Shown here: piece after piece, positions 1 to 64,000 of the stretch
How the letters are laid out: every line of letters starts with the position of its first letter
Position numbering within the stretch: the stretch's first letter is position 1
DNA from: a virus
Strand: one strand, 5' to 3'
DNA: 64,000 nucleotides
Virus record (IMG/VR): IMGVR_UViG_3300044710_000137
Coordinates: 20,546-84,545 of that record
Notes under the pieces: generated by a model
Databases searched by the model: none
What the model saw: the letters and a program-made list of their open reading frames with translations, nothing else
Told to the model about the DNA's origin: nothing
Translations under genes and position numbers: made by a program

Positions 1-181
1 CTACTTGCCGAACAGTTGCACTGACCTTACGCCGTAGCTGGAGTTTCCAATGGACATCAATAATCGCGAACTATCCGACTGGGACGATTGGGGAAGCGAA
101 GACGACGCGCCCTGGTGGTTCGGCCCGTGTTTCAGTCCAGCCCACCGTGCGCCGTGGCAAAAGCGTTGCCCCTCGACGACT

Positions 182-268
182 CGGGCATGCGGTAGGAGTT
201 GCCCGACACCCCAGCGTTCACCCATTGGCCTGACTTAACCCCGCAACAAACCGCCCGAAGCCCACCTA
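182..268 (-). repeat. family B element
   Basis: minus strand GGTGGGCTTCG...GGCCAATGGGTG...CCGCATGCCCG. Confidence 0.8.
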
Positions 269-315
269 TTTATAATTCCCTTCCCCTGTATTTCACTGTG
301 TAAGTAGAACTGTGT

Positions 316-648
316 CTATTGAGATTTCCGTCCGGACAAGAAGTGCGCGGTGGTCTCCTCTATTTGCTCGGGGGATGCCTGCGTCGGTCCAACTATAGTT
401 CGCGGCGCACCCAGACCGAGCTTCGATTCAATATCCTCTTGAATGGCGCGCATTTCTTCCGGCGTCGGTCTTCTCTTCCACATTTGCATGAAGGCCATGC
501 GGACCTCCGCTCCCACCGCCTTCATCGCTGGCGTGACGACGCACTTATTCCCCGTGTCCAGATGGAAGCAGGCTGGTTGTAATGTCTGATCTGCGCCTGA
601 GACATCCGGGTGGTGTGGAATCGCATGGATACCGATTATCTTCGCCAT
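316..648 (-). CDS. hypothetical protein
   Basis: 110-aa ORF with an AAGG RBS-like sequence; flanked by two B-family elements. Confidence 0.6.
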   Translation of the reverse strand: MAKIIGIHAIPHHPDVSGADQTLQPACFHLDTGNKCVVTPAMKAVGAEVRMAFMQMWKRRPTPEEMRAIQEDIESKLGLGAPRTIVGPTQASPEQIEETTAHFLSGRKSQ

Positions 649-658
649 CTATCAGCCT

Positions 659-750
659 TTTGTGAGCCTCGATTTACTTGTCCTCTCACGTTGCCATCGG
701 GGAACTGTAGCGCGCTTATCAGTCATGCGAAATCTCCCGCATGCCCGCCT
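659..750 (+). repeat. family B/C hybrid element
   Basis: TTGTGAGCCTCG...GCCATCGGGGAACTG (C-like)...CCGCATGCCCG (B-like). Confidence 0.8.
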
Positions 751-980
751 GGGGGATTGAGCGGCAGTTCAGCGACGTCCGGCAGCTCATACCGCGTGAA
801 GTGGGAATTGCCGCTATTCAGCCGGTTCATAAAATCCAGGTGGCGCCTGAAGTCCACCGACCGCGATCCGACTTCGCGGAGGATGGCGCCCCCGGCTAGA
901 CCCAACTGCCAGATCAGTCGCTGGTAATCCGCGCGGGTCATCTGGAGGATGACTTCATCGCCGTTTTCGGTGTAGGTCAT
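723..980 (-). CDS. hypothetical protein (likely start MTYTENG)
   Basis: ATGA overlap with the stop of the J-domain gene. Confidence 0.5.
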   Translation of the reverse strand: MTYTENGDEVILQMTRADYQRLIWQLGLAGGAILREVGSRSVDFRRHLDFMNRLNSGNSHFTRYELPDVAELPLNPPGGHAGDFA

Positions 981-1615
981 CCCGCCGCCTTCGCTTTGTC
1001 GCCAGCTTCCAGGATCGCCATCGCTTCTTGTAGCAGGTGAAATTGCTCCACGTTGGCCGTAGGTGCGTCCGGATGCCATTTCGCGGCCACCGCCCGGTAG
1101 GTCCGCTTACGCACCTCGATATCGTACAGCAGGGCGTCCTTACTGGCTAATCCGTGAACCGACAGAAACTGGGCAGCCGCATCCGCGCTCTCGAAATGCG
1201 TGCCCGCGCCCGGCGCCGCGATCTGCCGCCAGCCCTGGTACTGCTCGGCCCGTTTCGTGACTCCGTACCGATCTACCGCGCGCAGCGCTTGGAGAGATAG
1301 CCCGATGGCCCTAACGTTCGCCTGCCAGTCGGCATAGCGGTCGCACGGAAAGGAAAGTGGGCCATTGGCGCTCTCGAAGGTGAGGATCACGCCGGCGTCG
1401 GTGAACCTGGCGTTCGATTTCGGCCAGCCGTCGTTGCGGATATCCTGCCAGCCGATAGATGCTTGCAATACTACGTCTTTGGCGCGTAGCTTGGCCAGTT
1501 CGTATTCGAGGAGGTCGAGGGTTTTGATGTATGTAGAATTGAATGGGCTGGGCTTGCGCCCTCTGGTGCGCTCGCCCGGCCATTTCTCGATAGGCACAAA
1601 CCGGAGTTGAATCAT
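977..1615 (-). CDS. phage DnaJ/J-domain-containing protein
   Basis: C-terminal YR..AAKWHPD...F..LQEA J-domain motif; RAVDRYGVT..EQYQGW segment typical of phage J proteins. Confidence 0.8.
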   Translation of the reverse strand: MIQLRFVPIEKWPGERTRGRKPSPFNSTYIKTLDLLEYELAKLRAKDVVLQASIGWQDIRNDGWPKSNARFTDAGVILTFESANGPLSFPCDRYADWQANVRAIGLSLQALRAVDRYGVTKRAEQYQGWRQIAAPGAGTHFESADAAAQFLSVHGLASKDALLYDIEVRKRTYRAVAAKWHPDAPTANVEQFHLLQEAMAILEAGDKAKAAG

Positions 1616-1893
1616 CCCACCACCTGAATCAACGGCTCCTCGGCCAACGATTCAGCCTTCAACCTGGCGGACGCTTCCCGCAGCATGACGTTTATAGCCT
1701 TGGTGAAGCGCGTGTTATTTTCCGTCGCCGACGTCGCCATGGTGAATTCCGCCATCACGAATGCGAAGGCGTCGATAGATCCGTCGCAGACCGAACATAG
1801 GTCAGGCTCTACCCAGTAGCATCCCAAGGCGCAGCCGTTTTCCACCGTACACCCGCAGCTGCGGCAGACGCCGACAATAGTCTGCTCGCTCAT
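1612..1893 (-). CDS. Cys-rich zinc-finger protein
   Basis: CRSCGCT..C...CYWV..DLCSVC; similar to the ORF at 16109-16438. Confidence 0.7.
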   Translation of the reverse strand: MSEQTIVGVCRSCGCTVENGCALGCYWVEPDLCSVCDGSIDAFAFVMAEFTMATSATENNTRFTKAINVMLREASARLKAESLAEEPLIQVVG

Positions 1894-2441
1894 ACCTGGC
1901 TAGCCCCGCTTTTAGCTCCCGTCCCTTTCCCCCGCTGTTGAAACCTTGCATTCCACGCGCCCATCATAGCTGCGTAAAATTGTTCTGTCCCGTGGCCCTC
2001 CGCTCCAATCAACTCGCCGTCTTTCCCTGGGTTGTCGTGTTTGAATCTCCCTAGCGCTATCGAGCGACCCTTGTTCCGTGAGAATTGGTCATCCACGGAG
2101 GATGTGGCCTTGTGTATCATGCGCTCGTTCCATTTGCCGGTTACCAGGTCCAACTGCATTAACCGGCAGACCGTTTCCCATGTGGTTTTCGTGCGGGTGA
2201 TCGAGATCTGTTCGTTGGGACCCCGGCGAAGCTGCGCTAATCTTTCACCTCCCCGAGGCTGGTCGATTTCAATTCCCAGGATAACGGGACCTTCGGCATT
2301 CAGCGCGGTCACCTTCGTTGCACCGGTTGCAAGCCAGACTTCACCCTTGCGTCCGATCTCTATTTCTCGGGTGACTTCTTTCTTTTGGTACCTAAAACCG
2401 AATCTATACTTCTGGCCGTTGAAGTCAAATTGCATATTCAC
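1890..2441 (-). CDS. hypothetical protein
   Basis: 183 aa, translationally coupled within the leftward operon. Confidence 0.6.
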   Translation of the reverse strand: MNMQFDFNGQKYRFGFRYQKKEVTREIEIGRKGEVWLATGATKVTALNAEGPVILGIEIDQPRGGERLAQLRRGPNEQISITRTKTTWETVCRLMQLDLVTGKWNERMIHKATSSVDDQFSRNKGRSIALGRFKHDNPGKDGELIGAEGHGTEQFYAAMMGAWNARFQQRGKGTGAKSGASQV

Positions 2442-2743
2442 ACCCTCTTGTCTTTAGTGAGCCTCGTTGCTTTGGTTGCCCGGGTGGCATCCAGGCCAAT
2501 GGTGGATGATTGTTTGTTGCGCGCCTTTGGCCGCATGCCCGGCTGGGGGTTGGGTGGCATAGTAATCACGGCGTAAACCGTGGTCCGCTCTATTCTGCCG
2601 ACTACGTATGGGCGCCCTTGCTTGGTGACCGTTGTCAGGACCGCCGGCACATCGCCTTGCATTATTACCGTGATTGTGCGCCCTCCGTGGAGCGGCGAGA
2701 GCGTGACGCGGTATCCCTCTCCGGGTTCTATCCTCATCCTCAC
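2438..2743 (-). CDS. hypothetical protein
   Basis: coupled overlaps at both ends; its 3' end contains a B element. Confidence 0.5.
   Translation of the reverse strand: MRMRIEPGEGYRVTLSPLHGGRTITVIMQGDVPAVLTTVTKQGRPYVVGRIERTTVYAVITMPPNPQPGMRPKARNKQSSTIGLDATRATKATRLTKDKRV
2454..2545 (+). repeat. family B element
   Basis: GTGAGCCTCG...GGCCAATGG...CCGCATGCCCGG. Confidence 0.85.
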
Positions 2744-2916
2744 GCGATGACTCTCTTTTTAGGCGTTCGCTTTGTCTTCTTGTCCGCCGCGGCCTTCTTG
2801 GGCCAGCGGGCAGCAGCACCCTTGCGCCCGATGGCGCTCAACTCTTCAGTGCTGAGGTTGTGGGCGCGCGCCTTCCCGCCCAGCTTGCCGATCTTCGCGG
2901 TGTCGATCAAGGCCAT
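2740..2916 (-). CDS. small basic putative DNA-binding protein (58 aa, below the ORF-track cutoff)
   Basis: MALIDTAKIGKLGGKARAHNLSTEELSAIGRKGAAARWPKK..., a GG.ARA..LS...KAA.ARW-type motif. Confidence 0.7.
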   Translation of the reverse strand: MALIDTAKIGKLGGKARAHNLSTEELSAIGRKGAAARWPKKAAADKKTKRTPKKRVIA

Positions 2917-2933
2917 AGTCTTTCAATTTGACA

Positions 2934-3048
2934 GACGGCGGGCGGGAGTCGAACCCGCGCTGGCCGCGAAGGAGCTTCCGGCTGCCCCCGCACGGCCTTG
3001 ACCTTGGTTCGTAGCCAAGCGCTCTGAAATCCACTGAGCTACCGCCGC
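2934..3048 (-). tRNA. tRNA-Arg(ACG) with a 44-nt variable region
   Basis: acceptor GCGGCGG/CCGCCGT; D stem GCTC/GAGC; anticodon arm CTTGG-CTACGAA-CCAAG; T arm GCGGG-TTCGACT-CCCGC; no encoded CCA. Confidence 0.85.
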
Positions 3049-3056
3049 TATTCCGA

Positions 3057-3157
3057 ATTGTATGCCTAGTCGGCATGCAACGTCAAGCCTAGCCGCTACG
3101 CTATTGAAAACGCACAGTAAACAACTATTGACACTACCTAGCCGCTAGGCATATACT
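3057..3157. promoter_or_regulatory. divergent sigma70-type promoters with three operator-like repeats
   Basis: minus TTGACG-N18-TACAAT; plus TTGACA(3128)-N18-TATACT(3152); CCTAGYCG-type 13-mers at 3065, 3088, 3137. Confidence 0.7.
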
Positions 3158-3180
3158 TGTGTCTGGAGGTACACATAACG

Positions 3181-3453
3181 ATGACCGATAACGCGAAACG
3201 GCGAGGGGGCGACGGGGTGAACCGGCGAAGCCTTACCGAAAAGCGGTACACCAACATCCTCGATGCCATGGCGATCACGCACAGGATGGTCGAGATTCTG
3301 GACAGCCGCGTGAAGATTCTTGAGTCTCTAGTCCCGCGCATGGAATGGCTCGACGATCAAATAACCACCTACCTCTCTAAGCAGGATCCAGCGATCCGGC
3401 GCGGAGCGACGGGCGCGGCATCAAACCCAAAAGACTTGAAAGGTGGAAATTAA
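3181..3453 (+). CDS. hypothetical protein
   Basis: GGAGG RBS; first gene after the rightward promoter. Confidence 0.55.
   Translation: MTDNAKRRGGDGVNRRSLTEKRYTNILDAMAITHRMVEILDSRVKILESLVPRMEWLDDQITTYLSKQDPAIRRGATGAASNPKDLKGGN
3387..3426 (+). repeat. family A hairpin element
   Basis: CCAGC-stem-GCGGCATCAAAC. Confidence 0.85.
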
Positions 3454-3927
3454 ATGACTCATCAACAACCCCTCGCCTTACCATCCGCCCCCCTTCAGTG
3501 CATGCACTGTGGCGGCACTCGCTCCTCAGTAGAACTGGAACGCCAAACCATCGACACCCGTTTCACGCGCTACTCCAAAGGACTGCCCTGGAGTAAAGCA
3601 CCCTGCTGTGAACCACCGGATATCGAAGCCCCTTTGCTCGACGACGAAGCCACCGTTCTGCGCTGCCCGGAATGCGCCGGCGAGGACTTCGATATCCGCT
3701 CCTACGATTTCGGCACCGACAACCAAACCGGCTACCACGACGCCGGCGAACGCTATGAATGCTCATGCGGCGCAACCGGCGACGCGGCGGACCTGGAGCG
3801 GGTAACCATCGTCCTCAATCACGAGCTGGCTCCGGAGTGGCCCGAGATCCCCGTGTTGAAGCCCATCGGCGTGAAGGTGCATAAGTTCACGGCGCCGGAA
3901 TTCACCAAGCTGCCGGAGGTGGCGTGA
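3454..3927 (+). CDS. zinc-ribbon hypothetical protein
   Basis: several CxxC motifs. Confidence 0.6.
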   Translation: MTHQQPLALPSAPLQCMHCGGTRSSVELERQTIDTRFTRYSKGLPWSKAPCCEPPDIEAPLLDDEATVLRCPECAGEDFDIRSYDFGTDNQTGYHDAGERYECSCGATGDAADLERVTIVLNHELAPEWPEIPVLKPIGVKVHKFTAPEFTKLPEVA

Positions 3928-4141
3928 TGCGCCCAAAACGCCCCAACCGTTTCGGAGTAGGCCAAGCGGGCCCAGGCTTCAAGATGGACGCGCCAGGGCC
4001 GGGTAGGGTGATAGTTGATCGCCCGCAAGTCATCGCGCCCTATCTATCCCGATGCTGCGGTGTTGCTACCAAGTTCGTCGCCCGGCGCGGAGAGCGGGAC
4101 CTTCGCAGGTGCGGCCAGTGCGGCCAGGAGGATATTTACTG

Positions 4142-4495
4142 ATGACCATCGTTATCCGAGGCTTCATAGGCCAGAAGTGCGTATTCGAAGACACCCTGGA
4201 CCTGGACACCCAAAAGGAATTAGAAGCCATCATCCCGCAAATCGCCACCAAACACGCGGAGCTGCTCATGGACTCACCGCACATGATCGAAATGGAATTC
4301 CTGGACGATCCCGACCCCGCCTCCCGATTCTTCCGCTTCGGCACCGATCCACGCGGGATGGTGTTGCCTGTCGAACTAAACCTGCCGCCCTCGCCCGAGG
4401 GTCTACCAGCAACCGGCGCGGATGCGACGGGTGCGGCAGCAACGACTGAAGATTTTAATGGTGGTGAAGACGACACCGAACGAGGGAGGCGCTGA
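4142..4495 (+). CDS. hypothetical protein
   Basis: GGAGG RBS; MTIVIRG start. Confidence 0.6.
   Translation: MTIVIRGFIGQKCVFEDTLDLDTQKELEAIIPQIATKHAELLMDSPHMIEMEFLDDPDPASRFFRFGTDPRGMVLPVELNLPPSPEGLPATGADATGAAATTEDFNGGEDDTERGRR
4405..4443 (+). repeat. family A hairpin element
   Basis: ACCAGC...GCGGCAGCAAC. Confidence 0.85.
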
Positions 4496-4849
4496 ATGCC
4501 CCTCGTTCCCAGCTTCGACGATCTACTCCGGAAAATAGACGGGCGCATCGACAAATTTCTGGAGCCGCCTTACGACAAATACCTCCAACCCGCCGAAGGG
4601 CACCTGGAAGTGGGTCTGCTGCGGCAGGATCTATTGGCCTCAATAGGCGACGATATCGACGAGTACAACGCCGGTGCGTTCGTGGATATCGAACTAGAAG
4701 CCGAACCCCGCGCCGACGGATGGGATTTGAGATGCAGATTTCATAAAAACTGGGCACCGCGCCACCTGGAAAAGAAGGACGGCTGGACACAGGCTCTCAT
4801 AAACCAACTGGAACGGATCATCAACGAACTGCCTGGGGAGGGTCAATAA
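4496..4849 (+). CDS. hypothetical protein
   Basis: GGGAGG RBS; adjacent in operon. Confidence 0.6.
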   Translation: MPLVPSFDDLLRKIDGRIDKFLEPPYDKYLQPAEGHLEVGLLRQDLLASIGDDIDEYNAGAFVDIELEAEPRADGWDLRCRFHKNWAPRHLEKKDGWTQALINQLERIINELPGEGQ

Positions 4850-4881
4850 ATGTCGGTAGATCTACCCCGCGACAAATGGGA

Positions 4882-4920
4882 CCCAGCGCGGGACGCGGCG
4901 GCGGCACGCGCGGCATCAAC
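4882..4920 (+). repeat. family A hairpin element
   Basis: CCAGC...GCGGCATCAAC. Confidence 0.9.
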
Positions 4921-4948
4921 CCCTAAAGATTTTCAGGATGGTGAATAA

Positions 4949-5164
4949 ATGTACTTCACCCTTGAACTGAATGGAAAAAGAGAAATGGTAAAAGCCAGGA
5001 AAGGAATCTCTATCGGTCAAGTAACTCAACAAGCCTTCGGACCAACGGATAAAGACGCGCGAGTAGTCATCGCCACAAATCATCGGGATACGGCCCTCGG
5101 TGCTCTGTGTAAATGCTGGCCGCTATTCGATGAGCATAAGGAGGCTCATTATGGAAGTGCTTAA
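4949..5164 (+). CDS. hypothetical protein
   Basis: start directly after an A element. Confidence 0.5.
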   Translation: MYFTLELNGKREMVKARKGISIGQVTQQAFGPTDKDARVVIATNHRDTALGALCKCWPLFDEHKEAHYGSA

Positions 5165-5717
5165 ATTGCAAACGAACGTGCCGGTTCAGGTGGCATTCAA
5201 ATACCCCACCGGCAAGCCCTGCGACGGCCTGAGCGGCCCGCAAAAGATGTTCACCCTCATAGACGGCCGCATTCTCTTTTTATCGGTGCCGGCGGCTGAG
5301 CGGATCGAGCAGCAGCTCGGGGCGTTGGGGGTAGGAATCGGCGATGTGGATATATGCAAAGCGGAAGTCAGGAACGGCAACCGCAAAGGGATCGAGTATC
5401 AGGTCAAGCGGGTAAATCCACCCGCTCCACAAGACAACGGCGCGAACGGAGTCAAGCCGCCCGCGCCGCCTACGCCAGTTTCGCAACCGGCGCCTCGCTC
5501 AGATGGACAATCCAATGGTAACGCAACCAACGGGCATGCGGCCAATGGGAATGGCGCGAAAAGCAAATTAGGTACGGTTCTCTGCGAGGTCATCGACGCC
5601 TGCCACCAGGGAAGGCAGCACGCCAAGGATATCGGCTACGAAATGCCGGTATTCAACGGCGACGAGATCGTACGGATGGTCAATACGGTCATGATCCAGA
5701 ATGGAGGCTCCCGATGA
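5151..5717 (+). CDS. hypothetical protein, possibly a recombination or ssDNA-binding partner of the nuclease
   Basis: AGGAGG RBS; low-complexity linker; coupled to the PD-(D/E)XK gene. Confidence 0.55.
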   Translation: MEVLKLQTNVPVQVAFKYPTGKPCDGLSGPQKMFTLIDGRILFLSVPAAERIEQQLGALGVGIGDVDICKAEVRNGNRKGIEYQVKRVNPPAPQDNGANGVKPPAPPTPVSQPAPRSDGQSNGNATNGHAANGNGAKSKLGTVLCEVIDACHQGRQHAKDIGYEMPVFNGDEIVRMVNTVMIQNGGSR

Positions 5718-6517
5718 GCGCCGCGGCCGTTATCCCCATTACTACCGGCGTGGCCGATATTCTCTCGCCATCCCAGGTGAGCACCTTCCGCGACTGTGAG
5801 GCCCGCTGGGCGTACAAGTACCTCATAGGCCTCCCGGACCAGTCGAGCCCCGCCTTGGCCCTGGGAACCGCCGTAGACACGGCTATAAAAGCGACGTGGC
5901 ATCACAAACTGGACACCGGCATCGACCTACCCGTCGACGAGCTCGTGGAAATCTTTGCGGCCAAGTGGCTGGAAGAATCCGCGGAAGTGGAATTCACCCC
6001 CAAACAGGACAAAACCGAAATGGCCGCTCAGGGTGCCACCATGATCGATATCTACATGCGGGAAGCCGAACCAGCCATCCACCCCCGCGATGTAGACCTG
6101 GAGGTCCGGGGCAAGATCGCCGGCGTCCAGGTGCGCGGCTTCGTGGACCTGATCGACATTTCCGGCCGGGTAATTGAATTGAAGACTGCCGGCCGGACGC
6201 CATCGAATATCAGCCCCAACCACGCCTTCCAGTTGGCCACCTATGCACAACTGGCTCCGGATGTTAGCCCGCAAATGCGGGTGGATACTCTGGTCAAGCT
6301 GAAGAAACCCAAACTGGTGCAGATCGAGCACGAAATCACGCTGCCCGATTACCACTACCTAAGGTCCAGCTACCCCCTCGTGCAAGAAAAAATGCGCGAG
6401 GGTTTATTTGATTGCAACCGGAATAGTTGGCTTTGCCGTAGGGGTTCCTGCAGTTACTGGCAACGTTGCGAAGCCGAGTACGGCGGAATTGTGCCCGGCG
6501 GGGATGGTGACGAATGA
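5714..6517 (+). CDS. PD-(D/E)XK nuclease (RecB/Cas4-like exonuclease)
   Basis: LSPSQ...C, G.VD....IELKT, QLATY and a C-terminal Cys cluster. Confidence 0.88.
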   Translation: MSAAAVIPITTGVADILSPSQVSTFRDCEARWAYKYLIGLPDQSSPALALGTAVDTAIKATWHHKLDTGIDLPVDELVEIFAAKWLEESAEVEFTPKQDKTEMAAQGATMIDIYMREAEPAIHPRDVDLEVRGKIAGVQVRGFVDLIDISGRVIELKTAGRTPSNISPNHAFQLATYAQLAPDVSPQMRVDTLVKLKKPKLVQIEHEITLPDYHYLRSSYPLVQEKMREGLFDCNRNSWLCRRGSCSYWQRCEAEYGGIVPGGDGDE

Positions 6518-6653
6518 GCGCCAAACCATCCGTTCTTCTCGATGAGCCCAGGGTTGAGTCGCGCACGTCCACTCCCCTATTGCTCTGGTGGACTCTTTTG
6601 ATTGGCGTAGTCCTTGGGTGTGGATGTACATTGTTAGCTGTTTGGAGCCTTCA

Positions 6654-7016
6654 ATGAAAGCAAAAAGCAAATCAGGCAAATCAGTTGTTGATGCCGCCGG
6701 GGTCACGCCAGTGCCCCCGGCTGGTAGAACCGCACCGTCGCTTAAAGAGGCACCACCCTTTACTAGGGCGCAGAAAGACGAGGTGCTGCTCCTTGTATTC
6801 AGTATTTTATCCGCGGCTCACGGAATTGTGGAGGCGGCTATCGAAGACCGGGCTATTTCGGCACATGACGTCGAGTCTTACTACGGCACTTGGACCGAAC
6901 TACTCTGCACGGTGGACGGCGGCTATTATCAGGGTAGTTTGCTACGCGGCGATCTCTTCGACGACATCGAAGCCCGCTGCTTTCCTGGTGTGAAAATCAA
7001 AGGCGGCCCAGAATGA
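6654..7016 (+). CDS. hypothetical protein with an A-element-encoded N-terminus
   Basis: GGAG RBS; MKAKSKSGKSVVDAAGVTPVPPAG. Confidence 0.6.
   Translation: MKAKSKSGKSVVDAAGVTPVPPAGRTAPSLKEAPPFTRAQKDEVLLLVFSILSAAHGIVEAAIEDRAISAHDVESYYGTWTELLCTVDGGYYQGSLLRGDLFDDIEARCFPGVKIKGGPE
6687..6725 (-). repeat. family A hairpin element
   Basis: GTTGATGCCGC...GCTGGT on +. Confidence 0.9.
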
Positions 7017-7366
7017 CGCGTCTCACCAAGCCCGTCAAGCGCGAGGCTGCCACCGGGAGCCACGGCGGCAAGAAGTACAACCCGGAGGCCTACTTCCTTG
7101 AGCAATGTGGCTGGCGCATCGCTGCGAACGGCCAGTGGCTGAAACAAGGCTGGTACTTCACCGCAGATGAAGCTATGACCGTGCAGGTCGCGCTGGATGG
7201 CGGTGTGCTGAAATACCTGCCTCTGAAGCGTGATGCCACGCCGATCATGCAGCACAAGATTCGGGCCATCACCGAAGCCTGCCGAAAGCCGGAACCAGCG
7301 GCGGACACGGCCGTGGCCGACGCAGCTCCAAACAATAATCTTCCTGAGAAGCGAGGCCCAGAATGA
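7013..7366 (+). CDS. hypothetical protein
   Basis: ATGA coupling at both ends. Confidence 0.6.
   Translation: MTRLTKPVKREAATGSHGGKKYNPEAYFLEQCGWRIAANGQWLKQGWYFTADEAMTVQVALDGGVLKYLPLKRDATPIMQHKIRAITEACRKPEPAADTAVADAAPNNNLPEKRGPE
7294..7333 (+). repeat. family A hairpin element (degenerate tail)
   Basis: ACCAGC-stem-GCAGCTCCAAAC. Confidence 0.7.
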
Positions 7367-7710
7367 AAGAAAAAAGTAAATCAGGCAAATCATTTGTTGA
7401 TGCCGCCGGGGTCACGCCAGTGCCCCCGGCTGGTAAACCTGACAAGACTAACCTTCCGCCTATGAGTAGCCGAATACACCTCGCCCGCAGGTCGCCCTCC
7501 GGAAGACCGCAAGGACCTCTCCGGCTGGTTGCTCAGCACTTAGGTGGTTCCGGCACTGTAATTCTGGAATGCGGGCATCGGATTTATCGCGACACCACCC
7601 ACGATAAGCGGCGCCGATGCCCGGTCTGCCCGACGCAGCACCAAACAAAAAGCCTCTTACAAAACGGAGCAAGAAATGACGCGCCTCACCCGCCTCACCA
7701 AGCCGGTTAA
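7363..7710 (+). CDS. hypothetical zinc-ribbon protein
   Basis: LECGH...RRRCPVC; N-terminus shared with the 6654 gene. Confidence 0.55.
   Translation: MKEKSKSGKSFVDAAGVTPVPPAGKPDKTNLPPMSSRIHLARRSPSGRPQGPLRLVAQHLGGSGTVILECGHRIYRDTTHDKRRRCPVCPTQHQTKSLLQNGARNDAPHPPHQAG
7396..7434 (-). repeat. family A hairpin element
   Basis: identical to the 6687 copy. Confidence 0.9.
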
Positions 7711-7892
7711 GCGCGAAACTGCCACGGTCGTGCGCCACCGCGCCCTCATGGCCGAATTGCACGCCGGTTACCTGACGCTCCGCGAGAAAAGGGCGCCGCG
7801 CCGGCGTATCGGTCGATTACCGCGCCATCTACGACCTGGGATGGAAGATGCTGGCGCGCCAGAAGGCGGCGGAAAGGAAGGCTGCGCGATGA
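7676..7892 (+). pseudogene. small gene with an apparent +1 frameshift (or read error) in the A-run 7787-7790
   Basis: removing one A gives ...LREKGRRAGVSVDYRAIYDLGWKMLARQKAAERKAAR*, ending in an ATGA overlap at 7889. Confidence 0.55.
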
Positions 7893-8314
7893 ATGCTATC
7901 AAACTTATCTTGGACCTTCACAAGCACGACGGCGCCGATCCAGTATCAAAGCTCCCCGGCCTCTGGGAACGCAAACTCGACGACCGGTGGACGTTCTGGG
8001 TAAACGGCCACATGGAACCGCTACCCGTTCCGCACGATGCGGGCGCCCCGGAAATGCGCGTGCTGCCCGGTGAATGCTACGTCGAATACAACGGCTGGCC
8101 GGCTGCCACATTTTCGATAATCTGCCCCGGAGATGGTATTTTCGCCGCTGGCTCAGCCGCCAACTACCACACGTTCTGTGCGGCACTCGAAGCAGCCCTA
8201 TTGTCACCCATCTGTACCAGCGGAACTCCCCCGACAGCCAAGCCGGGCTCAGCTCCGGGTCTAACTGGCGATTTCCAACGCCGCAAAGCTCACAAGCAAA
8301 AAGGAGTGGATTGA
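7889..8314 (+). CDS. hypothetical protein
   Basis: MNAIKLIL start with AGGAAGG upstream. Confidence 0.6.
   Translation: MNAIKLILDLHKHDGADPVSKLPGLWERKLDDRWTFWVNGHMEPLPVPHDAGAPEMRVLPGECYVEYNGWPAATFSIICPGDGIFAAGSAANYHTFCAALEAALLSPICTSGTPPTAKPGSAPGLTGDFQRRKAHKQKGVD
8216..8295 (+). repeat. family C element
   Basis: ACCAGCGGAA...CGACA...CAGCTCC...GCGATT...AAGCTCACAA. Confidence 0.85.
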
Positions 8315-8315
8315 A

Positions 8316-8675
8316 ATGCTAAACCTCAGCACCCTTGTATATCTAATAACAGGTAGTATCCAACCCAGAAGGAAGAAGCGTAAGAAATTCCGTTCCCACC
8401 CAAACCGCTCAAAACCATACTTGGCCTGGATACGGACGCTCGATTGCCTCGTCCCCTTCTGCGAGTTCAAACCGATTCAAGCAGCCCACACTGGATCGGA
8501 CGGAGGAACCGGTATTAAGGCATCCGACTGGAGCGCGGTCCCATTGTGCCTGATTCATCACGCCCTCTATCACCAGATTGGCAAGCGGGCATTCGCAAAA
8601 CGGTATCGCCTCAATTTCCAGGCTATCGTAGAACGGCTGAACGCGATCTTTAAGAGTGGGGAGCGTGCGGCATGA
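8316..8675 (+). CDS. DUF968-like HNH-type nuclease
   Basis: YLAWIRTLDC...C...AAH...KASD...VPLC..HH..YH. Confidence 0.8.
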   Translation: MLNLSTLVYLITGSIQPRRKKRKKFRSHPNRSKPYLAWIRTLDCLVPFCEFKPIQAAHTGSDGGTGIKASDWSAVPLCLIHHALYHQIGKRAFAKRYRLNFQAIVERLNAIFKSGERAA

Positions 8676-9400
8676 AAACGCGTAAACCGTGCCCCGGATG
8701 CGGACAAGTCATCCATGGCAGGGAGGCTGAGAAGGTTTGCGTCGATTGCCGCCGCGCGATCGATAGTTGGAACAAACATATCGCGACCATTAAGGCTGCG
8801 CCGGATCAGTGCATGGTCTTACTGAAAGGCGTCTATCACTGGTATCCGATGTTTTACTTCGGCGGACCGCGATGCAGCATTTTTGAACTGGACGAGATGC
8901 GCGGGGAACTTGCCGAGTTTTTCGAGGAGTTAGCGACGCGGCTATGCTCCCATATTGTGGAGTGGCAGGACGCGAGAGGCGAGAAACCTGAAGAACTATT
9001 TCCGGTGCCCGACGTGCGGAAGCCGCTAAAAACCGGCCAAAACTACGCGGAGCCAGTCGGATATCCAGCCACGCATGGGGAAAGTAGCTACCACGATAAA
9101 ACGGGCCTGATCGACCGCCGCAACCTGGAGCTACTGCGCGGACTCTGGGACAGGACCGCCCGCTTTACGGATCTCGCCTACATCGCAGGATTGACCGACG
9201 GGCGCAATCTATTGCTGCAACTTTCAAGCGGTGCGCTGTCCGTGGACGATCTCCAGGAACACGACGTCAAGGTGGCGAGAGACCGCCAGAACGCCGCGTA
9301 CCTGCACCGGAAGCTCAAGGGGACGCCCAAGCGCACTCGGCAGAAACCAGCGGCCAACACGGATGTGGTGGACGCGGCATCGACATCAAAAGATTTGTAA
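8672..9400 (+). CDS. hypothetical protein with an N-terminal zinc finger
   Basis: CPGC...CVDC; coupled start. Confidence 0.65.
   Translation: MKTRKPCPGCGQVIHGREAEKVCVDCRRAIDSWNKHIATIKAAPDQCMVLLKGVYHWYPMFYFGGPRCSIFELDEMRGELAEFFEELATRLCSHIVEWQDARGEKPEELFPVPDVRKPLKTGQNYAEPVGYPATHGESSYHDKTGLIDRRNLELLRGLWDRTARFTDLAYIAGLTDGRNLLLQLSSGALSVDDLQEHDVKVARDRQNAAYLHRKLKGTPKRTRQKPAANTDVVDAASTSKDL
9346..9384 (+). repeat. family A hairpin element
   Basis: ACCAGC...GCGGCATCGAC. Confidence 0.9.
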
Positions 9401-9504
9401 ATGACCACCACCCACCCCACCCTCTTAGACTGGATCTGCTGGAAGCTCTTTATCTTCTTCCATCGCTCCCGTTGGAGCTGGCTCTGGCATAGACGGAGAA
9501 TTCG

Positions 9505-9801
9505 ATGAAGAAGGTCCGCATCGTTCAATGTCTCTGCCCTAAACGTCACTGCATGGCCGCCATGGCGTATCAGACGGAGGATGGCCAGGAGAACCCCGAG
9601 ATCCGAAAATTACTCCAGAAAAAATTTGAGCAGTTGATCGAGGCGCACCTTTGCAACCCTTGGTGCGGGTTGTGTAAAGCCCCCTATTCCACCTTCTTCT
9701 ACGAGGACATGCCCACCATCTTCGCCACCATGGAGGAGGCTCGCGTTTTTCATGGGAATGGTATTTGGGTCTCTCGGTACACTGGTAGTTATATGGAGTA
9801 G
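9505..9801 (+). CDS. hypothetical protein
   Basis: GGAG RBS; CLCP..HC and NPWCGLC motifs. Confidence 0.6.
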   Translation: MKKVRIVQCLCPKRHCMAAMAYQTEDGQENPEIRKLLQKKFEQLIEAHLCNPWCGLCKAPYSTFFYEDMPTIFATMEEARVFHGNGIWVSRYTGSYME

Positions 9802-9804
9802 AAC

Positions 9805-10158
9805 GTGAAAGAAGAAAAATCAGTTGTCGATGCCGCCGCGGTCGCCTCCACGCCCGCGGCTGGTAAAGGCGAACGCTGGTCGGGATCTGTGCAGGTTTGT
9901 CTTTTTCGCACGCATGACGATTCCGGCATCCGTATTGAGGTGTGGCTGAAAACCGAGGGCAACTGGAAGTTATCCTCGGACACCGACCACACCTGGCAGT
10001 CCCTGCATTGCCTGATCCACGAAGAACAACGCGAGGCGGGGCAATCCTCTGCCGCATCGCCGACGGCCTATTGGAAGCTGAACGCCATGGAACCAGCGGC
10101 CAACACGGATGTGGTGGACGCGGCACCAACACCTAAACATTTGAAAGATGAACCATGA
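9805..10158 (+). CDS. hypothetical protein bracketed by inverted A elements
   Basis: KSVVDAA at the N-terminus and PAANTDVVDAA at the C-terminus both derive from A elements. Confidence 0.55.
   Translation: MKEEKSVVDAAAVASTPAAGKGERWSGSVQVCLFRTHDDSGIRIEVWLKTEGNWKLSSDTDHTWQSLHCLIHEEQREAGQSSAASPTAYWKLNAMEPAANTDVVDAAPTPKHLKDEP
9826..9864 (-). repeat. family A hairpin element
   Basis: GTCGATGCCGC...GCTGGT. Confidence 0.9.
10092..10130 (+). repeat. family A hairpin element
   Basis: stem identical to the 9346 copy. Confidence 0.9.
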
Positions 10159-10384
10159 ACATCCGTACAGGCGCTGGTATTGCCGCGCTATTCGAGGAGC
10201 CAGAGATTGAGCACAAATGCAAGCGCTGCGGTGCCGCATTTTTCTCCCGATGTCGTAGTGTTAAACGATGCCCACCATGCCGAGCTGCGGTGAAGGACGA
10301 GCGCCAGAAGCGGCGGGATGCGGCGCGGCCAAAGCCCTAAGCCCAGATCGGCAATCCAAGCGATCCCTGGCACCCAAAGGTTCT

Positions 10385-10424
10385 ACCAGCGCGGGACACG
10401 GATTGTGGCCCGCGCGGCAGCAAC
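10385..10424 (+). repeat. family A hairpin element
   Basis: ACCAGC...GCGGCAGCAAC. Confidence 0.9.
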
Positions 10425-10465
10425 ATCAAATTTGACGTTTACGGCATCCTCCAATCCCGTAAGAA

Positions 10466-10792
10466 TCACCCACCCGCGGTCATGGTCTTCACTTGGCGCT
10501 TGGCAGCCTTGGCCCGTTTCTGCGCGGCCGCGCGGAGCTTCTCTTTGTGCGCTTCGGTTAGCGGGGCCCTCACACGGGTTACGTGGACCGTCGGCACGGA
10601 AGCTGTCCCGCCCAGCACCTGGTGATCGACTGCATTCCATGTGTTTGCGATCCCCACGATAATCGCACCGGCGAGCATAGCCCGCTGGCTGTCGGATAAC
10701 TGGCGCTGGCAGGTCAAGTAGATTGCCTCGGTGGTTGGATCCAAGCGAGGGGTATTGATTGATAGAGCTGGCTTCTTTGGTTTGTTTGGCAC
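10466..10792 (-). CDS. small basic putative nucleic-acid-binding protein
   Basis: C-terminal LTEAHKEKLRAAAQKRAKAAK. Confidence 0.5.
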   Translation of the reverse strand: MPNKPKKPALSINTPRLDPTTEAIYLTCQRQLSDSQRAMLAGAIIVGIANTWNAVDHQVLGGTASVPTVHVTRVRAPLTEAHKEKLRAAAQKRAKAAKRQVKTMTAGG

Positions 10793-10835
10793 TTGATTCT
10801 CCCTGAGGGACAGGGTAACGCAAAATCATTATAGG

Positions 10836-10922
10836 CTGGCGAGCTTCGGGCTTTTGGCGCCCACGCGCGATGGGCAAATGGGTGAGCGAATGGCTGTCGC
10901 GCATCACCTACCGCAGGCCCGG
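10836..10922 (+). repeat. family B element
   Basis: TGGCGAGCTTCG...GGCAAATGGGTG...CCGCAGGCCCGG. Confidence 0.85.
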
Positions 10923-11440
10923 TTCGTACTGATTTCGGCACTTACCTCACGGCCCAAATCTACCTCAAATAAATCTTCCGATTGGCAGAATAGGAAATGG
11001 AACGCGCTCGCCATTTCGAAAGCGCTGGGAGAACCTGAAAAGGCTGAAGCGCGCATTCTCCCACTGCTGCATGGCGGGAACCGGGTGCCGTCGCGACCTA
11101 TCGAGTTCAGTCCGGCTCTCCCATAGTTCCGCATTGCCGCAGGGCGGAGCATCGTCGGGCACACAGAACAGCACTCGCAGTTCCGGCATATCACGATAGA
11201 GGAGCGGCCGGTCGCGTCCGGACTCAAAGAACAGCAGCGATGCAAGCCACGCCTGCGATGTTTGGCTGAAACCCGCGGTGCAACGTTTGACGTGCGTGGC
11301 CGCGCAGTGAATCAGGGTGCTGCCGCCTTCGACCGCTACGATTTCGACAGATTTCGGAGGGGGTAGCATTATAAGCAGCATCGTGGATTTACCCTTGGGC
11401 CTAGCCATTTTGTTCAATATATCCCAGCGCCCCTGTGACC

Positions 11441-11520
11441 ACCAGCGGAATCCGCCCGACACAAAACCGGTCTCCAGTTCCCCGATGGCATCGCGCGATT
11501 TCCATAGATCGAAGCCAGAA
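11441..11520 (+). repeat. family C element
   Basis: ACCAGCGGAA...CAGTTCCCCGATGG...CGAAGCCAGAA. Confidence 0.85.
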
Positions 11521-11802
11521 AAGGCTCAATGCTGTTTTGGGTTACTTTTTACAGGTATGTTTGGTGGAACAGAATTGACCCCTGGTGCGTTCGCAAGCTT
11601 CATCCAGGCTTCGTAGTCCCAGTGAAGGATAGCGAGCTGTTCTAGGCTAATATGGCCGTGCTGGTAAAGATATTCCAGGAAGGTCATCGAGATCCATACT
11701 TCCTCTCCCACCGCTCACAGGATTTACGGTTCTCAGCTCGCATGCGTTCCTGTTCTCTCAACCGGCGCCAGTGGATTAGGTTATAGAGGCGTCTTAACCA
11801 GG

Positions 11803-12060
11803 TCAATTGAACCCCTCGATCCATTTTCTAACCTCATTCGGGTCATTGTGACCACCATAGAACATTGGGGCGATCATCTTGCCAGGGTGATCTTTCAACT
11901 CTGGATGTTTGCTCAGGTCTGAGAGCATCGAGGTCATCGCATTTACCGGATCGCCGGGAAGATACTCAAGGGCTCGGCGCTTGGCCCACTCCAGGTGTTC
12001 AGCGCGATTGCGAATGGTTGATTGTGGAAGACCGGCATAGTCTTCAGCATCATCGTTCAT
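11803..12060 (-). CDS. conserved phage hypothetical protein
   Basis: R.EHLEWAK.RALEYL...SMLSDL.KH...WIEGFN. Confidence 0.65.
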   Translation of the reverse strand: MNDDAEDYAGLPQSTIRNRAEHLEWAKRRALEYLPGDPVNAMTSMLSDLSKHPELKDHPGKMIAPMFYGGHNDPNEVRKWIEGFN

Positions 12061-12362
12061 TTCAGTCCACCTTCAGAAGTATTCGGTGTTGATGCCGCTT
12101 CCGTCGCCGCGGCGCCGGAAGCTGGTAGAACCAGTTCGGGTTCGCCTCCGACGCCCCTGAGTGCTTCGAGTACCGCTGCAGCTATGCCTATAGCGGGGGA
12201 ACGGTCGGTATTGTTGATGGCCGGCTTGAATTCCGCCTGGACATCCACACCGCCCCCTTCTACGTCGCTGATGGTGAGGGTGAAGGTGATGCGTCGACCA
12301 GCCGCAGGCACGGCGGTGACTGCGGCGGCATCAACAACTGATTTGCCTTTTAATTTTCGCAT
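12057..12362 (-). CDS. hypothetical protein bracketed by inverted A elements
   Basis: coupled at both ends. Confidence 0.55.
   Translation of the reverse strand: MRKLKGKSVVDAAAVTAVPAAGRRITFTLTISDVEGGGVDVQAEFKPAINNTDRSPAIGIAAAVLEALRGVGGEPELVLPASGAAATEAASTPNTSEGGLK
12088..12126 (-). repeat. family A hairpin element
   Basis: GTTGATGCCGC...GCTGGT. Confidence 0.9.
12297..12335 (+). repeat. family A hairpin element
   Basis: ACCAGC...GCGGCATCAAC. Confidence 0.9.
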
Positions 12363-12685
12363 TATACTATTGCCTCTAATAATGGCCGTGCTTTATCCTT
12401 CCGGATAATCCTGGTTTTCCGCGCCTTCCGCTTCCACACCCGGTAGTCGTGCTTCTTATGACACGGCTCGCACCAGGCCGCCAGGTTGTCGTCGGTATCA
12501 TGCCCCGGTGTTCGATCGATATGCGCGATCGATAAACGTAAACCCTCCCGCTTGCACTTCTCGCACCTGCCGCCGGCGCGCGCCAGTATCCGCGGGCGGA
12601 TGACATACCGCCAGTGATAGCCGTAGAATTTTCGGAGTTCCGGGCGCACGGGCACGGCTATCTCAATCTCCTCGACGCGGCCCAA
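12362..12685 (-). CDS. HNH endonuclease
   Basis: RAGGRCEKC...AHID....DNL..WC..CH..HD. Confidence 0.85.
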   Translation of the reverse strand: MGRVEEIEIAVPVRPELRKFYGYHWRYVIRPRILARAGGRCEKCKREGLRLSIAHIDRTPGHDTDDNLAAWCEPCHKKHDYRVWKRKARKTRIIRKDKARPLLEAIV

Positions 12686-13409
12686 TCGCTGAACTCCTTA
12701 TCCGCGACGGCGGCCGCCAAGCGTGCACCTTCGGGATCCGCCTCCAGACAGCGCAGCCATGCTTGGTGGTTAATGTTGGCCTGAACGCGGTTTGGCGGCT
12801 TGCGCGGACGCGGCGCGTGGTCCGGTTGATTTACGACTATACGGCGGATCCTCAGTATTTCGCGGACATCTTCCAGGCGGGCGACCCCGTACCGGATGAC
12901 CTCCTCGGCTAGGCCGAGCTGGCGGGGTGTCCAGCCATGCCGCAACAGTATCGCGGCACTCACCGATAGTGGGTGGGCGCCCATTTCACCTACCCCTCGC
13001 CTTAGCGTTGAGGATGTGCCGCGAAAGCTCGGTACATTTGCGGCAGTTCACGCGCTTCTGGGTGGGCGATAGGGCGGCGAGCTTCCGGATGAGGTGGTGG
13101 CCGCATTCCAGGCTAAGGTCCACGCGCGGGCCGCCGATGGAGTTTTGGGGCGGGCTGAGGAAGAGTATTCGCCTTAGGGTCACGGCTTTACTCTCCTGGT
13201 GTAGGTTTTGGCGAGGCGTGGGGGAATTACTTTACGGCGAGGTGGATGGCCATCGAGGATATCCTGGGCTTCTATTTCCTTGGTGAGCTCGTCCAGGATC
13301 TTGGCGCCCTCGCGGACTTCTTTATCGTGGGCCCGCATCATTCTTTTGGTGGTTAGGCTTTCTAACTGATTAGCCATAATTACCCTCCAAGTTCAAAATC
13401 AAAATCAGT

Positions 13410-13446
13410 GTTTGATGCCGCGCCGGTCAGCCTGCCCGGCGCTGGT
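13410..13446 (-). repeat. family A hairpin element
   Basis: GTTTGATGCCGC...GCTGGT. Confidence 0.9.
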
Positions 13447-13576
13447 GCCTGCATCTTCTTTTTCTGCCGCTTCTGTCTGCGTGCCGCCAGGCGCAAAGGC
13501 AAACCCGCCAGGCGCTCATTGACGAATTCCTTCTTGGTCTTCGGCTCGATCTCCAGCAGCCGCATTTGACGGACGG

Positions 13577-15319
13577 TCACGCCCCGGCTCCTTTCTCGGC
13601 CTTCTTCTGTCTCCACTCATCGAAGGTGGGGAGCTGTTTGGCGAGGTCGGCCCGGATCATTTGCTCGATCCTGCCGGCCCGGTTCTCCGCGGTTGCGCAG
13701 TCCCACCATATGACGGATGAACCGTGCATTGTGGTGATCTTCTCAGCTTTAAGAACGTGGCGCTTCTCGGCCTGGAGCCGTTTGAGTTCGTCTATTGACA
13801 GCGCTTGGTAGCACATATCGATCGCCGCATTATTCTCGGCGGTGTATTCGTGCAAGAGAAGCTGCTGGGCGTTGTAGGCTTCGTCAGCCTTACGCTGGCG
13901 CTCTTCGTCGGCCTTGAATTCAGCGCGAGCCTTCGCGCCACGTTTCCACTCGATCGCGAACTCTGCCACCTGGTCGACCAGCGCGCCAACTCCCTTGGTG
14001 CGGTCCATCCTGGCTTGGCCTTTTGGCCTCAACAGAAAGTTTTCGAAGTCTTCGAGTCCGGCATCTGCCGGCCATAACTTCCAAGCTGCGGCGAGTAGGG
14101 TGACGCTGGCGACTCCCTTTTTGTGCGTGCGGTAGAGTTCCGTGACGTGCTTGTAGAACTCGCCGTCAGCCACGAGCGTCTTGTCCGGGGCTGTGTAGGT
14201 ACTTGTGCCCGCGCCTGTCCGTCCGTCTTTGGATCCGGATGGTGGCAAGACGGCCGGATTAGCGGGACGGACAGAGTAGGACGAAGGGGTTTCTGGCCTC
14301 TGCAGGTGGTCAATAAGGTGGCGGGCTCGGGTACCGATGTTTCCGTAGGTTTTTCGCTCGGAGTACCTGAGGTTTTTGAGGCTCGATAAAAACGCAGTAC
14401 GGGCGTCGAACAGATTCTCCCAGACAAGAGTACGGTAGTCTTTGACCAGCATCTCCTGGGGGGCTTCGGCCTCCTCGCCGTCCTGGCGCGCCTCCGGGGG
14501 CACCAGGATAGTATCGGTATCGTCGCCTAACTTATTGAGAAGATTGGAAAAAGTACGTAACACGGCAGGCTCTAACCGGGGTCCTTCGAGCCCCGTTCTG
14601 ACAACAGTACTGTTGACAGAAGCTCGCTCCTCGGCGGTCAGGAAGGGTCTCGGCTCGGGGTACACCGCGTAGCCATTCCGGCGCCCCCGCGGAATCTCCA
14701 CGCGGATGCGCTTCTCGGCCAGCAGACTGGCGGTGATGGCTGACACCCGCTGCTTACTCATGGCCAACAGGTCGGCCACGGCCTGCATGGAGAACAGCAG
14801 GTAGTGGCGGTTGCTATCCTCACGCAAGATCTCATGGCGCCCCGCATCTAACACTACGGCGTAGGGCATACAAGCCGGCCAACACCAGGATTGCCAGATG
14901 TACGCGGCCAGCACGCGGTCCTGCGCGTGGCCGGGGAGCGGCTTCCAATTGGCGCGCTCGATCTCGTTCTTGGGGGGGAGGTCCATCTGTGCTTCGATGA
15001 GGTTGTTGGGGAATTTGGCCCAGAGCCAGGAGGATGCCTGTCGACCGCCAAGACCCATCTGCTCCCCCAGTTCTTTGGTCAGGGCAATCTGCCGGCGTTT
15101 CGCAGCCGTGTCGTCTACCCGGTCCGGCGGTGCTTCGTCGGCTAATGGCGCGTCGGCGTCGATCTGCTCGTACTCGCGTTGGCGCTCGTCCGGCGGCCTC
15201 TTTCGATCTGGCGGGCGGTTGCTCAACGGGCGCCTTTCGCCGGCATCTTTGCCACGTCCTCGTGTTTGCGTTCTTTTATTAGTTTTTCGTATTCGGTGCC
15301 AGGAAGCCCGAGTGCCCAT
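13577..15319 (-). CDS. putative replication initiator / HTH-containing protein
   Basis: 580 aa; internal HTH-like SMQAVADLLAMSKQRVS...L; position in the early operon; function inferred. Confidence 0.45.
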   Translation of the reverse strand: MGTRASWHRIRKTNKRTQTRGRGKDAGERRPLSNRPPDRKRPPDERQREYEQIDADAPLADEAPPDRVDDTAAKRRQIALTKELGEQMGLGGRQASSWLWAKFPNNLIEAQMDLPPKNEIERANWKPLPGHAQDRVLAAYIWQSWCWPACMPYAVVLDAGRHEILREDSNRHYLLFSMQAVADLLAMSKQRVSAITASLLAEKRIRVEIPRGRRNGYAVYPEPRPFLTAEERASVNSTVVRTGLEGPRLEPAVLRTFSNLLNKLGDDTDTILVPPEARQDGEEAEAPQEMLVKDYRTLVWENLFDARTAFLSSLKNLRYSERKTYGNIGTRARHLIDHLQRPETPSSYSVRPANPAVLPPSGSKDGRTGAGTSTYTAPDKTLVADGEFYKHVTELYRTHKKGVASVTLLAAAWKLWPADAGLEDFENFLLRPKGQARMDRTKGVGALVDQVAEFAIEWKRGAKARAEFKADEERQRKADEAYNAQQLLLHEYTAENNAAIDMCYQALSIDELKRLQAEKRHVLKAEKITTMHGSSVIWWDCATAENRAGRIEQMIRADLAKQLPTFDEWRQKKAEKGAGA

Positions 15320-15472
15320 CGGAGCACGTCTCTTAGCGCGATGTGCTCGCCCTGTTCCCTGCCCTGCTGCTTAGCGAGGATCTCTCCGTCTTCAAACTGA
15401 ATAGCTCTACGGATCTCAGAAGATGATCTCCTCATTTCTTAAATTTCTCCTGGAGTGCCTGAGGGATTTGGT

Positions 15473-15511
15473 GTTGCTGCCGCGCGTGCCGCAGCCGCGT
15501 CCCGCGCTGGT
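15473..15511 (-). repeat. family A hairpin element
   Basis: GTTGCTGCCGC...GCTGGT. Confidence 0.9.
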
Positions 15512-15663
15512 TCCTGCCATCGGACAGTGGGCGGATTAGTTCTGATGTCCAGCACCCACCAGTAACCGCAGGTTTGGCACGTAGCCCGCAGCGACATACC
15601 GTACCTAAGTACTGGACCGCAACCATTTGGACAGTTGCGGGCATCCCAGACGATATCGCTTTT

Positions 15664-15702
15664 ACCAGCCGGGGGCGCGGCGGCGACACCGGCGGCATCA
15701 AC
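15664..15702 (+). repeat. family A hairpin element
   Basis: ACCAGC...GCGGCATCAAC. Confidence 0.9.
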
Positions 15703-15719
15703 AACTGATTTTTCTTGGC

Positions 15720-16112
15720 TCATGATCCTCCTCCTGCAGCCATACTTCGTTCCCCTTTCCACTTCAGCCTTAGAGCTTGGGCTGCTTTCTCTACTTCCAC
15801 TGCACTTGGTCTCAATCCACGCTCTGACGTCTTCACTACCGCTGCATTGAGAACCGCCGGCAATCTCATGATTTGAGCTGCTGCCACCAGGTTGTCCAAC
15901 TCCGATACGAACGTCGCTCCGAACTTCCCCGCTATTGATCTCTGTTGGTCACTGGCGTGTCTCCAAGCGGTTAGCCATACTCCAGGCCCATATTTTCGCT
16001 GGCTATAAACCCGGGCGTCCCGCAGCTCGCAATCCTCGATCCGGGCGATGGGGCGCTGGCTCTCGGTTTCGATGGCGATCCAGCAGAGTTTCTTGTGTTT
16101 GTGGTGCATCAA
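15720..16112 (-). CDS. hypothetical protein
   Basis: coupled to neighbours. Confidence 0.5.
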   Translation of the reverse strand: MMHHKHKKLCWIAIETESQRPIARIEDCELRDARVYSQRKYGPGVWLTAWRHASDQQRSIAGKFGATFVSELDNLVAAAQIMRLPAVLNAAVVKTSERGLRPSAVEVEKAAQALRLKWKGERSMAAGGGS

Positions 16113-16438
16113 GACGCCGCCTTTCGAGCCCTCACCGTGCCTGCACGCTCCAGCCGCTTCATCTCACGCGTGAGAACCTTCACCACGCTCACCTTCCCCC
16201 TCGCCGTGCCTGCACGATCGAGCCGCTCCATCTCACCCACTTCCGCCAGCAGGCGCGTCATCATCGGGCGGCGGGCAGTCTCACGCCATTCCCTAATGGC
16301 AGCAGCAGCGTCCCTGCAGGTAGTACAGAGATCCTGGCCGTCCACCCAGGCGCACGAATTGGCGCAGGCGTCCAGATCGGTGCAGCCGCACACACGGCAC
16401 CTTACAAGTCCGTTTCGATCAAACTTTGGTTTATGCAC
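16109..16438 (-). CDS. Cys-rich zinc-finger protein
   Basis: CRVCGCT...C...CAWV...LCTTC; GAAGGGAG RBS. Confidence 0.65.
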   Translation of the reverse strand: MHKPKFDRNGLVRCRVCGCTDLDACANSCAWVDGQDLCTTCRDAAAAIREWRETARRPMMTRLLAEVGEMERLDRAGTARGKVSVVKVLTREMKRLERAGTVRARKAAS

Positions 16439-17029
16439 GAACGCGCTCCCTTCAAAAATGCGCGGTGAAATTCACGCCGCGCGGTTGCGCGATGGGGGAA
16501 GGACTCGATAAAATAGGCAGTGAGTCGCAGCCCTCCAACGCTTGTGTTGAGGCTTGTTTGCCGCGCTCTGACCGGCCAAAAGTTAAAGAGCGGCGAATAA
16601 GAAAACTACAGTGTCAAATGGGGGTGACCTTCCGCGACTCACGGAACGGTGGTCCGGTGGTGCAATTCTGAATGTTTCGGATTGTGGACCAGAGTTTTTC
16701 ATACCACTCCCATCAAAGAGTGATCGAGGTCCGGGCGGGGTGATGTCCACTGGGTGGCACCCGCCCGGCTCGAAGAAAAATCGTACAACGACTGCACACC
16801 CGGTTGCAACTTTCCGCGAAAGTTTGTATGCTCGTTGGTGAACGCGCTAGACAAAAGTAAATACTAGGAGGCTGGGTTGTTCCAGCCTCCGTCCTTTCCC
16901 GAAACTGCTAGAGTAGCACCCCCTCAGATCGCTGCCGTACACTTCAGTGGTCAATATTGAACAGGTTCACCGAAACTTCGCCTGATTCCTCACGCCCAGA
17001 CAACTTGTCGGACTGTCCATGAACTCAAC

Positions 17030-17500
17030 TTACGTCAGGCGTTCGAGCGATACCCGGTTGATCCGGAGCCAGCGCGTGCGCCGGATGACCATCAACCGAC
17101 CCTCCTGGATAGCGTCCCGCAGATAGGACGCGGGCAGGCCCCAGTACTCCTCAGCCTCTTCAATCGTGAGCCATCCCTTGATCTGCGGGGGCGTGGCCGT
17201 CGACGGGGGCGCCGGCTTGATAGCATCCAGGAACGCACCCAGGGCTGCGGGATTTGGAGACTTCCCCGGCTCCGGAAGGAGCACGGCCCGCACTTCGGTT
17301 TCGGCACGCTGCCGTTCGACGTGCTCCGGATTGTACACGCCCAGCGAACGGCGGCCGTCCTCGGACTCCCGAAAGCGCTGTTCTAATTTGCCGCGGGATA
17401 CCAAACGCTCCACGGTCTTTTCCGCGCAATTGAGGATGCGCGCCACCTCTGGCTTGGTAGGCCAATTAGAAATATCGGTTTTGGTTTGAGGGGACATCAT
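17030..17500 (-). CDS. excisionase-like (HTH_17/MerR-type) DNA-binding protein with two HTH modules
   Basis: TKPEVARILNCAEKTVERLVSRGKL and WLTIEEAEEYWGLP..YLRDAIQEGRL. Confidence 0.8.
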   Translation of the reverse strand: MMSPQTKTDISNWPTKPEVARILNCAEKTVERLVSRGKLEQRFRESEDGRRSLGVYNPEHVERQRAETEVRAVLLPEPGKSPNPAALGAFLDAIKPAPPSTATPPQIKGWLTIEEAEEYWGLPASYLRDAIQEGRLMVIRRTRWLRINRVSLERLT

Positions 17501-17588
17501 GTCCGACAGTCTAGCAGAGGGCTAAGGACATAGGGTGTCCGACTGTCGAAAAATAGCTTGATGGGATATATGCAGAATTGCATTTTAT

Positions 17589-17624
17589 GTTGCTGCCGCG
17601 CCGGTCAGCCTGCCCGGCGCTGGT
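17589..17624 (-). repeat. family A hairpin element
   Basis: GTTGCTGCCGC...GCTGGT. Confidence 0.9.
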
Positions 17625-17966
17625 AGAACCTTTAGTCGACTCACGCGGCGCTGGCGGGCACTTGCGTCCCTCATGTCGCGCGCCGCACTTCTGGCACGCC
17701 CCGCAGCACCAACAGAACCGGCGCTCTCCTATTCCCGCTCCGCACCATTGGCACTTCGTTCCAGGCATATTTCGCATCCGCGCACAATCGTGTGGGTTTC
17801 GGGCAGAGCTAAATATTAACACTTGTGGTTGCGTTGCGTGGCCCTAGCCACGGTCATCAACCCACAGGGGCACCGCGGCCCTTTGCGCCAGCCCACAGGT
17901 CGCCCGGAGCCCGCGCCGTGGGTTTTACGCAGCGCAGCCATCGCTCGCGCTTGACGGCTGGTGAGT

Positions 17967-18290
17967 TTACGCATCGGCGCCAAGCAGTGTAGCCGTATCT
18001 CTCAGCGGATCGGCAACCGGGGGTTGCACGGCTATCCAGGCGTCAATGCGCGCCACGAGTGCAATCTCTCGCGCGGTGTAGTTGCCTATCCGCGCCTCAT
18101 CCGCCCGCCGTATCGACAGGCCACGCAACTCAGCCCGAGCGTTGGCAATGCAAGCGTCGAGGGATAGCATACCTCTGCATTCCGGACAGCCTTCGTGGTC
18201 CCGCTCAAGTTCCGTCTTGGCTAGGATCTGCTGCGCTTCTTCGATATTCTCGATTCCGTACACAGTGCCGTAGGCTGTTCTGACGTTCAT
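17967..18290 (-). CDS. hypothetical protein
   Basis: downstream of a canonical promoter; AGGAG RBS before MNVRT. Confidence 0.5.
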   Translation of the reverse strand: MNVRTAYGTVYGIENIEEAQQILAKTELERDHEGCPECRGMLSLDACIANARAELRGLSIRRADEARIGNYTAREIALVARIDAWIAVQPPVADPLRDTATLLGADA

Positions 18291-18350
18291 TGTTTCGCTC
18301 CTGCCGTGGTAGCGGCTTTTGATCGATCTCATATCCTCGATCTGATAATC

Positions 18351-18379
18351 AGTGTACTCCAGAGCTGTTTATGTGTCAA
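18351..18379 (-). promoter_or_regulatory. sigma70-type promoter
   Basis: TTGACA-N17-TACACT on the minus strand. Confidence 0.65.
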
Positions 18380-18407
18380 GCACTATTTCGAACTATTTTT
18401 GGCGGGC

Positions 18408-19088
18408 TCACCAATTCACCAATTTTTCGGCGGCCGCATCCAATCGGATATTCGCCACTCTCAAGTAGATCATGGTGTTTTGGATGTTTCGATGTCCGAG
18501 CCAATCCTTCACCTGGTCGACGCCCAGGCCCTGCAGGAGCAAGTGGACGCCGCAGGAGTGCTTCAGCGCATGGAAGTGCCGCAGCTCCGGAGGAAGGGCA
18601 GCCAGCTCTCCGTACCATTTCATCAGCGCATCCAGCCGCTTCCTGGATATTGGCCGCCTTCTCGAGCTAGGGAATATCGGGCCATCGTAATCCCCGCGGA
18701 CCCTGAGCCAGGCGCGGAGTTCCTTGTTCTCGGGCTTGGTGAGCTGGTAGATCTTCGAATCGCTGTCCTTGAGCCGGCGCACGTAGAGTTTGCCGGTGCG
18801 CTCGTTGATCGTGGGAGGGGTGTAATCCCTCATCTGCAGCAACCCCACCTCGGAGGCACGCAAGCCACGATGGTAGGCGACCGACCAGATAGCCCGGTCC
18901 CGCGGCGCCACAATAACCGCCATGAGCGATTTGATTTCACTCATACTCAGCCAGGCCAGCGGCTTCGAGCCACGCTTTGCTTGCTTGGCGTCGATCGCGG
19001 CGGCTTTATCGACATGGGACAAAATAGGTATTCTGTCCCGTATGGGGTCAATTTGAGCTTCTATCTCGTTGATTCCAGGCTCGGCCAT
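18408..19088 (-). CDS. small tyrosine recombinase (FimB/FimE- or Xer-like, catalytic domain only)
   Basis: RD.A....Y..GLRASE, RRLK, HALKHS, LGH.NI..T.IY. Confidence 0.92.
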   Translation of the reverse strand: MAEPGINEIEAQIDPIRDRIPILSHVDKAAAIDAKQAKRGSKPLAWLSMSEIKSLMAVIVAPRDRAIWSVAYHRGLRASEVGLLQMRDYTPPTINERTGKLYVRRLKDSDSKIYQLTKPENKELRAWLRVRGDYDGPIFPSSRRRPISRKRLDALMKWYGELAALPPELRHFHALKHSCGVHLLLQGLGVDQVKDWLGHRNIQNTMIYLRVANIRLDAAAEKLVNW

Positions 19089-19219
19089 GGCTTCGCTTCC
19101 CGTCTGTACTGTCCCATCCGACGCGTTTTAGGCGCATTTTCAGTGGTTTACGGCTCACCTACCATAGTCGTGCCTGGGGGAGGTCCTCGCCAAGACATCG
19201 CGCGATGACTACTGGCCTG

Positions 19220-19260
19220 TTTTTCCCCTGGTTTTCCCCTGATTTCCCCGGATTTTCCCG
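19220..19260. repeat. four 10-11-bp tandem repeats (TTT(T)CCCCTG-like)
   Basis: tttttcccctg gttttcccctg atttccccgg attttcccg upstream of the recombinase. Confidence 0.7.
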
Positions 19261-19466
19261 CCGGGACTGTCGGATTAGCCGTAATTCCGACGACGCACCG
19301 GTGTGGACATCCCTTTGTTTTGTTCGCAGCGCCCGCGCCGGCCGCCCCCAATCCGACACTTCCGACAGCTAAACGCTGTTTTTGCGAAAAAACGCACGTC
19401 GAGGGCCAAACGAGCGGGGCTGGGTGATAGGCGTTGGGGCGTTGGCGAGCGGTCAACCGCGCGTCT

Positions 19467-19505
19467 ACCAGCGCGGGACGCGGCGGCGGCACGCGCGGCA
19501 TCAAC
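19467..19505 (+). repeat. family A hairpin element
   Basis: same core as the 4882 copy. Confidence 0.9.
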
Positions 19506-19576
19506 AACAAATCCTTCTGGTATGTATCGCACGATGTCTATACAGGGAACGTCCGAACGAACAACAATAGGTAAGC

Positions 19577-20008
19577 ATGCCGAAATCGGTTACCCCAATC
19601 GAAGGAATCCTGGCCGAGCTGGTCGACGACTTCGCCCCGCTGCGCATCGCCGTAGACCACTTCCGCACTACATCCAACCTCCACGACCGCCTGTGGGAGA
19701 AAATCAAAGTCCACCTGGCCAAGCACCCGGGCGACAAAACAGTAACCCTCTGCGGTAACAAGTACGTGATCGAGGTGGACGCCTGCCAGCCGAAGCGCGT
19801 GGTAAAACCGTTGGCCGCGGTATATGAGCGGTTGAAGAAGCTGTTCGGCGCCAAGCGATTCTGGGAGCTGGTGACATTTCCGGTGACGCCCATCGACGCG
19901 ATGTTCTCGGACGACGAGCAAAAGAAAAACTTCATCGATACGAGCCAGACCGGCGCGCGCAAGATCATCAGCGTGGAGTTGATTGACGGCGTGGCTAAGG
20001 CAGCTTGA
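19577..20008 (+). CDS. hypothetical protein
   Basis: 143 aa with typical codon usage. Confidence 0.65.
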   Translation: MPKSVTPIEGILAELVDDFAPLRIAVDHFRTTSNLHDRLWEKIKVHLAKHPGDKTVTLCGNKYVIEVDACQPKRVVKPLAAVYERLKKLFGAKRFWELVTFPVTPIDAMFSDDEQKKNFIDTSQTGARKIISVELIDGVAKAA

Positions 20009-20163
20009 AATCGGTGGTTGGTGGCTGGTGGTTGGTGGCTGGCAAAGATGCCGGTTTAGCGGAGTGGCCGCCCTGCCAGAGGCTTGTCCGTTGAGACGAG
20101 AAGGGGCTGCGGATATCAGCGGGAAGAGGCCAGAAGGCCCCCGTGGCGCGGCCTCAGATTTAT

Positions 20164-20239
20164 GCCCTTGGGTAGAGAAATGGTAACTCGCCGGGAATAG
20201 ACTCCTGGAGGTGTGGGTTCGAATCCCACCCCGTTGGCT
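20164..20239 (+). tRNA. degenerate tRNA-like gene (pseudo-tRNA)
   Basis: T arm GTGGG-TTCGAAT-CCCAC and D arm GAG-AAATGGTAA-CTC are intact; 8-nt anticodon loop AATAGACT; mismatched acceptor stem. Confidence 0.55.
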
Positions 20240-20533
20240 TTCCTTTATGAGCAGATTCCGCCAAGGCGAATCGTCCCGGCAGCCGGCTGCACGCCGTCCC
20301 GATATTTCTGGCTCGCGCTTGTGCCCCGGTAGCGTGCATGGCCCGGACCCGAAGTTGATCTCGGCGAATAAGCGCTGGTGTGCGGCGTGTTGCGAAACGG
20401 AATGGAAGAAGCTGCTGGAGCAGGTTCGGGCATCGAAGATGCTGCAAGGGACTACGCCGGAAGTCCAGAAGGTTCTTGCCGCGTGTGCGGAAGGCTCCTT
20501 GGATCTCACTGGCGGGGTCGAGGATGCCTCGGC

Positions 20534-20749
20534 ATGAAGAGCTTGGGCCGTATCGCATACGAAGCGCGCCACCCTCCGGTCTACCGAGCCTCCGAACCCT
20601 GGCCGACCATGACGCCGAGCGCTCAGAATAAGTGGGACGCGGTTGGCCGTGCGGTGCAGGATGAAGTATTGCGCCGGCTGAAACAGGAAGACATGCGCCG
20701 CGGCATCAACTTCACCGAAGCAGTCTACAGCGTATTGGCAGGGGCATAG
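20534..20749 (+). CDS. hypothetical protein
   Basis: MKSLGRIAYEA...W..L/M....Q.KW.AV motif common in phage small proteins. Confidence 0.55.
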   Translation: MKSLGRIAYEARHPPVYRASEPWPTMTPSAQNKWDAVGRAVQDEVLRRLKQEDMRRGINFTEAVYSVLAGA

Positions 20750-20750
20750 C

Positions 20751-21320
20751 GTGATCCTGGAGTTTCCGACCCCCGACCCCCGATCCCCGACCCCGGCAGC
20801 GGGCCGGCCGCTGCCCTGGTATGCCCTGCGCGTCAAAGCCCTCCACGAATTCCACGTCGAGCGCGAGTTGTGCCGGTACGGTATCGAACCCTACCTGCCG
20901 ACACGTAAAAGGAAACACTGGCGCAACACCGAAGTGGACGTACCCCTGATCCCTGGCTACGTCTTCGCGCGCGCGGAAGCTTGTGATATATATGCCACAC
21001 TGCGTTGGACCAACTGGCTCACCAATATCTTGGGAGACCGGCATGGCCCTACCGAAATCCCCGCCGATCAAATCGAAACGCTCCGCCTGATGGTCGCCAA
21101 TTCGAAAATCGAAGTAATCCCGCTGGCCGATATCTGGAAGGGCGGGGAAGAGGTCGAGGTCGTGAGCGGCCCGCTGCAGGGCGCCAAGGGGCGCGTGGCC
21201 AGAGTCAAGAACAAGACGCAGCTCGTCATCTTCATCGAGATGCTGGGATCCGCGATCTGCACGGAACTGGACGCCGCCAGCGTGCGCGTCATTCCCGTGG
21301 ATCTACCGCTCGCGGCGTAG
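20751..21320 (+). CDS. NusG/RfaH/UpxY-family transcription antiterminator
   Basis: NGN domain (WYALRVK...E, PL.PGYVF) plus KOW domain (GEEVEVVSGPLQG..G.V). Confidence 0.9.
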   Translation: MILEFPTPDPRSPTPAAGRPLPWYALRVKALHEFHVERELCRYGIEPYLPTRKRKHWRNTEVDVPLIPGYVFARAEACDIYATLRWTNWLTNILGDRHGPTEIPADQIETLRLMVANSKIEVIPLADIWKGGEEVEVVSGPLQGAKGRVARVKNKTQLVIFIEMLGSAICTELDAASVRVIPVDLPLAA

Positions 21321-21365
21321 CCCCAACACCCAGCACCCAGCACCCAGAACCCAGAACCCGCCACC

Positions 21366-21578
21366 ATGAACCCCGCCTGGATTCCCGCCTTCGTCACCGT
21401 CACCGGACTCATCGCTAACGCAGCGTGGGGGCTATACAACATGGGCGAACGCGCAGCCATTCAGGTGGCCATCCAGAAGCAGGAAGCGGCCATCCTGTCG
21501 ATCAAGGAGTGGGCGCTTGAGGAATTCGTGACCAAGGAAACGCTGAAACTCCGCATGGCCGCCCAGCAACACGCATAA
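21366..21578 (+). CDS. small membrane protein, possibly holin-like
   Basis: N-terminal hydrophobic helix followed by coiled coil and FVTKE. Confidence 0.45.
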   Translation: MNPAWIPAFVTVTGLIANAAWGLYNMGERAAIQVAIQKQEAAILSIKEWALEEFVTKETLKLRMAAQQHA

Positions 21579-21585
21579 AGGAATA

Positions 21586-21999
21586 ATGGAACCTGCAACG
21601 GCCCGCCGTCCGATCAAGCTGCTGTCCGACATCATCCTGGTCCACGTGGACCAAGAGGAACTCCTGGAGTGCGGGCTTTACGCGCCGGCCGAAGCGCAGC
21701 CCGGCAACGTGGACATCGCGGAAAAGCACGCGCTGATGCGTAGTGGCACGGTCGTGCATTCCGATCCCGATCACGTGTTCGAAGTCTATTCCGGCACAGG
21801 TCCGGGCCTGAAATCGAGAAAATGCGCGCGGCTGACCATGAGCATCGCGGTCGGCGATCGCGTGGTCTTCTCGGCGTGGGTGGGGACGAACCAGGCGATT
21901 CAGTACGGATGGGGCCCGGAGTATTTACTGATGCGGGAATCCGAGGTCCTGGGGAAGTTGGAATCAAAGACGGAACGCAAGCGTAAAGTGAAAGCATGA
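21586..21999 (+). CDS. groES: GroES/Cpn10-family co-chaperonin
   Basis: IKLL.D.ILV, VGDRVVFS.W.G, EYLLMRESEVLG. Confidence 0.85.
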   Translation: MEPATARRPIKLLSDIILVHVDQEELLECGLYAPAEAQPGNVDIAEKHALMRSGTVVHSDPDHVFEVYSGTGPGLKSRKCARLTMSIAVGDRVVFSAWVGTNQAIQYGWGPEYLLMRESEVLGKLESKTERKRKVKA

Positions 22000-22484
22000 A
22001 GATCCTGCGAGCACTCCTGGCGGCCCTGGGCCTGTGCGCCCTCGCGGCCGCGCAAACGCCGTCCACGACAACGACCCTGGCGATGGTGCGCGAGATTCAG
22101 CCGTTGCTGGCGAGTCCCGTGCCGTGCTTGGTCTACATCGCGGCCGGTAAAACGATGTGCGCGTCCCTCGGCGCGAATATCGTCGTAACGGCAAATCCGA
22201 ACGGCGTAACGCTCAGCGTCTCCAACCCCAGCCTCACCATGGTGTTTCCGTCACCGGTCTATTTTCCGGTGACCACCGCGGGCACACAGACGTTCACCAC
22301 CACGCAGCCGTCCACCGCGAGCGGTAACGCCGCGAACAGCAACCCTCACTACTGGGTATTCCGCGATGGCGTGCTCCTGAACTACGGCACAGATTACACG
22401 CAGTCGGGGAACATCGCGGGGTCAACGGTCACTCTTGGGGGGGCCCAAACCACCGTCCCTGGCGACGTCATTCAAATCTGGTAA
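21996..22484 (+). CDS. signal-peptide-bearing putative virion/fibre protein
   Basis: MKILRALLAALGLCALAAA-Q; C-terminal VFRDGVL...G.DYT..G..VT beta domain. Confidence 0.6.
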   Translation: MKILRALLAALGLCALAAAQTPSTTTTLAMVREIQPLLASPVPCLVYIAAGKTMCASLGANIVVTANPNGVTLSVSNPSLTMVFPSPVYFPVTTAGTQTFTTTQPSTASGNAANSNPHYWVFRDGVLLNYGTDYTQSGNIAGSTVTLGGAQTTVPGDVIQIW

Positions 22485-22487
22485 CTG

Positions 22488-23102
22488 ATGGATTTTACCC
22501 CGTTCCACATGCAGCCTGGCGACGTAATCGCCTTCGCCGGTAAAGAGCCGCTTTCGTTCCTCATCGACGCCTATACCGGTTCGAAGCTGTCGCACCTGGC
22601 GATGGTCAAGTCCAACACCTCGGGTGAGGTCTGGGTCACCGAAAGCACGATCTTCACCGATCCCCTGACCAAGAAAAAGATCAGCGGGCCGCAGACGCAT
22701 CCCCTCGAACAGGTCCTGACCGTGGATTACGCGGCGCCCGGCTCTTGCGCATGGCACCTGGCGCTCTCGGACGACGTGCGGGCGCAGATCGATTGGACAC
22801 AATTCTCCGCATTTATCGCGCATTGCGAGAACGGCTCCGTGGCCTACGATATCCCCGGCTATATAGCGTTCCTGCTGCGATCAATCCCATTCCTGGGCGC
22901 GCGGGTGTGCCAGTCGGAAAACTATCGCAGGATGTTCTGTTCGGCTTACGATACGGCCATCTTCGAGAACTGCGGCGTGCCCTTACACCGCGACTTTTCG
23001 GCGACGTCGCCGGCGGACCTGGTGCGCATGCGGATTTACAAGTCGTGCACGCAGATTCTGGGACTGACGACGGTGATCGATCCAGCCTTCAACACGCTGT
23101 AA
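22488..23102 (+). CDS. permuted papain-like NlpC/P60 (YiiX/YebB-like) amidase
   Basis: PGDVIAF.G, SHLAM, YD, FCS, SP.DL (His precedes Cys). Confidence 0.8.
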   Translation: MDFTPFHMQPGDVIAFAGKEPLSFLIDAYTGSKLSHLAMVKSNTSGEVWVTESTIFTDPLTKKKISGPQTHPLEQVLTVDYAAPGSCAWHLALSDDVRAQIDWTQFSAFIAHCENGSVAYDIPGYIAFLLRSIPFLGARVCQSENYRRMFCSAYDTAIFENCGVPLHRDFSATSPADLVRMRIYKSCTQILGLTTVIDPAFNTL

Positions 23103-23116
23103 TCTTTCCCTTTTCT

Positions 23117-23197
23117 GCCAGCGGAATCCGCACGGCAAACAAGCGGTCTCCAGTTCCCCGATAACATCGCGCGATTGACAGCGCATCGAAGCCACAA
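23117..23197 (+). repeat. family C element
   Basis: CCAGCGGAA...CAGTTCCCCGAT...CGAAGCCACAA. Confidence 0.85.
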
Positions 23198-23333
23198 GCT
23201 TATAACAAGATTACCGGCACATCCGGTAAAGGCGCTCCTTACAGTAAGGAATCCAGCGCCGGGCACAGGGCTCCAACAACAACGGTCCACTCCTACCGTT
23301 GGGAGTCCTGTCGCCTTCCAATAATTCTCACTT

Positions 23334-23960
23334 GTGAAAGACAAAACTCCACCGACGGACACAACAAAAGAGCAGCTCGACGAGTCCTTGATAAACCCCG
23401 CTCTCATGGCCCGCATCCAGGCTATGGGATCTCCCATCGTTCCAGGACCGGCCCAAATAGAATTGGACAAGCGCGCATCGAAGAAACAGCGCATGCTGAT
23501 AGCCTTCGTGGTGACCGCGGGAAACGTCACGAGGGCAGCTAAAGCCGCCGGCATCGACCGCGACACCCACTACGCCTGGCTCAAGGACGATTCCGAATAC
23601 GCCGCGTCGTATCGTGATCGTGTACCCAACGCCGCCGGCGTCCTCGAGGACGAAGCCCGCAGACGGGCAGTCGAAGGTACACTCAAGGGCGTATACCACA
23701 AAGGCACGCTCGTAGACATGGAAGTGGAGTACTCGGATCGGCTCCTGATCCAGCTTCTGAAAGCCCACCACCCAGCGCATAAGCCCACCCTGACCATCGA
23801 CGGCCGGGGTAAGAACGGCGCCATCGCGATAGAACAAACCACCGCCGAAGACCTCGCCAAGCTGCCGGAAGAAACACTCCTGGAGCAAATCAAAGTGGCC
23901 CGCGAAACCCTCGAATGGCTAAAAGCGAGCACCCATGCAACAATCGAGCGGGCTCCCTAA
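23334..23960 (+). CDS. terS: terminase small subunit
   Basis: GNVTRAAKAAGIDR.T.Y.W...D; LEDEARRRAVEG; YSDRLLI.LLKA; directly upstream of TerL. Confidence 0.85.
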   Translation: MKDKTPPTDTTKEQLDESLINPALMARIQAMGSPIVPGPAQIELDKRASKKQRMLIAFVVTAGNVTRAAKAAGIDRDTHYAWLKDDSEYAASYRDRVPNAAGVLEDEARRRAVEGTLKGVYHKGTLVDMEVEYSDRLLIQLLKAHHPAHKPTLTIDGRGKNGAIAIEQTTAEDLAKLPEETLLEQIKVARETLEWLKASTHATIERAP

Positions 23961-23968
23961 AGGAGCTC

Positions 23969-24697
23969 TTGGAACTCAGGGCGGAATTGGAAGCTCAACT
24001 CGAGAAGCGCAATACCACCATCCGCGAGATCCGGACCAATAGGATTCAAGACCAGTTTCCTTTCACCGGTCCGTTCCGCCGCGAGCTCTACCCCAAGCAC
24101 ATGGAGTTCTTCGCCGCGGGCGCGGAACACACGGAGCGCTGCTTTATGGCGGGAAACCGCGTGGGCAAGACCCGGGCGGGCGCCTGCGAAGCGACGTACC
24201 ACCTCACGGGAAGCTACCCCGATTGGTGGGTGGGGAAGCGCTTCGATCATCCTGTCGAGGGCTGGGCGGCCGGCTCTACAAACCAAACGGTACGGGATAT
24301 CATTCAGGCTGAATTGCTGGGCAAACTGGCGCCGGACAAGGAATCGCGGCCCGAGGATCCCATCGGGCTCGGTACCGGCATGATCCCGGCTGATGCGATC
24401 CGCGCCATCAACCGGCGATCCGGCGGCGTCAAGGACTCGATCGAATCGGCGTATATCCGGCATGTCTCCGGAGGGACGTCGCTTCTCGGATTCAAAACTT
24501 ACGACCAGGGGCGGCGTAGCTTCGAGGGCACCGGCAAGCATTTCGTATGGGTGGACGAGGAATGCCCGTTCGACGTCTATATCGAAGCGCTGACGCGTAC
24601 GATGACCACGAAGGGGATCATCTACCTGACGTTCACGCCGTTGAGGGGAATGTCAGAAGTGGTCCTGCACTTTCTTCCCAGCACGACGCTGGATTGA
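23969..24697 (+). CDS. terL: terminase large subunit, N-terminal ATPase part (P22 gp2-like)
   Basis: Walker A MAGNRVGKT, Walker B FVWVDEE, motif III LTFTP; probable TTG start after AAGGAG (ORF open from 23915). Confidence 0.92.
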   Translation: MELRAELEAQLEKRNTTIREIRTNRIQDQFPFTGPFRRELYPKHMEFFAAGAEHTERCFMAGNRVGKTRAGACEATYHLTGSYPDWWVGKRFDHPVEGWAAGSTNQTVRDIIQAELLGKLAPDKESRPEDPIGLGTGMIPADAIRAINRRSGGVKDSIESAYIRHVSGGTSLLGFKTYDQGRRSFEGTGKHFVWVDEECPFDVYIEALTRTMTTKGIIYLTFTPLRGMSEVVLHFLPSTTLD

Positions 24698-24703
24698 AAA
24701 ACT

Positions 24704-25141
24704 ATGAGCGTGCCGCACATTTTCACCCAGCGATTCACGGGATCGGTCGTTGTTTGCTACTCGGTCTCGCATACTGAGCTCGACTTCGCGCGGGACATAC
24801 CAGCGCTGCTTTTGAATGTTTTCGATCTGCTGGATGCTCTTACCAGACATTTTATCTATCCACCGCCGACGCGCGAGCAAAGGAATGCGTATTACGACGC
24901 GGTAATGAATCAACGGCCGTGTCATCCACCGCTAAAGGCTCCCTGGCCGGATCGCTCCGAACAAATCCTTCCGGAGCCCATTTGGACGAACATCCACGCC
25001 GAGGACTACGAAACCATATTCGAGCGCTGCTACGGTGGAACGCTGGTACGACCGCCTGTTGAACCCGGCTTAGGCACGACCAGCACCACCGGCGGATCCA
25101 CGGGCAGCACCGCGATCGGCTTACCCACACGCTGCCCATAG
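24704..25141 (+). CDS. hypothetical protein
   Basis: starts 6 nt after the TerL-N stop. Confidence 0.45.
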   Translation: MSVPHIFTQRFTGSVVVCYSVSHTELDFARDIPALLLNVFDLLDALTRHFIYPPPTREQRNAYYDAVMNQRPCHPPLKAPWPDRSEQILPEPIWTNIHAEDYETIFERCYGGTLVRPPVEPGLGTTSTTGGSTGSTAIGLPTRCP

Positions 25142-25434
25142 CGGACGCCCCAACAAAAGGGCGCACCGCATTTGCAGTCATCCGGATGCAGGCCCGGGGA
25201 GACTGCGAAGCCGGCAAGGCACTCCGGGTGCGTCAAGATAAAGCGCACCAGCTCCACGATGGAAGTGAGCCGCAACGGTCCCGCCACGTGCGCTATGTGA
25301 GTCTTTAGGGTCTCCGGCGCGATCTGCAGCCGCTCTGCAATTTCCTTACGCGGTACTCCTAAAACCAGCAGGTACGCTATTTCCTGTTCTCTTTGCGACA
25401 GCGAAACCTGGTGGATTAACGTATCGATCTTCAC
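25030..25434 (-). CDS. LuxR-type HTH regulator with a C-terminal Cys cluster
   Basis: LSQREQEIAYLLVLG...KEIAERLQIAPETLKTH. Confidence 0.85.
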   Translation of the reverse strand: MKIDTLIHQVSLSQREQEIAYLLVLGVPRKEIAERLQIAPETLKTHIAHVAGPLRLTSIVELVRFILTHPECLAGFAVSPGLHPDDCKCGAPFCWGVRYGQRVGKPIAVLPVDPPVVLVVPKPGSTGGRTSVPP

Positions 25435-25555
25435 AAGTGAGTGGCTATCGTCCCCCCGTCAGGGGATGGTCCGCGATGGCCTTTACCGGCGGTATCCTAC
25501 CCCGATTATAGGACTTCCGCGCACGAATCAAATTCTGGGATCATCGGTACGCCAC

Positions 25556-25855
25556 ATGGAAAAACCCACGTTGACGAGCCTTCCCCCACGGCAGTTGGCG
25601 ATCGCGCGCCTGGTGCATCAGGGTCTGAGCAACGAGCAGATTGGGATTGATCTGCAGATCCAGCGTTGCACGGTCACCACCCAGCTGCACAGGATCTACG
25701 AGACGCTGGGTTTGGTCTGCCGGCAATATCCGAGGATGCGGTTGGCTCTCATCATCCAGGAACACGAAAATGCGACGGCTAAAAACTCTGATCTTCAACT
25801 GCCTGCTGCTGCTTTGACTGGTGGCGGCATGAGCATCCCGATGGAGCGAGTGTGA
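25556..25855 (+). CDS. LuxR-type HTH regulator
   Basis: LPPRQLAIARLVHQGLSNEQIG..L.I...TV.TQLHRIY..LG. Confidence 0.85.
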   Translation: MEKPTLTSLPPRQLAIARLVHQGLSNEQIGIDLQIQRCTVTTQLHRIYETLGLVCRQYPRMRLALIIQEHENATAKNSDLQLPAAALTGGGMSIPMERV

Positions 25856-26352
25856 CCGCTTGAGGGAGACAATTTCGTTTTTGGCTAATCTGGCGCTCTG
25901 CAAGCTGCAGAACGACATTGGCGGCCACCTCGTATTAGCGGAGTTTCCCGATCCGCCGGCGCCCCCGCGGTACGACCTCAGTCCACTCGGCCGGTATCTG
26001 GGCCAGTGCATGATAACCACGGAGCTCAAGGCTTTGTGGCAACTGCCGGCGAGACGCGAGAACCTGGAGTCCTCCTGCAGGACCGCGCTGTCGGATATAG
26101 TGCGGGACCTCCGCTCGATCACCGAGGCGGACCCCGGCTGTCCCGAAGAAGGGTGGGACGACAAACCGAACTTGCCTCAGATGCAAATCGTCTTCGCCCG
26201 ACCGGCGATGACGGGCGAAGTGGAGCAGGCTATCTGTTCGGACCGCCAGGCAGGCATCGCGCTGCGCGCCACTCGCATGAATGAAGACACCATCGCCATA
26301 GCCGTGAATTTCGGCGTGCGACGGCTTCTCCAATGCCGATTCGAGTAGAACC

Positions 26353-26775
26353 ATGCAATACCTGACCACGCGCCAGCTTGCGGTTGCCGAATGCCTCGGG
26401 CGCGGTTTACGCAATAAGGAAGTGGCTAGTGAGCTAGGCTTGACCGAAGGCACGGTGAAGGTCTACATCTCGTACATCTTCACTAAACTGCAGATCGATT
26501 CGCGGCTGAAACTCGGCCTATTATTTAACGCCGGCGAATTAGGAGTCTGGCCGGCATCCGAACCGAAGCCGAAGCGGGCATACGCGACCCGCGCGCAAGT
26601 GGCCATCACAGCGAATGAAACAGGCGCACTTCGGCCGTTGCGGCTTACTGTTCGCGGTCCGTTGACGGAAGTCGATAAAAAGTGGGATCGCATCTTCGAC
26701 GAGAAGTTTGCGGACCCAGCTTACTACGTCCAACCACCTACGGTATCCGTCGGCTCGACCCTAGGCCGCGCATAA
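26353..26775 (+). CDS. LuxR-type HTH regulator
   Basis: LTTRQLAVAECLGRGLRNKEVASELGLTEGTVKVYIS.IF.KL.IDSR. Confidence 0.88.
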   Translation: MQYLTTRQLAVAECLGRGLRNKEVASELGLTEGTVKVYISYIFTKLQIDSRLKLGLLFNAGELGVWPASEPKPKRAYATRAQVAITANETGALRPLRLTVRGPLTEVDKKWDRIFDEKFADPAYYVQPPTVSVGSTLGRA

Positions 26776-26880
26776 TACGTCGGAGCCCGAGGAGACGGAA
26801 CCCTGCGGTTCCTTCCCCTCGAACCCCTTCTTCCCCTATAACCCAACACCGAGCACCCAGCACCCTCAAAGGATTTCCTC

Positions 26881-27231
26881 ATGTCCAACGCAGTCCGCGG
26901 CCGCAAGAAAACCGGCCTCAAACCCGTGCCGAAAGGCAAGATGACCCACATGCACGTGCGCCGCATGGATAACGGAGGCTTCACCGTCGATAGCGACCAC
27001 GAGCTGCCGGAGAAGAAAAGCATGACCAGCAAGAAGGCCATGGGCAGCGCCATGGGTTTCGGGCCGTCCACGGAGTCGCATTCCGCGAGCTTCACGGGCC
27101 CCGACGATGCCCTGGCGCACGTGGGCCAGTTGATGGCGTCCGGACCGCCCAGCCCCGAGGCTCCCCCAGCTCCGGCCGGCGGCGCGCCCGCGCCTGGCGC
27201 GACCGACAGCACCATGCCGGAAGGCGAGTAA
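26881..27231 (+). CDS. hypothetical protein
   Basis: AAGGA RBS. Confidence 0.55.
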   Translation: MSNAVRGRKKTGLKPVPKGKMTHMHVRRMDNGGFTVDSDHELPEKKSMTSKKAMGSAMGFGPSTESHSASFTGPDDALAHVGQLMASGPPSPEAPPAPAGGAPAPGATDSTMPEGE

Positions 27232-27473
27232 AACGGTGAGCCCCGAAGCCAACGAGATCGTCGCGGCGCTTCGTGCGGCCGGGCAGCGGGCACGCCAGGA
27301 TGTCACCACTATCCCGGCGTATCGGATCACTCCGGACCGCTTGCGCTCGATGCGGCAGCAGTATGAAGTCGCGGAAGTATTGCTGGAAGACGATACCGAA
27401 GCCTTTCTTATTACAGCGTGGGACGTGCAGCGCGCCAGACCGCTCGCGCGGATCTTCGTGCTGAAGCCTGAAA

Positions 27474-27923
27474 ATGCCTGAAACTATACCAGCCACCAGC
27501 CACCAGCCACCAGCCACCGCCTCACTGGCGAAGGCCGTGGCCGACCACATCGACGAACGCCTGGAGGGTCAGCCCGCGCGCTTCAGCGACAAGCCGCTGC
27601 CCGGGCGGAAGATCCGGCAGATCTATCGGCTGGAGAAGATGGGCTGGCCCGCGGCCCCGCTCGACGCCGAGTCCGCCGCCTTCGCGCTGAAGGTAGCCGA
27701 CGACCTCGCCGGGCAACTACTCACCGCGATTAATCGCAACCCCGGCTGTGAATTGGTTTCGTGGGCGGGAGAGATCCCGCGCAGTATCGCGGAAGCGGAC
27801 TTTCACAACGGCAAGACCACCTCCGTGCGCGTCTTGGGCAATCACGATATTCACGAGAACTGCTTTCTGGTGCGCTTCGACGTGATCTACCGGATGGTGA
27901 AACTGCCTCCGAAGAAGGTATAG
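27474..27923 (+). CDS. hypothetical protein
   Basis: 149 aa; heptamer repeat inside the N-terminus. Confidence 0.55.
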   Translation: MPETIPATSHQPPATASLAKAVADHIDERLEGQPARFSDKPLPGRKIRQIYRLEKMGWPAAPLDAESAAFALKVADDLAGQLLTAINRNPGCELVSWAGEIPRSIAEADFHNGKTTSVRVLGNHDIHENCFLVRFDVIYRMVKLPPKKV

Positions 27924-27925
27924 AA

Positions 27926-28096
27926 ATGGCCATTAAAATCAAGCCCAGCCATAAGGGCATGCTTCACGCCGAACTTGGAATCGCCTCGGATAAACCGATC
28001 CCCCTTTCCCGCATCGCCGGCGCTATGAAGAACGCCGGTCCCAAGGAAAAGAAGCGCCTCGTCTTCGCGGAGAACGCACGCAAATGGAAGCACTAA
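27926..28096 (+). CDS. small basic phage late protein
   Basis: MAIKIKPSHKGMLH..LG....IP......FAENARKWKH. Confidence 0.7.
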   Translation: MAIKIKPSHKGMLHAELGIASDKPIPLSRIAGAMKNAGPKEKKRLVFAENARKWKH

Positions 28097-28410
28097 CGGC
28101 GAATGGATTTACAGTGCCACTGACTGGCGCTGCGGGCGGCGTCGCGGGCGCTAACGGCAGTGGCGGCTGCACCTGCGGCTTGACGACGAACATCTCATGC
28201 CCAGTCCACGGCATCCGCTACGACTCTTGGACATACACCCAACAAGTTCCATACTCGACCGAGAAGTGGGGTTTTTGTCCCTCCGACGGGCACAAGCTCG
28301 ATACGAACTGGAAGTATTGTCCGTCCTGCGGGAGGGCTATAGGCACGATGCAAACCACTTGGCCGCAGATCGTCCTCTACAACGGGACGCACAACCAAGG
28401 CGCGGATTAG
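28084..28410 (+). CDS. double zinc-ribbon protein
   Basis: FCPSDG.KL...WKYCPSCG. Confidence 0.6.
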   Translation: MEALTANGFTVPLTGAAGGVAGANGSGGCTCGLTTNISCPVHGIRYDSWTYTQQVPYSTEKWGFCPSDGHKLDTNWKYCPSCGRAIGTMQTTWPQIVLYNGTHNQGAD

Positions 28411-28441
28411 GCTCCGCACCCAACATCACAAAAAAGGAAGA

Positions 28442-28798
28442 ATGACGAAACAACAGGCAACGAAAGAACTGGGCGCGCAGACGCATCGCGTGGCCTATCT
28501 GGAGCAATTACTCGAGGAGGCTTTCGCGGACCGCGAGAAGTTGAGCGACGGCGTGGAGTCTTACAGCCGCCGCGCGGCCTACGCCGAGTCGTGCTTTAAG
28601 AAAGCTGAATGGCAGAATGGGGCACTCAGGGAGCAGGTAAACCAATTGAACGCCCAGAATCAGCAGCTCGCCAAGGACAACCTCCAGATGAAGAACAACC
28701 TGGACGTGTTCCGCAACCGCTTCGTCTCGCGCCAGATGGACATGAAGAGCGAAGCGCTCTTCTGGAACATCGACATCCAGTCCCTAATCAAGAGCTAG
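28442..28798 (+). CDS. coiled-coil hypothetical protein
   Basis: AAGGAAG RBS; heptad pattern. Confidence 0.6.
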   Translation: MTKQQATKELGAQTHRVAYLEQLLEEAFADREKLSDGVESYSRRAAYAESCFKKAEWQNGALREQVNQLNAQNQQLAKDNLQMKNNLDVFRNRFVSRQMDMKSEALFWNIDIQSLIKS

Positions 28799-29412
28799 GG
28801 CGCGGTCTTCTCCGCGGTCTTCTCCGCTGGCTTCTCCTCCGCGATTTCCTTGATTTCCACACACAAAGGCGTGACTGCGGCCATAAATTCTCTTGGTTTC
28901 GCCTTGGCGACCCGAATCCAATGCTCCGCGCCAATCAACCCGTTCGCCTGGTCAAAGTTGCGGAATCCATGCTCGGCTCCCTTCTGTTGCTCTTCCGTCA
29001 TTGAATTACCTCGCTTTGAACGGGCGCGGCGGGTGTGGTCTCACCGCGCCCATTGGTTAGGGCTCAGTTAAACGCCGGTACCGGCGCCGCCGGCGCGCTG
29101 CGTTTGCGGCCAGACTTCGTTGACCAGATCCACCAGGATGCTGGGATTCTCGCTCTGGTTCACGTAGATCGACGCGGCCATGACTGGCGTAAGGTCCAGC
29201 GTGCCGACGCAGAAGTCGATCAAGTTGCCCGTGGGTGGGGTGGTGCGGAGCACTTTACGGAAGGCGTCGATGTTCGAGCCGATCCGTCCATACACGGATT
29301 GCGCTGCATCCGTTGTCAAATGCAGGGTTCCAGTGCAGTACTGGATGAATTTTTCTTTCAAGTTGATTTGGTACCTCCTGACTTGAACTATAGCGCTTCC
29401 AAAGATTTATAT

Positions 29413-29449
29413 GTTGATGCCGCGCCGGTCAGGCCTGCCCGGCGCTGGT
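29413..29449 (-). repeat. family A hairpin element
   Basis: GTTGATGCCGC...GCTGGT. Confidence 0.9.
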
Positions 29450-29795
29450 AGAACCGTCCCAATGAAAATTCTGTCAGGGTCCGCTACAGTATGTGGAAAT
29501 AGGGTATACCGCGATAGCGGCGATCTCTTCGCCCTGGACTTGCCCATCCGCCTCTCGATCAATAACGACGCCTGCACACTACCGCCAAAGACCACCACGG
29601 CTTCGGAGCATCGCATCGTCTGGGAGGACCACGGGGTTGTCACGGTGTCCAGGATCCCCCCGGCCGGCGCGCCGATTTACTGGTGCCAGATGCGTCCCTC
29701 CAGATGGCGCGATATCGCCTCGGGCCTGGTCCGCGCGGTCTTCTCCGGACTAGGCGCTTTTCAGGGAAATTGACGCCCGCCACCCGAATGCTGGA

Positions 29796-29835
29796 ACCAG
29801 CGCGGGACACGGCTTGTGGCCCGCGCGGCATCAAC
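29796..29835 (+). repeat. family A hairpin element
   Basis: ACCAGC...GCGGCATCAAC. Confidence 0.9.
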
Positions 29836-29851
29836 ATATAAGCCTTTGCAA

Positions 29852-29992
29852 ATGCCATTCGTCAGCCAAGCACAAGAGAAGAAATTCCGAGAACTCGTAG
29901 CAACCAAGCAGATGAAGCAATCAGTCTACGACGAATGGTTGAAAGCCACCCCCGACCTGAAGAAGCTTCCCATCCGTTTAAAGAAGAAGTAA
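29852..29992 (+). CDS. small phage late protein (MPF.S.AQ type)
   Basis: MPFVSQAQEKKF...EWLKATPDLKKLP; follows an A element. Confidence 0.65.
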   Translation: MPFVSQAQEKKFRELVATKQMKQSVYDEWLKATPDLKKLPIRLKKK

Positions 29993-30813
29993 TCAATGCC
30001 ATTCCAGCAAATCCTATGGAACTCGGAGACGTTCACGTGGACAAGATATCCAGCTTTGCTCGCCGAACTCGGGTTTCGAACCAACGCGGCCGGATTTCTG
30101 TTAGCCCAGGAAGCAAAAACACATCGGGACAGGATTTACAAAATCCTGGAGTAGCCGGCATGACCGTTTCACTGCCGCGCATCCCAGATCCGGCAGCCGA
30201 AGCGGACGTGCTGTGGGAAGGCTTGGAATTCCTTCTGACGCATAAATGCTGCGGATTCACTTGCTCCGAGTGCGACCGCTTGAATGCCGTGCGGAGTATT
30301 TTACTCGCCCGGTGGACGTGAGCCGCTCGCTCGCTGTTTTGACCACTGCATCAGGTATCGAATCGGCGAATCAATAGAGCGCCGGCTGACGTCCGGATGC
30401 GGATCGCTGGCGACCCAATTAACGAATAGCCTCTGAAGGGCGGCATGCTGGATCTCAGGCTCGCGGCGCAGTAAATGACGCCGGGCAAGAAACGCGGAAA
30501 GAAACGCGGAAGCAAAGATGGCGGCGATACAGGGCCACGCGTGGACCACCTTTACGGTGCTCCAGACGCCTTCGGCATCGCATCGCCCCACACCCACCCG
30601 CTGATTTTCGATAGGGCGAAGAACCCGACGATCTCACCGGCGAGACCACGCAGTTCAAAGTGAACGTCCGTACCGTCGCCGCTGGCTTTCTCCTCGACCG
30701 ATACAGCCTGTAGCTTCACAATCCCCGCGGCGCTGAAGACGTAGAAGTCGCGCATCTTCGGCTTCGGACTCGCCACACTTGCCGCTTTAGGCATACCCCC
30801 AGGATACCGCTTT

Positions 30814-31200
30814 ATGTCCGCACTCCCCATTTCCGCCCAAGCCGTGCTCGCTTATAACAACGGCGCCGGCATCAACATCCAGCTCCCCGAGACATCCAGC
30901 GCCACAGCCGTAGCGATCGCGGGCGTGAACTTTAACGGCAGCTCCATGGTTGTGCCCACGACTTCCGGCGGTACCGCAATCCCTCTCGGCGCATTACAGA
31001 ACCTCGGGCTTGCCTGCTTCCAGAATCTCGACCCCACCAATTATTGCGAAATCCTGACCGCTGTCAGCGGCACCGCCATCATAAAGCTGAACGCCGGCGA
31101 TCCGCCGTTCCTATTCCGCTTCGGGCCTGGAATTACCGCGCCTGCGCTTATTGCACATACGGCCACGACGCTCGTCCAGTGGCTCATTTTGGAAAATTGA
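30814..31200 (+). CDS. putative structural beta-sandwich protein
   Basis: Ala/Gly/Thr-rich; NLD.TNY motif. Confidence 0.55.
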   Translation: MSALPISAQAVLAYNNGAGINIQLPETSSATAVAIAGVNFNGSSMVVPTTSGGTAIPLGALQNLGLACFQNLDPTNYCEILTAVSGTAIIKLNAGDPPFLFRFGPGITAPALIAHTATTLVQWLILEN

Positions 31201-31369
31201 TGACGGACTTCCGCGCCTGGCGCGAAGACCTCGACCATCGCGAGTACGAATATCTGCTGGCGCGCGAAGAACCCCCGCGGGTCGATCCGCAGCGGCGTTT
31301 CGGGCTGACCGCGGACGATGGCGCGTTTCTCGGCGCGATTGAGAAGGCTTTCCGGGACGAGGTGCGGTA

Positions 31370-32158
31370 GTGCCGTTTTTGTGCACCTGCACTTGGGAAG
31401 AGGTGCCCCATCTCGGTGGAAAAGAGAAAACCGAACTCCTCCTCACCTATCCTCCCCACCAGCGCGATGCCCGAACCAAAGGGGTACCGCAGTTAGGCGC
31501 GGGCGCGGTCTATCCGATGCTCGAAGAGGAAATCCTCTACGATTATTTCGACATTCCACCATACTGGCCGCGAATGTTTGCGTTAGACGTAGGTTGGAAT
31601 CGTTCGGCAGCACTGTGGGGCGCGCTGGACCGGGACAGCGACCGGCTGTTCATCTATAGTGAACACTACCAGGGCAGGCTGACGCCACACGAGCACGCGC
31701 GCATCATCAAGGCGCGTGGGTCCTGGATACCCGGCGTAATCGATCCAGCCTCGCGCGGATCGAGCCAAGCGGACGGCGAAAAGATTGTCGAACTCTACCG
31801 CGCGGAAGGGTTGGATCTCACCTACGCGGACAATAACGTCGAAGCCGGCATCTATGACGTTTGGCAGCGGCTACAGAACAACCGGCTGAAGATTTGCAAG
31901 ACGCTCATCAATCTGCGCCAGGAATACCGGCTCTACCGGCGCAACCCGAAAGACGGGCATGTCGTCAAGCCGAGATTGCCCCAGGAATTGCCTGAAGGGC
32001 GAACGGCCGCGGAGTACGGCGATCATTTGCTCGACTGCCTCCGCTATATGTGCCGTGGATTGCAAGTTATGAAACAGGCGCCCGTGGTGCCGAAGCGCGG
32101 TCCCGGATCGCAAGCCGAATGGAAGCAGCCAACCGGGCCCCTCGGTTGGATGGCGTAA
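31370..32158 (+). CDS. terL: terminase large subunit, C-terminal part (lid/linker plus RNase H-like nuclease)
   Basis: TWEEVPHL...YPPHQRDAR.KG.P.LG.G.VY; ALDVGW; DPAS; DHLLDCLRY; GTG start coupled to an upstream TAG. Confidence 0.92.
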   Translation: MPFLCTCTWEEVPHLGGKEKTELLLTYPPHQRDARTKGVPQLGAGAVYPMLEEEILYDYFDIPPYWPRMFALDVGWNRSAALWGALDRDSDRLFIYSEHYQGRLTPHEHARIIKARGSWIPGVIDPASRGSSQADGEKIVELYRAEGLDLTYADNNVEAGIYDVWQRLQNNRLKICKTLINLRQEYRLYRRNPKDGHVVKPRLPQELPEGRTAAEYGDHLLDCLRYMCRGLQVMKQAPVVPKRGPGSQAEWKQPTGPLGWMA

Positions 32159-32162
32159 ACGC

Positions 32163-32465
32163 CTACCGCTTTACTGCCGTATTCAGGGTGAACACCATGC
32201 GCGCAGTACCCCCGCTCGGCCGCCATCCCAAGCTTTGAAGCCTTTCGAGGCTGATGCGGCGGCGCTCCATGGCCTCTGCTATCTCGGCTTCCAATGCACG
32301 GCGGTTATGGATCAAGCGCACTTTGAGCCATACATTGACGCCCACCAGCACGGATTCCAAGACAAACCACCAAACCTTCCGGTAATATCCTGTCGGAATG
32401 CCGACCCCCAGAACAATCGCGACCAGCAAAAGCACGATCCACCACTCGCGCAAGAAACGCCGCAT
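32163..32465 (-). CDS. two-helix membrane protein
   Basis: two hydrophobic segments; TAAACT-N6-ATG start context. Confidence 0.6.
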   Translation of the reverse strand: MRRFLREWWIVLLLVAIVLGVGIPTGYYRKVWWFVLESVLVGVNVWLKVRLIHNRRALEAEIAEAMERRRISLERLQSLGWRPSGGTARMVFTLNTAVKR

Positions 32466-32706
32466 TGGCTCAGTTTAACCCCAAAAAAGGAAAAAGCAAT
32501 GACCACCGATAAAACAGTGAACACGGGCATCAACTATAAGGAAGTGCCCATGGGAACCGGATCGTATGGAACTCCCAAAGGAACGCCGGATGTAAAGAAA
32601 GCAGGGACAGTAGCGGACCTGAAATCGAAGACGTCGGATGATTCCAGTGGTAAGGCGGAAAATCTGGGAGCCATGGGCGACTATTGTTGCAAAAAGTAAT
32701 TATGGG

Positions 32707-32800
32707 TTGGTGAGCCTCGGAAGCTGAGGCCGCCAGCCGTTCACCCAGGCCAATGGTGAGCGCTTGTTTGCCGCGTGTCACTTACCGCATGCTTGCCTGG
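32707..32800 (+). repeat. family B element
   Basis: TTGGTGAGCCTCG...GGCCAATGG...CCGCATGC. Confidence 0.85.
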
Positions 32801-32828
32801 TGATGGTGCCGCATCCCCGCCACGCCGA

Positions 32829-33308
32829 TCATCGCGGCTGGCCAATCAAAATAATCCGCTTCCCAACCATGGGCAGCTCCGTTCGCTCGACAGTGTGCGT
32901 CCGGCTCGCCAGCTTGCATAGATGCTCCAGCCAGGGGCGCTCACTGTAAGTCTCCCAGAACGGGACCGCATCCGGTTTAATGCAGCACGGGCAAATCACG
33001 AACGGGACGCCATGACGCGCTGCGTACAACACGATATGGTCCGTAGCTTCATCCGGGTGCATGCCCAGCACCAGGCGATAGTCTTCAGGCCCGTCGTATC
33101 GGAAGTACGCGTACTTTTGCCCGGGGCGCCCTTTGGCTAACCGGTGCCGTTTGTCGATGGTTATGACGCGCCGGAACCCGCGCTCGCGCAACGCCGCCTG
33201 GAGATAACCCTTACCGCCAGCCACGTCTGCGACCAGGGAATTGTGGAAGCGCGAAAATCTGGACTCCACAAGAGTGGCGAACAGATCGAACCTCCGCGCA
33301 TCGCCCAT
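32829..33308 (-). CDS. SAM-dependent methyltransferase-like protein
   Basis: VADVAGGKG.L motif I; GMHPDEATD; PCC. Confidence 0.7.
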   Translation of the reverse strand: MGDARRFDLFATLVESRFSRFHNSLVADVAGGKGYLQAALRERGFRRVITIDKRHRLAKGRPGQKYAYFRYDGPEDYRLVLGMHPDEATDHIVLYAARHGVPFVICPCCIKPDAVPFWETYSERPWLEHLCKLASRTHTVERTELPMVGKRIILIGQPR

Positions 33309-33466
33309 TGGCTACAGTCTACAGTGCCCGGCTACCAAATGCCAGGACAGTGCCGCTACCCAAGACCGGTCGGGCCATAGCCTAAAGCCGCGTGGCACAC
33401 CAGCACTGACGAGGTACAACTCAAGCGCGCGGGATGACCACAGCCGCGTAGCTCCCAAAAGACTGC

Positions 33467-33925
33467 ATGCGCATATCCCCTCCCGATTGGGTAGCTAAAC
33501 TCTCGAGTGAACTTCATCGCCTTCGTGACGCTGAAGACACTTCCATTGAAGCTGTAAACCTTCGCGCCAGGGAAGTAAGAGACCATGGCCCCGCGGTATT
33601 CAAGCTCCTCGTGGAACAAGCCCGTAGCGCTTCCGCCATGCTTGGGCTCCTCTGTGATTCAAGAGCCAACTGGTTGATGATCAAGAATACCGGCGCACCC
33701 TTCAGGATGCTCCAGGCCACCTTGGATATCGAAGGCATGGGGATCGCCGTGAACTACACCTTGGGCTCGTTGATCGGCGGAAGGAACCCGGCCATCACCA
33801 AGGATTTCGTGGACATCCGCTTGTCGCCGCCCGAGAACTATCTGGTATTGGTTCACGCCGGCACGCAGTTGAAAGCGGCGGATGTGCTGGAAGTGCTATT
33901 CAGGAACGCGTTTCTCCCGAACTAG
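33467..33925 (+). CDS. hypothetical protein
   Basis: 152-aa ORF. Confidence 0.55.
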   Translation: MRISPPDWVAKLSSELHRLRDAEDTSIEAVNLRAREVRDHGPAVFKLLVEQARSASAMLGLLCDSRANWLMIKNTGAPFRMLQATLDIEGMGIAVNYTLGSLIGGRNPAITKDFVDIRLSPPENYLVLVHAGTQLKAADVLEVLFRNAFLPN

Positions 33926-33931
33926 GGCGCA

Positions 33932-34378
33932 ATGATTCAAATCACGCAAGACGAGAACGGGGCCTTACTTTCGGACGACCGCGCCATCCTGCCGGCCGGA
34001 ATGCTCGATCCGATCTTCGAATGGCTCCAGGATCTCAACAGCGACCGTCCGGACCAGCACCGGCGCTTCCGGCTGCCGATGGAACTCCCCGTCTGGCCGA
34101 TGGATGGTGAGTCTCCGGACTTCTCCGCGACGATAACCGAGAGGGTCCTCCTCTTCGAAAAGACGCAATGGGCGGCAACCAGCGATAACGTGACACGGTT
34201 GTTTATGGCCGCGAGATCGCTGAATTCCGACGAGCCAAAATATGAGATTCTGGGCCCGGAAGTTGCGCGGCGTCCCACCGTGGGCGGCTATCGGCTAATC
34301 TGTCGCGATCCGATCAGTGCGCAGTTAAAGTACCAAGCCTATCGCTTGGGATTACCACGCCCAGCCACCAGCCACTAG
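33932..34378 (+). CDS. hypothetical protein
   Basis: 148-aa ORF. Confidence 0.55.
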   Translation: MIQITQDENGALLSDDRAILPAGMLDPIFEWLQDLNSDRPDQHRRFRLPMELPVWPMDGESPDFSATITERVLLFEKTQWAATSDNVTRLFMAARSLNSDEPKYEILGPEVARRPTVGGYRLICRDPISAQLKYQAYRLGLPRPATSH

Positions 34379-34389
34379 CCACCGCTTTT

Positions 34390-35331
34390 TCAGCCACGGT
34401 ACTTAGGCTCGTCCCACCGCTCGATGACGTGCATCTTGAACACGCCCGCGGGCGTCTTCGCGCCTACCCCCGCGAACGGATCGCGGATACGCTCCACTTC
34501 GGTGACGCAGATCCGCACATCGTCGCCAAAGCGCTCCGCGATGGTCTTCACCGTTTCGAGGACGGGGAAGGGAACTGGGGTCTTACCCTCCGCGTTGTAG
34601 AGCCGTTTTCCAAGGCCGAAGTTGGACATGCCCACACCTTCGAGATCCTGCTTGCGCAGCGGGTACCAGTTCCACTTCGCATAACCGCCGATGCCATCCC
34701 AGTTCTGCGATGGCTTACATAGGCCGTCCAAGTAGGCTTTCACGGATTCGATGGGATACACCTCGATGAAGTTCTCCGCGAGGAACGCTTCCAATTCCGC
34801 ATTGATTGCCGCCGGATCGTAAATCCCCAGCGAACGCGCCAGAGTGCGGTATTCTTCGTCGCAGCCGGGATCGAGCGTGGAAACGGCCACGGCGGATTTC
34901 GTGGGCGCGATTGGTGGTGTTGGCTTTGATGGCTCGGTGTGTTGCCTAATCCGCGGGAAGTCTATCGTCCACCAGTCGAGAGAGCCAGTCAGCCTCGACG
35001 GCGGATCGAACCTTATCGGCGGACGCATCGACGCACTCCAATCATCCGGCTGGCGCATGTACCGATCCTCATGGCCGGGATTAGCCATATCCATAGCCAA
35101 ACGCTCCGCGTAGCCGGGCGGCAGAATCCGGGTGTCCACGATATCGCGGATAGCGTGCTGGATGGCCTCCATTCGAAGTATTGGATCGGCCGAGGCGACC
35201 CGCTCGCGCAAAATGTGCCGCGCAATAACTTCGGCACCCTGGCCGCTGCGAATCATCCTTTCCTCGAAGCTGCGTACTTCGATCTCGTGGGCCAGCGCCT
35301 CCGTTTCCATCACCGCTGTTTGAGTAGGCAT
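34390..35331 (-). CDS. hypothetical protein (antisense insert)
   Basis: start MPTQTAV preceded by TATGCT-N6. Confidence 0.6.
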   Translation of the reverse strand: MPTQTAVMETEALAHEIEVRSFEERMIRSGQGAEVIARHILRERVASADPILRMEAIQHAIRDIVDTRILPPGYAERLAMDMANPGHEDRYMRQPDDWSASMRPPIRFDPPSRLTGSLDWWTIDFPRIRQHTEPSKPTPPIAPTKSAVAVSTLDPGCDEEYRTLARSLGIYDPAAINAELEAFLAENFIEVYPIESVKAYLDGLCKPSQNWDGIGGYAKWNWYPLRKQDLEGVGMSNFGLGKRLYNAEGKTPVPFPVLETVKTIAERFGDDVRICVTEVERIRDPFAGVGAKTPAGVFKMHVIERWDEPKYRG

Positions 35332-35395
35332 ACCTGAAGCATAGCGCTTTCGCGCACCCAACACCCAGCACCTAGAACCCAGCACCCACCCCCAA

Positions 35396-37777
35396 TTGAC
35401 CAAAAAGCAGCAGCCGTCCTTCTCGATGCCCGCGCCGACGCCAAAAGGCCGAAGGCCGCGCAACCTCCGGACGACCGTTTCAAGCGGCCCCGAGCCGAAC
35501 AAGGATTTGACGGCGGTATCGGCCATCGATCCCGTTCCCGGTATTGACGGCGATCCCGAGAAGATCCGGCACGGCGAAATACTGATGCGCGCCAAAGCGC
35601 GATTTCGCAAGGCCAACGATGCCGACCAAAACGATAGGGCCGAAGCCTTATTGGATCTCAGGTTCTACGTGGGCCAGCAGTGGGACGACGGCGTATACAA
35701 CGAAAGATTTACGTCTGGCCGGCCGGCCGAGACGTTCAACCGCATCCAGCCCATCTGCCGCATGGTGGCGAACGAGTTTCGCCAACAGCGTCCCTCCGTC
35801 CAGGTGCGGCCCGTGGGATCGGGCGCCGACATTAGTGTTGCCGAACTATACGAGGGAATCGTCCGGCACATCGAAACGCAATCCGACGCGGAAACGGCGT
35901 ACGACTTCGCGGACGAAATGATGGTGGTCTGCGGGCGGGGCTCGTTCCGCTTCGTGTGCGAGTGGGTGGACGAACTGGACGAGACGGGCCACCCGCTGTG
36001 GATCCAGGAAATCAAAGTTCAGAAAATCCTGAATCCCTTCGCCGTCTATTGGGATCCCTCCGCGGTCCAGCCCGACAAATCGGACGCGCTCTACTGCTTC
36101 ATCACCGAGGACGTGGATCGCGACGAGTTCAAGGCGCAGTACCCGAATGCCTCGTTAACCTCGCTCTCCAATTTCCGTGGAACGGGCGACGAGCAGCTCT
36201 GGTTCCCGGAAGGCAATCGCATCCGGGTAGCCGAGTACTTCGAGATAACGAGTACGGAACGCAACGCCTGCATCATGCAGGATGGCACCGTGCGCTGGGA
36301 AGACGAACTCGCCGGTGAGAAACCGTTAGCCACGCGCGCCGTCAGCACGCAAAAGTGCGACTGGTACAAAATCTCGGGCGTTGAAGTCGTCGAGGAAGCC
36401 GTTATCCCCGGCGAATTCATCCCCGTGGTGACCATGCAGGGGCACGAGTACATCGTGCAGGACAAGCGCATGTCTATGGGCCTCGCCAGAACTATGCGGG
36501 GCGCGCAGCGCATGTACAACGTAGCCAGGAATGGGGCTATCGAGTGCGTCCTATTGGCTCCCAGGGCTCCCTGGATCGTGTGGGAAGGCCAGACCGAGAA
36601 CCACGAGCAGGAATGGAAACAGGCCAACATCCGCAACATGCCGTACCTGACCGTGCGGCCCGTCGCCGGTCCCGATGGCACGCTGTTACCCGCGCCAACC
36701 CGGAACACGTGGGAAGCGCCCATCCAGTCCATGACGCAGCTCATGGGCCAGGCGGATAACGATGTCAAGGCCACCAGTGGGATTTATGACGCAAGTCTGG
36801 GTAATAAAGATTCGCAGGACCGCAGCGGAAAAGCGATCCAGGCTCTCCAGACGCAAGGCGCCACCGCGACCTTCAGCTACTCGGACAACGCCGCACGGGG
36901 AATAAGGCAAGCGGGCGCCATTATGACGTCCATGATTCCGCACATCTACGACACGGCGCGGGTTCAGCGCATAGTCAAGCCGGACGGCTCGGCCGAGATG
37001 ATCCCGATCAACCAGCACTTCCAGTTGGTACCGGGCGAAGACGGACGCATTGAAAACAAACTGCTGGACGCCGCTATCCCCGGCATGTCCAAATTCCACG
37101 ACTTGACCATCGGCAAATACGATGTCGTGGTGGCGATGGGTCCTTCCTTCCAGACCAAGCGGCAGGAAGCATTTTCGTTATTGGTCGATCTCGCCAAGGC
37201 GTTCCCGCAAATTATGCAGGTTGCGGGCGACATCATCACCGCCAACTGGGACGCGCCGTTCGCGCAGGAATTGTCGAAGCGCCTCAAATTCCTGTTGCCT
37301 CCGGCCATTCAACAGGCCGAAGCGCAAACCGCCGGCCAGCAGGCTATCAGCCCCGCCGCCTTCGCCCAACAACAGCAGATTATCCAGGGGTTACAGGCAC
37401 AATTGCAACAACTGGTTCAGGTATTGCGCGAGAAGAAGATAGAGGCGGACGGCAAGACCAGGATCGCGCTGATGAACAATATCGCGGGCATCATCGAGGC
37501 GGAGGTCAAGGCCGGAAGCGTTTCGGCTGGCGGACTGGCCCAGATGAACATGGACGCCGTAGGGCGCATGGTGGATATGATGATGGCCTCCGCGCAAGCA
37601 GACCAGGCGGACGCCGCGGCTACGCAGGAGCAAACGCATCAGGCAGGATTGGCGCAAGCTCAACAGGGCCACGAAGCGGACCTCGCGGCTCAACAGCAAC
37701 AGCACGAGAAAGATTTAGCCGCTATGCCGCCGGCAGCCGCGCCCCAGGGTAGCGGTTCAATGCCTCTTGCCGCGTGA
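35396..37777 (+). CDS. portal protein (P22 gp1-like)
   Basis: D..FY.G.QW, GRP..TFNRI, G.G..R, Q..YN, SGKAI.A...QG, G.YDV....GPS..T.RQE; Gln/Ala-rich barrel tail. Confidence 0.95.
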   Translation: MTKKQQPSFSMPAPTPKGRRPRNLRTTVSSGPEPNKDLTAVSAIDPVPGIDGDPEKIRHGEILMRAKARFRKANDADQNDRAEALLDLRFYVGQQWDDGVYNERFTSGRPAETFNRIQPICRMVANEFRQQRPSVQVRPVGSGADISVAELYEGIVRHIETQSDAETAYDFADEMMVVCGRGSFRFVCEWVDELDETGHPLWIQEIKVQKILNPFAVYWDPSAVQPDKSDALYCFITEDVDRDEFKAQYPNASLTSLSNFRGTGDEQLWFPEGNRIRVAEYFEITSTERNACIMQDGTVRWEDELAGEKPLATRAVSTQKCDWYKISGVEVVEEAVIPGEFIPVVTMQGHEYIVQDKRMSMGLARTMRGAQRMYNVARNGAIECVLLAPRAPWIVWEGQTENHEQEWKQANIRNMPYLTVRPVAGPDGTLLPAPTRNTWEAPIQSMTQLMGQADNDVKATSGIYDASLGNKDSQDRSGKAIQALQTQGATATFSYSDNAARGIRQAGAIMTSMIPHIYDTARVQRIVKPDGSAEMIPINQHFQLVPGEDGRIENKLLDAAIPGMSKFHDLTIGKYDVVVAMGPSFQTKRQEAFSLLVDLAKAFPQIMQVAGDIITANWDAPFAQELSKRLKFLLPPAIQQAEAQTAGQQAISPAAFAQQQQIIQGLQAQLQQLVQVLREKKIEADGKTRIALMNNIAGIIEAEVKAGSVSAGGLAQMNMDAVGRMVDMMMASAQADQADAAATQEQTHQAGLAQAQQGHEADLAAQQQQHEKDLAAMPPAAAPQGSGSMPLAA

Positions 37778-38338
37778 GGGTTTCGTTAATGATGACGCCG
37801 CTGTAGAATTGCAGGTCGCGGCAACGCTCCTCCTCCAATTTCTCCCAGTGTGCCTGTATTCGCGCCCACGCGGGTCGCATGTAGCACCTGTCGAATTCTT
37901 CTAAGCTGAGGTAATACGGCCAGGGAAAAGCCGCCTTCGGTATTGAGATGAGCCTCGCCCCCGGACGCCATAGCAGCTTCTCCGGGTCCAGCGCGGCTCC
38001 AGCCAGGATAGCGAACAGGGCGCGGCGGGTTAAGGCAGCGTTCGGCATCACAGCCCCTCCGACTCGTCTGCATCGGTAATCCGTACCGGGTCCATACCCC
38101 GTTCCTTCATGGCCTGCTCTTTCAAGAGCACGTTCAGGTGCGGGCGTATTTCAGCCTCTTTCTCGGATGGACAAGGCAACGCAAGAATCTCGAAATGCGA
38201 ATTAGCGTCGTAGTCAATCTCGAAACAGTATGTACCCACATGCCGTTGGCCTTCGGGTTTATGCTTGTCCACGATTGAGACGCCGATAATCATAGGCTCA
38301 CGACTCCGATCTTACCAGCCCCTACCCCTTTTTAGGTA

Positions 38339-38428
38339 TTGGCGAGCTTCGAGCTTTTGGCGCCCGCGAACATCGGGCCAATGGGTGAGCGCTTCACTGC
38401 CGCGCACCTTTCGCCGCATGCCCGACTG
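38339..38428 (+). repeat. family B element
   Basis: TTGGCGAGCTTCG...GGCCAATGGGTG...CCGCATGCCCG. Confidence 0.85.
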
Positions 38429-38688
38429 ATGACGGCGCTGCATTTCCCCCACGTCCAGCCACCAGCCACCGACCACCAGCCACCGCCTTTATGACGCGCG
38501 CCCAATCCAAAAAACACGGCAAGATCCCCTCGGACCTGGTGCCGTCGATCCTGCGCGGCCGCGGAAACAACCCGCCAGTGCCCGCCAGCCAATTGCGTAA
38601 ATGGTCCCGCATGCGCCTCGAAACCTTCCTGCGTAACGGCCAGCCTCCAACCCCGGTAAACAAGCGTTTCTAAAAAGGATTTCTCTCC

Positions 38689-39141
38689 ATGTACACTCCC
38701 GCGTTCATCTCGAAGCAAGGCTCGTTCGATAGCGATATCAACGGCCAATTGAATCTGAATTTCCTCCTGGCCACCCTCTCCATGGGTCTTGGCGCGCCCT
38801 CCGCGATCGCCGCGTCCGGCGCCGTGAATCCGAACGTCTCGGGTTGCTACGTCATCACCAAATCGACTGCCTTAGCGGCTCTGACTTTGGCCGCTCCGAT
38901 TGCCGGCGCGCCGCAGTTCAATGCGCAAGGCGTCAACGTGGGCGGCAACGACGGAACGATTATCTTCTTCACCTCGAATTCGGCGTATGCGCACACCGTC
39001 ACGGCGACGGGACTCTACCAGGACGGCGCGGGCGATGTGAACCTGGCGACGTTTGCGGCGCATGCCGGGGCGTCGTTCGCCATCTGGGCGTACAACGGCA
39101 AGTGGAATACGCTGTTTTTGCAAAACGTCACGATGAGCTAG
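38689..39141 (+). CDS. putative capsid decoration/cement protein
   Basis: ALTLAAP....DG..I...S..AYAHTVT...A.NG.W motif; located between portal and scaffold. Confidence 0.55.
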   Translation: MYTPAFISKQGSFDSDINGQLNLNFLLATLSMGLGAPSAIAASGAVNPNVSGCYVITKSTALAALTLAAPIAGAPQFNAQGVNVGGNDGTIIFFTSNSAYAHTVTATGLYQDGAGDVNLATFAAHAGASFAIWAYNGKWNTLFLQNVTMS

Positions 39142-39374
39142 TCTCTGGCCGTATTCGCTCGACGTGGAATGAACCGATAACTTTATCGCATGCGGCGCAA
39201 GTCACCACGAGTGTCCGGGTAGCTTTGTCGTAGGCGACTTTAGCCAGCGGGCTCCGGTGACACTTCGAATACAGGATCAACTGGCAGTCGTCATGGTTGC
39301 ACCCAGGCGTAGCGCAATGCGCGTTCTGCAGGTCCTCGCTGTACAGCGCCATGGGCCAATCGTAACCCATCTCT

Positions 39375-39455
39375 ACCAGCGGAAGGTGCGCGGCAGACAG
39401 CCATAGCAAAGGTCACCACAAGCCCGCGCGCCACTGAACACATCGAAGCTCCCAA
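39375..39455 (+). repeat. family C element (divergent middle)
   Basis: ACCAGCGGAA...CGAAGCTCCCAA. Confidence 0.75.
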
Positions 39456-39566
39456 CCTATAAAGATTTTCCAACCTCGACCCTAGCGGCTGGGTCAGGGA
39501 ATACCAACCTTCCCAGAATTAAAACCGTGACAAAAATATCATCCCCCAAAGGACGAAAGAACAATA

Positions 39567-40625
39567 ATGGAAATAGTCAGCACTACTGACAGCTACGAGC
39601 AATCAGCCGCAGCGCTCGCAGCTCACGGTTACGAGGCAGAGCCCAAACCGACCGCGGCGCCACCCTCCGCCGATTCCCCGGTTGAACAAGTAACACCCCC
39701 TACCGAGGAAATCAAAACCGATCCGGACCCGGACGCCGGACTTTTGGAACAGGTACAGCCGGGAGTAAAACCAGCTCCCAAGAAGAAGCAGAGCGCCCAG
39801 GAGCGCATCGACGAGATAACCGCCCAGCGTTATGAAGAACGCGGACGCTTACAGGCTGAAATCGACCGCCTGAAAGCCTCCATCGAGGGAAAGCCCGCGG
39901 ATAAGCCCATCCCGCCTCCCGTGGTGGAACCAATGAAGCCGGAACGGCCCAAGCGTCCCAAGCAGTCGGAATTCGACACCACTGAAGAATTCGAGACAGC
40001 CGATGGCGTTTACGACACCGCCATGGAGAAGTACGAAACGGACCTGGCCACCTACACCGAGGACCGCGCCGTAGCCAAATTCCAACAGCAGCAGGCCCAA
40101 GAAGCCTCCGTTGCCAGAGTTACGGCTATCCACGCCGCCGGGCTCGATAAATATTCGGACTACGAGGACGTCGTGCAGAAAAACGACGCCATCACCATCT
40201 CGACAGCCATGTTGGATGCTATCGGCGAGTACGAAAACGCCGAGGACTTCCTCCACTTCATCGGGACTCATCCCGCCGAAGCCGCCGAGTATGTCGCGGA
40301 TACCTTCACTCCAGGGACAACGATGTATAGCCCCCGTGAGGCGCGCGCCGCCGGCCGCATCGTGGCCAACCTCGCGGCGCAGTTCGCCGCCGCACCCGTC
40401 GCTCCCTTAGCTCCTCTTGCAGCTCCTGCAACCGATTCACCCGCCGCGCCCCCCGCGGTTCCTCCCGTCGCTGCACCTGTTCCAACCCGCAGAATAACCG
40501 CGGCACCCGCTCCCATAGCCCCGCTCCGCCCCTCCGCCGCAGCCGGTCAACCCGATCCCAAAAGGGAAATCGGCAAGAACGGCTGGACGGTCGCCAAAGA
40601 GCGCGAGCTGATGAAGCGCCGCTAA
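39567..40625 (+). CDS. scaffolding protein
   Basis: QERIDEIT, P.P...FD..EF, KY.DY..V, AP.PI.P; directly upstream of the coat gene. Confidence 0.85.
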   Translation: MEIVSTTDSYEQSAAALAAHGYEAEPKPTAAPPSADSPVEQVTPPTEEIKTDPDPDAGLLEQVQPGVKPAPKKKQSAQERIDEITAQRYEERGRLQAEIDRLKASIEGKPADKPIPPPVVEPMKPERPKRPKQSEFDTTEEFETADGVYDTAMEKYETDLATYTEDRAVAKFQQQQAQEASVARVTAIHAAGLDKYSDYEDVVQKNDAITISTAMLDAIGEYENAEDFLHFIGTHPAEAAEYVADTFTPGTTMYSPREARAAGRIVANLAAQFAAAPVAPLAPLAAPATDSPAAPPAVPPVAAPVPTRRITAAPAPIAPLRPSAAAGQPDPKREIGKNGWTVAKERELMKRR

Positions 40626-40631
40626 CCCGAG

Positions 40632-40681
40632 AACGGTGATTGGTGGCTGGTGGCTGGTGGCTGGTGGATTAGTTTTCCACC
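40632..40681 (+). repeat. 50-bp direct repeat, copy 1 (heptamer array plus hairpin), upstream of the coat gene
   Basis: 47/50 identical to 41983-42032. Confidence 0.85.
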
Positions 40682-40729
40682 GGCCACTGACCACTGCCCA
40701 CTGACCACTGCTTTCTTCTAAGGATTTCC

Positions 40730-41977
40730 ATGTTTCCTCCCAACCAAGAGCTGACGATCAGCATGATTACCAATCGTGCCTTGATCGTCCTCGAAAACGA
40801 CCTCAGTTTCTCAAACACCGTCGATAAGTCGTATAACGACTCGTTCGGCGTCGATGGCGCCAAAATCGGCGCAGTCATCAACATCCGCAAGCCGGCGCAG
40901 TACGTTGTGAACGTCGGACCGGCCATGCAGCCCCAGAGCTTCGTCGAGACCTATGTCCCGCTGACGCTCACCACGCAGGCGCAAGTCAGCGTGAACTTCA
41001 CCACCACGGAACTTCTGTTGAACGTCGACGAGTTCCAGGACCGCGTTCTGAAACCGGCTATCGCGGCGATCGCTAACAAGATCGACTCCGATGGAACGGC
41101 TCTCGCACAGCTCGTTCCCAACTTCGTCGGCATCCCCGGCGTGACGCCCAACCAGATCCTGACCTACCTTCTGGCAGGCGTGCAATTGGATAACAACAGC
41201 ACCCCGGACGATGGGGAGCGCTCCGTCACGGTTTATCCGCTGGCGCAAGCCACCATCGTAGACGCCTTGAAGGGCCTCTATAACCCCCAGAAAATGATTG
41301 GCGACCAAAACATCAAGGGCGCCATGGGCTCGGGGTTCATCGGCGAATGGTACAAGGACCAGAACGTTTGGACTCAAACCATCGGCGCGCTCGGCGGGAC
41401 TCCCGTCGTGAATCTCGGCGCCCAGACCGGCAGCTCCATCAACATCACCGGTTGCACCGCGAACATCGTCAATTGGCTGAACCAGGGCGACAAGGTGCAA
41501 TTCACGGGCGTTTATGCCGTGAACACGCAGTCCAAGGCCCAGATCAACACCCTCCAGGGCTTCACCCTAACGGCGCCGGCTTCGACCACCGCAGGCGGCA
41601 CGGCAGTCCTGCAAATCTCCCCGGCCATCGTGACCACGGGAGCTCAGCAGAACGTCTCCAATTCGCCCATCAACGGCGCGTCTGTTCTGCCTTACGGCCT
41701 CTCCACCACTTCGACGCCCACCGAAAGCACCATCGCCGGCGTCAACACCCCGCAGTCGATGCTCTATCACAAGGACGCCTTCACGGTGGCCTCGGTCGAT
41801 ATGTTCGTTCCCAAGAATGTCGAAATGGGAGCGCGGGCTTCGGACAAACAGGTCGGTTTCTCACTCCGCATTCTGAGAAATTACGACATCTATCAGGATG
41901 GTCTACCGTGCCGCGTGGACGTGCTCTACGGCTGGCAGGCGATCCGTCCGCAGACGGCCTGCATCATCACCGGCTAA
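40730..41977 (+). CDS. major capsid protein (P22 gp5 coat family)
   Basis: LT..MIT..AL..LEN.L, GAKIG..I.IRKP, L.PA...IAN.ID, YHKDAFT, R.DVLYG. Confidence 0.95.
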   Translation: MFPPNQELTISMITNRALIVLENDLSFSNTVDKSYNDSFGVDGAKIGAVINIRKPAQYVVNVGPAMQPQSFVETYVPLTLTTQAQVSVNFTTTELLLNVDEFQDRVLKPAIAAIANKIDSDGTALAQLVPNFVGIPGVTPNQILTYLLAGVQLDNNSTPDDGERSVTVYPLAQATIVDALKGLYNPQKMIGDQNIKGAMGSGFIGEWYKDQNVWTQTIGALGGTPVVNLGAQTGSSINITGCTANIVNWLNQGDKVQFTGVYAVNTQSKAQINTLQGFTLTAPASTTAGGTAVLQISPAIVTTGAQQNVSNSPINGASVLPYGLSTTSTPTESTIAGVNTPQSMLYHKDAFTVASVDMFVPKNVEMGARASDKQVGFSLRILRNYDIYQDGLPCRVDVLYGWQAIRPQTACIITG

Positions 41978-41982
41978 TTGAA

Positions 41983-42032
41983 AACGGTGGCTGGTGGTTG
42001 GTGGCTGGTGGCTGGTGGATTAGTTTTCCACC
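41983..42032 (+). repeat. 50-bp direct repeat, copy 2, downstream of the coat gene
   Basis: 47/50 identical to 40632-40681. Confidence 0.85.
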
Positions 42033-42088
42033 AGTTGCCAGTCCATAGGCCCTAGCCACTCTCTCTTCAACAAGGAAAAACCACTACC

Positions 42089-43132
42089 ATGAAAAACCTC
42101 ACTCGCAACTTCTTCGCCGGCCTCGCACTCGTCGCCGCGCTTCCCTTTTTGGGCCTGGCGCAGCTCGCCACCCAATCGACTACCACCACCGCGGCTATTT
42201 CCGCGCCCAACGCGGCCACCCCGTCCACCCTGTACGACACGTTCTACGTGACGTCCACCACGGGCATGCTGGCGCAAACCTCCCTCGGCACCATTCAGAC
42301 CTGGCTGTATCTCGACAAAGAGGCGGCTCCCGTCATCGCGGTCCCCAGCACCACCTCTGTGACCGTGGCTCGCGGCAGCGGCAGCTATAACCTGGCGACT
42401 TCGCCCGGCGCGCACGTCTCGGGCGTCACCGTATTATTCGGCCCGTTCAACAACTTTGTCGGCTCCGATCCGTCCGGATCTTGCGTCTCGACGAACTACC
42501 AATACCTCCCGCTCGTCGCTACGGCCACCGGCCACCTGATTAACTGCGACTCGATCTCCTCGACTGCGCAGATCTTCGCCCGGACCGGCCCCTCGTATTT
42601 CGTCAGCCCTGCCGGCTGCGGTATCTTGGCCACCACGACCGCGACTACCGACGATGGCATGGTGACCCTGGCCGCGGGTAATGCCGTTCGCAAGCTGGTG
42701 ACCAACACCACGGCGGGAACGACCAACTTCACCTGTCCCATCAATCCGCCCAGCGACGCGCTGGCTAATGGGAAGGGCATTATCATCACCTCGGTCTCGG
42801 AAATGTACGGCGTGCAAGGTACGGGTGGTCTTTACACCTCTACCACGTCGCCCATTATCGACTCCGTGACCTATGCCGCGGCTGGCGGAACCGCCAAGGG
42901 CACCGTGACTACCACGGCATGCGGAACCCTTACGCAAACGCCGGCGTCTCTGGTAACGGCCGTAACCACGTCGGGGGTGTACAACACCGTCAATATGGCT
43001 TGCGGAACTCCGTTCTATGCCAATAGCGCAAGTCCGGTTTCACTGGTGTTCGACTTCCTGTTGGGAAACACCACTACAGCATTGACCTATCAATTGCCTG
43101 GGTTGGTTGTTTACTACGATCAACCTCTCTAA
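42089..43132 (+). CDS. signal-peptide-bearing putative virion protein
   Basis: MKNLTRNFFAGLALVAALPFLGLA-Q; Thr-rich beta protein. Confidence 0.65.
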   Translation: MKNLTRNFFAGLALVAALPFLGLAQLATQSTTTTAAISAPNAATPSTLYDTFYVTSTTGMLAQTSLGTIQTWLYLDKEAAPVIAVPSTTSVTVARGSGSYNLATSPGAHVSGVTVLFGPFNNFVGSDPSGSCVSTNYQYLPLVATATGHLINCDSISSTAQIFARTGPSYFVSPAGCGILATTTATTDDGMVTLAAGNAVRKLVTNTTAGTTNFTCPINPPSDALANGKGIIITSVSEMYGVQGTGGLYTSTTSPIIDSVTYAAAGGTAKGTVTTTACGTLTQTPASLVTAVTTSGVYNTVNMACGTPFYANSASPVSLVFDFLLGNTTTALTYQLPGLVVYYDQPL

Positions 43133-43164
43133 GACTGAAGTTCTTGGATGAAACTGCTCAGGGT

Positions 43165-43257
43165 TTGGTGAGCTTCGCGGCTTCCAAATCCTGAGCGGCA
43201 TCCAGGCCAATCGTCGATGGTTGTGTGGCGCGCACCTTTGGCCGCATGCCCGGCTGG
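43165..43257 (+). repeat. family B element
   Basis: TTGGTGAGCTTCG...GGCCAAT...CCGCATGCCCGG. Confidence 0.85.
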
Positions 43258-43584
43258 ACAAAAGCGCTGTATCATCGCCACGGATTCAATCGCTCTCGAA
43301 CTCGAAGTAGCGTGCTCCGGGCCTAGCGAGGTAAGCCTCAGGCGGAAGACAGTGCGCCAGAAACTCTTCGCGCGTGGCCTCGCGAATGGCGCGCACAGGT
43401 TGCATAACGGCACCGCCGGCGAAACCGAAAGCTACAGCGCTCCGCCCGACGGCTCCGCATGTCCACTCCATAATGAGTGGGTGGGCCGCCGCAATGTGCC
43501 GCTGCAAAGCCTCCATTTCAGGCTGGGTCTCCATCGCCTAGACCGTACCACCGCTCGACTCAAATCCGCAAGCTGAGGAATTCT

Positions 43585-43623
43585 ACCAGCGCGGGACGCG
43601 GCTGCGGCACGCGCGGCAGCAAC
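43585..43623 (+). repeat. family A hairpin element
   Basis: reverse complement of the 15473 copy. Confidence 0.9.
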
Positions 43624-43642
43624 ACCTAAGGATTTTGATCTT

Positions 43643-44284
43643 ATGAAGCTCTTCTCCGCACTTCTCCTCCTTATTCCATCCCTCCTATTAGCCCAGCCCA
43701 CCCAGCCGAAACAACCCGCCTCGCCGCTTCAAGCCATCCAGGACGAAGGCGTCTTCGATTCGACGGTGCGCAACGCCGTCAACTACAACTTCTACGCGCT
43801 CCAACTGCTTCCCAACGCCGACGCCGGACAAATCCGGTCGGTCACCGTCTGCACGCTGAACCTCATCGACACTTACGTGTTGACGTACAGCGCCTCGGGG
43901 AATTGCTTCCATACGGCGGCGGGTGGCGGGGGCGGCGGATCGGGATCGTTCACGGGTTTGACGGTATCCGGCGCGGCCGCGTTTGGAACGGGATCAAACC
44001 TGCCGACGGCTATCTCTATTTGCGATACGAGCTGCTCAAACCCCACGACCATCGGGGGATTCACCACCGGGTCGGGCTTCGCCGTGGGCGGACCGCTACA
44101 GGACACCATCCCCACTACGGTCGCCGTGATTGGAACCACCTGCACCGCAGGTCAGCTTGGAATCTACGGCGTGGTCGTGACTGACGCCACCTCTCCCAGT
44201 ATCGGCTCTACCGTTGCCGGATCGGGAAGCGCCAAAGCGCAGGTTTGGTGCAATGGCTCGCACTGGAGCGTGACGGGCGTCTGA
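43643..44284 (+). CDS. signal-peptide-bearing fibre-like protein
   Basis: MKLFSALLLLIPSLLLA-Q; C-terminal VTDA...G..VAG.G......WCNG..W fibre tip motif. Confidence 0.65.
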   Translation: MKLFSALLLLIPSLLLAQPTQPKQPASPLQAIQDEGVFDSTVRNAVNYNFYALQLLPNADAGQIRSVTVCTLNLIDTYVLTYSASGNCFHTAAGGGGGGSGSFTGLTVSGAAAFGTGSNLPTAISICDTSCSNPTTIGGFTTGSGFAVGGPLQDTIPTTVAVIGTTCTAGQLGIYGVVVTDATSPSIGSTVAGSGSAKAQVWCNGSHWSVTGV

Positions 44285-44285
44285 T

Positions 44286-45620
44286 ATGCGAAAGCTCCTC
44301 ATTGCCCTCCTATTCTCGCTGCCGCTCGTCGCCCAGCCGAATGTCTGCCAAGTCGGTGGAACCAACTCGGGATGCCCGACGAATGCCGCGTTAAATCCGA
44401 CAACCCAGACTTGGATCGGCGACGTTTCAACTGCCTATATCGCAGGGGTCGGAACCATGAACCTCTTGCCGCAGCCTAAGCTCTCGCTCGGGACGGGCGG
44501 CCAGATCGTCGGGCTTTCGGACAGCTTCATCACTTCAGATCCGTCGAATTGCCAAGCTCTGGGCACCTGCATTTACAGCAACGTGGGGTACGAGGAAAAC
44601 TACGTCAACGCGATCATTGCGGCCGGCGGCGCGTGCGTGGACGTCAATGTCCTACCGGATATCTGGATTGTGGCGGCGGAATATACCGGTTCAGCGACTG
44701 TTCCCAGCGTCTCCAGATTCAAGGGCTTTCTCGCCTCGATCGACACCACACTGCTGTACGCCCAGTCGAAAGGCCTGTGCATCCGGTTCAGCCCGGCGCC
44801 CACCGCGGCCACCTGGACGAATTGCGGCGTTGCCAGTCCGGGAACCGTTACGCCAGCAAATCAAGCGCTTTGCCTGGGCCCTGAATATGCGGCCATGGTT
44901 GCCCACGCTACCGCTAAAGGCTATACCATCCGGGACTTCACGCTCTGCCATGAACCTACCGCCAGGTGGAAGCAGACCACGTACCAATTGACCACGGTCC
45001 AGTGGAGCGCCTTGATCGCTGATTTAGCGCCTTATGTGGTGGGGCCGAACCTGGGTTCGGGATTCACGGGCGGGGAAAACGCCTGGGTCGTTTACGCCAT
45101 CGCCAATAACGCGCAAATCGTTTTCATCGGGGTTGACGTTTACTTTGGCCTGGACGACGGCAGCTACAACACGCTCCTAGCGAATTATGGGGCGTTTTGC
45201 ACCGAAGCCATCGCGGGAAGCCTTAATTGCGCCGTCAACGAATCCGCCCCCTGGCGGCATTGCCCAGCGGGGGCTCCAGTTTGTTCCGAGAACGTGGCCT
45301 ATGATAATTGCGCGGATCCCAACCTGAGCACCTGGAACGTCAACGGGGCCTTTGGATTCCTGCCACGCTATTTCTCTACCGTGGGAGCCTACTACGTCTC
45401 GGTGTTCTCCACGCAGCCTTGGGACGGGTCTTCGCCCGCAAATCTGGTCACCACATCGAGCTGTGCGGATAGTTCGCTCACCGGATTGACGGCCTGGATT
45501 TTACAGAATCAAACCGGACCCACGCCAGCCGCGCTTGCCTGGAACGCAAATGCACTTTGGAACACGAAGATCTGGGAAGGCTTTCTCAACATCACCGCGG
45601 GACAGATCACCATCCAATGA
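44286..45620 (+). CDS. secreted Cys-rich protein, putative clan-A glycoside hydrolase
   Basis: signal peptide; HEP acid/base-like, GVDVY and VNES nucleophile-like motifs. Confidence 0.5.
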   Translation: MRKLLIALLFSLPLVAQPNVCQVGGTNSGCPTNAALNPTTQTWIGDVSTAYIAGVGTMNLLPQPKLSLGTGGQIVGLSDSFITSDPSNCQALGTCIYSNVGYEENYVNAIIAAGGACVDVNVLPDIWIVAAEYTGSATVPSVSRFKGFLASIDTTLLYAQSKGLCIRFSPAPTAATWTNCGVASPGTVTPANQALCLGPEYAAMVAHATAKGYTIRDFTLCHEPTARWKQTTYQLTTVQWSALIADLAPYVVGPNLGSGFTGGENAWVVYAIANNAQIVFIGVDVYFGLDDGSYNTLLANYGAFCTEAIAGSLNCAVNESAPWRHCPAGAPVCSENVAYDNCADPNLSTWNVNGAFGFLPRYFSTVGAYYVSVFSTQPWDGSSPANLVTTSSCADSSLTGLTAWILQNQTGPTPAALAWNANALWNTKIWEGFLNITAGQITIQ

Positions 45621-46030
45621 AAACACTACGCTTGCTCGCCCTATTCGCTTTCTTTGCCCTGCTCGGGCGTTCAGCCTCGATCTCGGTTTCCTTCGGGTAC
45701 AACTTTGTGGGCGCTGTCCCCTGTAGTTCGACCGTCACCACGAACTGCTGGAACCATTTCGAGGTAGGCACGATCACGACCGTCGCCGGGGTGAGCACCT
45801 TTACCACCCTGACCTCCATTCCTTTACCAGCCACGACTTCAGGGACAGTCAACGGAATCACCGGGACGTTTACCCAGAACTCACTTTTCGGCCTTGAAAC
45901 ATTGGGGTTCATTATGGTGGCCAATGACGGAGGTGGGAACCGCATCATCTCAAACCCTACTTCTGCGAGTGTAAGTGTAAGTATCCAACCAGAAGGACCA
46001 GTAAATCCATCTGCGTCTGTGACTCCGTGA
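45617..46030 (+). CDS. signal-peptide-bearing Ig/Fn3-like protein
   Basis: MKTLRLLALFAFFALLG; beta-sandwich pattern ending SNP....P..P. Confidence 0.55.
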   Translation: MKTLRLLALFAFFALLGRSASISVSFGYNFVGAVPCSSTVTTNCWNHFEVGTITTVAGVSTFTTLTSIPLPATTSGTVNGITGTFTQNSLFGLETLGFIMVANDGGGNRIISNPTSASVSVSIQPEGPVNPSASVTP

Positions 46031-46048
46031 AAAAGTAATTATTAGGCT

Positions 46049-46135
46049 TTGGTGAGCTTCGGGCTTTCGATGCCCACGCACACCGGGCAAAATGGGTGAT
46101 CGCCTGTTCGCCGCGCACCTCCGACCGCATGCCCG
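46049..46135 (+). repeat. family B element
   Basis: TTGGTGAGCTTCG...CCGCATGCCCG. Confidence 0.85.
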
Positions 46136-46174
46136 AGTTGTCTAATCGCGACACCAGCCCCACGTCCACCACCC

Positions 46175-46741
46175 ATGACCATTCACCATCTTCCCCTCAT
46201 CCTCATCGCCCTTGCAGGCCTCGCCTTCGGGCAGGGCGTGAAATCGTCTAATGCAAGGTCCATCCAGGGCGTGCCCGTGGCAGCTACGACACCCACGAAC
46301 ACGCAGGTCATCGTATTCTCCCTGGCGTGCGGATGCTGGGAGCCCGGCTCGGCTTCCACCGCGAACCAGAAGACGCGCGCCATCGTTGCCGACTTCGGGG
46401 ACTTCACGAGTACCGCCTCGGCGCTTTCGGGCTCCGCCCAAGCCTGCGTGATCGTTCCATTCTCCGGTACGATCACCACGGCGCAACTGATCGCCACCCC
46501 CTCAGGCAGCGTAACCGTGGGTGTGCAGACCGTGGCGTTCGGGTCGTACACCGGCCCATCCTCCACCAGCTCCATCGCGGCGTCCGACATTCCGGCCCTG
46601 TCCTCGGCCGCGAAGTACACCGATTCCACGCTCACCGGATGGACCACGGCGGTGACCGCAAACACGGTCTTCTGTTTCTACCTCTCCAGCCCTACGACTG
46701 TAACGGGCGTCGAAGCAATCATCACCGTGGCGGCTAACTAA
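46175..46741 (+). CDS. signal-peptide-bearing putative virion protein
   Basis: LILIALAGLAFG-Q; IQG.PV....PTN.QV.......WEP fibre motif. Confidence 0.6.
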   Translation: MTIHHLPLILIALAGLAFGQGVKSSNARSIQGVPVAATTPTNTQVIVFSLACGCWEPGSASTANQKTRAIVADFGDFTSTASALSGSAQACVIVPFSGTITTAQLIATPSGSVTVGVQTVAFGSYTGPSSTSSIAASDIPALSSAAKYTDSTLTGWTTAVTANTVFCFYLSSPTTVTGVEAIITVAAN

Positions 46742-46743
46742 AG

Positions 46744-47415
46744 ATGCGAAAGCTAGTACTGCTTGGCGTCCTTTTTGCTTCATCTACCTTTGCCGCAACC
46801 ATTCGCGGTTCCGGCATTCAGGTGGCAGATGCCAGTAGTTATGTCGTTTCCTGGCCTGCGGGAACGGTTTCCGGCGACCTGGCTCTCGTTAGCTGTAGCC
46901 AAGCGTTCGGGTGCAACAACACCCCATCGGGGTGGACGCAAATTTATTATTCCGGGATACCCATCGACACCGCGGGCGCGATCTACTCGAAGGTCCTGAA
47001 TTCAACCGACATCTCCGCCGGATCCGTAACGATTACTGCTGGCGGTACATATTACGGGCAGGTATCCATAGTCACCTTCGTCGGAGCCCCAACCGTCAGG
47101 GAGGCGGACGGAGACGGGCCGCCGGGTAGCTCCGGAACGTCCAGCACGATTTCTACGACCAGCGCCGTACGCTACGGAGACTTGGCCCTCTATTTCGGAT
47201 CTGGCCGCGCCGACAGCGCGAACCCAACCTGCACCGTAAATGTTGGCGCACAAATTCAGGCAGCCACGGACCTGTCTTGGTGCGGCTGCGTATATACGCA
47301 AACCGTCGGCGGACCCGCAACGGCAATATTCAACTTTTCCACCACCGTGTTTTATGTGGATGCCATCGTCATCATAGAAGGCTCCGGGAAAACACCCCGC
47401 GCCTACCTGCGGTAG
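46744..47415 (+). CDS. signal-peptide-bearing lectin/fibre-like protein
   Basis: MRKLVLLGVLFASSTFA; P.GTV.GDL.L....TPSGWT motif of minor tail proteins. Confidence 0.6.
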   Translation: MRKLVLLGVLFASSTFAATIRGSGIQVADASSYVVSWPAGTVSGDLALVSCSQAFGCNNTPSGWTQIYYSGIPIDTAGAIYSKVLNSTDISAGSVTITAGGTYYGQVSIVTFVGAPTVREADGDGPPGSSGTSSTISTTSAVRYGDLALYFGSGRADSANPTCTVNVGAQIQAATDLSWCGCVYTQTVGGPATAIFNFSTTVFYVDAIVIIEGSGKTPRAYLR

Positions 47416-47745
47416 AACGCTCGCCAGCCGCCAGTCACCGACACTCTTGATATGCTCCTCCCCTCCATCCTCGCCACCATCGCCCTAATCCTGCTTGCCT
47501 TCTTGAATTGGCAGCTATGGAGCCAGCGGCCGCGCAGGCACGCCGCAGTGCGCGTCCAAGGCAATGATACGCCGCAAAGTAAACCCGCAACGCGCAGCAA
47601 GGACGTGGAGCTATTAAAGAACATCGGCGGCAAGTGGATACACCACTCCTGGAAGCCTGAAGGGCACCCGGATATTCAGGAAGCGCTCGATACCCCCGGC
47701 CTTGCCATCCGGCGAGATGGCGTGCTAGACGAGGGCCGACAATAA

Positions 47746-48429
47746 ATGGCCGTCCGCTCCCATTCCGCCGAAACAACGAAGCTCGGGAACGCATTTCCGG
47801 GAACCGTCGTGCCCGTGGCCGTCGCCAAGGATTCGAGCGGCGATGTTGCCACGCTGAACCTGGACAGTTCCGGCAATCTTCTCGTTTCATCGGGCGGCGG
47901 CGGAAGCAGCAATCCGGCAGCCGGTCCCACCGGAAGCGCAGTCCCGGCAGATGCCGATTACCAGGGAATCAACGTCGCGGGCGACTTGCAGGGCGCTACC
48001 GGCTTCGATCTGGACACGTCCGGGGTCACCCACGAATACGACCAGGGCGTCTCCGTTCGCCTTCCGGCATCCGGCGGCTCCGTGGCGGGCGCCACGCTTC
48101 TGAATCCCCTGCGCGTCGATCCCACCGGAACCACGACGCAGCCGGTTTCCGTACAACCCTCCTCCTCGATCGCGGCCTCCGGCCAGGTCACGGTAAACCC
48201 CACCGCCGCCCTGTTGCCCGCCCAGGCCTGCCGCCGAGCGCTGATCCAATCCAGCTACACGAACACCACCGCGACCCTGGTGATCTACGTAGGCACGTCG
48301 GGCGGCGAGAAATGGGAAATGGTGGCGGGAGACTCGCTCACCTTGAACGTGTCGAACCTGGACGAAATCTCAGTGAAGTGTACGGCGGCTCTCACGGCGG
48401 CGCTGAACTACATCGCGGAGGCGGCTTAA
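47746..48429 (+). CDS. putative virion protein
   Basis: NPLRVDPTGTTTQPVS; C-terminal jelly-roll-like segment. Confidence 0.6.
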   Translation: MAVRSHSAETTKLGNAFPGTVVPVAVAKDSSGDVATLNLDSSGNLLVSSGGGGSSNPAAGPTGSAVPADADYQGINVAGDLQGATGFDLDTSGVTHEYDQGVSVRLPASGGSVAGATLLNPLRVDPTGTTTQPVSVQPSSSIAASGQVTVNPTAALLPAQACRRALIQSSYTNTTATLVIYVGTSGGEKWEMVAGDSLTLNVSNLDEISVKCTAALTAALNYIAEAA

Positions 48430-50427
48430 ATGCGGTGGCTGGTGGCTGGTGGCTGGTGGCTGGCGCTCGTTTTCGCTGGACTTGCCTTTGGGCAGGGCGC
48501 TTCCCATAATGCCACGCTTCTTTGGTCGCGTCCGATCAACAGCGCCACACCCGCGAACAATTACGTCCTCTGCTACAACTCCTCCAGCGTGCTCTGGACG
48601 TTTTGCGCGCCAGCGGCTCAGACCTACCCCTCGGCAGGCATTATGGTCTCCACCGGCTCCGCCTTCGGCACCTCCCTGGCCGATCCGATCACCGGGACGC
48701 ACGGGGGAACCGGCGTCAACAACGGATCGAGCATATTCACCATCGGAGGAAATACAGCCTTCTCTGGGGCGTACACCTTTACCGGCACGTTGACCGGCAA
48801 TACCGGGGTCACGTTTCCCACGTCGGGCACGCTCTCCACCACCACCGGCACCGTAACCTCCGTCACCTGCGGCACGGGCTTATCCGGCGGCACAATCACG
48901 GCAAGCGGAACCTGCGCAGTCACCGGCGCGGCAGGCGAGATCCTGGCGGGCGCAACCCCGGCGCTGACGTACACTCCAGTCCTCGGAGTGGATAATGCGA
49001 CGGCGGGCACCCTCACAACGGCCAATGGATCAGCCAATGCCCATACGATCTGGGGCAGTGGCGCAACCACAAGTAATACGATCTTGGGCTTTGCGACGGC
49101 TCCGACGACCGGGCATATCGTCACGGCGACCGTTTCCGGCACGACGACGACCCTCACGGATGGCGGTGCAGTACCCACCAGTGCCACTTGCACGTCTACA
49201 TGCGTCACCAGCGCGGCATCGCTTACCAGCACGGCCATTATGACCGGCGCAGGATTACAGGCGTCTCAAACCCCTAGCGCGACCGCAACGCTGGATAGCA
49301 GCGGCGATGCGTCCTTTCCAGGCACTCTCGCTGCCACCGGGCATGTCACGTTCGAGGGCGTCACGAGCACAGGGGCGACCGGCACAGGAAAACTGGTTTT
49401 TGCCACCAGCCCTACGATTACCACTCCAACGGTCTCGTCCGGTCAATTGCTCATTCAAACAGCTGGAGCCGCTTCCGCCCCGGCCCTCCTCCTCAACGGC
49501 GCGTGCTATACCGGTGGCACCGGCACAACGACATGGCCCTGCTTCCTAGTCCAACCCAGCGGCACGACCAGCAGTGCGTGGAGCACGTCAGGCACGATGA
49601 CTGGGGTGAATGCGGCGAGCGGGTTTGGGGGAAACCTGCTGGATTTGCAAGTGGCGGGGACGAGCGAAATGAGTGTCACAGCAGGCGGACAACTCAAAGC
49701 GTCTCAGGTCCTTTCGCCGCAGATTTCTACTAGTAGTGGCGCACAAACCCTCAACCTTCAGGTGTCCAACAATGGATCTACAGCCCATACCGGTGTGCAA
49801 TTAGGCCAAACTGGAATAACAAATTCCGCAGGTGCGTATATAGCTCTGGACATCGCCCCATCCTACAATCAAACCGGCACCGCCAGCAGCACTACTTTAC
49901 TGCTTCAGGAAACCGATACCGCACTCGGAAGCGGCACGCATCTAATTGCAGATTTTCAGGCAGGTTCCACCCCAACATCCAAGTTCAATATTAATACAGC
50001 AGGCGTCATCACCACAGTCCTTGCGGCCTCCTCTGGCGTCTATACCAACGCCACCAGCCAGTTGACCACGACCGCCCCATCGACTCTTGCCATCTCGGGA
50101 GCCACCTACGCCACTGCCACTAATTGCTCGAGCGCGGCGTCCCCTGCCGTTTGCGGATCTGCGGCAGCCGGATCGGTTGCCATCCCTACAGGCACAGTGA
50201 GCGTCAGCCTTACGGTGAACACTACAGCCGTCACAGCCAACAGCGAAATCTTCTTTGAACCGGATGACAGTGTGACCATCGCGGCCACCACCTGCAACAG
50301 CACCCTGTCCACTCTCGTGGGCGGCGTTGCGGTAACGGCGCGAACGGCGGGAACCAGCTTCACCATTACGTACAACGGCAGCATCGCCTCTAATCCACTC
50401 TGTGGGAGCTTCCACATTATCAACTAG
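48430..50427 (+). CDS. long signal-peptide-bearing tail-fibre-like protein
   Basis: LALVFAGLAFG-Q; HGGTG, GTVTSV..GTGLSGGTIT, TGTG.LVFATSPT motifs; Thr/Gly/Ala-rich. Confidence 0.7.
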   Translation: MRWLVAGGWWLALVFAGLAFGQGASHNATLLWSRPINSATPANNYVLCYNSSSVLWTFCAPAAQTYPSAGIMVSTGSAFGTSLADPITGTHGGTGVNNGSSIFTIGGNTAFSGAYTFTGTLTGNTGVTFPTSGTLSTTTGTVTSVTCGTGLSGGTITASGTCAVTGAAGEILAGATPALTYTPVLGVDNATAGTLTTANGSANAHTIWGSGATTSNTILGFATAPTTGHIVTATVSGTTTTLTDGGAVPTSATCTSTCVTSAASLTSTAIMTGAGLQASQTPSATATLDSSGDASFPGTLAATGHVTFEGVTSTGATGTGKLVFATSPTITTPTVSSGQLLIQTAGAASAPALLLNGACYTGGTGTTTWPCFLVQPSGTTSSAWSTSGTMTGVNAASGFGGNLLDLQVAGTSEMSVTAGGQLKASQVLSPQISTSSGAQTLNLQVSNNGSTAHTGVQLGQTGITNSAGAYIALDIAPSYNQTGTASSTTLLLQETDTALGSGTHLIADFQAGSTPTSKFNINTAGVITTVLAASSGVYTNATSQLTTTAPSTLAISGATYATATNCSSAASPAVCGSAAAGSVAIPTGTVSVSLTVNTTAVTANSEIFFEPDDSVTIAATTCNSTLSTLVGGVAVTARTAGTSFTITYNGSIASNPLCGSFHIIN

Positions 50428-50434
50428 GAGAACT

Positions 50435-50989
50435 ATGAAAACCCTTCTACTCGCTCTCTTCGCAGTCTCGGCCTTTGCCCAGGCGACCTTTACGATTTCC
50501 ATCCCAGGCGACCCAGGGTCAGTATCCATGACCATTTCAGCCCAGGCTGTGCCTTCTATGATCGCGGGAATTGAAAATTCGCCAGCGGTTGGAACGTCTC
50601 CTTCGACGTTGACATCTGCTGTGACCTCGACGGCTACGACCTTTCCCGTGGCTCAGGATACCAACGTCATCGCAGGTATGGGAGTATGCTTTGGGACAGC
50701 CCCATCTTGCACCGAAGTGGCGTTCATCTCAGCCGTCTCGGGGTTGAATTTGACGGTGACCCGTGCTCTCTTGGGAACGACAGCAGCAGCATATCCGAGC
50801 GGGCAAGCCTTCACGTACATCCGTTCGGGAGACTCCGGCGTCTTCATCGCCAACCTGATCCACGACGCCATCGTTCCGTTCATAACGGCCTTTCCAGGGC
50901 CAACTATTGCAGCGGCTAATGCGGCCATCGCCACGCAACAGGCAACTATCACTTCGACGGTAGCGGCAGGATTTTCCCAAACACCGTAG
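50435..50989 (+). CDS. signal-peptide-bearing putative virion protein
   Basis: MKTLLLALFAVSAFA-Q; LTV.R...GT.AAA...G domain. Confidence 0.6.
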   Translation: MKTLLLALFAVSAFAQATFTISIPGDPGSVSMTISAQAVPSMIAGIENSPAVGTSPSTLTSAVTSTATTFPVAQDTNVIAGMGVCFGTAPSCTEVAFISAVSGLNLTVTRALLGTTAAAYPSGQAFTYIRSGDSGVFIANLIHDAIVPFITAFPGPTIAAANAAIATQQATITSTVAAGFSQTP

Positions 50990-50999
50990 AATGGAAGCT

Positions 51000-51398
51000 A
51001 TGAAGACGCTACTGATTTTGCCACTCCTCGCCTACTGTCTCTTTGCGCAGGGGGAAGAAGGGGGTGCGGGGAAGAAACCGCCCGAGGTTTCGTCTCCGCA
51101 GGCTGCAAACAATCTCGTTGATCTCCAACCAGCCGCCAAAGATGTGATCAAGATTTTGGAAGCTCGGATCACAAGGTTAGCAGCTCAAGTATCTCAGCTC
51201 CAAAAGCAAATGACCGTCATGAGTGCAGCCCTAAATGCAGCTCAACAAGAATCAGCCACGGCAGTTCAACAGGCAGGACAGCTAGAAAATACAGCTATTG
51301 AAGAAGCAAGTAAAGCTCTAAAGTGTCCCAATGGATTAGACCCAGATACTCTAATTTGTAAACCAGAAGTGAAACCAGAAGCCAAACCAAAACAATAA
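51000..51398 (+). CDS. signal-peptide-bearing coiled-coil protein
   Basis: MKTLLILPLLAYCLFA-Q; coiled coil; C-terminal Cys pair. Confidence 0.6.
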   Translation: MKTLLILPLLAYCLFAQGEEGGAGKKPPEVSSPQAANNLVDLQPAAKDVIKILEARITRLAAQVSQLQKQMTVMSAALNAAQQESATAVQQAGQLENTAIEEASKALKCPNGLDPDTLICKPEVKPEAKPKQ

Positions 51399-51402
51399 AG
51401 GG

Positions 51403-51492
51403 TCTGGAGCTTCGAGCCTTACCCCTCCATCGACCTTGCGTTGCACCTCGTCAGTAATTGCCCTGCCAGGCACCCTCTACCGCATGCCCGGC
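51403..51492 (+). repeat. family B element (divergent middle)
   Basis: TGGAGCTTCG...CCGCATGCCCGG. Confidence 0.75.
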
Positions 51493-51544
51493 TTGACGAA
51501 TCAATAAGCACCATCCCCACGCCCCACATTTCAAAGGAATCCCC

Positions 51545-51889
51545 ATGCAGGCCGCTAATGAGTTCGTGATCGCCTCCGGTACCGCCCAGCAATTGTGCAC
51601 AAGCTTATCCAGCCCCACCCGCTACGTCACCCGCCTCATCATCCAATGCCAACCGGCAGCGGGCGACGGCTTGATCTACGTGTTCAATGGCGTGCCGATC
51701 GGCGTAACCCCGACCATCTCGACCTTCCCCTATATCACTCTGGCAGCGGGAAGCGCCGCTGCGGGCAGCGATGAATACGATGACCGCCTGGATACCGGAG
51801 ACACGTCCAATATCGACCTGTGCAGGATCTGGATCGACGGATCGCACACGGGGGATGTGGTGACGTTTTCGCCTAACGTGAAAGTGTAA
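51545..51889 (+). CDS. putative virion protein
   Basis: AAGGA RBS; small beta protein. Confidence 0.55.
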   Translation: MQAANEFVIASGTAQQLCTSLSSPTRYVTRLIIQCQPAAGDGLIYVFNGVPIGVTPTISTFPYITLAAGSAAAGSDEYDDRLDTGDTSNIDLCRIWIDGSHTGDVVTFSPNVKV

Positions 51890-51978
51890 CGAAGGGGCTA
51901 CGGGCTGGGTCCTGGGTGCCGGGGCGTGCCCCTTTGCCATTCCTAATAAATTAGGAAATTCCCATCGCTCCCGTGCCC

Positions 51979-52057
51979 ACCAGCGGAATCCGCCCGACAC
52001 CCAAAAACCACTCAGCTCCGAGAATCGCTTGCGATTGAAAGCGCCGGAAGCTCACAA
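51979..52057 (+). repeat. family C element
   Basis: ACCAGCGGAA...GAAGCTCACAA. Confidence 0.85.
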
Positions 52058-52085
52058 GCCCAAGACTTCTTCAAAGGATTATTAA

Positions 52086-52739
52086 ATGCCCGAGATTTCT
52101 CCTCTAAACGTCATCACCCAAAACAAGGATACAAGAGCCATCCCCGTGGTTCAGAACAGAATCCCGATTCCAGTTCCCCCAGTAGTCCATACGGAATTTC
52201 CATGCTATGCCTATTACCAAGGCGCAGCGGACGTTGCCGCCAAGACCGTCAAAACCAAGGAAGCATTGGCGCTCCTCGGTCCGGACTGGGGTCCCTTCCC
52301 GTTCACTACGGAGAAGTTCGAACGAACCGGCCCGGAGATCCCCGGCGTATCCTTCACCACCGAACCGGTAGGCACCGAATTTTCCCGCTACTTCTACAAC
52401 CAGCGCGCCAAGAACGTGCCGGAAAGAATCGTTGCCGACCCCATCGCGGCCGAGAAGCTGGGCAAGGATTGGGGACCGCTGCCGTTCAGCGAGGAACGCC
52501 TGGCGCTACTTCAGGATCTCGACAAAAAGGAAGCCGAGCTGAAGGCCCTCGCGCCGGCTGGTCCTCAGGCGCCCGAAACGAAACCGCCCGAAACCGAAAC
52601 GAAGCCGGCCGCCGGCGAAATGAAACCGGTTGAGACCAAGCCGGAAACCGCCCCGGCCGAGACGGAAGCACCGAAGCCGGAAGCGCCGCGGCCCCTCCCG
52701 CCGCCGATTCTGCCCAAGATCCCTAACGGGAAGGGGTAA
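52086..52739 (+). CDS. head-associated protein with two EF(P)..Y...LG.DWGP.PF repeats
   Basis: internal repeat and Pro/Glu-rich tail. Confidence 0.6.
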   Translation: MPEISPLNVITQNKDTRAIPVVQNRIPIPVPPVVHTEFPCYAYYQGAADVAAKTVKTKEALALLGPDWGPFPFTTEKFERTGPEIPGVSFTTEPVGTEFSRYFYNQRAKNVPERIVADPIAAEKLGKDWGPLPFSEERLALLQDLDKKEAELKALAPAGPQAPETKPPETETKPAAGEMKPVETKPETAPAETEAPKPEAPRPLPPPILPKIPNGKG

Positions 52740-53144
52740 GCGCTCAGCGGCGGCGGCTGTCCAGAAGCTTCCCGACTTCGGCGCGGATGGCCGTGCCGAT
52801 CAGCTCCTGGAGATCCACATCCTGAAGGGCCTTGCGCGCGTGATCCGTAACCTCGTTTTGGAGCGCGTTAGCCATAATCAGGTTCACGGTTTTCGCTATC
52901 TCCCCCGCGTAGTCGAAGTGCTGGACCGCGTACGATACTTCGGCCTCGATCCTGGCGTGGATCGACGGCATTTCCCTCTCGATGGCCCGCGCAACGGAGA
53001 CTGCCATAGCGCCCAAGCCGCCGTCGTTGACCTCAAAGTGCTTCGCTTGGGATGCCACTGGTTCGGGATTCAGGAAATGCCCCGGCTCCATCTCGGGGCC
53101 CAGAACCACAAGCCCCTCCTTCTCGGCGTTCTTGCCAAATAGTT

Positions 53145-53879
53145 TCACGCCGCATCCTTGAGCGTCTTCCTGCACGCCGCGCAGAGCACCTGCACCCGCA
53201 TGGGCTTGCCGCGCCAGCTTTTGAGAATCTTGGGCTTCGCCTCTCCACCGCAGGAGCGGCAGACGCTCAGGTCAATCGAGGCTAAGGCGGCCAGTCTGGC
53301 GCGTTCGTCGGTGAAGGGCAGCGGCCCCCAGTCCGGGCCCAGCGCCGTGGATTCCTCGGCCGTGTTCACCGTTCGCTCCTTGATGCCGGGGTCGAGTTGG
53401 TGATAGCGGGCGGCGGGGTATTCGCTTCCCGGCTCCGATGGCTGGGTCTGTGGCTTGAACTGTACGGCGGCCACTTCCCGAATAGAAACCGTTGCGGTCT
53501 GGCCGTAACCTTGGCTTGCGGCGAACACGCCATCGTCAATTTCCGCTAGATGCTCGGGAAGCTTCAGCGCCACCTGGCGGATTTCCTCTTCGAGCGCGAT
53601 GCACACGTCCCGATATTCGGACTGCAGAAATTCGGTCATCGCGCGGGCCATGTCTTCCATGTCGCCCTTGGTTCCGTCGAGGGTGACTTCCAACTCTGGT
53701 TCGAGTACCAGTGTGTATGGCCACGTTCCCATGTCGCGCCGGTATTGCTCTGCGGTGTAGCCGTCTTTTCCGATTTGCTTCCTTGGATCGAGACTGCCTT
53801 CGGCGTATTTCAGGACGAATTTGCGCGAGCGAAGAACCTCCAGGCGGGAAGCGAGTTTCTGCAGTCTCTCTGTGTCCAT
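53145..53879 (-). CDS. hypothetical protein with one EYP...LGPDWGPLPF repeat and a zinc ribbon
   Basis: shares a domain with 52086-52739. Confidence 0.6.
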   Translation of the reverse strand: MDTERLQKLASRLEVLRSRKFVLKYAEGSLDPRKQIGKDGYTAEQYRRDMGTWPYTLVLEPELEVTLDGTKGDMEDMARAMTEFLQSEYRDVCIALEEEIRQVALKLPEHLAEIDDGVFAASQGYGQTATVSIREVAAVQFKPQTQPSEPGSEYPAARYHQLDPGIKERTVNTAEESTALGPDWGPLPFTDERARLAALASIDLSVCRSCGGEAKPKILKSWRGKPMRVQVLCAACRKTLKDAA

Positions 53880-53921
53880 TTCTCTTCAAGTATAGACTCT
53901 TTGGAGCCCATAGAGTATAAG

Positions 53922-54010
53922 TTGGTGAGCTTCGCAAGCTGAAGCCGCCAGCCTCTCACTGGTAAAACGGGTCAGCGCCGCACTGCCGCGCAACTCCTCC
54001 CGCATGCCCC
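53922..54010 (+). repeat. family B element
   Basis: TTGGTGAGCTTCG...CCGCATGCCC. Confidence 0.85.
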
Positions 54011-54043
54011 ACTGCCGCCGTTATTGACATCCTCCGAACGTCT

Positions 54044-54124
54044 ACCAGCGGAAGCCGCACGACAAGACAGCGGTCTCCAGTTCCCCGATGGCATCGCGCG
54101 ATTGACAGCGCATCGAAGCCACAA
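54044..54124 (+). repeat. family C element
   Basis: ACCAGCGGAA...CGAAGCCACAA. Confidence 0.88.
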
Positions 54125-54143
54125 CTCCTAAAAGACTTTTTCC

Positions 54144-54911
54144 ATGCCTGCAACAACCCCACAAGCCGTAATTACTAATGCTTTGACTTTACTCCCCGGT
54201 ATTTTATGGCCAGGTAGTTCTCCTTCTACCATCATGTCTGCCGATGGATTAGTAAAGCTGAACGACATGATCGACTCCTGGTCAACCGAACGGCTGATGA
54301 TCTACGGCTATTCGACGCAATCCTATGCCATGGTCTCGGGGACAAACGCCTACACCTTTGGAACGGGAGGAACCTTCACCCCCCGGCCCATCGCCATCGT
54401 AGCGGCCAACATCATCACCGACGCCACCCTGAAACTGCGCTACGCCATGCGGCTGATCACCATCGACGAGTGGAACGCCATCCGCGACCGCCAGGCCGGA
54501 TCGCTTCTGCCCAAGGTTCTGTACAACGACGGCCAATATCCCTTGTCCACGCTCTCGATGTGGCCAACTCCGAATTCTTCAACCAGCCTATTGGAACTTT
54601 ACACCTGGCAGCAGATCGCAGACTTCGCGGCGCTCAATTCCACCTTCGACCTCCCCATCGGGTACGAACGGGCCATTACGTACAACCTGGCGCTCGATCT
54701 CGCTGGGGAATATCGCGTCTCCGTGCCAGCCGAAGTCTTGAAGGTGGCCATCGAGTCCAAGGCCGACCTGAAGGCCCTCAACGCCCCCCCGACGCACATT
54801 CCCGGCATGGCCCAGGAACAGATGGCGCAAGCGCAGGTAGGCGAAGCCTCCCAGCCGAACGCCGGTGCTCCACCGCCGCCTCCAGGAAGCATGCAGGGCA
54901 GCGTCACGTAA
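54144..54911 (+). CDS. head-tail adaptor (P22 gp4-like), paralogue 1
   Basis: I..AL...G......S....DGL..LN.M.DSW; P..LY.D; P.GYE.A..YNLA..LA.EY. Confidence 0.75.
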   Translation: MPATTPQAVITNALTLLPGILWPGSSPSTIMSADGLVKLNDMIDSWSTERLMIYGYSTQSYAMVSGTNAYTFGTGGTFTPRPIAIVAANIITDATLKLRYAMRLITIDEWNAIRDRQAGSLLPKVLYNDGQYPLSTLSMWPTPNSSTSLLELYTWQQIADFAALNSTFDLPIGYERAITYNLALDLAGEYRVSVPAEVLKVAIESKADLKALNAPPTHIPGMAQEQMAQAQVGEASQPNAGAPPPPPGSMQGSVT

Positions 54912-55004
54912 CGGGCCGGGGGCTGGGGCCCGGGGTCAGGGACTGGGGTTTACTTTTTACCATTCCTAGCCAACTAGGAATCCATCCCCACCGCCGATGT
55001 GACC

Positions 55005-55085
55005 ACCAGCGGAATCGTCACGACAGACAACCGCTCTCCAGCTCCCCGATGACAACGCGCGACTGACAGCGCATCGAAGCCACAA
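55005..55085 (+). repeat. family C element
   Basis: ACCAGCGGAA...CGAAGCCACAA. Confidence 0.88.
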
Positions 55086-55103
55086 CTCCTAAAAGACTTC
55101 ACC

Positions 55104-55853
55104 ATGGCGACAACTCCACAAGCTGTAATCACAAATGCCCTCGTAGTATTAGGCGTCACCTTCCCAGGTCAAACACCCAGTTCTTCGATGCTAAATGATG
55201 CCTTCACCCGCTTGAACAACATGCTCTTGTCCTGGTCCGTAGACAGGGGCATCATCTACGGCATTCTGAAACAGGATTTTCCTTTAACCACCACGGTAAA
55301 CAGCTACACTATCGGAGCCACGGGAACCTTCGCCGGCACGCGCCCCAACTCCATCGTCGCCGCTCAAATCCTGGTAGGCCCCTTGGGACTGCGCTCGAAA
55401 CTGCGTTTGATCACCACCGAGGAATGGGACGCCATCGAGGACCAGGGCGCCACCTCGACAGTTCCCGAACTCCTGTACGACGACTACGAATACAATAATT
55501 CCACGTTGTACTTCTGGCCCACCCCCACGTTCGGCTCGGGATCGTACTACGTCGAAATCCAGACCTGGCAGGAACTCGAAACCTTTTCCACCCTGGCCGA
55601 CGACTTCGACATGCCTCCCGGTTACGAAGAGGCCGTGACGTACAACCTCGCCCAGGTGCTCTCCATGGTCTATGGACGAGCCATGTCCCAGGAAGCCATG
55701 GGAATCGCGCAAATGTCGCTGAACAACCTGAAAACGGTCAACGCGCCGCCCACGCACATCTCGGGTATGGCGGAGGAAGCCGTGGCCCGCGGGCAGGTAG
55801 CGCAGGGCGCCGGGCCGATGCTCGGAGACGCGGTAATGCCGATTAAACGGTAA
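55104..55853 (+). CDS. head-tail adaptor (P22 gp4-like), paralogue 2
   Basis: same motifs as paralogue 1. Confidence 0.75.
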   Translation: MATTPQAVITNALVVLGVTFPGQTPSSSMLNDAFTRLNNMLLSWSVDRGIIYGILKQDFPLTTTVNSYTIGATGTFAGTRPNSIVAAQILVGPLGLRSKLRLITTEEWDAIEDQGATSTVPELLYDDYEYNNSTLYFWPTPTFGSGSYYVEIQTWQELETFSTLADDFDMPPGYEEAVTYNLAQVLSMVYGRAMSQEAMGIAQMSLNNLKTVNAPPTHISGMAEEAVARGQVAQGAGPMLGDAVMPIKR

Positions 55854-56631
55854 ACCTGCAAAAATAGGCTTACGATGAAACCCACGGGTTTGGGTGGGCG
55901 TGTTCAGCGCCAGTCCGCTGGTGTCGCATAGCGGGAGCGGTCACCCGTCTATCCCGGGTCGAAATTCCGGGGCCAGTCCAGCACGCGTGCAAGACCTCAC
56001 GTCAGCGGCCCGGTGAACGCGACTCCGGGCCGCGTAATTTAGCAGTCGCACGCGAAGCGCTGTCATCCTTCATGGATAATCCCCCGCGCGCCGCATCGCA
56101 TACAGATAGCCGCCGTGGTAACGAATGCTGGAAAGATGATGGCGAATTGGTCGCTGCCGCACTTGCATTTCATCGGCGATTCGCTACCATCCCAATCCCC
56201 GCCATGATCGTGAACGAAGGGATAGGCGTCGTCTATCTGACTCGGGAAGGAATCGCGGCGCCGCTCGGCTAGTGCCACCAGCTCGGGATCTTTGGAATAG
56301 AGGCCGGTCAAAATTCCCCTAATGGGCGAGCCTATAGCTCCGCTCGAAAACTGCCTTCAGTTCCAAATATTTGTAGCCGTCGTCCCTCACTACATAGTAA
56401 TCGCCGACCCTGGGCGTCATTCGCGCCAAGAGGGGAGCGCCCACTAGGACCTCACTCCCATCGCTCAACCGCAACGGGAGGCAGGTAACACCCCTGCCGA
56501 ACGCCACTAGGTCGCCTGGATCGATGTCGGCGATAACAAAGGCCTCTACCTCGACGGGATTGGCGATGCACTTCACGCCTCAACTCTACCATTCCTGATC
56601 GGCTGAATCCATCCCCACCACCGATGTGACC

Positions 56632-56710
56632 ACCAGCGGAATTCTCACGACACCCAAGAACGGCTCAGCTCCGAGAGTCACGCGCGATTGAAGCGCCGCA
56701 AAGCTCACAA
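56632..56710 (+). repeat. family C element
   Basis: ACCAGCGGAA...AAGCTCACAA. Confidence 0.88.
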
Positions 56711-56727
56711 GCCCTAAAAGTCTTCAG

Positions 56728-57522
56728 ATGTCAACTAATACTCTTACTCCTCCTTCAACTCAACCAGTATCTCTCCCTACTGTAAGGGTATCCGACATCA
56801 TCTACACAGGCTATCGTTTAGCAGGTATTTTAGCCGACCCAGGCGTAACCCCCTCCCCGGAAGAAACCACAGACGGATTCAACACCTTAAACGCCATGTT
56901 GGACGACTGGAACTCCCAGCGCTTCATGATCTTCACCATCATCCGCTATTTGTTCAGCTTCGTCTCAAACCAGCAGTCCTATCAGATTGGACCCGGCGCC
57001 GCGGATTGGAACTTTCCCAGGCCCCCAAGAATTGAAGGCGTTTCCGTGGTACTCGAGAACGATCCCACATTGCCATTGGAACAGCCCATCGCCATGCTGT
57101 CCTGGCAGAACTTCCAGAGGATCAGCGTCAAAACCATCCTTTCACCCATCCCATACGCCTGCTATTACGACCAGCAAAACCCCATCGGCAACTTGTGGTT
57201 CTATCCTGTTCCGGAAGGCCCGCTCAACTACGTCGCGCTTTATGTGTGGCAGACGATAGCCGCCATCCAGACCGTCAACGATAAAATCATCTTCCCGCCG
57301 GCGTACCTCCGGTGCATCGAATACAACCTGGCCGTTGAACTCGCCGCGCGCTTCCCACTTCGACAGAAGATGTCGCCTATCACGGTGAAGATAGCCGAGC
57401 AGTCCATGCGGAACGTAAAGAGCTTGAACATGCCGACGCTCGATATGACGATTGATCGGGCAGCGTTGCCGGGAAGACAAGGAATTTATGACTGGCTCAG
57501 TGACTCGCTCAGGTGGCCGTAA
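56728..57522 (+). CDS. head-tail adaptor (P22 gp4-like), paralogue 3
   Basis: GIL...G.TP..EE..DG...LN.MLD.W; FPPAY...I.YNLA.ELA. Confidence 0.75.
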   Translation: MSTNTLTPPSTQPVSLPTVRVSDIIYTGYRLAGILADPGVTPSPEETTDGFNTLNAMLDDWNSQRFMIFTIIRYLFSFVSNQQSYQIGPGAADWNFPRPPRIEGVSVVLENDPTLPLEQPIAMLSWQNFQRISVKTILSPIPYACYYDQQNPIGNLWFYPVPEGPLNYVALYVWQTIAAIQTVNDKIIFPPAYLRCIEYNLAVELAARFPLRQKMSPITVKIAEQSMRNVKSLNMPTLDMTIDRAALPGRQGIYDWLSDSLRWP

Positions 57523-57619
57523 ATAAAGCCTGTTCAACGCTTTACATTGCGTGGACAGTTAGAGCATAATCAAAGAGTGAGGCCGCGCTGTTATCAGCAA
57601 CGCAGCCCCGCAGATCAAG

Positions 57620-57636
57620 ACCTCTGGAGGGTCTCG
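57620..57636 (+). promoter_or_regulatory. RBS-sequestering hairpin upstream of the endonuclease
   Basis: AGACCTC-TG-GAGGGTCT traps GGAGG. Confidence 0.6.
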
Positions 57637-57638
57637 AA

Positions 57639-58469
57639 ATGCGACCCAATTCTACCATCACCACCAAGCGCTGCCGCGGCTGCAACGAAACGAAGGACAT
57701 CCAAAACTTTTACTGGCGAGAGGACCGCCAAACACATTTCACGCTTTGCATTGTCTGCTGGAACAAACATGCCGAGGATCGCCGCAGGGCTAGCCGCGAA
57801 AAGGCTCTCACCTACCCGGGTGGCGAGAAGCGCTGCTGGCGCTGCAAACAGTCCAAGCCCTACGCGGACTTTCCGCGTTGCTCCACGAATAGTTCCGGAT
57901 TCAGCAAGGCGTGCCGTCCTTGCAACGCTATATTACACAGTCTTTGGTACGAGAAAAATAGGCTAGCGCAGCCGGAGCCGCCGGCAGAAAAACGCTGCCG
58001 CTGTTGCAAAGAGAACAAAGCGCGCGTTGAGTTTAGTATCGACCGCGCTTCCTTGGATGGCCTGAAACAATGGTGCCGCGAATGCTCCGCCCGCGCTTAT
58101 CAGGCGCGCAAGCGCCCACTCCTTTATTCCAGGCCGGCCAATATTCGGCATGATTACGGACTCTCGACCGAGGGATACGACGCCATCATTCAGCGCCAGA
58201 ATAACCGCTGCGCAATCTGTGGCAAAACCCCTCCCAGGCTCGTAGTGGACCACGATCACAAGACAGATGCGATCCGGGGGATGCTCTGCTCGCCCTGCAA
58301 CCAATTTCTTGCTGTAGTCGAAATCGCCGGAATGGTCGAAAGCGCCCAGCGCTATCTCATTCTGAGTAAAATCACCGGCGACTTGCGGCCCATCGTCCAA
58401 CCGAACGGCTTGCCGCACCCGCGCCGGGACGCGTACCTGAAGAAGATCAAGATGGGCAAGCCGGCCTAA
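57639..58469 (+). CDS. free-standing endonuclease VII-family endonuclease with N-terminal zinc fingers
   Basis: three KRC..C...K....F repeats; YGL...Y......Q..RCAIC...VDHDH....RG.LC..CN. Confidence 0.9.
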   Translation: MRPNSTITTKRCRGCNETKDIQNFYWREDRQTHFTLCIVCWNKHAEDRRRASREKALTYPGGEKRCWRCKQSKPYADFPRCSTNSSGFSKACRPCNAILHSLWYEKNRLAQPEPPAEKRCRCCKENKARVEFSIDRASLDGLKQWCRECSARAYQARKRPLLYSRPANIRHDYGLSTEGYDAIIQRQNNRCAICGKTPPRLVVDHDHKTDAIRGMLCSPCNQFLAVVEIAGMVESAQRYLILSKITGDLRPIVQPNGLPHPRRDAYLKKIKMGKPA

Positions 58470-58478
58470 CAGTTCGTT

Positions 58479-58790
58479 ATGCGTCTGCTTCTTTTGCTTT
58501 TGCTCATACCCCTGGCAGCCCAAGACGTGCGCGTGATCCACCTCTCGCCGGCGGATGCAAAGATCCTCGCTCAGATCGGCAACGCCAAATTGCAAGCCGA
58601 CGAAAACTGGCGCCAGGCCGAGAAATACGTCCGTTGGAAGTACGCGGCCGAGCCGGGCATCGCACAAGCTGGTGACGCGCAGGTAGACGTCAAGAATCCC
58701 AGGAACGGCTGGGAATACGGCGTTCAGTTCTCGCAGGACTTCAGTGTCATCGTTCCGAAGCCGAAGCCTTGCGAAGACGATGAGCATTAA
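58479..58790 (+). CDS. small secreted protein
   Basis: MRLLLLLLLIPLAA-Q. Confidence 0.6.
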   Translation: MRLLLLLLLIPLAAQDVRVIHLSPADAKILAQIGNAKLQADENWRQAEKYVRWKYAAEPGIAQAGDAQVDVKNPRNGWEYGVQFSQDFSVIVPKPKPCEDDEH

Positions 58791-58807
58791 GGGGCGCTGC
58801 TATCCAT

Positions 58808-59305
58808 TCAATCGGACCGTTTGCCGGTGCGCGGGGTGGCATCCGGGTCTTTGGATGCGTCGTACACGGAAAGAATAGCCGCCGCAAGCGCGTTCAGGCC
58901 GCGCTGGGTATCCACATGATAGGACCCAACCCCGAAGCCTTTGTACCACTCGCGCGGTGATGGACAGCCACAGTGACCGGCCACGCGCACCTCGCGCCCT
59001 AATTCAGCATGCAGTTTCTCCGCTACTTCGACGGGCAATCCAGGGCCCTCGGCGCACCAGTAGTACCAAGCACGCTTAAAGCTCCACATCGATAAACTCC
59101 CGAATGCCAGCGAGGGAACCTCGCCTTGAATAACGTTCCAAAGCATCGCTACTTCAATTCCAGCTTCTCGCAGCTCAGCCTCGGCTGTCGCGGTCACTTC
59201 CGCAATCGTGGCAGGGTCGAACGGCTGCGGCCGCGCCAGATTCGGCAAGTTGTTTTCGCCAACACATGACGGCGAGACGCCCGCAGAACTGATGGTCAAG
59301 CTCAT
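58808..59305 (-). CDS. conserved hypothetical protein (antisense insert)
   Basis: W.F.RAWYYW; RVAGHCGCPSP.EW; YHVDTQ.GL. Confidence 0.65.
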   Translation of the reverse strand: MSLTISSAGVSPSCVGENNLPNLARPQPFDPATIAEVTATAEAELREAGIEVAMLWNVIQGEVPSLAFGSLSMWSFKRAWYYWCAEGPGLPVEVAEKLHAELGREVRVAGHCGCPSPREWYKGFGVGSYHVDTQRGLNALAAAILSVYDASKDPDATPRTGKRSD

Positions 59306-59329
59306 ACCCCCAGTCTAGCTAAATCTGAA

Positions 59330-59369
59330 ACCAGCGATCCGGCGCGGAAGCGACGGGCGCGGCATCAAC
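59330..59369 (+). repeat. family A hairpin element
   Basis: near-identical to the 3387 copy. Confidence 0.9.
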
Positions 59370-59394
59370 ACCTCATTTTCCTTTTGCCCCTTCA

Positions 59395-62181
59395 ATGTCA
59401 ATTCAGCAAGACAGTCAGCTCCTTCAGTTCAAATCCATAAGTCAATCCAAGACAGGACTTTTTCAATTCATTGGCCCCAGCTATCAGTCCTGGAGCCCCG
59501 ATCAGGACGATCAAGAACTCCTGAACATGTACGTGGAAATGGATGAGGCGGGAACCGGTAAAAACGTAAAAGCCCTTTACGGAACACCAGGCATTCAAAA
59601 TTTCTGCTTCCTTCCTCCCGGCCCTACCAGAGGAATATACGCAGGAGAAAACCGCCTCTTCGTGGTATCCGGTCCTAACCTCTACGAAGTATTCGCAGAT
59701 ACCAGTTTCACGAACCTCGGAGCAATCGCTAACGACGGAAACCCCGTCTACATGTCCGCCAATGGAACGGGAACCCAGCTTTGCATCGCAGCCGGATATT
59801 TAGCCGCAACCACAAACTACACCGACATCGCCATCAACAGCGGTAACGACCTCGAAATCAGCAGCGCCCTCAACCCCTTCACGGCACTGTTGAACGCCGG
59901 ACAAACCCTGACTATCTCGGGCGGAACGGGATTCACCCCAGGCAATTACACCGTCGAATACGTGGACGGCAACGGCAACGCCTTCCTGAATGCGTCTCCC
60001 GGCGCGGCTTCATCCACTGGAGGAACCGGCAGCCTGGTTTACGGGCCCGGCGGCTATTTCTATTGCGATCCCGGAACCGGACCCGTGGCGCAGCGCTTCT
60101 CGGTCGCCTATACGGACCTGGCCATCAGCGCGGGATCCAGTTCAGTCGTTTCGAGCGCCGCCCAGCCCTTCGCGGCGGATACCGACGACGGGTACACCCT
60201 CGTCATCAACGGAGGCGTCGGCTTCACCCCCGGCACTTTCACTATTGTTTCGGTGGACGGATCCGGCAACGCCACCTTGAGCGGATCCGCCGGCACGGAA
60301 GGATCCATCGCAGGAACGGGAATCGAGTACCTGAGCTACGTCCCAGCGGTTCAACTGGCCTATCTGGATACGTTTTTTGTGGCCCAGGCGGGATACAATT
60401 CGCGTCTTTTCTACCTCTCCGCGTCCGACGACGGCACTATGTGGGACGCCCTGCAGGTGGCCCAGAAGGAGTCGTATCCAGACAATATCACCGCGATCCT
60501 GAGCGACCACGAAGAATTGTGGCTCTTTGGATCCCAACAGTCCATCGAGGCTTGGTCGAACGTGGGCGGCGCCGTCTTCCCGTTCGCGCGCAACGATTCG
60601 GCCGAAATGCACTACGGCTGCGAAGCCCCCTTCTCGCCCATGCGGTTCATGTTGGGTTTTGCTTGGTTAGCCAAGGACCAGGTGCGCGGAGGCCGCATGG
60701 CGTTCTACGCCCAAGGATTCGTGCCCGTCCGGATCTCGAACCATGCGGTCGAATCCATCTGGAACACTTACCCCTACGTGGCGGATTGCATCGCCTACAG
60801 CTACGAGGAAAACGGCCACCCATTCTACGTTTTGAACTTCGCCAGCGCCAACGCCACGTGGGTATATGACGGCCTTACCCAGATGTGGCACCAGCGCGCC
60901 TGGTACAACGGCGTGGGATCCGGAGGCGTCCAGGAAGTTTCCATCAACACTGCGGGGTCCGGATACGTGCAGGTCTCGGGTGCCCTTACCGGGTTTGCCC
61001 TCGTTTCGCCGGGTTTTGGCTATGCGGCGGCCGCCGGCGCTCTGCTTTACGGCGATCCTCCATACGTGCCCTACGTCACTATCGACGTTGCGGGAACGGG
61101 ATATCAGGCCAACGAAGTCGTCGCCCTCGCGGGAGGAACCGGGGGAACCATCCTCATCCAAACCGTCAACGGGAGCGGCGTCCCTACGGCCATTGTCGTG
61201 TGGAATCCCGGCAGCGGCTATTCCGCGACCACGGGCCACGCTACCTCCGGAGGAAGCGGTACCGGGCTAACCGTCAGTATTGGCGCGGTATCGACTGGAG
61301 CCAGCGTTGCCACGGTCGTATCCGCGGTGGGTTCCGGCGCCACAATACAGGTCGATACGGTAGGCCCTTATGGAGCGGTTACGGCCGCGCACATCTTAGC
61401 CGCGGGATCCGGGTATGGCATCGCCTCGGGCGTTCCGACAGTTGGCGGGTATGGCCTCGGCTTCTCGATCGCCATCACCGCTACGGCGAATACTTTCCCC
61501 CAAGTAACTATCAGCCAGGTGGGATCCGGCGACAATTGCGTGCTGCAGATCAACTCCGTCAACTCGGCGGGTGGGGTGGTTTCATTGTCGATCATCAGCC
61601 CGGGAAGCGTCTACACGGTCGCTAACGGGGTTGCTACGACGGGCGGAGCGCCAGGAACGGGGCTCACGGTCAATATCGGAGCCGTTTCGTCTACGGGAGC
61701 GGGAACCAATGGGCGGCAAAGGCAATCCTTTCATGGATACGTGAACCTTGGAAATGGCGATACCCACTTCGTTTCTGACTGGGAGACAGGTCAGGTTTTT
61801 ACGCAATCCGTGAATTATTACACCGACGCCGGCGTGCAGATCCAGCGCATCAGAATTGCCCCGCATATTGCCGAGGAAGACACGCTTCAGTTCTTTCACC
61901 GCTTCAGGCTGGATCTCGAAACCGGGAACGCGGCGATGAACAACATTACCCTGGACTGGTCGAGCGATGGTGGACATACTTTTCATGGATACAATTTAGC
62001 CCCAGCGTTAGGGTCTCCTGGCGTAAACCAATTTCAATTTTCAGTGGACTGGCTACCTTTAGGATCGGATGGAACCAGAACATTCAAAGTTAAGATTACC
62101 GACCCAGTGAAGATTGCCATTGTAAATGCTTACTTGGATGTTACGGCTGGGACAGTGCCTGCCGGAACACCTGGACTTTAG
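59395..62181 (+). CDS. tail hub / DNA stabilisation protein (P22 gp10-like) with inserted repeat domains
   Basis: N.Y.E, L..TPG, E..PD.I, LWLFG....E.W.N.G, R.S.HA.E, TWVYD..T..WH.R, L.WS.DGG.T. Confidence 0.85.
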   Translation: MSIQQDSQLLQFKSISQSKTGLFQFIGPSYQSWSPDQDDQELLNMYVEMDEAGTGKNVKALYGTPGIQNFCFLPPGPTRGIYAGENRLFVVSGPNLYEVFADTSFTNLGAIANDGNPVYMSANGTGTQLCIAAGYLAATTNYTDIAINSGNDLEISSALNPFTALLNAGQTLTISGGTGFTPGNYTVEYVDGNGNAFLNASPGAASSTGGTGSLVYGPGGYFYCDPGTGPVAQRFSVAYTDLAISAGSSSVVSSAAQPFAADTDDGYTLVINGGVGFTPGTFTIVSVDGSGNATLSGSAGTEGSIAGTGIEYLSYVPAVQLAYLDTFFVAQAGYNSRLFYLSASDDGTMWDALQVAQKESYPDNITAILSDHEELWLFGSQQSIEAWSNVGGAVFPFARNDSAEMHYGCEAPFSPMRFMLGFAWLAKDQVRGGRMAFYAQGFVPVRISNHAVESIWNTYPYVADCIAYSYEENGHPFYVLNFASANATWVYDGLTQMWHQRAWYNGVGSGGVQEVSINTAGSGYVQVSGALTGFALVSPGFGYAAAAGALLYGDPPYVPYVTIDVAGTGYQANEVVALAGGTGGTILIQTVNGSGVPTAIVVWNPGSGYSATTGHATSGGSGTGLTVSIGAVSTGASVATVVSAVGSGATIQVDTVGPYGAVTAAHILAAGSGYGIASGVPTVGGYGLGFSIAITATANTFPQVTISQVGSGDNCVLQINSVNSAGGVVSLSIISPGSVYTVANGVATTGGAPGTGLTVNIGAVSSTGAGTNGRQRQSFHGYVNLGNGDTHFVSDWETGQVFTQSVNYYTDAGVQIQRIRIAPHIAEEDTLQFFHRFRLDLETGNAAMNNITLDWSSDGGHTFHGYNLAPALGSPGVNQFQFSVDWLPLGSDGTRTFKVKITDPVKIAIVNAYLDVTAGTVPAGTPGL

Positions 62182-62183
62182 GT

Positions 62184-62274
62184 TTGGTGAGCTTCCCGCG
62201 CGTAGCGCCCGCGAACATCCAGGCCAATGATCCGCGCTTGTCTGTTGCGCGCGCCCTGCCGCATGCCCGGCTGG
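62184..62274 (+). repeat. family B element
   Basis: TTGGTGAGCTTC...GGCCAATG...CCGCATGCCCGG. Confidence 0.85.
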
Positions 62275-62431
62275 ATCCAGGTAGTGATTTGGCGGGCACG
62301 TCCTGAAGGCGCGAACCAGCGCGGGCGGCTGAGTTAGTCCCTCCCCTTTCCCCGGGTTGCCCGAGATCATCGCAACCGCCCGTTGGCCTTCGCGCCCCGG
62401 TTTCACCGATTTCTAGAATATCACTCCCACC

Positions 62432-63810
62432 ATGAACCGCCGCGTCCCGCTCAATCCAAGAATCGTATTCTGCGTGACGTGCAAACACCGCGCGGGACAC
62501 CTGGCGCAGACGTTGCCGGCGAACATCGCGGATAACGCGGGCTATGGGAATCACAAGTTCGTGGTGCTGGATTACAACAGCCGGAAAGACAATCTGGCAG
62601 CCTACTTGCGCACCAAGCACGCCGCCGATATCGCGGGCGGCCGACTCGCGGTATACCGGTTTACCGAACCCACCAGCTTCCGCATGGCGCATGCGAAGAA
62701 TATGGCGCACCGGCTGGGCATCCGGGAAGGCGCCGACGTTCTCGTGAATCTCGACGCCGACAATTACACCGGTCCGGGCTTCGCATCCGCCATCGCAAAA
62801 GTTTTCAACGGCCATGCTGACGCATTCATGCGGCCGCTCAAGGGTAGCGAGGTTCGGGGCGGGGCGTATATAGGGGGCGTCCCGAACGGCGCACACGGCA
62901 GGATCGCGATTGCGGCATCCGCGTTCCTTGAGGCCGGCGGGTACAACGAGCGCTACGCCAAATGGTCGCCGGACGACGAGGATTTCTTCTGCCGTCTACG
63001 GCGCATGGGATTCAAGCCGGTCAATATACCACGCGAACACCTCACCGTGATTGCGCATGACGACGAGACCCGCTTCGAGCAGTACCCGGACGTCCAGCCG
63101 ACCTGGCAGCAATGGCATGAAGTTCACGCCGCGAAGGACACGGTAGTAAACTATGGCCGGTTCGGGTGTGGCGTGGTCTACCGGAATTTCGAGCCCGAAC
63201 CCATAGAGCTATTGCCCATGCCAACGCGAATCTTCGGAATCGGCCTGCACCGGACGGCCACCTTCGCGCTTCACCGCGCCCTACAAATCCTGGGCTATCA
63301 CAGCGCTCATTGGGAATCGCCACTCTGGGCAAAGCGTGTGTGGAATGAAATGCGGACGCTGGGCGTCTCGCGGACACTCGAAGGGCACTACGCACTGTCG
63401 GACCTGCCAATTCCACTGCTGTATGAGGCGATCGACAAATCCTATCCGGGATCCAAGTTCATCCTAACCTTCCGCGACGAAAGCGCGTGGTTGGACAGTA
63501 TGCGCAGGCACTGGAGCTTTTCACATAACCCCTGGCGCAAGGATTGGGCAACCGATGGCTTCTCGGACACAATCCACCTGGCCGCCATGGACGGACGGAT
63601 TTCGACGCGGAAACCTTCCTCGCGCGGTACCGGAAGCACAATGCCGATGTACGGCAGTACTTTGCCGGACGTCCGGACGACCTTCTGCTGATGGACATGA
63701 GCGCCGGCGCCGACTGGCACGAGCTGTGCGGCTTCCTCAGGCAATCCATACCGGACGTTCGCTATCCGCAAAAACACATCGCTGAAGACGGTTTAGAGAC
63801 CGCCGCTTAA
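62432..63810 (+). CDS. glycosyltransferase-sulfotransferase fusion with an apparent frameshift near 63587
   Basis: GT-A motifs VVLDY, NLDAD, GGYNE...W..DD.D; sulfotransferase IFGIGLHRTAT, SKFILT.R...W..S; domain continues in another frame (Y..HN..V..YF..RP.DLL...W..LC.FL). Confidence 0.8.
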
Positions 63811-63821
63811 AGGAATCATTT

Positions 63822-64000
63822 ATGGCAACCATCGCAATTCCCCTCGTCACCGCCGCGCTCGGCTCCCTCGGCCCCTTAATCGCCAAAGCCGCTAGCGGAC
63901 TCATCAACGTAGCCGAAGCCTACCTGCCCAAAGGAACCAAGCTCGACGCTGTTCTCGCCGGCGTGGAGGCGTGGCGCGCTCCGCCCGGGGCCCCCCGCGC
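63822..64000 (+). CDS. partial hydrophobic hypothetical protein (runs off the window)
   Basis: AAGGA RBS; MATIAIPLVTAALG. Confidence 0.45.
   Translation, partial: MATIAIPLVTAALGSLGPLIAKAASGLINVAEAYLPKGTKLDAVLAGVEAWRAPPGAPR

Follow-up and report, generated by a model that had tools for sequence, protein, structure and literature searches.

Mirror-image non-coding modules at gene boundaries of a soil phage and of unrelated phages: candidate protein-recognised cassettes

Introduction

The 84.5-kb genome of a soil phage, of which a stretch of 64,000 nt (hereafter the window) was analysed, carries many related intergenic elements of two types, B and C, and raises the question of what kind of signal is repeated at so many sites. 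In a first-pass annotation, 19 fixed-length elements were described whose type was said to track the genome strand and not gene direction, and these were proposed to be either a multi-contact protein site or an ssDNA or RNA structure linked to a process with a direction, for example replication, packaging or ejection. We therefore analysed the copies, their positions, their folding and their distribution among other phages.

Copies of the element and their anatomy

The 19 copies claimed for the window are real, since nhmmer recovered 11 B-type and 8 C-type copies there; in the whole 84.5-kb genome it found 16 B and 9 C, i.e. about 25 copies. The 13-mer of the B head, with at most two mismatches, matched the window 13 times (1.71 expected; 13 or more matches in 0 of 100 shuffles), and ten of these matches are family members by nhmmer; those at 10544, 27867 and 56950 are not. 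Twelve matches to the C-head 10-mer were found with at most one mismatch (4.82 expected), eight of them members; the matches at 19223, 49824 and 55913 on the minus strand and at 59626 on the + strand are not. The family was also found in two unrelated phages, named here G002 and G085, and in a 15.5-kb fragment of a relative, G003.

The module spans ~100-135 bp. Its conserved head, TTGGTGAGCTTCG (CGAAGCTCACAA on the other strand), always faces the neighbouring gene, and is adjoined on its outer side by an A/T-rich hexamer of the TATAAT, TAAAAG or TAAGGA kind, which may represent a -10 element or a variant Shine-Dalgarno sequence, if either. The opposite end, GCTGGT/ACCAGC, faces the intergenic space, and this inner end is common to family A (a further set of repeats) and to B and C. 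The fixed length was borne out: GCYTC and CCGCA are 68-71 nt apart in 15 of the 16 B copies (in the remaining one, the regular expression took an earlier CCGCA), and GCTTC and CCGCTGG are 65-69 nt apart in all nine reverse-complemented C copies. The CCATCCCCAC-like extensions noticed near 51510, 54982 and 56609 were found as well.

As had been suspected, B and reverse-complemented C belong to one family, with common ends, hybrid copies, and models that match each other's copies on opposite strands. In the hybrid at 659, the B model matches the + strand (E 1e-7) and the C model the minus strand (E 2.5e-4); the C model matches G002 B copies on the opposite strand (E 8e-9, 1e-6 and 2e-5), and the B model matches the G002 C copies (E 1.9e-6 and 1.1e-4).

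Across 17 B copies from four sources, 15 columns are invariant, and the spacers between the conserved blocks vary freely. The top identity within the genome is 0.82, and that between genomes is as high (0.76-0.80). Judged by these alignments, the copies are old and constrained. The minus-strand open frame differs from copy to copy and the + frame is broken by a 1-nt indel; by their reading frames, the B/C elements are non-coding.

Positions of the copies relative to genes

Several B copies follow a gene of their own orientation. On the + strand, the copy at 32696..32835 (nhmmer E 5.4e-28) begins at the stop codon of the + gene 32235-32699, that at 62176..62308 (E 8.2e-25) at the stop of the + gene 59395-62181, and that at 43155..43294 (E 4.5e-25) lies 23 nt past the stop of the + gene 42089-43132. 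The divergent but full-length copy at 51407..51527 (+; E 7.1e-10 with an enlarged model, the earlier one having matched the 3' half only) lies 9 nt past the stop of the + gene 50991-51398 and ~20 nt before the + gene 51545. The sole minus-written B of the window, at 143..277 (E 1.2e-24), is located 39 nt past the stop of the minus gene 316-648.

Other B copies stand before genes. The tail of the copy at 46038..46175 (+; E 2.7e-31) ends ~5-8 nt before the ATG of the + gene 46175-46741. The copy at 38329..38464 (+; E 2.7e-33) occupies a divergent junction, 36 nt from the start of the minus gene 38048-38293 and ~22 nt before the + gene 38491. Two B copies written on the + strand are surrounded by minus-strand genes: 2448..2580 (E 3e-23), antisense to the local genes, with its head 13-19 nt from the start of the minus gene 1890-2435/2441, and 10825..10963 (E 5.4e-32), with its head 33-44 nt from the start of the minus ORF 10466-10792, both starts being taken from ORF scores. 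The hybrid at 651..785 (+; B model E 7e-10), when read on the minus strand, ends ~10 nt ahead of the ATG of the minus gene 316-648. Finally, the B copy at 53914..54047 (+; E 1.9e-26) is the left half of a B-then-C composite before gene 54144.

All the C copies of the window are written on the + strand. The right half of the composite, at 54044..54125 (E 1.4e-32), lies 18 nt upstream of the ATG of the first of three paralogues (54144), and the copies at 55005..55086 (E 1.8e-33) and 56632..56710 (E 3e-29) each lie 17 nt upstream of the ATG of the second (55104) and third (56728). The copy at 8216..8295 (E 1e-27) has a co-oriented ATG ~20 nt past its end, that at 51979..52057 (E 6.6e-31) is 28 nt upstream of the + gene 52086, and that at 23117..23197 (E 6.1e-34) is 136 nt upstream of the + gene 23334-23960. 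The copy at 39375..39456 (E 2.7e-23), in the C position and B-like in its reverse complement, precedes the scaffold gene 39567 (PHROG scaffold match) by 110 nt. In minus-gene surroundings, the copy at 11441..11520 (E 1e-31) has only a 38-aa + ORF downstream and, read on the minus strand, follows the minus ORF 11526-11711.

With genes called by a crude in-house caller, on which all these positional counts rest, seven of the nine C copies of the genome have a co-oriented start within -21 to 97 nt, and the copy at 54044 makes an eighth; the same holds for both C copies of G002 and, on both strands, for four of six in G085. Among the 16 B copies, nine start -6 to 39 nt past the stop of a co-oriented gene, in six the head lies 3-43 nt away from where a gene on the other strand starts, and one has no called neighbour. 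About one third of the B copies are reversed and occupy the C position; because six of the 16 are not behind a co-oriented gene, an element that ends the upstream unit is not the whole story for B. In six copies (38339, 46049 and 51407 in the window; 1200, 1851 and, on the minus strand, 19594 in the genome), and also in G002 and G003, the B tail is followed 5-45 nt further on by a co-oriented start.

Strand bias and gene direction

The counts behind the proposed strand bias were reproduced, with ten of 11 B and all eight C copies on the + strand of the window, and 14 of 16 B and all nine C copies on that strand in the whole genome. The excess genome-wide is modest: 23 of 25 copies are on the + strand, where 76 of 105 called genes (72%) also lie (P = 0.017 for 23 or more). 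This is what would be expected if the elements were genome-polar and were read on a single DNA strand while the genome replicates, is packaged or is ejected, the reading preferred in the first-pass annotation. The copies at 10836 and 11441, written on the + strand between minus-strand ORFs, agree with it, as do those at 2454 and at genome position 20450 (which straddles the start of the window), likewise on the + strand among minus ORFs; five of seven copies in minus-gene neighbourhoods are still on the + strand, and six of seven G002 copies are on the majority strand. The head-side flank is, in addition, one-sidedly rich in A/T and poor in CpG, and its strands differ consistently, the head-first strand being poor in C; in G002 this tract is weak.

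Tracking of the genome strand holds only in part, however. Both minus-written B copies come after minus-strand genes, the 659 copy, when read on the minus strand, sits 10 nt before the ATG of a minus gene, and the C copies of G085 lie on both strands, following their genes. In two genomes, B is co-oriented with some neighbouring genes and opposed to others. Since the family has B and C as its mirror-image forms, it points both ways even on the + strand (14 versus 9). No common ssDNA fold was found, and no switch of GC skew correlates with the elements. We consequently regard a directional process as highly improbable; the copies are placed by gene boundaries and not by genome polarity.

Folding of the copies

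The sequence does show the long hairpins described at 2454 and 43165, but only two of 15 B copies, those at 32707 and 43165 (the latter with z -3.0), fold better than shuffles (z < -2; range -3.0 to +1.4). RNAalifold gave no conserved fold for the family (-0.77 and -0.16 kcal/mol), and no self-cleaving ribozyme or other Rfam family matched any copy. The claim of a structured ssDNA or RNA element is thus not supported at the level of the family, which has no common structure; some subtypes have strong local hairpins, with one compensatory change, GCCTC/GAGGC to GCTTC/GAAGC, visible.

These hairpins bear on the possibility that the elements act as sense-strand RNA in polycistronic late transcripts, B being, in the manner of RNase III sites in T7 or REP sequences in E. 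coli, an intercistronic processing, 3'-end stabilising or attenuating site, and C a translation-tuning 5' leader. At least nine of the 16 B copies fill stop-to-start gaps within co-directional late operons, C ends 5-28 nt ahead of start codons, and in every B subtype the conserved head takes part in a hairpin, the compensatory change being among subtype copies. The sense strand of C is G-poor and C/A-rich, and resembles the CCAGCCA and CACCCAG heptad leaders before other genes. Nevertheless, z is near zero in 13 of 15 B copies, and six of 16 B copies here and three of five in G002 are antisense to or upstream of the neighbouring gene and equally conserved (nhmmer E 1e-23 to 1e-32 for the antisense copies). 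The homology of B to the reverse complement of C is also hard to square with two sense-RNA functions, and we consider this explanation unlikely.

Paired copies and distribution among phages and bacteria

Five B-then-C pairs are found in the genome (6405/6747, 31381/31986, 58884/59920, 71958/72524 and 74467/74589) and two in G002, with interiors of 0 to ~0.9 kb that sometimes hold ORFs on either strand. The B head and the C end form 13-nt inverted repeats, extending to ~20-27 nt with the A/T-rich flank. The arms of the pair 38329/39375 (58884/59920 in the genome) form a duplex of -86 kcal/mol versus -52 +/- 6 for controls, and the G002 composite is predicted to fold into a long hairpin (z -2.4 sense, -3.7 antisense). 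Such pairs could be selfish, non-autonomous foldback elements of the MITE type, with B as left and C as right arm, which would insert at A/T-rich gene boundaries, sometimes with cargo ORFs, and spread between phages.

The distribution is compatible with such spread. G002 (62.7 kb, with terminal repeats) has seven matches to pattern R1, five B-type and two C-type by nhmmer, and shares with this phage only six weak protein matches (26-52% identity); G085 (53.5 kb) has 6-7 C copies. One copy lies on a bacterial chromosomal contig, in a Bryobacteraceae MAG, beside a DUF5681 gene and an aldo/keto reductase. An exact pattern search of 185,579 species genomes gave 34 matches, of which it is the single true copy, and BLAST in 81 genomes of its source's family matched one, the source itself. 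No parent insertion sequence was found in either of these sets, and the complete distant relative G084 has no B/C copies. A mobile origin is further at odds with the lack of target-site duplications at the composites inspected by eye, with the many solitary B and C copies, and with the cargo ORFs, of which 0 of 10 had a Pfam match; no transposase was found among the scanned proteins. There are no near-identical copies, and because the blocks are invariant and divergence is concentrated in the spacers, the pattern looks like constraint and not like neutral decay after a burst. Mobile elements are accordingly a doubtful explanation.

Family-A hairpins also stand in for B and C at orthologous sites. 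The three paralogues preceded by C in this phage are preceded by family-A hairpins in G003, and the one G084 homologue checked out of four (68509-69264) has an A copy ~20 nt before its start. Behind gene 59395-62181 this phage has B, whereas behind the G003 orthologue stands a reverse-complemented A; for close relatives this evidence comes from the 15.5 kb of G003, where gene order differs too. Such A-C and B-A swaps would suit recombination sites of a cassette or inversion system, in which A, B and C pairs with facing inner ends bracket small genes, and the phage's short tyrosine recombinase or a host enzyme excises, inverts or swaps the interior. Many facing-ACCAGC pairs, 100-1000 nt apart, occur along the genome, some mixing B with A or C (63710/64131; 82729 with an A-like copy), the ORFs within brackets often lie on the other strand from the genes around them, and a 226-aa protein matches integrase families (PHROG 1, E 1.9e-23). 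However, tyrosine recombinases are ordinary in temperate phages, and one is present in all four complete phages, even in G084, which lacks B and C. No recombinase core site (short inverted arms around a spacer) was recognised, contigs from two soil runs merely broke or cross-joined at the repeats and showed no inversion or excision variant, and the tight link of C to start codons is left unexplained. Site-specific recombination seems rather improbable to us.

A model of protein-recognised gene-boundary cassettes

The explanation that we favour, tentatively and short of calling it probable, is that of protein-recognised gene-boundary cassettes working by analogy with the PeSL or SAS elements discussed below. 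The proposal of a multi-contact protein site fits the invariant blocks at fixed spacing, the lack of a conserved fold and the equal conservation of antisense copies. As otherwise unrelated phages share the module, it looks like a portable gene-boundary control cassette and not like a replication or packaging signal.

According to this model, B and C would be two mirror-image variants of one non-coding module that marks gene or operon boundaries. In the C orientation, with the head 5-28 nt (sometimes ~100 nt) upstream of a co-oriented start codon, the module most likely supplies or controls the start of the gene's expression, as a promoter-proximal or ribosome-binding context; in the B orientation, filling the gap from a stop to the next start, it most likely insulates or ends the upstream unit. 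Against these roles, a scan of 43000-62900 for sigma-70 promoters and intrinsic terminators found no site within any B or C copy, and its totals equalled those of shuffles (6 vs 6.5 and 16 vs 19.7). The recogniser is most likely a DNA-binding protein, of the host or common to these phages, which would contact several blocks held ~70 bp apart. The protein encoded at 5151-5717 of the window, of unknown function, is the sole one that combines homologues in all three complete element-bearing phages with the lack of a best match among the called G084 genes; searches assigned it to no family. Since identical types of module flank many different genes in several phages, the modules would also serve as portable stretches of homology for the exchange of genes and boundary elements.

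Comparison with known systems

Correia elements (MITEs of Neisseria) and REP/BIME sequences are intergenic repeats of ~100-150 bp whose ends are inverted; they occur in either orientation, are transcribed together with genes, and their ends can create promoters and processing sites. B and C are likewise intergenic repeats of about that size with inverted ends in both orientations, but no target duplication, near-identical copies or abundance in putative host genomes was seen, and in this phage their interior is more than a simple palindrome. A phage protein recognises the stoperators, which are repressor sites of 13 bp. They too are numerous, asymmetric gene-junction sites whose orientation relates to transcription, but B and C are ten times longer and the link to a repressor is a feature of the stoperators.

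The stoperators of L5-like (Cluster A) mycobacteriophages are mentioned in PMC3203893, which deals with the start-associated sequences (SAS) of Cluster K mycobacteriophages. SAS is there an asymmetric repeat of 11-19 copies, nearly always oriented one way and placed a few bases before the start codons of genes of different families; it is absent from the host genome and of unknown function, and its extended form (ESAS) is argued to be the site of a DNA-binding protein on the ground that the arms lack RNA-like covariation (PMC3203893). C behaves as SAS does. SAS, however, is 13 bp long with a Shine-Dalgarno core, to which ESAS adds a 17-bp inverted repeat (PMC3203893), whereas C is ~80-95 bp long, has several blocks, bears no relation to SAS in sequence, has a mirror partner, B, behind stop codons, and is common to unrelated phages.

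PeSLs (promoter-early stem-loops) are composite terminator/promoter cassettes of T4-type phages (PMC2839356, PMC4122927). They consist of a recognisable early promoter and a terminator stem-loop; B and C, in the part of the window that was scanned, showed no sigma-70-like promoter or intrinsic terminator, are longer (100-135 bp), of fixed length and in two mirror-image variants, and their part in exchange would be a matter of analogy. Like B and C, PeSLs are small, repeated, non-coding gene-boundary modules, common to several phages and flanking variable genes, and both may be proposed as expression signals and as exchange points between otherwise unrelated sequences (PMC4122927).

Copies and anatomy of the B/C repeat family

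The non-coding elements B and C, which the first-pass annotation had counted as 19 copies, were searched for with sequence profiles, and the same number was recovered in the window, namely 11 of type B and 8 of type C. In the whole genome, the profile searches detected 16 B elements (14 on the plus strand and two on the minus strand) and nine C elements, all on the plus strand, with E values from 1e-7 to 1e-34. The counts in the window of the B head 13-mer and of the C head 10-mer, the head being the conserved end that faces the neighbouring gene, far exceed chance. The sequences at 10544, 27867, 56950 and 59626 and three minus-strand matches to the 10-mer agree with a motif and are not members of the family, and 51407-51527 is a divergent full-length copy that was identified with an enlarged model. 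The length of the elements is fixed, as had been proposed, and the terminal blocks lie at a nearly uniform distance from each other (68-71 nt for B, 65-69 nt for reverse-complemented C).

B and C are two mirror-image forms of one family, in agreement with the first-pass annotation. They have a common head and a common GCTGG(T) end, and the copy at 659 is a hybrid of the two. Outside the B head lies an A/T-rich stretch of the AAAATCATTATAAG type, and its reverse complement, of the CTATAAAGATTTT type, follows C. The largely unrelated phage G002 carries two hybrid copies like that at 659, and in this phage the B and C models match the opposite type on the opposite strand, with E values down to 8e-9. 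The CCATCCCCAC extensions that precede two C copies resemble the B tail, and this resemblance suggests that the ancestral arrangement was B followed by C. The end shared with family A, a separate family of hairpin repeats, was also confirmed; a TCTACCAGC flank and an A/T-rich outer flank are common to A, B and C.

The copy at 39375, which stands in a C position, is an inverted B-like sequence, and its duplex with the B copy 1 kb upstream has an energy of -86 kcal/mol, compared with -52 +/- 6 kcal/mol for shuffled controls. This pairing (genome positions 58884 and 59920), together with terminal inverted repeats of at least 13 nt between the B head and the C end, would fit a foldback element of the MITE type. 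We nevertheless consider such an element unlikely, given that no target-site duplication was seen at the composites inspected by eye, that neither near-identical copies (best identity 0.82) nor a parent element were found, and that only one host copy was found. Copies within this genome are at most 0.82 identical to one another, those of different genomes match equally well (0.76-0.80), and the B alignment contains 15 columns that are invariant across sources; because of these three features, we read the elements as maintained sites rather than as a selfish element that multiplied recently. The 1.1-kb segment 38329-39456, lying between the inverted B-like arms at 38339 and 39375, contains two small plus-strand ORFs and, on the minus strand, a Cys-rich ORF (39128-39370) whose start lies at the ACCAGC end.

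Distribution among phages and in a bacterial contig

The window covers bases 20546-84545 of an IMG/VR virus record of 84,545 bp. This record is 97% complete according to CheckV, and the G+C content of the window is 56-62%. The structural genes encode a P22-like portal, a P22-type coat protein (PF11651) and a scaffold protein, and among the other products are a 3397-aa DarB-like protein (PHROG 10089), a short tyrosine recombinase (18408-19088), an exonuclease and an endonuclease VII-like protein. No close cultured phage was found by megablast, and portal identity does not exceed 38%. Gene coordinates are approximate, as they come from a simple self-trained ORF caller. The large-terminase homologue is present as two separate ORFs 6.7 kb apart (23969-24697 and 31370-32158); in the distant relative G084, the N-terminal part of a 518-aa ORF is 50% identical over 244 aa to the 242-aa ORF of the window.

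A search of other phages, of the kind that the first-pass annotation had proposed, found the family in G002, in G085 and in G003, and neither B nor C in G084. The genome of G002 is complete (62.7 kb, with terminal repeats), has six weak protein matches to the present phage and contains seven copies by the B model, with a composite of B, then C, then ATG occurring twice. G085 is also complete (53.5 kb), is largely unrelated and has six to seven C-type copies. G003 is a 15.5-kb piece of the genome of a true relative (DNA identity about 70% across the structural genes) and has one B. G084, complete at 87.7 kb, carries about nine family-A hairpins and was found by a family-A pattern scan; G085 and a further record, G086, were found among the matches listed by a loose C pattern scan.

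When species genomes were scanned for an exact pattern, 34 matches were obtained, one of which is a true copy. This is a single B beside a DUF5681 gene, in the region 4514-5818 of the Bryobacteraceae MAG contig DATGGM010000106.1 (L218); the contig is otherwise bacterial and encodes a kinase, an M23 peptidase and an aldo/keto reductase. The copy may be what remains of a phage, and it offers a hint as to the host lineage. A BLAST search of limited sensitivity, with one query and ten scored candidates per genome, yielded no further copies in this MAG and none in 80 additional genomes from the same bacterial family. A single-protein search of viral contigs with the coat protein found no relative, and the loci obtained from the coat alignment (80 in metagenome and 41 in viral contigs, none above 65% identity) contained neither B nor C. 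The coat homologues P0001 and P0002 are 87% and 81% identical, respectively; they represent two close relatives and are encoded on contigs of 53 kb and 59 kb. The stretch is present in two soil metagenome DNA runs, and no RNA run was listed with it. Contigs from the two soil runs break or cross-join at repeat copies, and neither an empty site nor an inversion was seen in those contigs.

Position relative to genes

In this genome, seven of the nine C copies lie directly 5' of a co-oriented start codon according to the ORF caller, and an eighth does so according to the ORF list; the ninth, at 11441, has only a 38-aa ORF downstream. The same arrangement was observed for both C copies of G002, on the minus strand, and for four of six in G085, on both strands. 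When the three phages were read by hand, the distance from the end of the C core to a co-oriented ATG was 5-28 nt in 11 of 17 copies, a count that includes the 38-aa ORF after 11441, and for 13 of the 17 the automatic caller had a co-oriented start at -23 to 97 nt from C.

B elements fill whole intergenic gaps. Nine of the 16 begin -6 to 39 nt past the stop codon of a co-oriented gene, and beyond the B tail a co-oriented start often follows at 5-45 nt. In six of the 16 (genome positions 20450, 21196, 22993, 31370, 58874 and 74459), the head is 3-43 nt from the start of an opposite-strand gene, which is the position of C. One rule covers all cases: the head, with its A/T-rich hexamer, points toward the neighbouring gene, and the ACCAGC end points toward the interior of the spacer. 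Late-gene units open with C or with family A and close with B, as in the unit that runs from C at 39375 through the scaffold, coat and 347-aa genes to B at 43165.

Two further kinds of repeat were noted in these surroundings. A palindromic TTCCTA-N6-TAGGAA motif with an operator-like look and one compensatory variant is found 5' of several C copies (51940-51965 and 54960-54990 in the window, L046:6700-6745, and 8730-8784 of the G003 fragment, L217), and in G003 it occurs twice 5' of the orthologue of the 928-aa gene. Heptad repeats form long hairpins, (GGTGGCT)n opposite (CCACYGR)n, 3' of the scaffold and coat genes, or leaders that are rich in C and A and poor in G (CACCCAG or CCAGCCA repeats), immediately 5' of start codons without a Shine-Dalgarno sequence; these hairpins or leaders are located at 40626-40729, 41978-42088, 21321-21365, 35332-35395 and 38465-38490.

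Swaps with family A

Family A comprises about 24-26 hairpins on both strands (window 3387-59369; L046:9940-11500). In G003, family-A hairpins stand 5' of the three paralogues that follow C in the present phage (plus-strand genes starting at 54144, 55104 and 56728), and in G084, of four homologues, the one checked (68509-69264) is preceded by an A copy at a distance of about 20 nt. Downstream of its orthologue of the 928-aa gene, G003 has a reverse-complemented A, versus B here. The comparison with G003, a 15.5-kb fragment and the sole close relative compared, revealed both element swaps and altered gene order at element sites.

These swaps bring up a recombination-site system that B and C would form together with family A, a reading that we regard as improbable. 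On a more far-reaching reading, to which we also assign a low probability, A, B and C would constitute a phage cassette system of mirror-image boundary modules with ACCAGC as their common core. The minimal tyrosine recombinase, or an enzyme of the host, would cut, nick or recombine these modules, and bracketed genes and even protein domains would be relocated or inverted, both inside one phage and across unrelated ones; the one-sided C-poor, CpG-poor tract described below would then be a mutational scar of repeated single-strand exposure. For some A copies, the sequence is read in frame as the N-terminus of a small zinc-ribbon-like protein, several copies lie within the 3397-aa DarB-like gene, and at genome positions 36019-36246 two inverted A copies bracket a small Cys-rich ORF in frame.

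Strand bias and the one-sided tract

The orientation bias persists over the whole genome, with 23 of 25 copies on the plus strand versus 72% of called genes (P = 0.017). The accompanying claim that subtype tracks the genome strand and not the gene was borne out in part: five of seven copies in minus-gene surroundings are written on the plus strand, but both minus-written B copies follow minus-strand genes. As one of two readings, the first-pass annotation had proposed an element tied to a directional process such as replication, packaging or ejection. We consider such a genome-polar element very improbable, because the family as a whole points both ways, C being the mirror of B, because the minus-strand B copies follow minus genes, and because the C copies of G085 follow their genes on both strands.

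An A/T-rich, CpG-poor tract of about 125-150 nt lies outside each head, for example at 43040-43164 and 54126-54250. The G+C content next to the B and C heads is 0.40-0.50, and CpG counts there are 1-11 per 125 nt, compared with 12.7-13.1 at element-free gene ends. The inner side of B and C is at background level. In both types the head-side tract is C-poor on the strand that is read head first, and in G002 the tract is weak.

RNA, coding and promoter readings

The suggestion of a structured RNA or ssDNA element did not hold, as no common fold was obtained; RNAalifold gave -0.77 kcal/mol for 17 B and -0.16 kcal/mol for 12 C sequences, with double changes at two of 12 pairs in B and one of five in C. 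Single-sequence folds reached z < -2 relative to shuffles in only two of 15 B copies. Each B subtype has its own hairpin around the head, without a T-run, and one compensatory change is visible. A cmscan of the whole window against Rfam (E <= 1) gave no match on any B or C, self-cleaving ribozymes included, and two tRNA matches only. B and C could also act in the transcript, B as a sense-RNA processing element and C as a leader, which in view of these folding results appears quite unlikely to us. Two tRNA-like sequences were noted: 2934-3048 on the minus strand (Rfam tRNA, 50.5 bits) carries about 43 extra nucleotides that separate the anticodon stem from the T arm, and 20166-20238 on the plus strand has an 8-nt anticodon loop and is reported as 'tRNA-???' by ARAGORN.

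A protein-coding repeat was rejected because the reverse complement of B, although open in most copies, is so in three different frames, and because the conserved-looking plus-strand peptide is disrupted by a 1-nt indel between conserved blocks; its ATG is also missing in some copies. In the region 43000-62900, no sigma-70-like promoter was found inside B or C (six sites in the region versus 6.5 in shuffles), nor any intrinsic terminator consisting of a stem plus a T-run. Hairpin promoters of a virion RNA polymerase were discarded, the 3397-aa protein being DarB-like and not an N4-type RNA polymerase. By eye and against the consensus sequences, the invariant ACG of the B tail misfits the -12 GC of a sigma-54 promoter, the tail has no GGAAC-type -35 element of an ECF promoter, and the ends misfit the core motifs of integron attC sites.

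Candidate trans-acting factors

No Pfam match was obtained for any of ten proteins encoded by cargo ORFs. A 188-aa protein (5151-5717, plus strand) is represented by homologues in each of the three complete phages with B or C, namely the present phage, G002 and G085, and has no best hit among the called genes of G084. It belongs to no PHROG or Pfam family; in the Atlas it falls only into unnamed phage clusters, and in structure it weakly resembles a Gp3-like domain (TM 0.46), which is no more than a lead. A 99-aa protein with a LuxR/GerE-type HTH (25556-25855, plus strand) has a homologue in G002 and none among the called genes of G085. Both are leads as candidate trans-acting factors, on very small numbers.

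Interpretation and comparison with known systems

Our preferred reading, held tentatively, is that B and C are predicted protein-recognised gene-boundary cassettes. Such cassettes would set or insulate expression units, and they would double as portable homology for exchange. Repeated boundary elements offer a rare visible handle on how expression is organised and modules are exchanged in phages of uncultured soil bacteria. The present family is unusual in being long and of fixed length, in having two mirror-image forms with different positional roles, in swapping with a hairpin family at orthologous sites, and in being shared, at the identity seen within one genome, by phages with almost no common genes. 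If it is a protein-recognised control cassette, it points to a shared regulator of host or phage origin that could help to link such phages to a host; if it is a recombination substrate, it would represent a new route for the shuffling of genes and domains in phages.

Two known systems invite comparison. In logic, the proposed cassettes resemble PeSLs (PMC4122927); however, a host-type promoter consensus is expected inside a PeSL cassette, and the B and C elements scanned (43000-62900) have none. The SAS and ESAS elements (PMC3203893) are asymmetric, lie a few bases 5' of a start codon and are co-oriented with the gene, and C has all of these properties. SAS is a 13-bp consensus with a Shine-Dalgarno core in Cluster K phages, whereas C is an unrelated sequence of about 80-95 bp in a phage with a P22-like portal and coat.

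Follow-up and report, generated by a model that had tools for sequence, protein, structure and literature searches.

Class II tRNAs (isotypes Leu, Ser, Tyr, and Sec) carry an extra arm of roughly 10 to 24 nt in the variable region; this arm projects from the only site at which the L-shaped molecule is known to accommodate added RNA. Engineered Escherichia coli tRNAs in which a long variable arm is tipped with a hairpin aptamer remain translationally active according to the accessible part of one study (PMC7590224), which also describes no more than marginal activity for tRNAs with the Spinach aptamer in the variable loop, a failure of most bulkier inserts, and a block of SerRS by a bulge in the arm stem. 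The literature on phage tRNAs and on long variable arms contained, at the level of listings and abstracts, no case of a class I tRNA that naturally bears a long hairpin arm.

Here, we analyzed a phage gene of the tRNA-Arg(ACG) type with such an arm in its variable region. The original prediction, made from the DNA letters, had described this arm as unlike those of known class I or class II tRNAs, which is consistent with the collections and with the listings and abstracts that were searched. A 36-nt hairpin in place of the small variable loop on an Arg body is a design found nowhere else in the searched collections, and its use is putative.

Results

The phage genome and the window analyzed

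The window, i.e., the whole stretch of 64,000 nt under study, was taken from an IMG/VR virus record of 84,545 bp, in which it spans bases 20546-84545; according to CheckV, the record is 97% complete. The genome has a GC content of 56-62% and belongs to an uncultured phage; the sequencing runs containing the record are soil and estuary metagenomes only. Encoded are a P22-like portal and coat protein, a terminase, and a NusG-like antiterminator, and a 3397-aa ORF lies directly upstream of the window. The two terminase domains PF03237 and PF17289 were found in ORFs approximately 6.7 kb apart, which suggests that the terminase gene is split or interrupted. The sigma-70-type promoter-like sites and the tRNA body described below suggest that the host is a bacterium, possibly one of the proteobacteria. 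Among the proteins scanned, a set that covered only part of the small ORFs, there was no integrase, reverse transcriptase, RNA ligase, synthetase, or CCA-adding enzyme. The features discussed in the following are compiled in Table 1.

Table 1. Features of the 64,000-nt window, with positions counted from its first base
Feature	Position	Strand	Basis
tRNA-Arg(ACG)-type gene, 115 nt, expanded variable arm	2934..3048	-	RF00005; cloverleaf and arm MFE fold
Anticodon ACG in loop CUACGAA	3010..3012	-	cmscan alignment
44-nt variable region (G44 U45, CAA, hairpin, A, G46, C48; numbering of this study)	2959..3002	-	cmscan; strict parse
36-nt hairpin: 7 bp, C/U mismatch, 6 bp (2 G.U), 8-nt loop AGCCGGAA	2962..2997	-	fold
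Sigma-70-like promoter TTGACG-18-TACAAT, 10/12 consensus	3057..3086	-	consensus scan; predicted site
Divergent promoter-like site TTGACA-18-TATACT, 11/12, for rightward operon	3128..3157	+	consensus scan
58-aa basic ORF, 17 nt past the tRNA 3' end	2740..2916	-	ORF list
Degenerate tRNA-like gene	20166-20238	+	RF00005, 37.6 bits
NusG-like antiterminator, head of the packaging and structural genes	20751-21320	+	PF02357, E = 7.5e-15; phrog_6386, E = 4e-25
Terminase large-subunit N-terminal domain (PF03237)	23915-24697	+	domain match
Terminase RNaseH-like C-terminal domain (PF17289)	31370-32158	+	domain match

Apart from the tRNA-Arg gene, the phage has a single tRNA-like gene (20166-20238). It contains two mismatches in the acceptor stem and an 8-nt anticodon loop, and ARAGORN assigned a two-base anticodon to it. 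This gene lies within a 432-aa minus-strand ORF without family matches, just after a GGTGGCTGG repeat block and approximately 500 nt before the NusG-like gene. Its degenerate state makes decay of tRNA genes in this genome plausible.

The genome also contains a hairpin repeat with the conserved flanks CCAGC ... GCGGCAKCAA, for which a loose pattern gave 26 matches (e.g., window 6688-6724, 10386-10423, and 29797-29834). The 5-bp outer stem of this repeat varies between copies yet stays paired, and copies are present on both strands, often inside ORF ends. Further repeat families of the genome were designated D1, D2, D6, and D8.

A tRNA-Arg(ACG) gene with an intact body

The covariance model of the Rfam tRNA family RF00005 matched the minus strand of the window (3048..2934) in cmscan with 50.5 bits at a gathering score of 29, and the match covered model positions 1 to 71 of 71. 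E values were 7.2e-08 for the 64-kb window and 3.4e-10 for a stretch of 301 nt. The tRNA-Arg(ACG) body that had been predicted at 2934-3048 was thus recovered, its anticodon loop being CUACGAA, and the full-length match, obtained despite the penalty for a 41-nt insertion, supports a reading of the gene as a tRNA-Arg with a fifth arm.

In the cmscan alignment, the acceptor stem is GCGGCGG/CCGCCGU, the D arm GCUC-AGUGGAUUUCA-GAGC, the anticodon arm CUUGG-CUACGAA-CCAAG, and the T arm GCGGG-UUCGACU-CCCGC. The 7-bp acceptor, 4-bp D, 5-bp anticodon, and 5-bp T stems were all present both in this alignment and in the minimum free energy (MFE) fold, and a strict cloverleaf parse gave one solution with a variable region of 44 nt. 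The anticodon loop has 7 nt with U33 and a purine at position 37 (A37). Inspection of the alignment by eye revealed a standard core with U8, A14, G15 together with C48, G18 G19, A21, U33, A37, G53, a UUCGA T loop, and C61; outside the arm, no damaging change was observed in the gene. The G1.U72 pair of the acceptor stem and the lack of an encoded CCA, both noted in the original prediction, were read directly from the sequence, in which the discriminator C73 is followed by UGU.

By E. coli rules, A20, C35, and G36 are the Arg identity elements for arginyl-tRNA synthetase (ArgRS). All three are present in the phage gene, with A20 directly after G18 G19 in the D loop AGUGGAUUUCA. Position 73 is C rather than a purine, and the variable region has 44 nt rather than the 4-5 nt of a class I variable loop.

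The full 115 nt folded into the cloverleaf plus one long hairpin with an MFE of -56.3 kcal/mol (z = -1.81; 9 of 200 shuffles were equally good). These shuffle-based fold statistics are modest; the covariance-model score is strong evidence for a tRNA. This is a real, intact gene, whose arm occupies a position at which a tRNA can accommodate one. All details of the original description that were checked proved correct.

ARAGORN in default mode made no call at this gene. The arm was therefore shortened in silico from the loop outward, and the variants were rerun. All eight variants with a variable region of up to 26 nt were called as tRNA-Arg(acg) over the whole gene, as were both variants without the hairpin; among the seven longer variants, three remained uncalled and four were called with other ends. 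The gene-finder check suggested along with the original prediction hence failed for the native gene and succeeded for the trimmed one, and the miss is explained by a length limit of the program, since trimmed variants were called over the whole gene and longer ones were not. This miss marks a blind spot of the default mode even if the gene should turn out to be a decoy or dead.

A 13-bp hairpin at the extra-arm site

The variable region folded as had been predicted, with the stems GGCCGUG/CGCGGCC and GGGGGC/GCUCCU, the latter with two G.U pairs, separated by a C/U mismatch and closed by the 8-nt loop; the arm comprises 13 bp in total. Taken alone, the 36-nt hairpin had a folding energy of -23.5 kcal/mol and represented 93% of the ensemble (z = -2.79; 1 of 200 shuffles was as good). 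It is connected to the body by single-stranded linkers, with five unpaired nt before the arm stem and three after it.

In the cmscan alignment, 41 of the 44 variable-region nt were scored as an insertion, located after the first variable-loop position, with the second position deleted, and before the last two. The same insertion point was obtained for E. coli tRNA-Leu leuT, in which it is the model position of the 12-nt arm. The hairpin therefore leaves the core at the natural extra-arm site, between positions 45 and 46. The insertion site is that of class II tRNAs; the ACG anticodon and the 44-nt variable region are not those of the Leu, Ser, Tyr, and Sec isotypes and their arms. To our knowledge, an arm of 13 bp is about twice as long as any natural class II arm.

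The stretch CCGGA in the loop AGCCGGAA also occurs in CUCCGGA, the anticodon loop of E. coli tRNA-Arg(CCG) argX; the probability of this by chance was roughly estimated at a few percent, post hoc. The loop is unlike an anticodon-type 7-nt loop in that it has 8 nt, shows G at the would-be U33, and sits on a 13-bp stem. We take the resemblance to the tRNA-Arg(CCG) loop as a weak, post hoc likeness, and the true anticodon already provides C35 and G36.

As a discrete and stable module between two single-stranded linkers, the hairpin might be a removable insert that is excised in an intron-like manner or cut by RNase III or another double-strand RNase, leaving a tRNA of normal size or a split one. 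We consider this highly improbable. The helix is continuous (7 bp, a 1x1 mismatch, and 6 bp) and lacks the bulge-helix-bulge of an archaeal-type intron, i.e., two 3-nt bulges flanking a 4-bp helix. No Rfam family other than tRNA matched the gene or the arm at E up to 1. Thirteen bp with a mismatch are short for RNase III, and we know of no tRNA splicing ligation path in bacteria that would serve such an insert. ARAGORN in intron mode offered a tRNA-Arg(gcg) with a 20-nt intron, a reading that was rejected in favor of the superior, canonical cmscan reading because its anticodon stem contains mismatches. Of the three functions proposed in the original prediction, namely a nuclease-resistant or decoy tRNA, a tRNA scaffold carrying a regulatory hairpin, and an excised insert, the last is the least likely because the arm is a plain helix without intron-like ends, belongs to no Rfam family, and is found in a bacterial-looking phage.

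Relationship of the tRNA body to bacterial and phage tRNA-Arg

BLAST analysis of the gene against 301 Pseudomonadota genomes showed that the 5' 47 nt were 85% identical to the best tRNA-Arg(ACG) matches, and matches at E up to 0.01 were obtained in 97 of the 301 genomes. In the tRNA-Arg(ACG) genes of the Pseudomonadota loci L317-L322, all 17 nt of the anticodon arm are the same as in the phage gene. From U8 to position 45, identities of 87-90% over 36-43 nt were found to tRNA-Arg of the cyanophages S-PM2 (annotated as ACG) and S-CRM01 and of Bacillus phage P59, in all of which the anticodon arm is near-identical to that of the gene studied here. In none of the 301 Pseudomonadota was a match found with the body joined to the arm, and a blastn search of the 5' half of the tRNA against E. 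coli genomes gave nothing at E up to 1.

The phage gene has the A20 D arm, the 7/5 acceptor and T stems, and the canonical T loop in common with bacterial tRNA-Arg(ACG) and phage tRNA-Arg. The bacterial copies at L317-L322 have a 5-nt variable loop (GGGUC), an encoded CCA, and a G1-C72 pair; position 73 is A in six of their seven distinct sequences and G in one (L322), whereas it is C in the phage gene. The latter further differs from the proteobacterial copies by the 44-nt variable region, two extra D-loop bases, G1.U72, and the lack of CCA. As judged from these alignments, the gene is a proteobacterial-type tRNA-Arg(ACG) apart from the differences in the arm, the D loop, G1.U72, C73, and CCA.

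Search for arm-bearing relatives

The exact 36-mer of the arm was absent from IMG/VR, and no second copy with up to three mismatches was present in the 84.5-kb genome. Four patterns were then used for searches in larger collections. Pattern 1 (anticodon loop and two stem pairs, 28-58 nt, T loop) gave 45 loci in IMG/VR, of which 41 belong to a different tRNA-like family without a D arm and four are tRNAs followed by a second T arm. Pattern 2, which differed from pattern 1 by a gap of 42-62 nt, gave 47 loci in the JGI metagenomes. By inspection, these comprised unrelated DNA, tRNAs in tandem or duplicated, and 3' ends resembling those of tmRNA; a class I Arg tRNA with one hairpin was not among them.

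Pattern 3 (D arm, 58-88 nt, T loop) gave at least 117 loci in IMG/VR. Among the matches listed, 96 of 119 had intact acceptor and T stems and represented 87 distinct sequences. By a strict parse, 29 of these 87 listed sequences had their extra RNA in the anticodon loop, three in the D loop, and one at position 26, while two were ambiguous and 52 could not be parsed; none of the listed sequences had extra RNA in the variable region. With a relaxed parse, three of the 87 were possible variable-region cases among the matches listed, but in none of these three did an Arg body carry a strong single hairpin. The nearest among the matches listed was L173, which has the anticodon ACG and whose 37-nt region has a folding energy of only -3.3 kcal/mol. 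Pattern 4, in which the D arm, the ACG loop, and the T loop were tied together, gave three viral loci (IMG/VR) and six genomic loci (GTDB); these were L173, two archaeal intron-bearing tRNAs, and duplicated or chimeric genes, and none had the arm.

The searches also brought up other unusual tRNA-like genes. The 41 D-armless genes from pattern 1 (within L001-L045) are about 78-90 nt long and lie inside phage tRNA arrays; they show an ACG anticodon loop, lack a normal D arm, encode CCA, and have a conserved AAGGUAACUGGA stretch that follows the anticodon arm. Examples are L028 (2083-2160), L016 (161-240), L006, and L173 (6509-6597). Twelve of the loci L001-L045 were scanned, and L028, L016, and L044 had an Rfam match of 29-41 bits over the pattern match. 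At L025 (3429-3528, minus strand), a 100-nt gene with a UAU anticodon has two small hairpins in the variable region, one of them showing GAU. L032 (5779-5922, plus strand) contains a 144-nt phage tRNA match with approximately 70 extra nt. The 87 distinct tRNA-like genes from pattern 3 (L106-L222, IMG/VR) are 94-124 nt long with 20-50 extra nt among the matches listed; 29 of these parse as short anticodon-loop insertions, and many share a hairpin followed by ACAGCAA.

Relatives of the phage were sought with its proteins. Portal proteins with 82, 75, 74, and 61% identity, originating from JGI and ENA assemblies, were found in a protein database; true relatives of the phage have therefore already been sequenced. 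No portal with more than 38% identity was found in IMG/VR or the phage collection, and megablast and blastn gave no relatives of the tRNA region among phage records. A neighboring 183-aa protein had no relative in IMG/VR, and a 76-aa frame overlapping the tRNA, used as a protein query, revealed no candidate relative. The DnaJ-like neighbor (window 977-1615) had many homologues, and 12 IMG/VR loci with up to 75% identity were compared by tblastn. They had only the DnaJ-like gene and two weak others in common with the window and were rejected as relatives of the region; Rfam scans of 11 of the 12 loci (all except L058) found no tRNA. No RNA run was among the sequencing runs listed as containing the phage. 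Within the sequencing data, the arm was covered only by contigs of one DNA run, the probable source, and among the listed near-identical pieces from two other DNA runs, none covered positions 2934-3048.

A search for homologues with a covarying arm, put forward in the original prediction as a way to check the gene, thus came back empty: no arm-bearing homologue was found in IMG/VR (in one scan, among the matches listed), the JGI metagenomes, GTDB, or the 301 Pseudomonadota, so that no conservation or covariation showing selection on the arm was obtained. Within the limits of exact-pattern searching, the arm is a singleton.

Possible origins of the arm

Three sources of the arm were tried and rejected. 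The arm is not a copy of the genome hairpin repeat: it lacks the paired CCAGC/GCGGCAKCAA flanks, has a core different from the 5 bp plus 3 bp plus tetraloop of the repeat, and is absent among the 26 matches. It is not a duplication of the tRNA body, as local alignments against both halves in both orientations were no better than those of shuffles (p = 0.2-0.9). A bacterial REP-like repeat was dismissed on the best three partial matches fetched from the 301 Pseudomonadota (L323-L325), which lie in stop-free frames and do not fold into the hairpin of the arm. Repeats at the borders of the arm (AAGGUC/AAGGCC and CGCGG..CGCGG) were at the level expected by chance in a rough count.

These results bear on a recent neutral or disabling insertion, in which a GC-rich palindrome would have entered the variable loop of a captured tRNA-Arg by replication slippage or as a small element, and the gene would now be a pseudogene or a poor tRNA that has not yet decayed. 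We regard this as a serious but doubtful possibility. It is favored by the singleton status of the arm, nothing like it being found in the pattern scans of IMG/VR (one of them judged among the matches listed), JGI, and GTDB or in the BLAST of 301 Pseudomonadota, by the degenerate state of the second tRNA-like gene (20166-20238), and by the departure of C73, G1.U72, and the missing CCA from the bacterial copies. However, the remainder of the gene is undamaged, and the arm sits at the single structurally permissive site, although an insertion would also survive longest there. Furthermore, the arm copies neither a repeat of the genome nor the tRNA body, and the three partial matches L323-L325 inside open frames look like chance.

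Predicted promoter and putative early operon

A promoter directly upstream of the tRNA gene, as the original prediction had it, was confirmed as a predicted site by a consensus scan (Table 1), which found three promoter-like sites in the region 2400-3600 at an expectation of 0.6. The -10 hexamer TACAAT ends 8 nt before G1, and any 5' leader would hence be 1-3 nt long. The genes of the divergent rightward operon include a PD-(D/E)XK nuclease. Operator-like repeats (CCTAGCCGCTAGG and variants) are located within and between the divergent promoter-like sites (window 3057-3157).

The 58-aa ORF behind the tRNA gene showed a weak KGG motif (E = 0.006, below the cut-off) and a match to phrog_2384 (E = 4e-4). 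It heads a run of minus-strand ORFs that extends to window position 1 and includes the DnaJ-like protein. From the spacing, we infer that the tRNA is the first product of an early-looking operon and is cotranscribed with the 58-aa ORF.

For a 149-nt transcript, an alternative MFE fold was obtained in which the arm pairs with the start region of the 58-aa ORF (-65.3 kcal/mol, compared with -56.3 kcal/mol for the cloverleaf). Sequestration of this start by the arm was rejected as a function of the arm, since 77% of 3000 random genome windows gave a duplex energy at least as good as the -22.4 kcal/mol obtained for the arm and the start region.

The position of the gene as first element of the transcription unit, with the 58-aa ORF 17 nt behind it, would also fit a non-decoding, tRNA-shaped RNA. 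Such an RNA might act as a decoy or sponge for tRNA-targeting host nucleases or a tRNA-binding enzyme, or as a structured 5' leader of the leftward early operon that sets its processing and stability; the arm would prevent its use by the ribosome or provide a binding site for a partner. Some support for the decoy version comes from defence nucleases that cleave tRNAs in the variable loop: in the accessible parts of the respective reports, Septu cuts the variable loop of tRNA-Tyr (PMC13096335) and VapC52 that of a tRNA (PMC13273310). Nevertheless, we consider a non-decoding RNA unlikely. There is no sequence feature that disables decoding or charging, pairing of the arm with the 58-aa ORF start region was no better than chance, and the proteins scanned, which covered only part of the small ORFs, included no tRNA-related enzyme.

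Discussion

Our tentative reading, to which we assign somewhat less than an even chance, is that the gene is an expressed tRNA-Arg(ACG) that tolerates or uses a fifth helical arm. It is favored because the gene is intact, the arm is at a permissive site, and engineered hairpin-armed tRNAs work in E. coli (PMC7590224, accessible part). Against a working tRNA-Arg stand C73 and G1.U72, which differ from bacterial tRNA-Arg(ACG), the 13-bp arm, and the degenerate second tRNA-like gene.

What was observed is the sequence, its fold, and the site at which the arm is placed; from this, we infer the following course of transcription, processing, charging, and decoding, and a possible role of the arm. 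Transcription by host RNA polymerase would begin 1-3 nt ahead of tRNA position 1, driven by the strong early-type promoter. The body would fold as a normal cloverleaf, and the 36-nt hairpin would project between positions 45 and 46 and leave the core undisturbed. Host enzymes would trim the ends and add CCA, arginyl-tRNA synthetase could use A20, C35, and G36, and A34 would be deaminated to inosine. The mature tRNA would then read CGU, CGC, and CGA, which make up the majority of the phage Arg codons (CGC, CGT, and CGA: 904 of 1560, or 58%, in a crude ORF set). The arm may either be simply tolerated or serve as a handle or shield that distinguishes the phage tRNA from the tRNA-Arg of the host. 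If the tRNA is charged and used, this would mean that bacterial translation accepts a class I tRNA with a 13-bp side arm, and the molecule could provide a natural template for tagged tRNAs in synthetic biology.

A quite improbable version of a working tRNA is that the arm acts as a natural docking hairpin. A protein of the phage or the host that binds the 13-bp arm or the CCGGA loop would then let the phage charge, protect, or regulate its own tRNA-Arg separately; for example, the phage tRNA-Arg might be spared while a defence nuclease destroys that of the host. If true, such a docking hairpin would be the wild counterpart of the engineered aptamer-tagged tRNAs.

Besides the bacterial and phage tRNA-Arg genes, two described systems come close to the gene with its fifth arm. 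The class II tRNA leuT has its extra arm at the same RF00005 position; however, its inserted stretch has 12 nt compared with 41 nt here, and the body of the phage gene is that of a class I tRNA-Arg. In the engineered aptamer-tagged tRNAs (Mukai 2020, PMC7590224), as far as the accessible part of that work goes, a hairpin was grafted onto the variable arm and the product still works in E. coli translation. The bulged arm stem among these engineered tRNAs may be compared with the C/U mismatch in the stem of the phage arm. The chassis used there is a synthetic allo-tRNA (9/3) with known protein partners, whereas the phage gene is natural and has a 7/5 body.

Follow-up and report, generated by a model that had tools for sequence, protein, structure and literature searches.

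What are the GC-rich hairpins scattered through this phage DNA, and do they act as DNA or as RNA? The first-pass annotation had listed 21 such elements, here termed family A, in the window (the whole 64,000-nucleotide stretch analysed, part of an 84.5-kb phage contig), and its count and positions are reproduced by a covariance model, which matches exactly 21 copies. The underlying observation is thus confirmed as real, and its interpretation is partly supported, as set out below.

Copies and their gene context

The covariance model was built from the contig's 28 copies, namely those in the window and 7 further ones in the preceding 20.5 kb, where it matches nothing else; these 28 match by construction. 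Independent support comes from 26 additional copies found by the model in related soil-phage records, since these were absent from model building. The first 54 copies amount to 41 distinct hairpins, and a fixed-gap pattern of the flanks has 14 matches in the window, whereas 100 shuffles averaged 0.02. Family A is a structured DNA repeat that occurs dispersed in uncultivated soil phages of one small clade, and it is spread across divergent phages. Its copies in the window, all matched by the covariance model, are listed here with three longer elements (family B) whose beginning and terminus resemble family A.

3387..3425, plus: family A, read in frame within the C-terminal tail of ORF 3181-3453 (also from ORF context)
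4405..4443, plus: family A, read in frame close to the C-terminus of ORF 4142-4495
4882..4920, plus: family A, most of the 32-aa mini-ORF 4850-4948
6687..6725, minus: family A, antisense, codons 11-24 of ORF 6654-7016
7294..7332, plus: family A, with the weakest flanks of all, read in frame close to the C-terminus of ORF 7013-7366
7396..7434, minus: family A, antisense, opposing the 7294 plus copy across a 63-nt gene junction
9346..9384, plus: family A, read in frame, C-terminus of ORF 8672-9400
9826..9864, minus: family A, antisense, codons 7-20 of ORF 9805-10158
10092..10130, plus: family A, in frame at the C-terminus of ORF 9805-10158
10385..10424, plus: family A, 40 nt, intergenic at a convergent gene junction
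12088..12126, minus: family A, sense, C-terminus of minus-strand ORF 12057-12362
12297..12335, plus: family A, antisense, codons 9-22 of ORF 12057-12362
13411..13446, minus: family A, 36 nt with a short inner hairpin, sense, C-terminus of ORF 13380-13580
15473..15511, minus: family A, intergenic, 38 nt upstream of the start of ORF 15223-15435
15664..15702, plus: family A, coding status ambiguous
17589..17624, minus: family A, short type, intergenic, 89 nt upstream of HTH gene 17030-17500
19467..19505, plus: family A, intergenic, 72 nt upstream of ORF 19577-20008
29413..29449, minus: family A, 37 nt, intergenic, 52 nt upstream of ORF 29068-29361
29796..29835, plus: family A, 40 nt, intergenic, 17 nt upstream of ORF 29852-29992
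43585..43623, plus: family A, 5' leader, 20 nt upstream of structural gene 43643-44284
54044..54138, plus: family B, longer element, in a leader where the relative G002 has a family A copy
55005..55099, plus: family B, longer element, same relation to family A as at 54044..54138
56632..56724, plus: family B, longer element, same relation to family A as at 54044..54138
59330..59369, plus: family A, 5' leader, 26 nt upstream of a 928-aa head-closure-like gene

The mini-ORF 4850-4948 is wedged between two genes through two TAAATG junctions, and the 7396 minus copy lies, by reading, near the N-terminus of ORF 7363-7710, which the codon-usage gene caller left uncalled. The gene for an Xer-like recombinase is bracketed by the 17589 minus and 19467 plus copies, and G002 has a family A copy at the place matching 59330 plus.

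Our own codon-usage gene calls correct the initial placement of the elements at gene junctions: of the 21 window copies, 10 are intergenic and 11 fall within ORFs (8 sense, 3 antisense). Across the whole contig, 16 of 28 copies lie within called ORFs, where they are read in frame, and 11 are intergenic. Five form linkers in a 3,397-aa DarB-like protein. Each orientation of the unit has one stop-free frame, so the unit is tolerated inside ORFs; the in-frame copies read as Ala/Pro/Gly-rich linkers, N-terminal heads or C-terminal tails, and the fixed frame per orientation yields recurrent peptides.

Both orientations occur, as had been reported, but the split is uneven (about 20 sense versus 8 antisense among the 28). 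Among the 11 intergenic copies, nine precede the next same-strand start codon by 17-89 nt. The proposed independence from transcription direction is therefore contradicted, and this sense bias together with the position upstream of starts makes an RNA role possible. Along the genome, orientation alternates (20 runs versus 14.3 expected, P = 0.016), the median gap being 304 nt for minus-plus neighbours and 1075 nt for plus-minus neighbours.

Fold, covariation and strand

The family A unit spans about 55-65 nt, of which the hairpin takes up 23-27 nt. It comprises a conserved 5' flank terminating in ACCA, a GC hairpin in which the stem letters are free but pairing is required, with an obligatory purine-purine opposition and a bulged A at the foot, and then a conserved GGCAKCAAC and a short T-rich tail. 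The consensus first described was correct: ACCA, 7-bp stem, R, 3-bp stem, loop, R, stem, GGCA(T/G/C)CAAC. The flanks are nearly invariant, with a conserved extension (T4 R5 A6) beyond on the 3' side, where the sequence is AT-rich, and T-rich and G-poor over about 80 nt. The stretches of exact sequence that copies share measure 6 nt at one side and about 9-15 nt at the opposite side. CTAC precedes ACCA in about 12 of 28 copies, the remainder carrying GGAA-type flanks. Types of 5' flank, hairpin and 3' tail occur in shuffled combinations among the copies.

The stems covary, as had been claimed. Among the 28 contig copies, both sides change at 5 of the 7 pairs in the outer stem (92% paired) and at 1 of the 3 in the inner stem (99% paired). 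With all 54 copies, 10 of 17 stem pairs change on both sides, and the covariation score of 0.306 compares with 0.101 in shuffles, none of 500 of which attain it, and with at most 0.072 when the pairing partners are slid. The two reported irregularities are also retained: the bulged A is present in 54/54 copies, and the facing purines are GA in 36, AG in 17, GG in 1 and AA in none, where independence, computed by hand from the marginals, predicts about 11 AA and 12 GG. Other non-Watson-Crick stem oppositions (n = 30) include 23 G.A or A.G and no C.T or T.C, and G.T is nearly absent (3 cells). The suggested GTT/AAC closure proved weak, its three pairs forming in 11, 14 and 17 of 28 copies. Selection on structure rather than sequence, the initial inference, describes the compensatory stem changes, but sequence is under selection as well, in the near-invariant flanks and the conserved T4 R5 A6.

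The invariant bulged A and the near-invariant purine-purine mismatch make the folding strand-specific. DNA parameters give the ACCA..CAAC (top) strand the greater stability in 54/54 copies, and RNA parameters give it to the bottom strand in 43/54; the latter counts against single-stranded DNA, although nearest-neighbour energies are a poor guide to mismatches with either parameter set. The earlier proposal of a single-stranded DNA or cruciform recognition site survives in part, in that the mismatch types, the rarity of G.T and the strand stability fit a folded single strand. This strand is probably DNA, and we infer that single-stranded DNA is the active form.

Turnover among related phages

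Two close relatives, G407 and G001, have flanking genes 81-95% identical, yet none of the six family A copies in their common stretch has a counterpart. At 66484-68367 in G001, an inverted pair surrounds RNA-ligase-like and PAPS-reductase-like genes where G407 has 20 nt; conversely, at about 8000-9227 in G407, an inverted pair surrounds a radical-SAM gene where G001 has about 100 nt. Copies are thus gained or lost together with cargo between close relatives, as expected for recombination or transposition sites, on an evidence base of one pair of relatives and three loci. As for a MITE-like origin, inverted pairs do bound two indels; the junctions show just GTTG/CAAC microhomology and no clear target-site duplication, and one boundary falls 33 nt beyond the repeat. 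Paired copies usually differ in stem sequence.

Copies also stand at mosaic joints. In the DarB-like protein, the copy at genome position 11463 (plus) aligns with a G001 copy, with unrelated sequence on both sides. A 2H/Acb1-like domain has family A copies on its flanks in G000 and none in G001, and the interval between terminase and portal genes holds a single copy in L200 and 3.6 kb in G000. Unrelated loci, and different genomes, share hairpins of the same subtype that are either identical or distinct in the loop alone, and orthologous leaders carry different family A subtypes or a B-type element in place of A. Some orthologous structural genes differ between relatives in whether the element is present; since orthologues exist with and without it, the element is dispensable for the neighbouring gene.

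Known systems and competing readings

That family A was not at first recognised as a described element agrees with our Rfam searches: at gathering thresholds the whole window gave just two tRNA matches, and no match overlapped any copy in region 3000-20500 at E <= 5. The analogy drawn with attC and REP sites holds for the likeness in fold, whereas membership in either fails on defining features.

The PeSL (promoter-early stem-loop) cassettes of T4-type phages offer one comparison. Extracts of PMC2839356 and PMC4122927 portray short dispersed phage repeats with a stem-loop which, like family A, flank variable genes of mostly unknown function and mark end points of insertion, deletion or replacement between related phages; here such end points are the three G001/G407 loci, the DarB-like N-terminus and the L200 terminase-portal gap. 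The same extracts describe PeSLs as intergenic, carrying a sigma-70 consensus promoter and terminating transcription, whereas in-frame translation of family A copies is frequent in either orientation. In 3000-20500, none of 17 copies was called as an intrinsic terminator (a GC stem with an immediate T run), and none overlaps any of 10 promoter-like sites; the hairpin is strong, yet the T-rich run begins about 6 or more nt past CAAC. Unlike PeSLs, family A copies tend toward inverted pairs; their stem letters change in compensated fashion while the unpaired bases stay fixed, a pattern that points to structure-specific recognition rather than plain homology.

REPs and REPINs, as excerpted in PMC3733652, are imperfect GC-rich palindromes of 20-40 bp with a conserved unpaired tag, often close together in opposite orientation, sometimes within genes, and thought to be mobilised as folded single strands. 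Family A, with its 23-27-nt hairpins in 28 copies over 84.5 kb, is likewise a short repeated palindrome. The GTAG or CGTC tag given in that excerpt (PMC3733652) is approached only by the CTAC of about 12/28 copies. The invariant flanks of family A are instead ACCA and GGCAKCAAC. Its CTAC, the complement of GTAG, presumably lies on the opposite stem side to the tag of E. coli REP. REPs are extragenic in bacterial chromosomes, whereas family A is on a phage contig with 16/28 copies in ORFs, and a pattern scan of bacterial genomes gave no true member, only chance matches in one conserved coding stretch. Rickettsia palindromic elements, also palindromic repeats, likewise enter unrelated protein-coding genes in frame, contributing an extra peptide; they are about 150 bp long and chromosomal, and the excerpted account does not describe them bracketing cargo or at protein termini in both orientations (PMC10969869).

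For attC, family A shares a single-strand fold (bulged A 54/54, R.R 54/54, covarying stems), a likeness in the site's presumed working rather than evidence of membership. attC sites have variable stem sequence with a conserved fold, fixed extrahelical or unpaired bases marking one strand, GTT/AAC triplets at the foot and an association with accessory-gene cassettes, all paralleled here, and a tyrosine recombinase is encoded nearby. The attC consensus places the inverse core RYYYAAC at the 5' end and the core GTTRRRY at the 3' end; family A reads GTT...AAC 5' to 3' on both strands, the opposite polarity. Its foot helix is weak, pairing in 11-17 of 28 copies, and it forms inverted pairs, whereas attC has one site per cassette in one direction. 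Integron membership was rejected: the recombinase is Xer-like rather than IntI-type, copy orientation alternates, and no attI or Pc was identified.

Among rival explanations, selection on the peptide product, whether an Ala/Pro/Gly linker or a common tag at the N- or C-terminus, with the nucleotide hairpin as an incidental feature, would account for the copies within ORFs and the recurrent peptides. It is highly improbable and already close to refuted: the two orientations encode different peptides, 11/28 copies are intergenic, compensatory stem changes alter the peptide freely, and 3'-tail positions are conserved in coding, antisense-coding and non-coding copies alike. It is unlikely, too, that the flanks merely give short homology for general recombination by phage or host, with a hairpin read by no enzyme and the palindrome persisting as a weak transcriptional insulator. 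Such linkers would suit copies at mosaic joints and indel ends, the shuffling of flank, hairpin and tail types and the phage's PD-(D/E)XK exonuclease, and PeSLs are described in this role in an extract of PMC2839356. Homology alone, however, leaves the bulged A, the G.A/A.G alternation and the compensatory changes unexplained, the exact shared sequence is short, and both indels are inverted pairs with no solo copy remaining, which crossing-over between direct repeats would not yield.

A role as an intercistronic element in mRNA, the leading alternative, is a possible if doubtful reading. A sense-transcribed hairpin with conserved flanks and a U-rich tail could be a processing or stabilising element, for which phage T7 RNase III sites and REP mRNA stabilisers are comparison models, or a pause or attenuation signal read through via the phage NusG paralogue; antisense and coding copies would then be by-products. 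This reading draws on the sense bias, the intergenic copies upstream of same-strand starts, gene starts within tens of nucleotides after sense coding copies too, the presence of A- or B-type elements in G000 and G002 leaders ahead of orthologous structural genes, and the long T-rich, G-poor 3' flank. The phage also encodes, at 20751-21320, a member of the NusG family (Pfam NusG, 7.5e-15) that has a homologue in G001, and LoaP requires a small leader RNA hairpin according to an extract of PMC12691694. Against it stand the 8/28 antisense copies and the 5 inside one ORF, the near absence of G.U pairs with purine-purine top-strand mismatches, the expression of orthologous genes without the element in close relatives, and the lack of terminator-like or promoter-like calls among the 17 copies.

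The reading we prefer, which we hold at about even confidence, is a REP/MITE/attC-like single-strand DNA hairpin joining insertable cassettes. The ACCA..CAAC strand would fold by itself, most likely as single-stranded DNA, and the folded unit would serve as a joint for insertion, deletion or exchange of DNA segments, both accessory genes and domain modules inside one giant protein gene; read in this way, the hairpins mark gain, loss and swapping of accessory genes and protein domains. Several observations count against such joints. The differing stems of paired copies are unlike typical transposon ends, and site-specific recombination between inverted sites produces inversion, not excision. 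The sense bias, the copies upstream of starts and the recurrent A and B leaders fit a cis-acting RNA. Counting against transposition, no DDE enzyme was seen among the scanned proteins; unlike in REP systems, no RAYT/Y1 (IS200) transposase was found, Pfam Y1_Tnp matching 0/3 phage records searched and controls in 6/14 genomes.

A structure-specific enzyme would presumably act on the hairpin; this phage's own candidates are a short Xer-like tyrosine recombinase and the PD-(D/E)XK exonuclease module, and a host enzyme is another, unless the joining is done by short-homology recombination instead. The phage does encode a PD-(D/E)XK exonuclease. For the recombinase, the best solved relatives are XerC-like (7.9e-14) and XerD (6.9e-12), and IntI4 gives a marginal partial match (6.3e-4 over 40 residues).

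Structure and distribution of the hairpin family

Family A, a ~39-nt hairpin repeat written here on its ACCA..CAAC strand, is a real, structured and strand-specific element of a phage assembled from soil metagenomes. The window spans positions 20546-84545 of an 84,545-bp viral contig. The 28 copies in this contig were aligned to train a covariance model, which, together with a structural scan, recovered the 21 copies that the first-pass annotation had reported in the window, the first and last exactly where it had placed them, and the individual copies it had quoted read as it described; seven further copies lie upstream of the window, where nothing else matched. The fixed-gap pattern of the flanks gave 14 matches against 0.02 expected (100 shuffles). 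The model also detected copies outside its training set. Among related soil-phage records, G001 (87.7 kb, with terminal repeats) carries 11 copies, two of them weak or partial, and G002 (a 15.5-kb fragment) carries seven; G407 and G408, which are 99.99% identical over their shared 11.5 kb, carry two each. Eleven short soil and peat metagenome contigs contributed 14 matches, four of which (on three contigs) duplicate G002, leaving 10 on eight contigs. The window's phage (G000) is only distantly related to G001 and G002: nucleotide similarity is limited to a few genes, and its portal and major head proteins share just ~31-33% identity with those of G001. The flanks of family A are conserved among phages that otherwise share little.

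Among the 28 contig copies, 92% of the cells of the outer 7-bp stem are paired, five of its seven pairs changing on both sides, and the inner 3-bp stem is 99% paired, with 14 G-C and 13 A-U copies at its middle pair. The covariation claimed for the stems holds in an alignment of 54 copies: both sides change in 10 of 17 pairs, and the score of 0.306 exceeds the 0.101 obtained with shuffles (none of 500 attained the observed value) and the maximum of 0.072 for slid partners. These values come from paralogues that are not independent and from an alignment whose fitting to the model favours structure. Pairing in the outer GTT/AAC extension is weak, at 66% overall, and its three terminal pairs form in 11, 14 and 17 of 28 copies. 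Some unpaired features hardly vary: all 54 copies have an A separating the CC/GG pairs from the stem, and 51 have an A.C opposition. The purines facing each other between the stems are G.A in 36 copies, A.G in 17, G.G in one and A.A in none, and the remaining non-Watson-Crick oppositions in the stems comprise 14 G.A, 9 A.G, 3 G.T/T.G, 2 C.C and 2 A.C/C.A, with no C.T/T.C. This purine-biased asymmetry of the mismatches therefore points to one strand, ACCA..CAAC. Stability predictions give only a hint of strand preference: DNA parameters favour the ACCA..CAAC strand in all 54 copies, and RNA parameters the opposite strand in 43.

Beyond CAAC the 3' side is conserved too, with A at +6 in 44 of 45 copies, a purine at +5 in 41, T at +4 in 35 and T at +10 in 33. 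The G+C content of the first 20-30 nt there is 36-38%, against 58-59% on the 5' side; the contig as a whole has 59%. The 3' tract is T-rich and G-poor, fading over ~100-150 nt. A subset of copies, in G001, G002, the metagenome contigs L186, L200, L220 and L224 and at about 43545-43584 in the window, has an extra module ~35-45 nt upstream, in which a CCACC-type motif precedes a very small hairpin of 3-4 bp, again with compensatory changes in its stem.

No Rfam family matches the copies, in keeping with the annotation's failure to recognise a described element, and searches of the published literature, supplements aside, turned up no description of it; GenBank phages gave no blastn match to window positions 3001-11000. 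Two sequencing runs were listed as containing this DNA, both of them soil metagenomes in contig form, and no RNA run was listed. A CRISPR-repeat mimic was set aside, the spacing being irregular, the stems variable and the Rfam search free of any CRISPR-DR match. A host REP was rejected: of 37 stretches found by a pattern scan of bacterial genomes, the model scored only seven, weakly (25-27 bits), all within one conserved coding stretch of Acidobacteriota MAGs, which is probably the GlmS SIS domain. Four such genomes yielded no model match among the 150 candidates scored in each, out of thousands, and the portal protein had no match in 401 genomes (G003 and 400 of its phylum, Acidobacteriota according to the locus title).

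Placement of the copies among genes

Annotated genes of the contig are the following (window coordinates unless marked as genome, that is, whole-contig, positions).

Genome 8902-19095, just upstream of the window (locus L001): DarB-like methyltransferase/helicase protein, 3,397 aa (phrog_10089, E = 0)
5714-6517: PD-(D/E)XK nuclease
18408-19088: short Xer-like tyrosine recombinase
20751-21320: NusG-family protein (paralogue)
26353-26775: GerE-type HTH protein
Within the window: portal, major head protein, scaffold and head-closure proteins
Within the window: small terminase and split large terminase

By our own codon-usage gene caller, 16 of the 28 copies lie inside ORFs (11 sense, 5 antisense), one overlaps an ORF end in antisense and 11 are intergenic, the context being doubtful for copy 15664, assigned to a weak 44-aa ORF, and copy 7396, inside an ORF that the caller missed. 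Sense copies within ORFs are read in a single frame and form Pro/Ala-rich tails near the stop codon; antisense copies, also in a single frame, lie a few codons past the start. A purely peptide-level explanation of the family is close to excluded. For nine of the 11 intergenic copies, the next start codon on the same strand follows 17-89 nt past the 3' end, and none of the 17 copies in 3000-20500 coincides with a sigma-70-like or terminator-like site. A 32-aa mini-ORF (4850-4948) consists almost wholly of one A copy, with TAAATG stop-start junctions to both neighbours, and looks like a cassette without cargo.

The DarB-like ORF is read through five copies of alternating orientation, which flank a small domain, a low-complexity stretch, a 2H domain and another module. 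The N-terminal 900 residues are modular, the 2H phosphoesterase/Acb1-like domain occupying residues 592-680, and the G001 version (4,827 aa) differs in its N- and C-terminal modules. Inversion switching of in-frame modules was rejected, the opposite strand between the A copies of this giant ORF not being open. Hairpin promoters of an N4-like virion RNA polymerase, suspected from the 3,397-aa ORF, were ruled out because the ORF is DarB-like and contains a 2H domain.

A longer element, family B (~95 nt, with multiple hairpins), occurs at 54044-54138, 55005-55099 and 56632-56724, 4-7 nt upstream of structural-gene start codons; it starts with ACCAGC, and its CAAC..TAAAAG tail resembles that of family A. 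Orthologous structural-gene leaders contain an A copy in G002 and the longer family B element, with its A-like beginning and end, in G000.

Turnover of copies and cargo between relatives

Family A turns over quickly, along with its cargo. Evidence on indels is limited to a single pair of relatives, G001 and G407, which are syntenic at 78-95% nucleotide identity: their shared stretch holds four copies in G001 (one weak) and two in G407, and in no case does the other record have a copy at the corresponding position. The G001 segment 66484-68367, with a minus and a plus A copy at its ends, carries RNA-ligase-like and PAPS-reductase-like genes where G407 has 20 nt, and the G407 segment at about 8000-9227, bounded in the same manner, carries a radical-SAM gene where G001 has ~100 nt. 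A third G001 copy is missing, together with ~340 nt beside it, upstream of the orthologous G407 gene. The indel junctions share only GTTG/CAAC microhomology, one boundary falls 33 nt beyond the repeat, and no clear target duplication was seen at the G001/G407 junctions.

One A copy of the DarB-like proteins aligns between G000 and G001 with unrelated sequence on either side, and the 2H domain is common to both phages, with flanking A copies in G000 only. In contig L200, the 857 nt that separate the terminase homology from the portal homology hold a single copy; G000 has ~3.6 kb there and no copy. The same hairpin subtype, with copies that are identical or vary in the loop alone, recurs at unrelated loci and across genomes. 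Orientations alternate along G000 (20 runs against 14.3 expected, P = 0.016), the median gap being 304 nt for minus-then-plus neighbours and 1075 nt for plus-then-minus neighbours. Apparent recombination joints at metagenome contig breaks on A copies were treated as repeat artefacts, because their 20-59-letter sides equal the repeat itself.

Models of family A function

Most likely, family A acts as DNA: its folded single strand would be what is recognised, and the element would form the joint between insertable segments. Phage genomes are mosaics in which the sequences at points of module exchange can rarely be identified; here a structured, strand-specific and recognisable repeat marks module joints in uncultivated soil phages, brackets accessory genes (RNA-ligase-like with PAPS-reductase-like, radical-SAM and the 2H/Acb1-like domain) and is built so that translation can pass through it. 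Less probably, the copies may act as RNA, with the NusG paralogue as candidate partner: the sense bias of the copies and their leader positions speak for it, and LoaP (PMC12691694) offers an analogy for the partnership of a NusG paralogue with an RNA element. Family A would then be a leader or processing motif of a new type, perhaps linked to the phage NusG paralogue.

Under the preferred, DNA-level reading, a more specific and in our estimate improbable version is that these phages operate their own cassette system. The folded single-strand sites, family A and the longer family B with its shared ends, would be the substrates of a dedicated, structure-specific enzyme that breaks and rejoins them, possibly the short Xer-like recombinase; counter-defence genes would thereby move between phage genomes, and whole domains would be spliced in frame into the injected DarB-like protein, which would be possible because the hairpin sites are stop-free. 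Such domain-level shuffling would amount to integron-like logic within a virus. If a dedicated enzyme does read the hairpins, they would constitute a compact, orientation-tolerant recombination site, a new way for phages to trade counter-defence functions and a new route to assembling multidomain injected proteins.

The consensus features of attC sites, E. coli REP, T7 RNase III sites and CTX-phage integration form the background to any such comparison. Family A falls outside REP/REPIN, attC and PeSL (the promoter-early stem-loops of T4-type phages), departing from each on at least one defining feature, and is a doubtful MITE: it lacks the conserved GTAG tag of REP/REPIN, and no RAYT was present in the three phage records searched; its GTT/AAC polarity is reversed relative to attC, and there is no IntI; no clear target duplication of the MITE kind was seen; and, unlike PeSL, the 17 copies in 3000-20500 coincide with no promoter-like or terminator-like site. 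In its proposed role, as a joint recognised as a folded single strand, it would resemble REP/REPIN, attC and MITE ends; in its evolutionary effect it resembles PeSL.

Several further features of the genome were observed. The 204-aa protein encoded at 22488-23102 shares 79% identity with its G001 homologue, against ~31-33% for the portal and major head proteins, which suggests that its gene was recently exchanged, like the DarB-like core (82% identity). The protein has no Pfam match and was considered and dropped as a cognate factor for the A copies; its conserved Ser-His, Glu and Cys motifs make it a putative permuted papain-like amidase. The large terminase is encoded by two ORFs 6.7 kb apart (23969-24697 and 31370-32158), both matched by a single 518-aa G001 protein (residues 23-264 and 270-518), and A copies 29413 (minus) and 29796 (plus) lie inside the intervening DNA, not at its ends. 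Rfam gave a 115-nt tRNA-like match at 2934-3048 on the minus strand (50.5 bits) that is absent from the ARAGORN output, and ARAGORN reported a tRNA at 20166-20238 on the plus strand with its anticodon undetermined. Finally, contig L170 aligns in one orientation with each terminus of the 84.5-kb contig (genome about 4-167 and 84395-84517), so that the record would begin and end with a direct repeat of ~120 bp.
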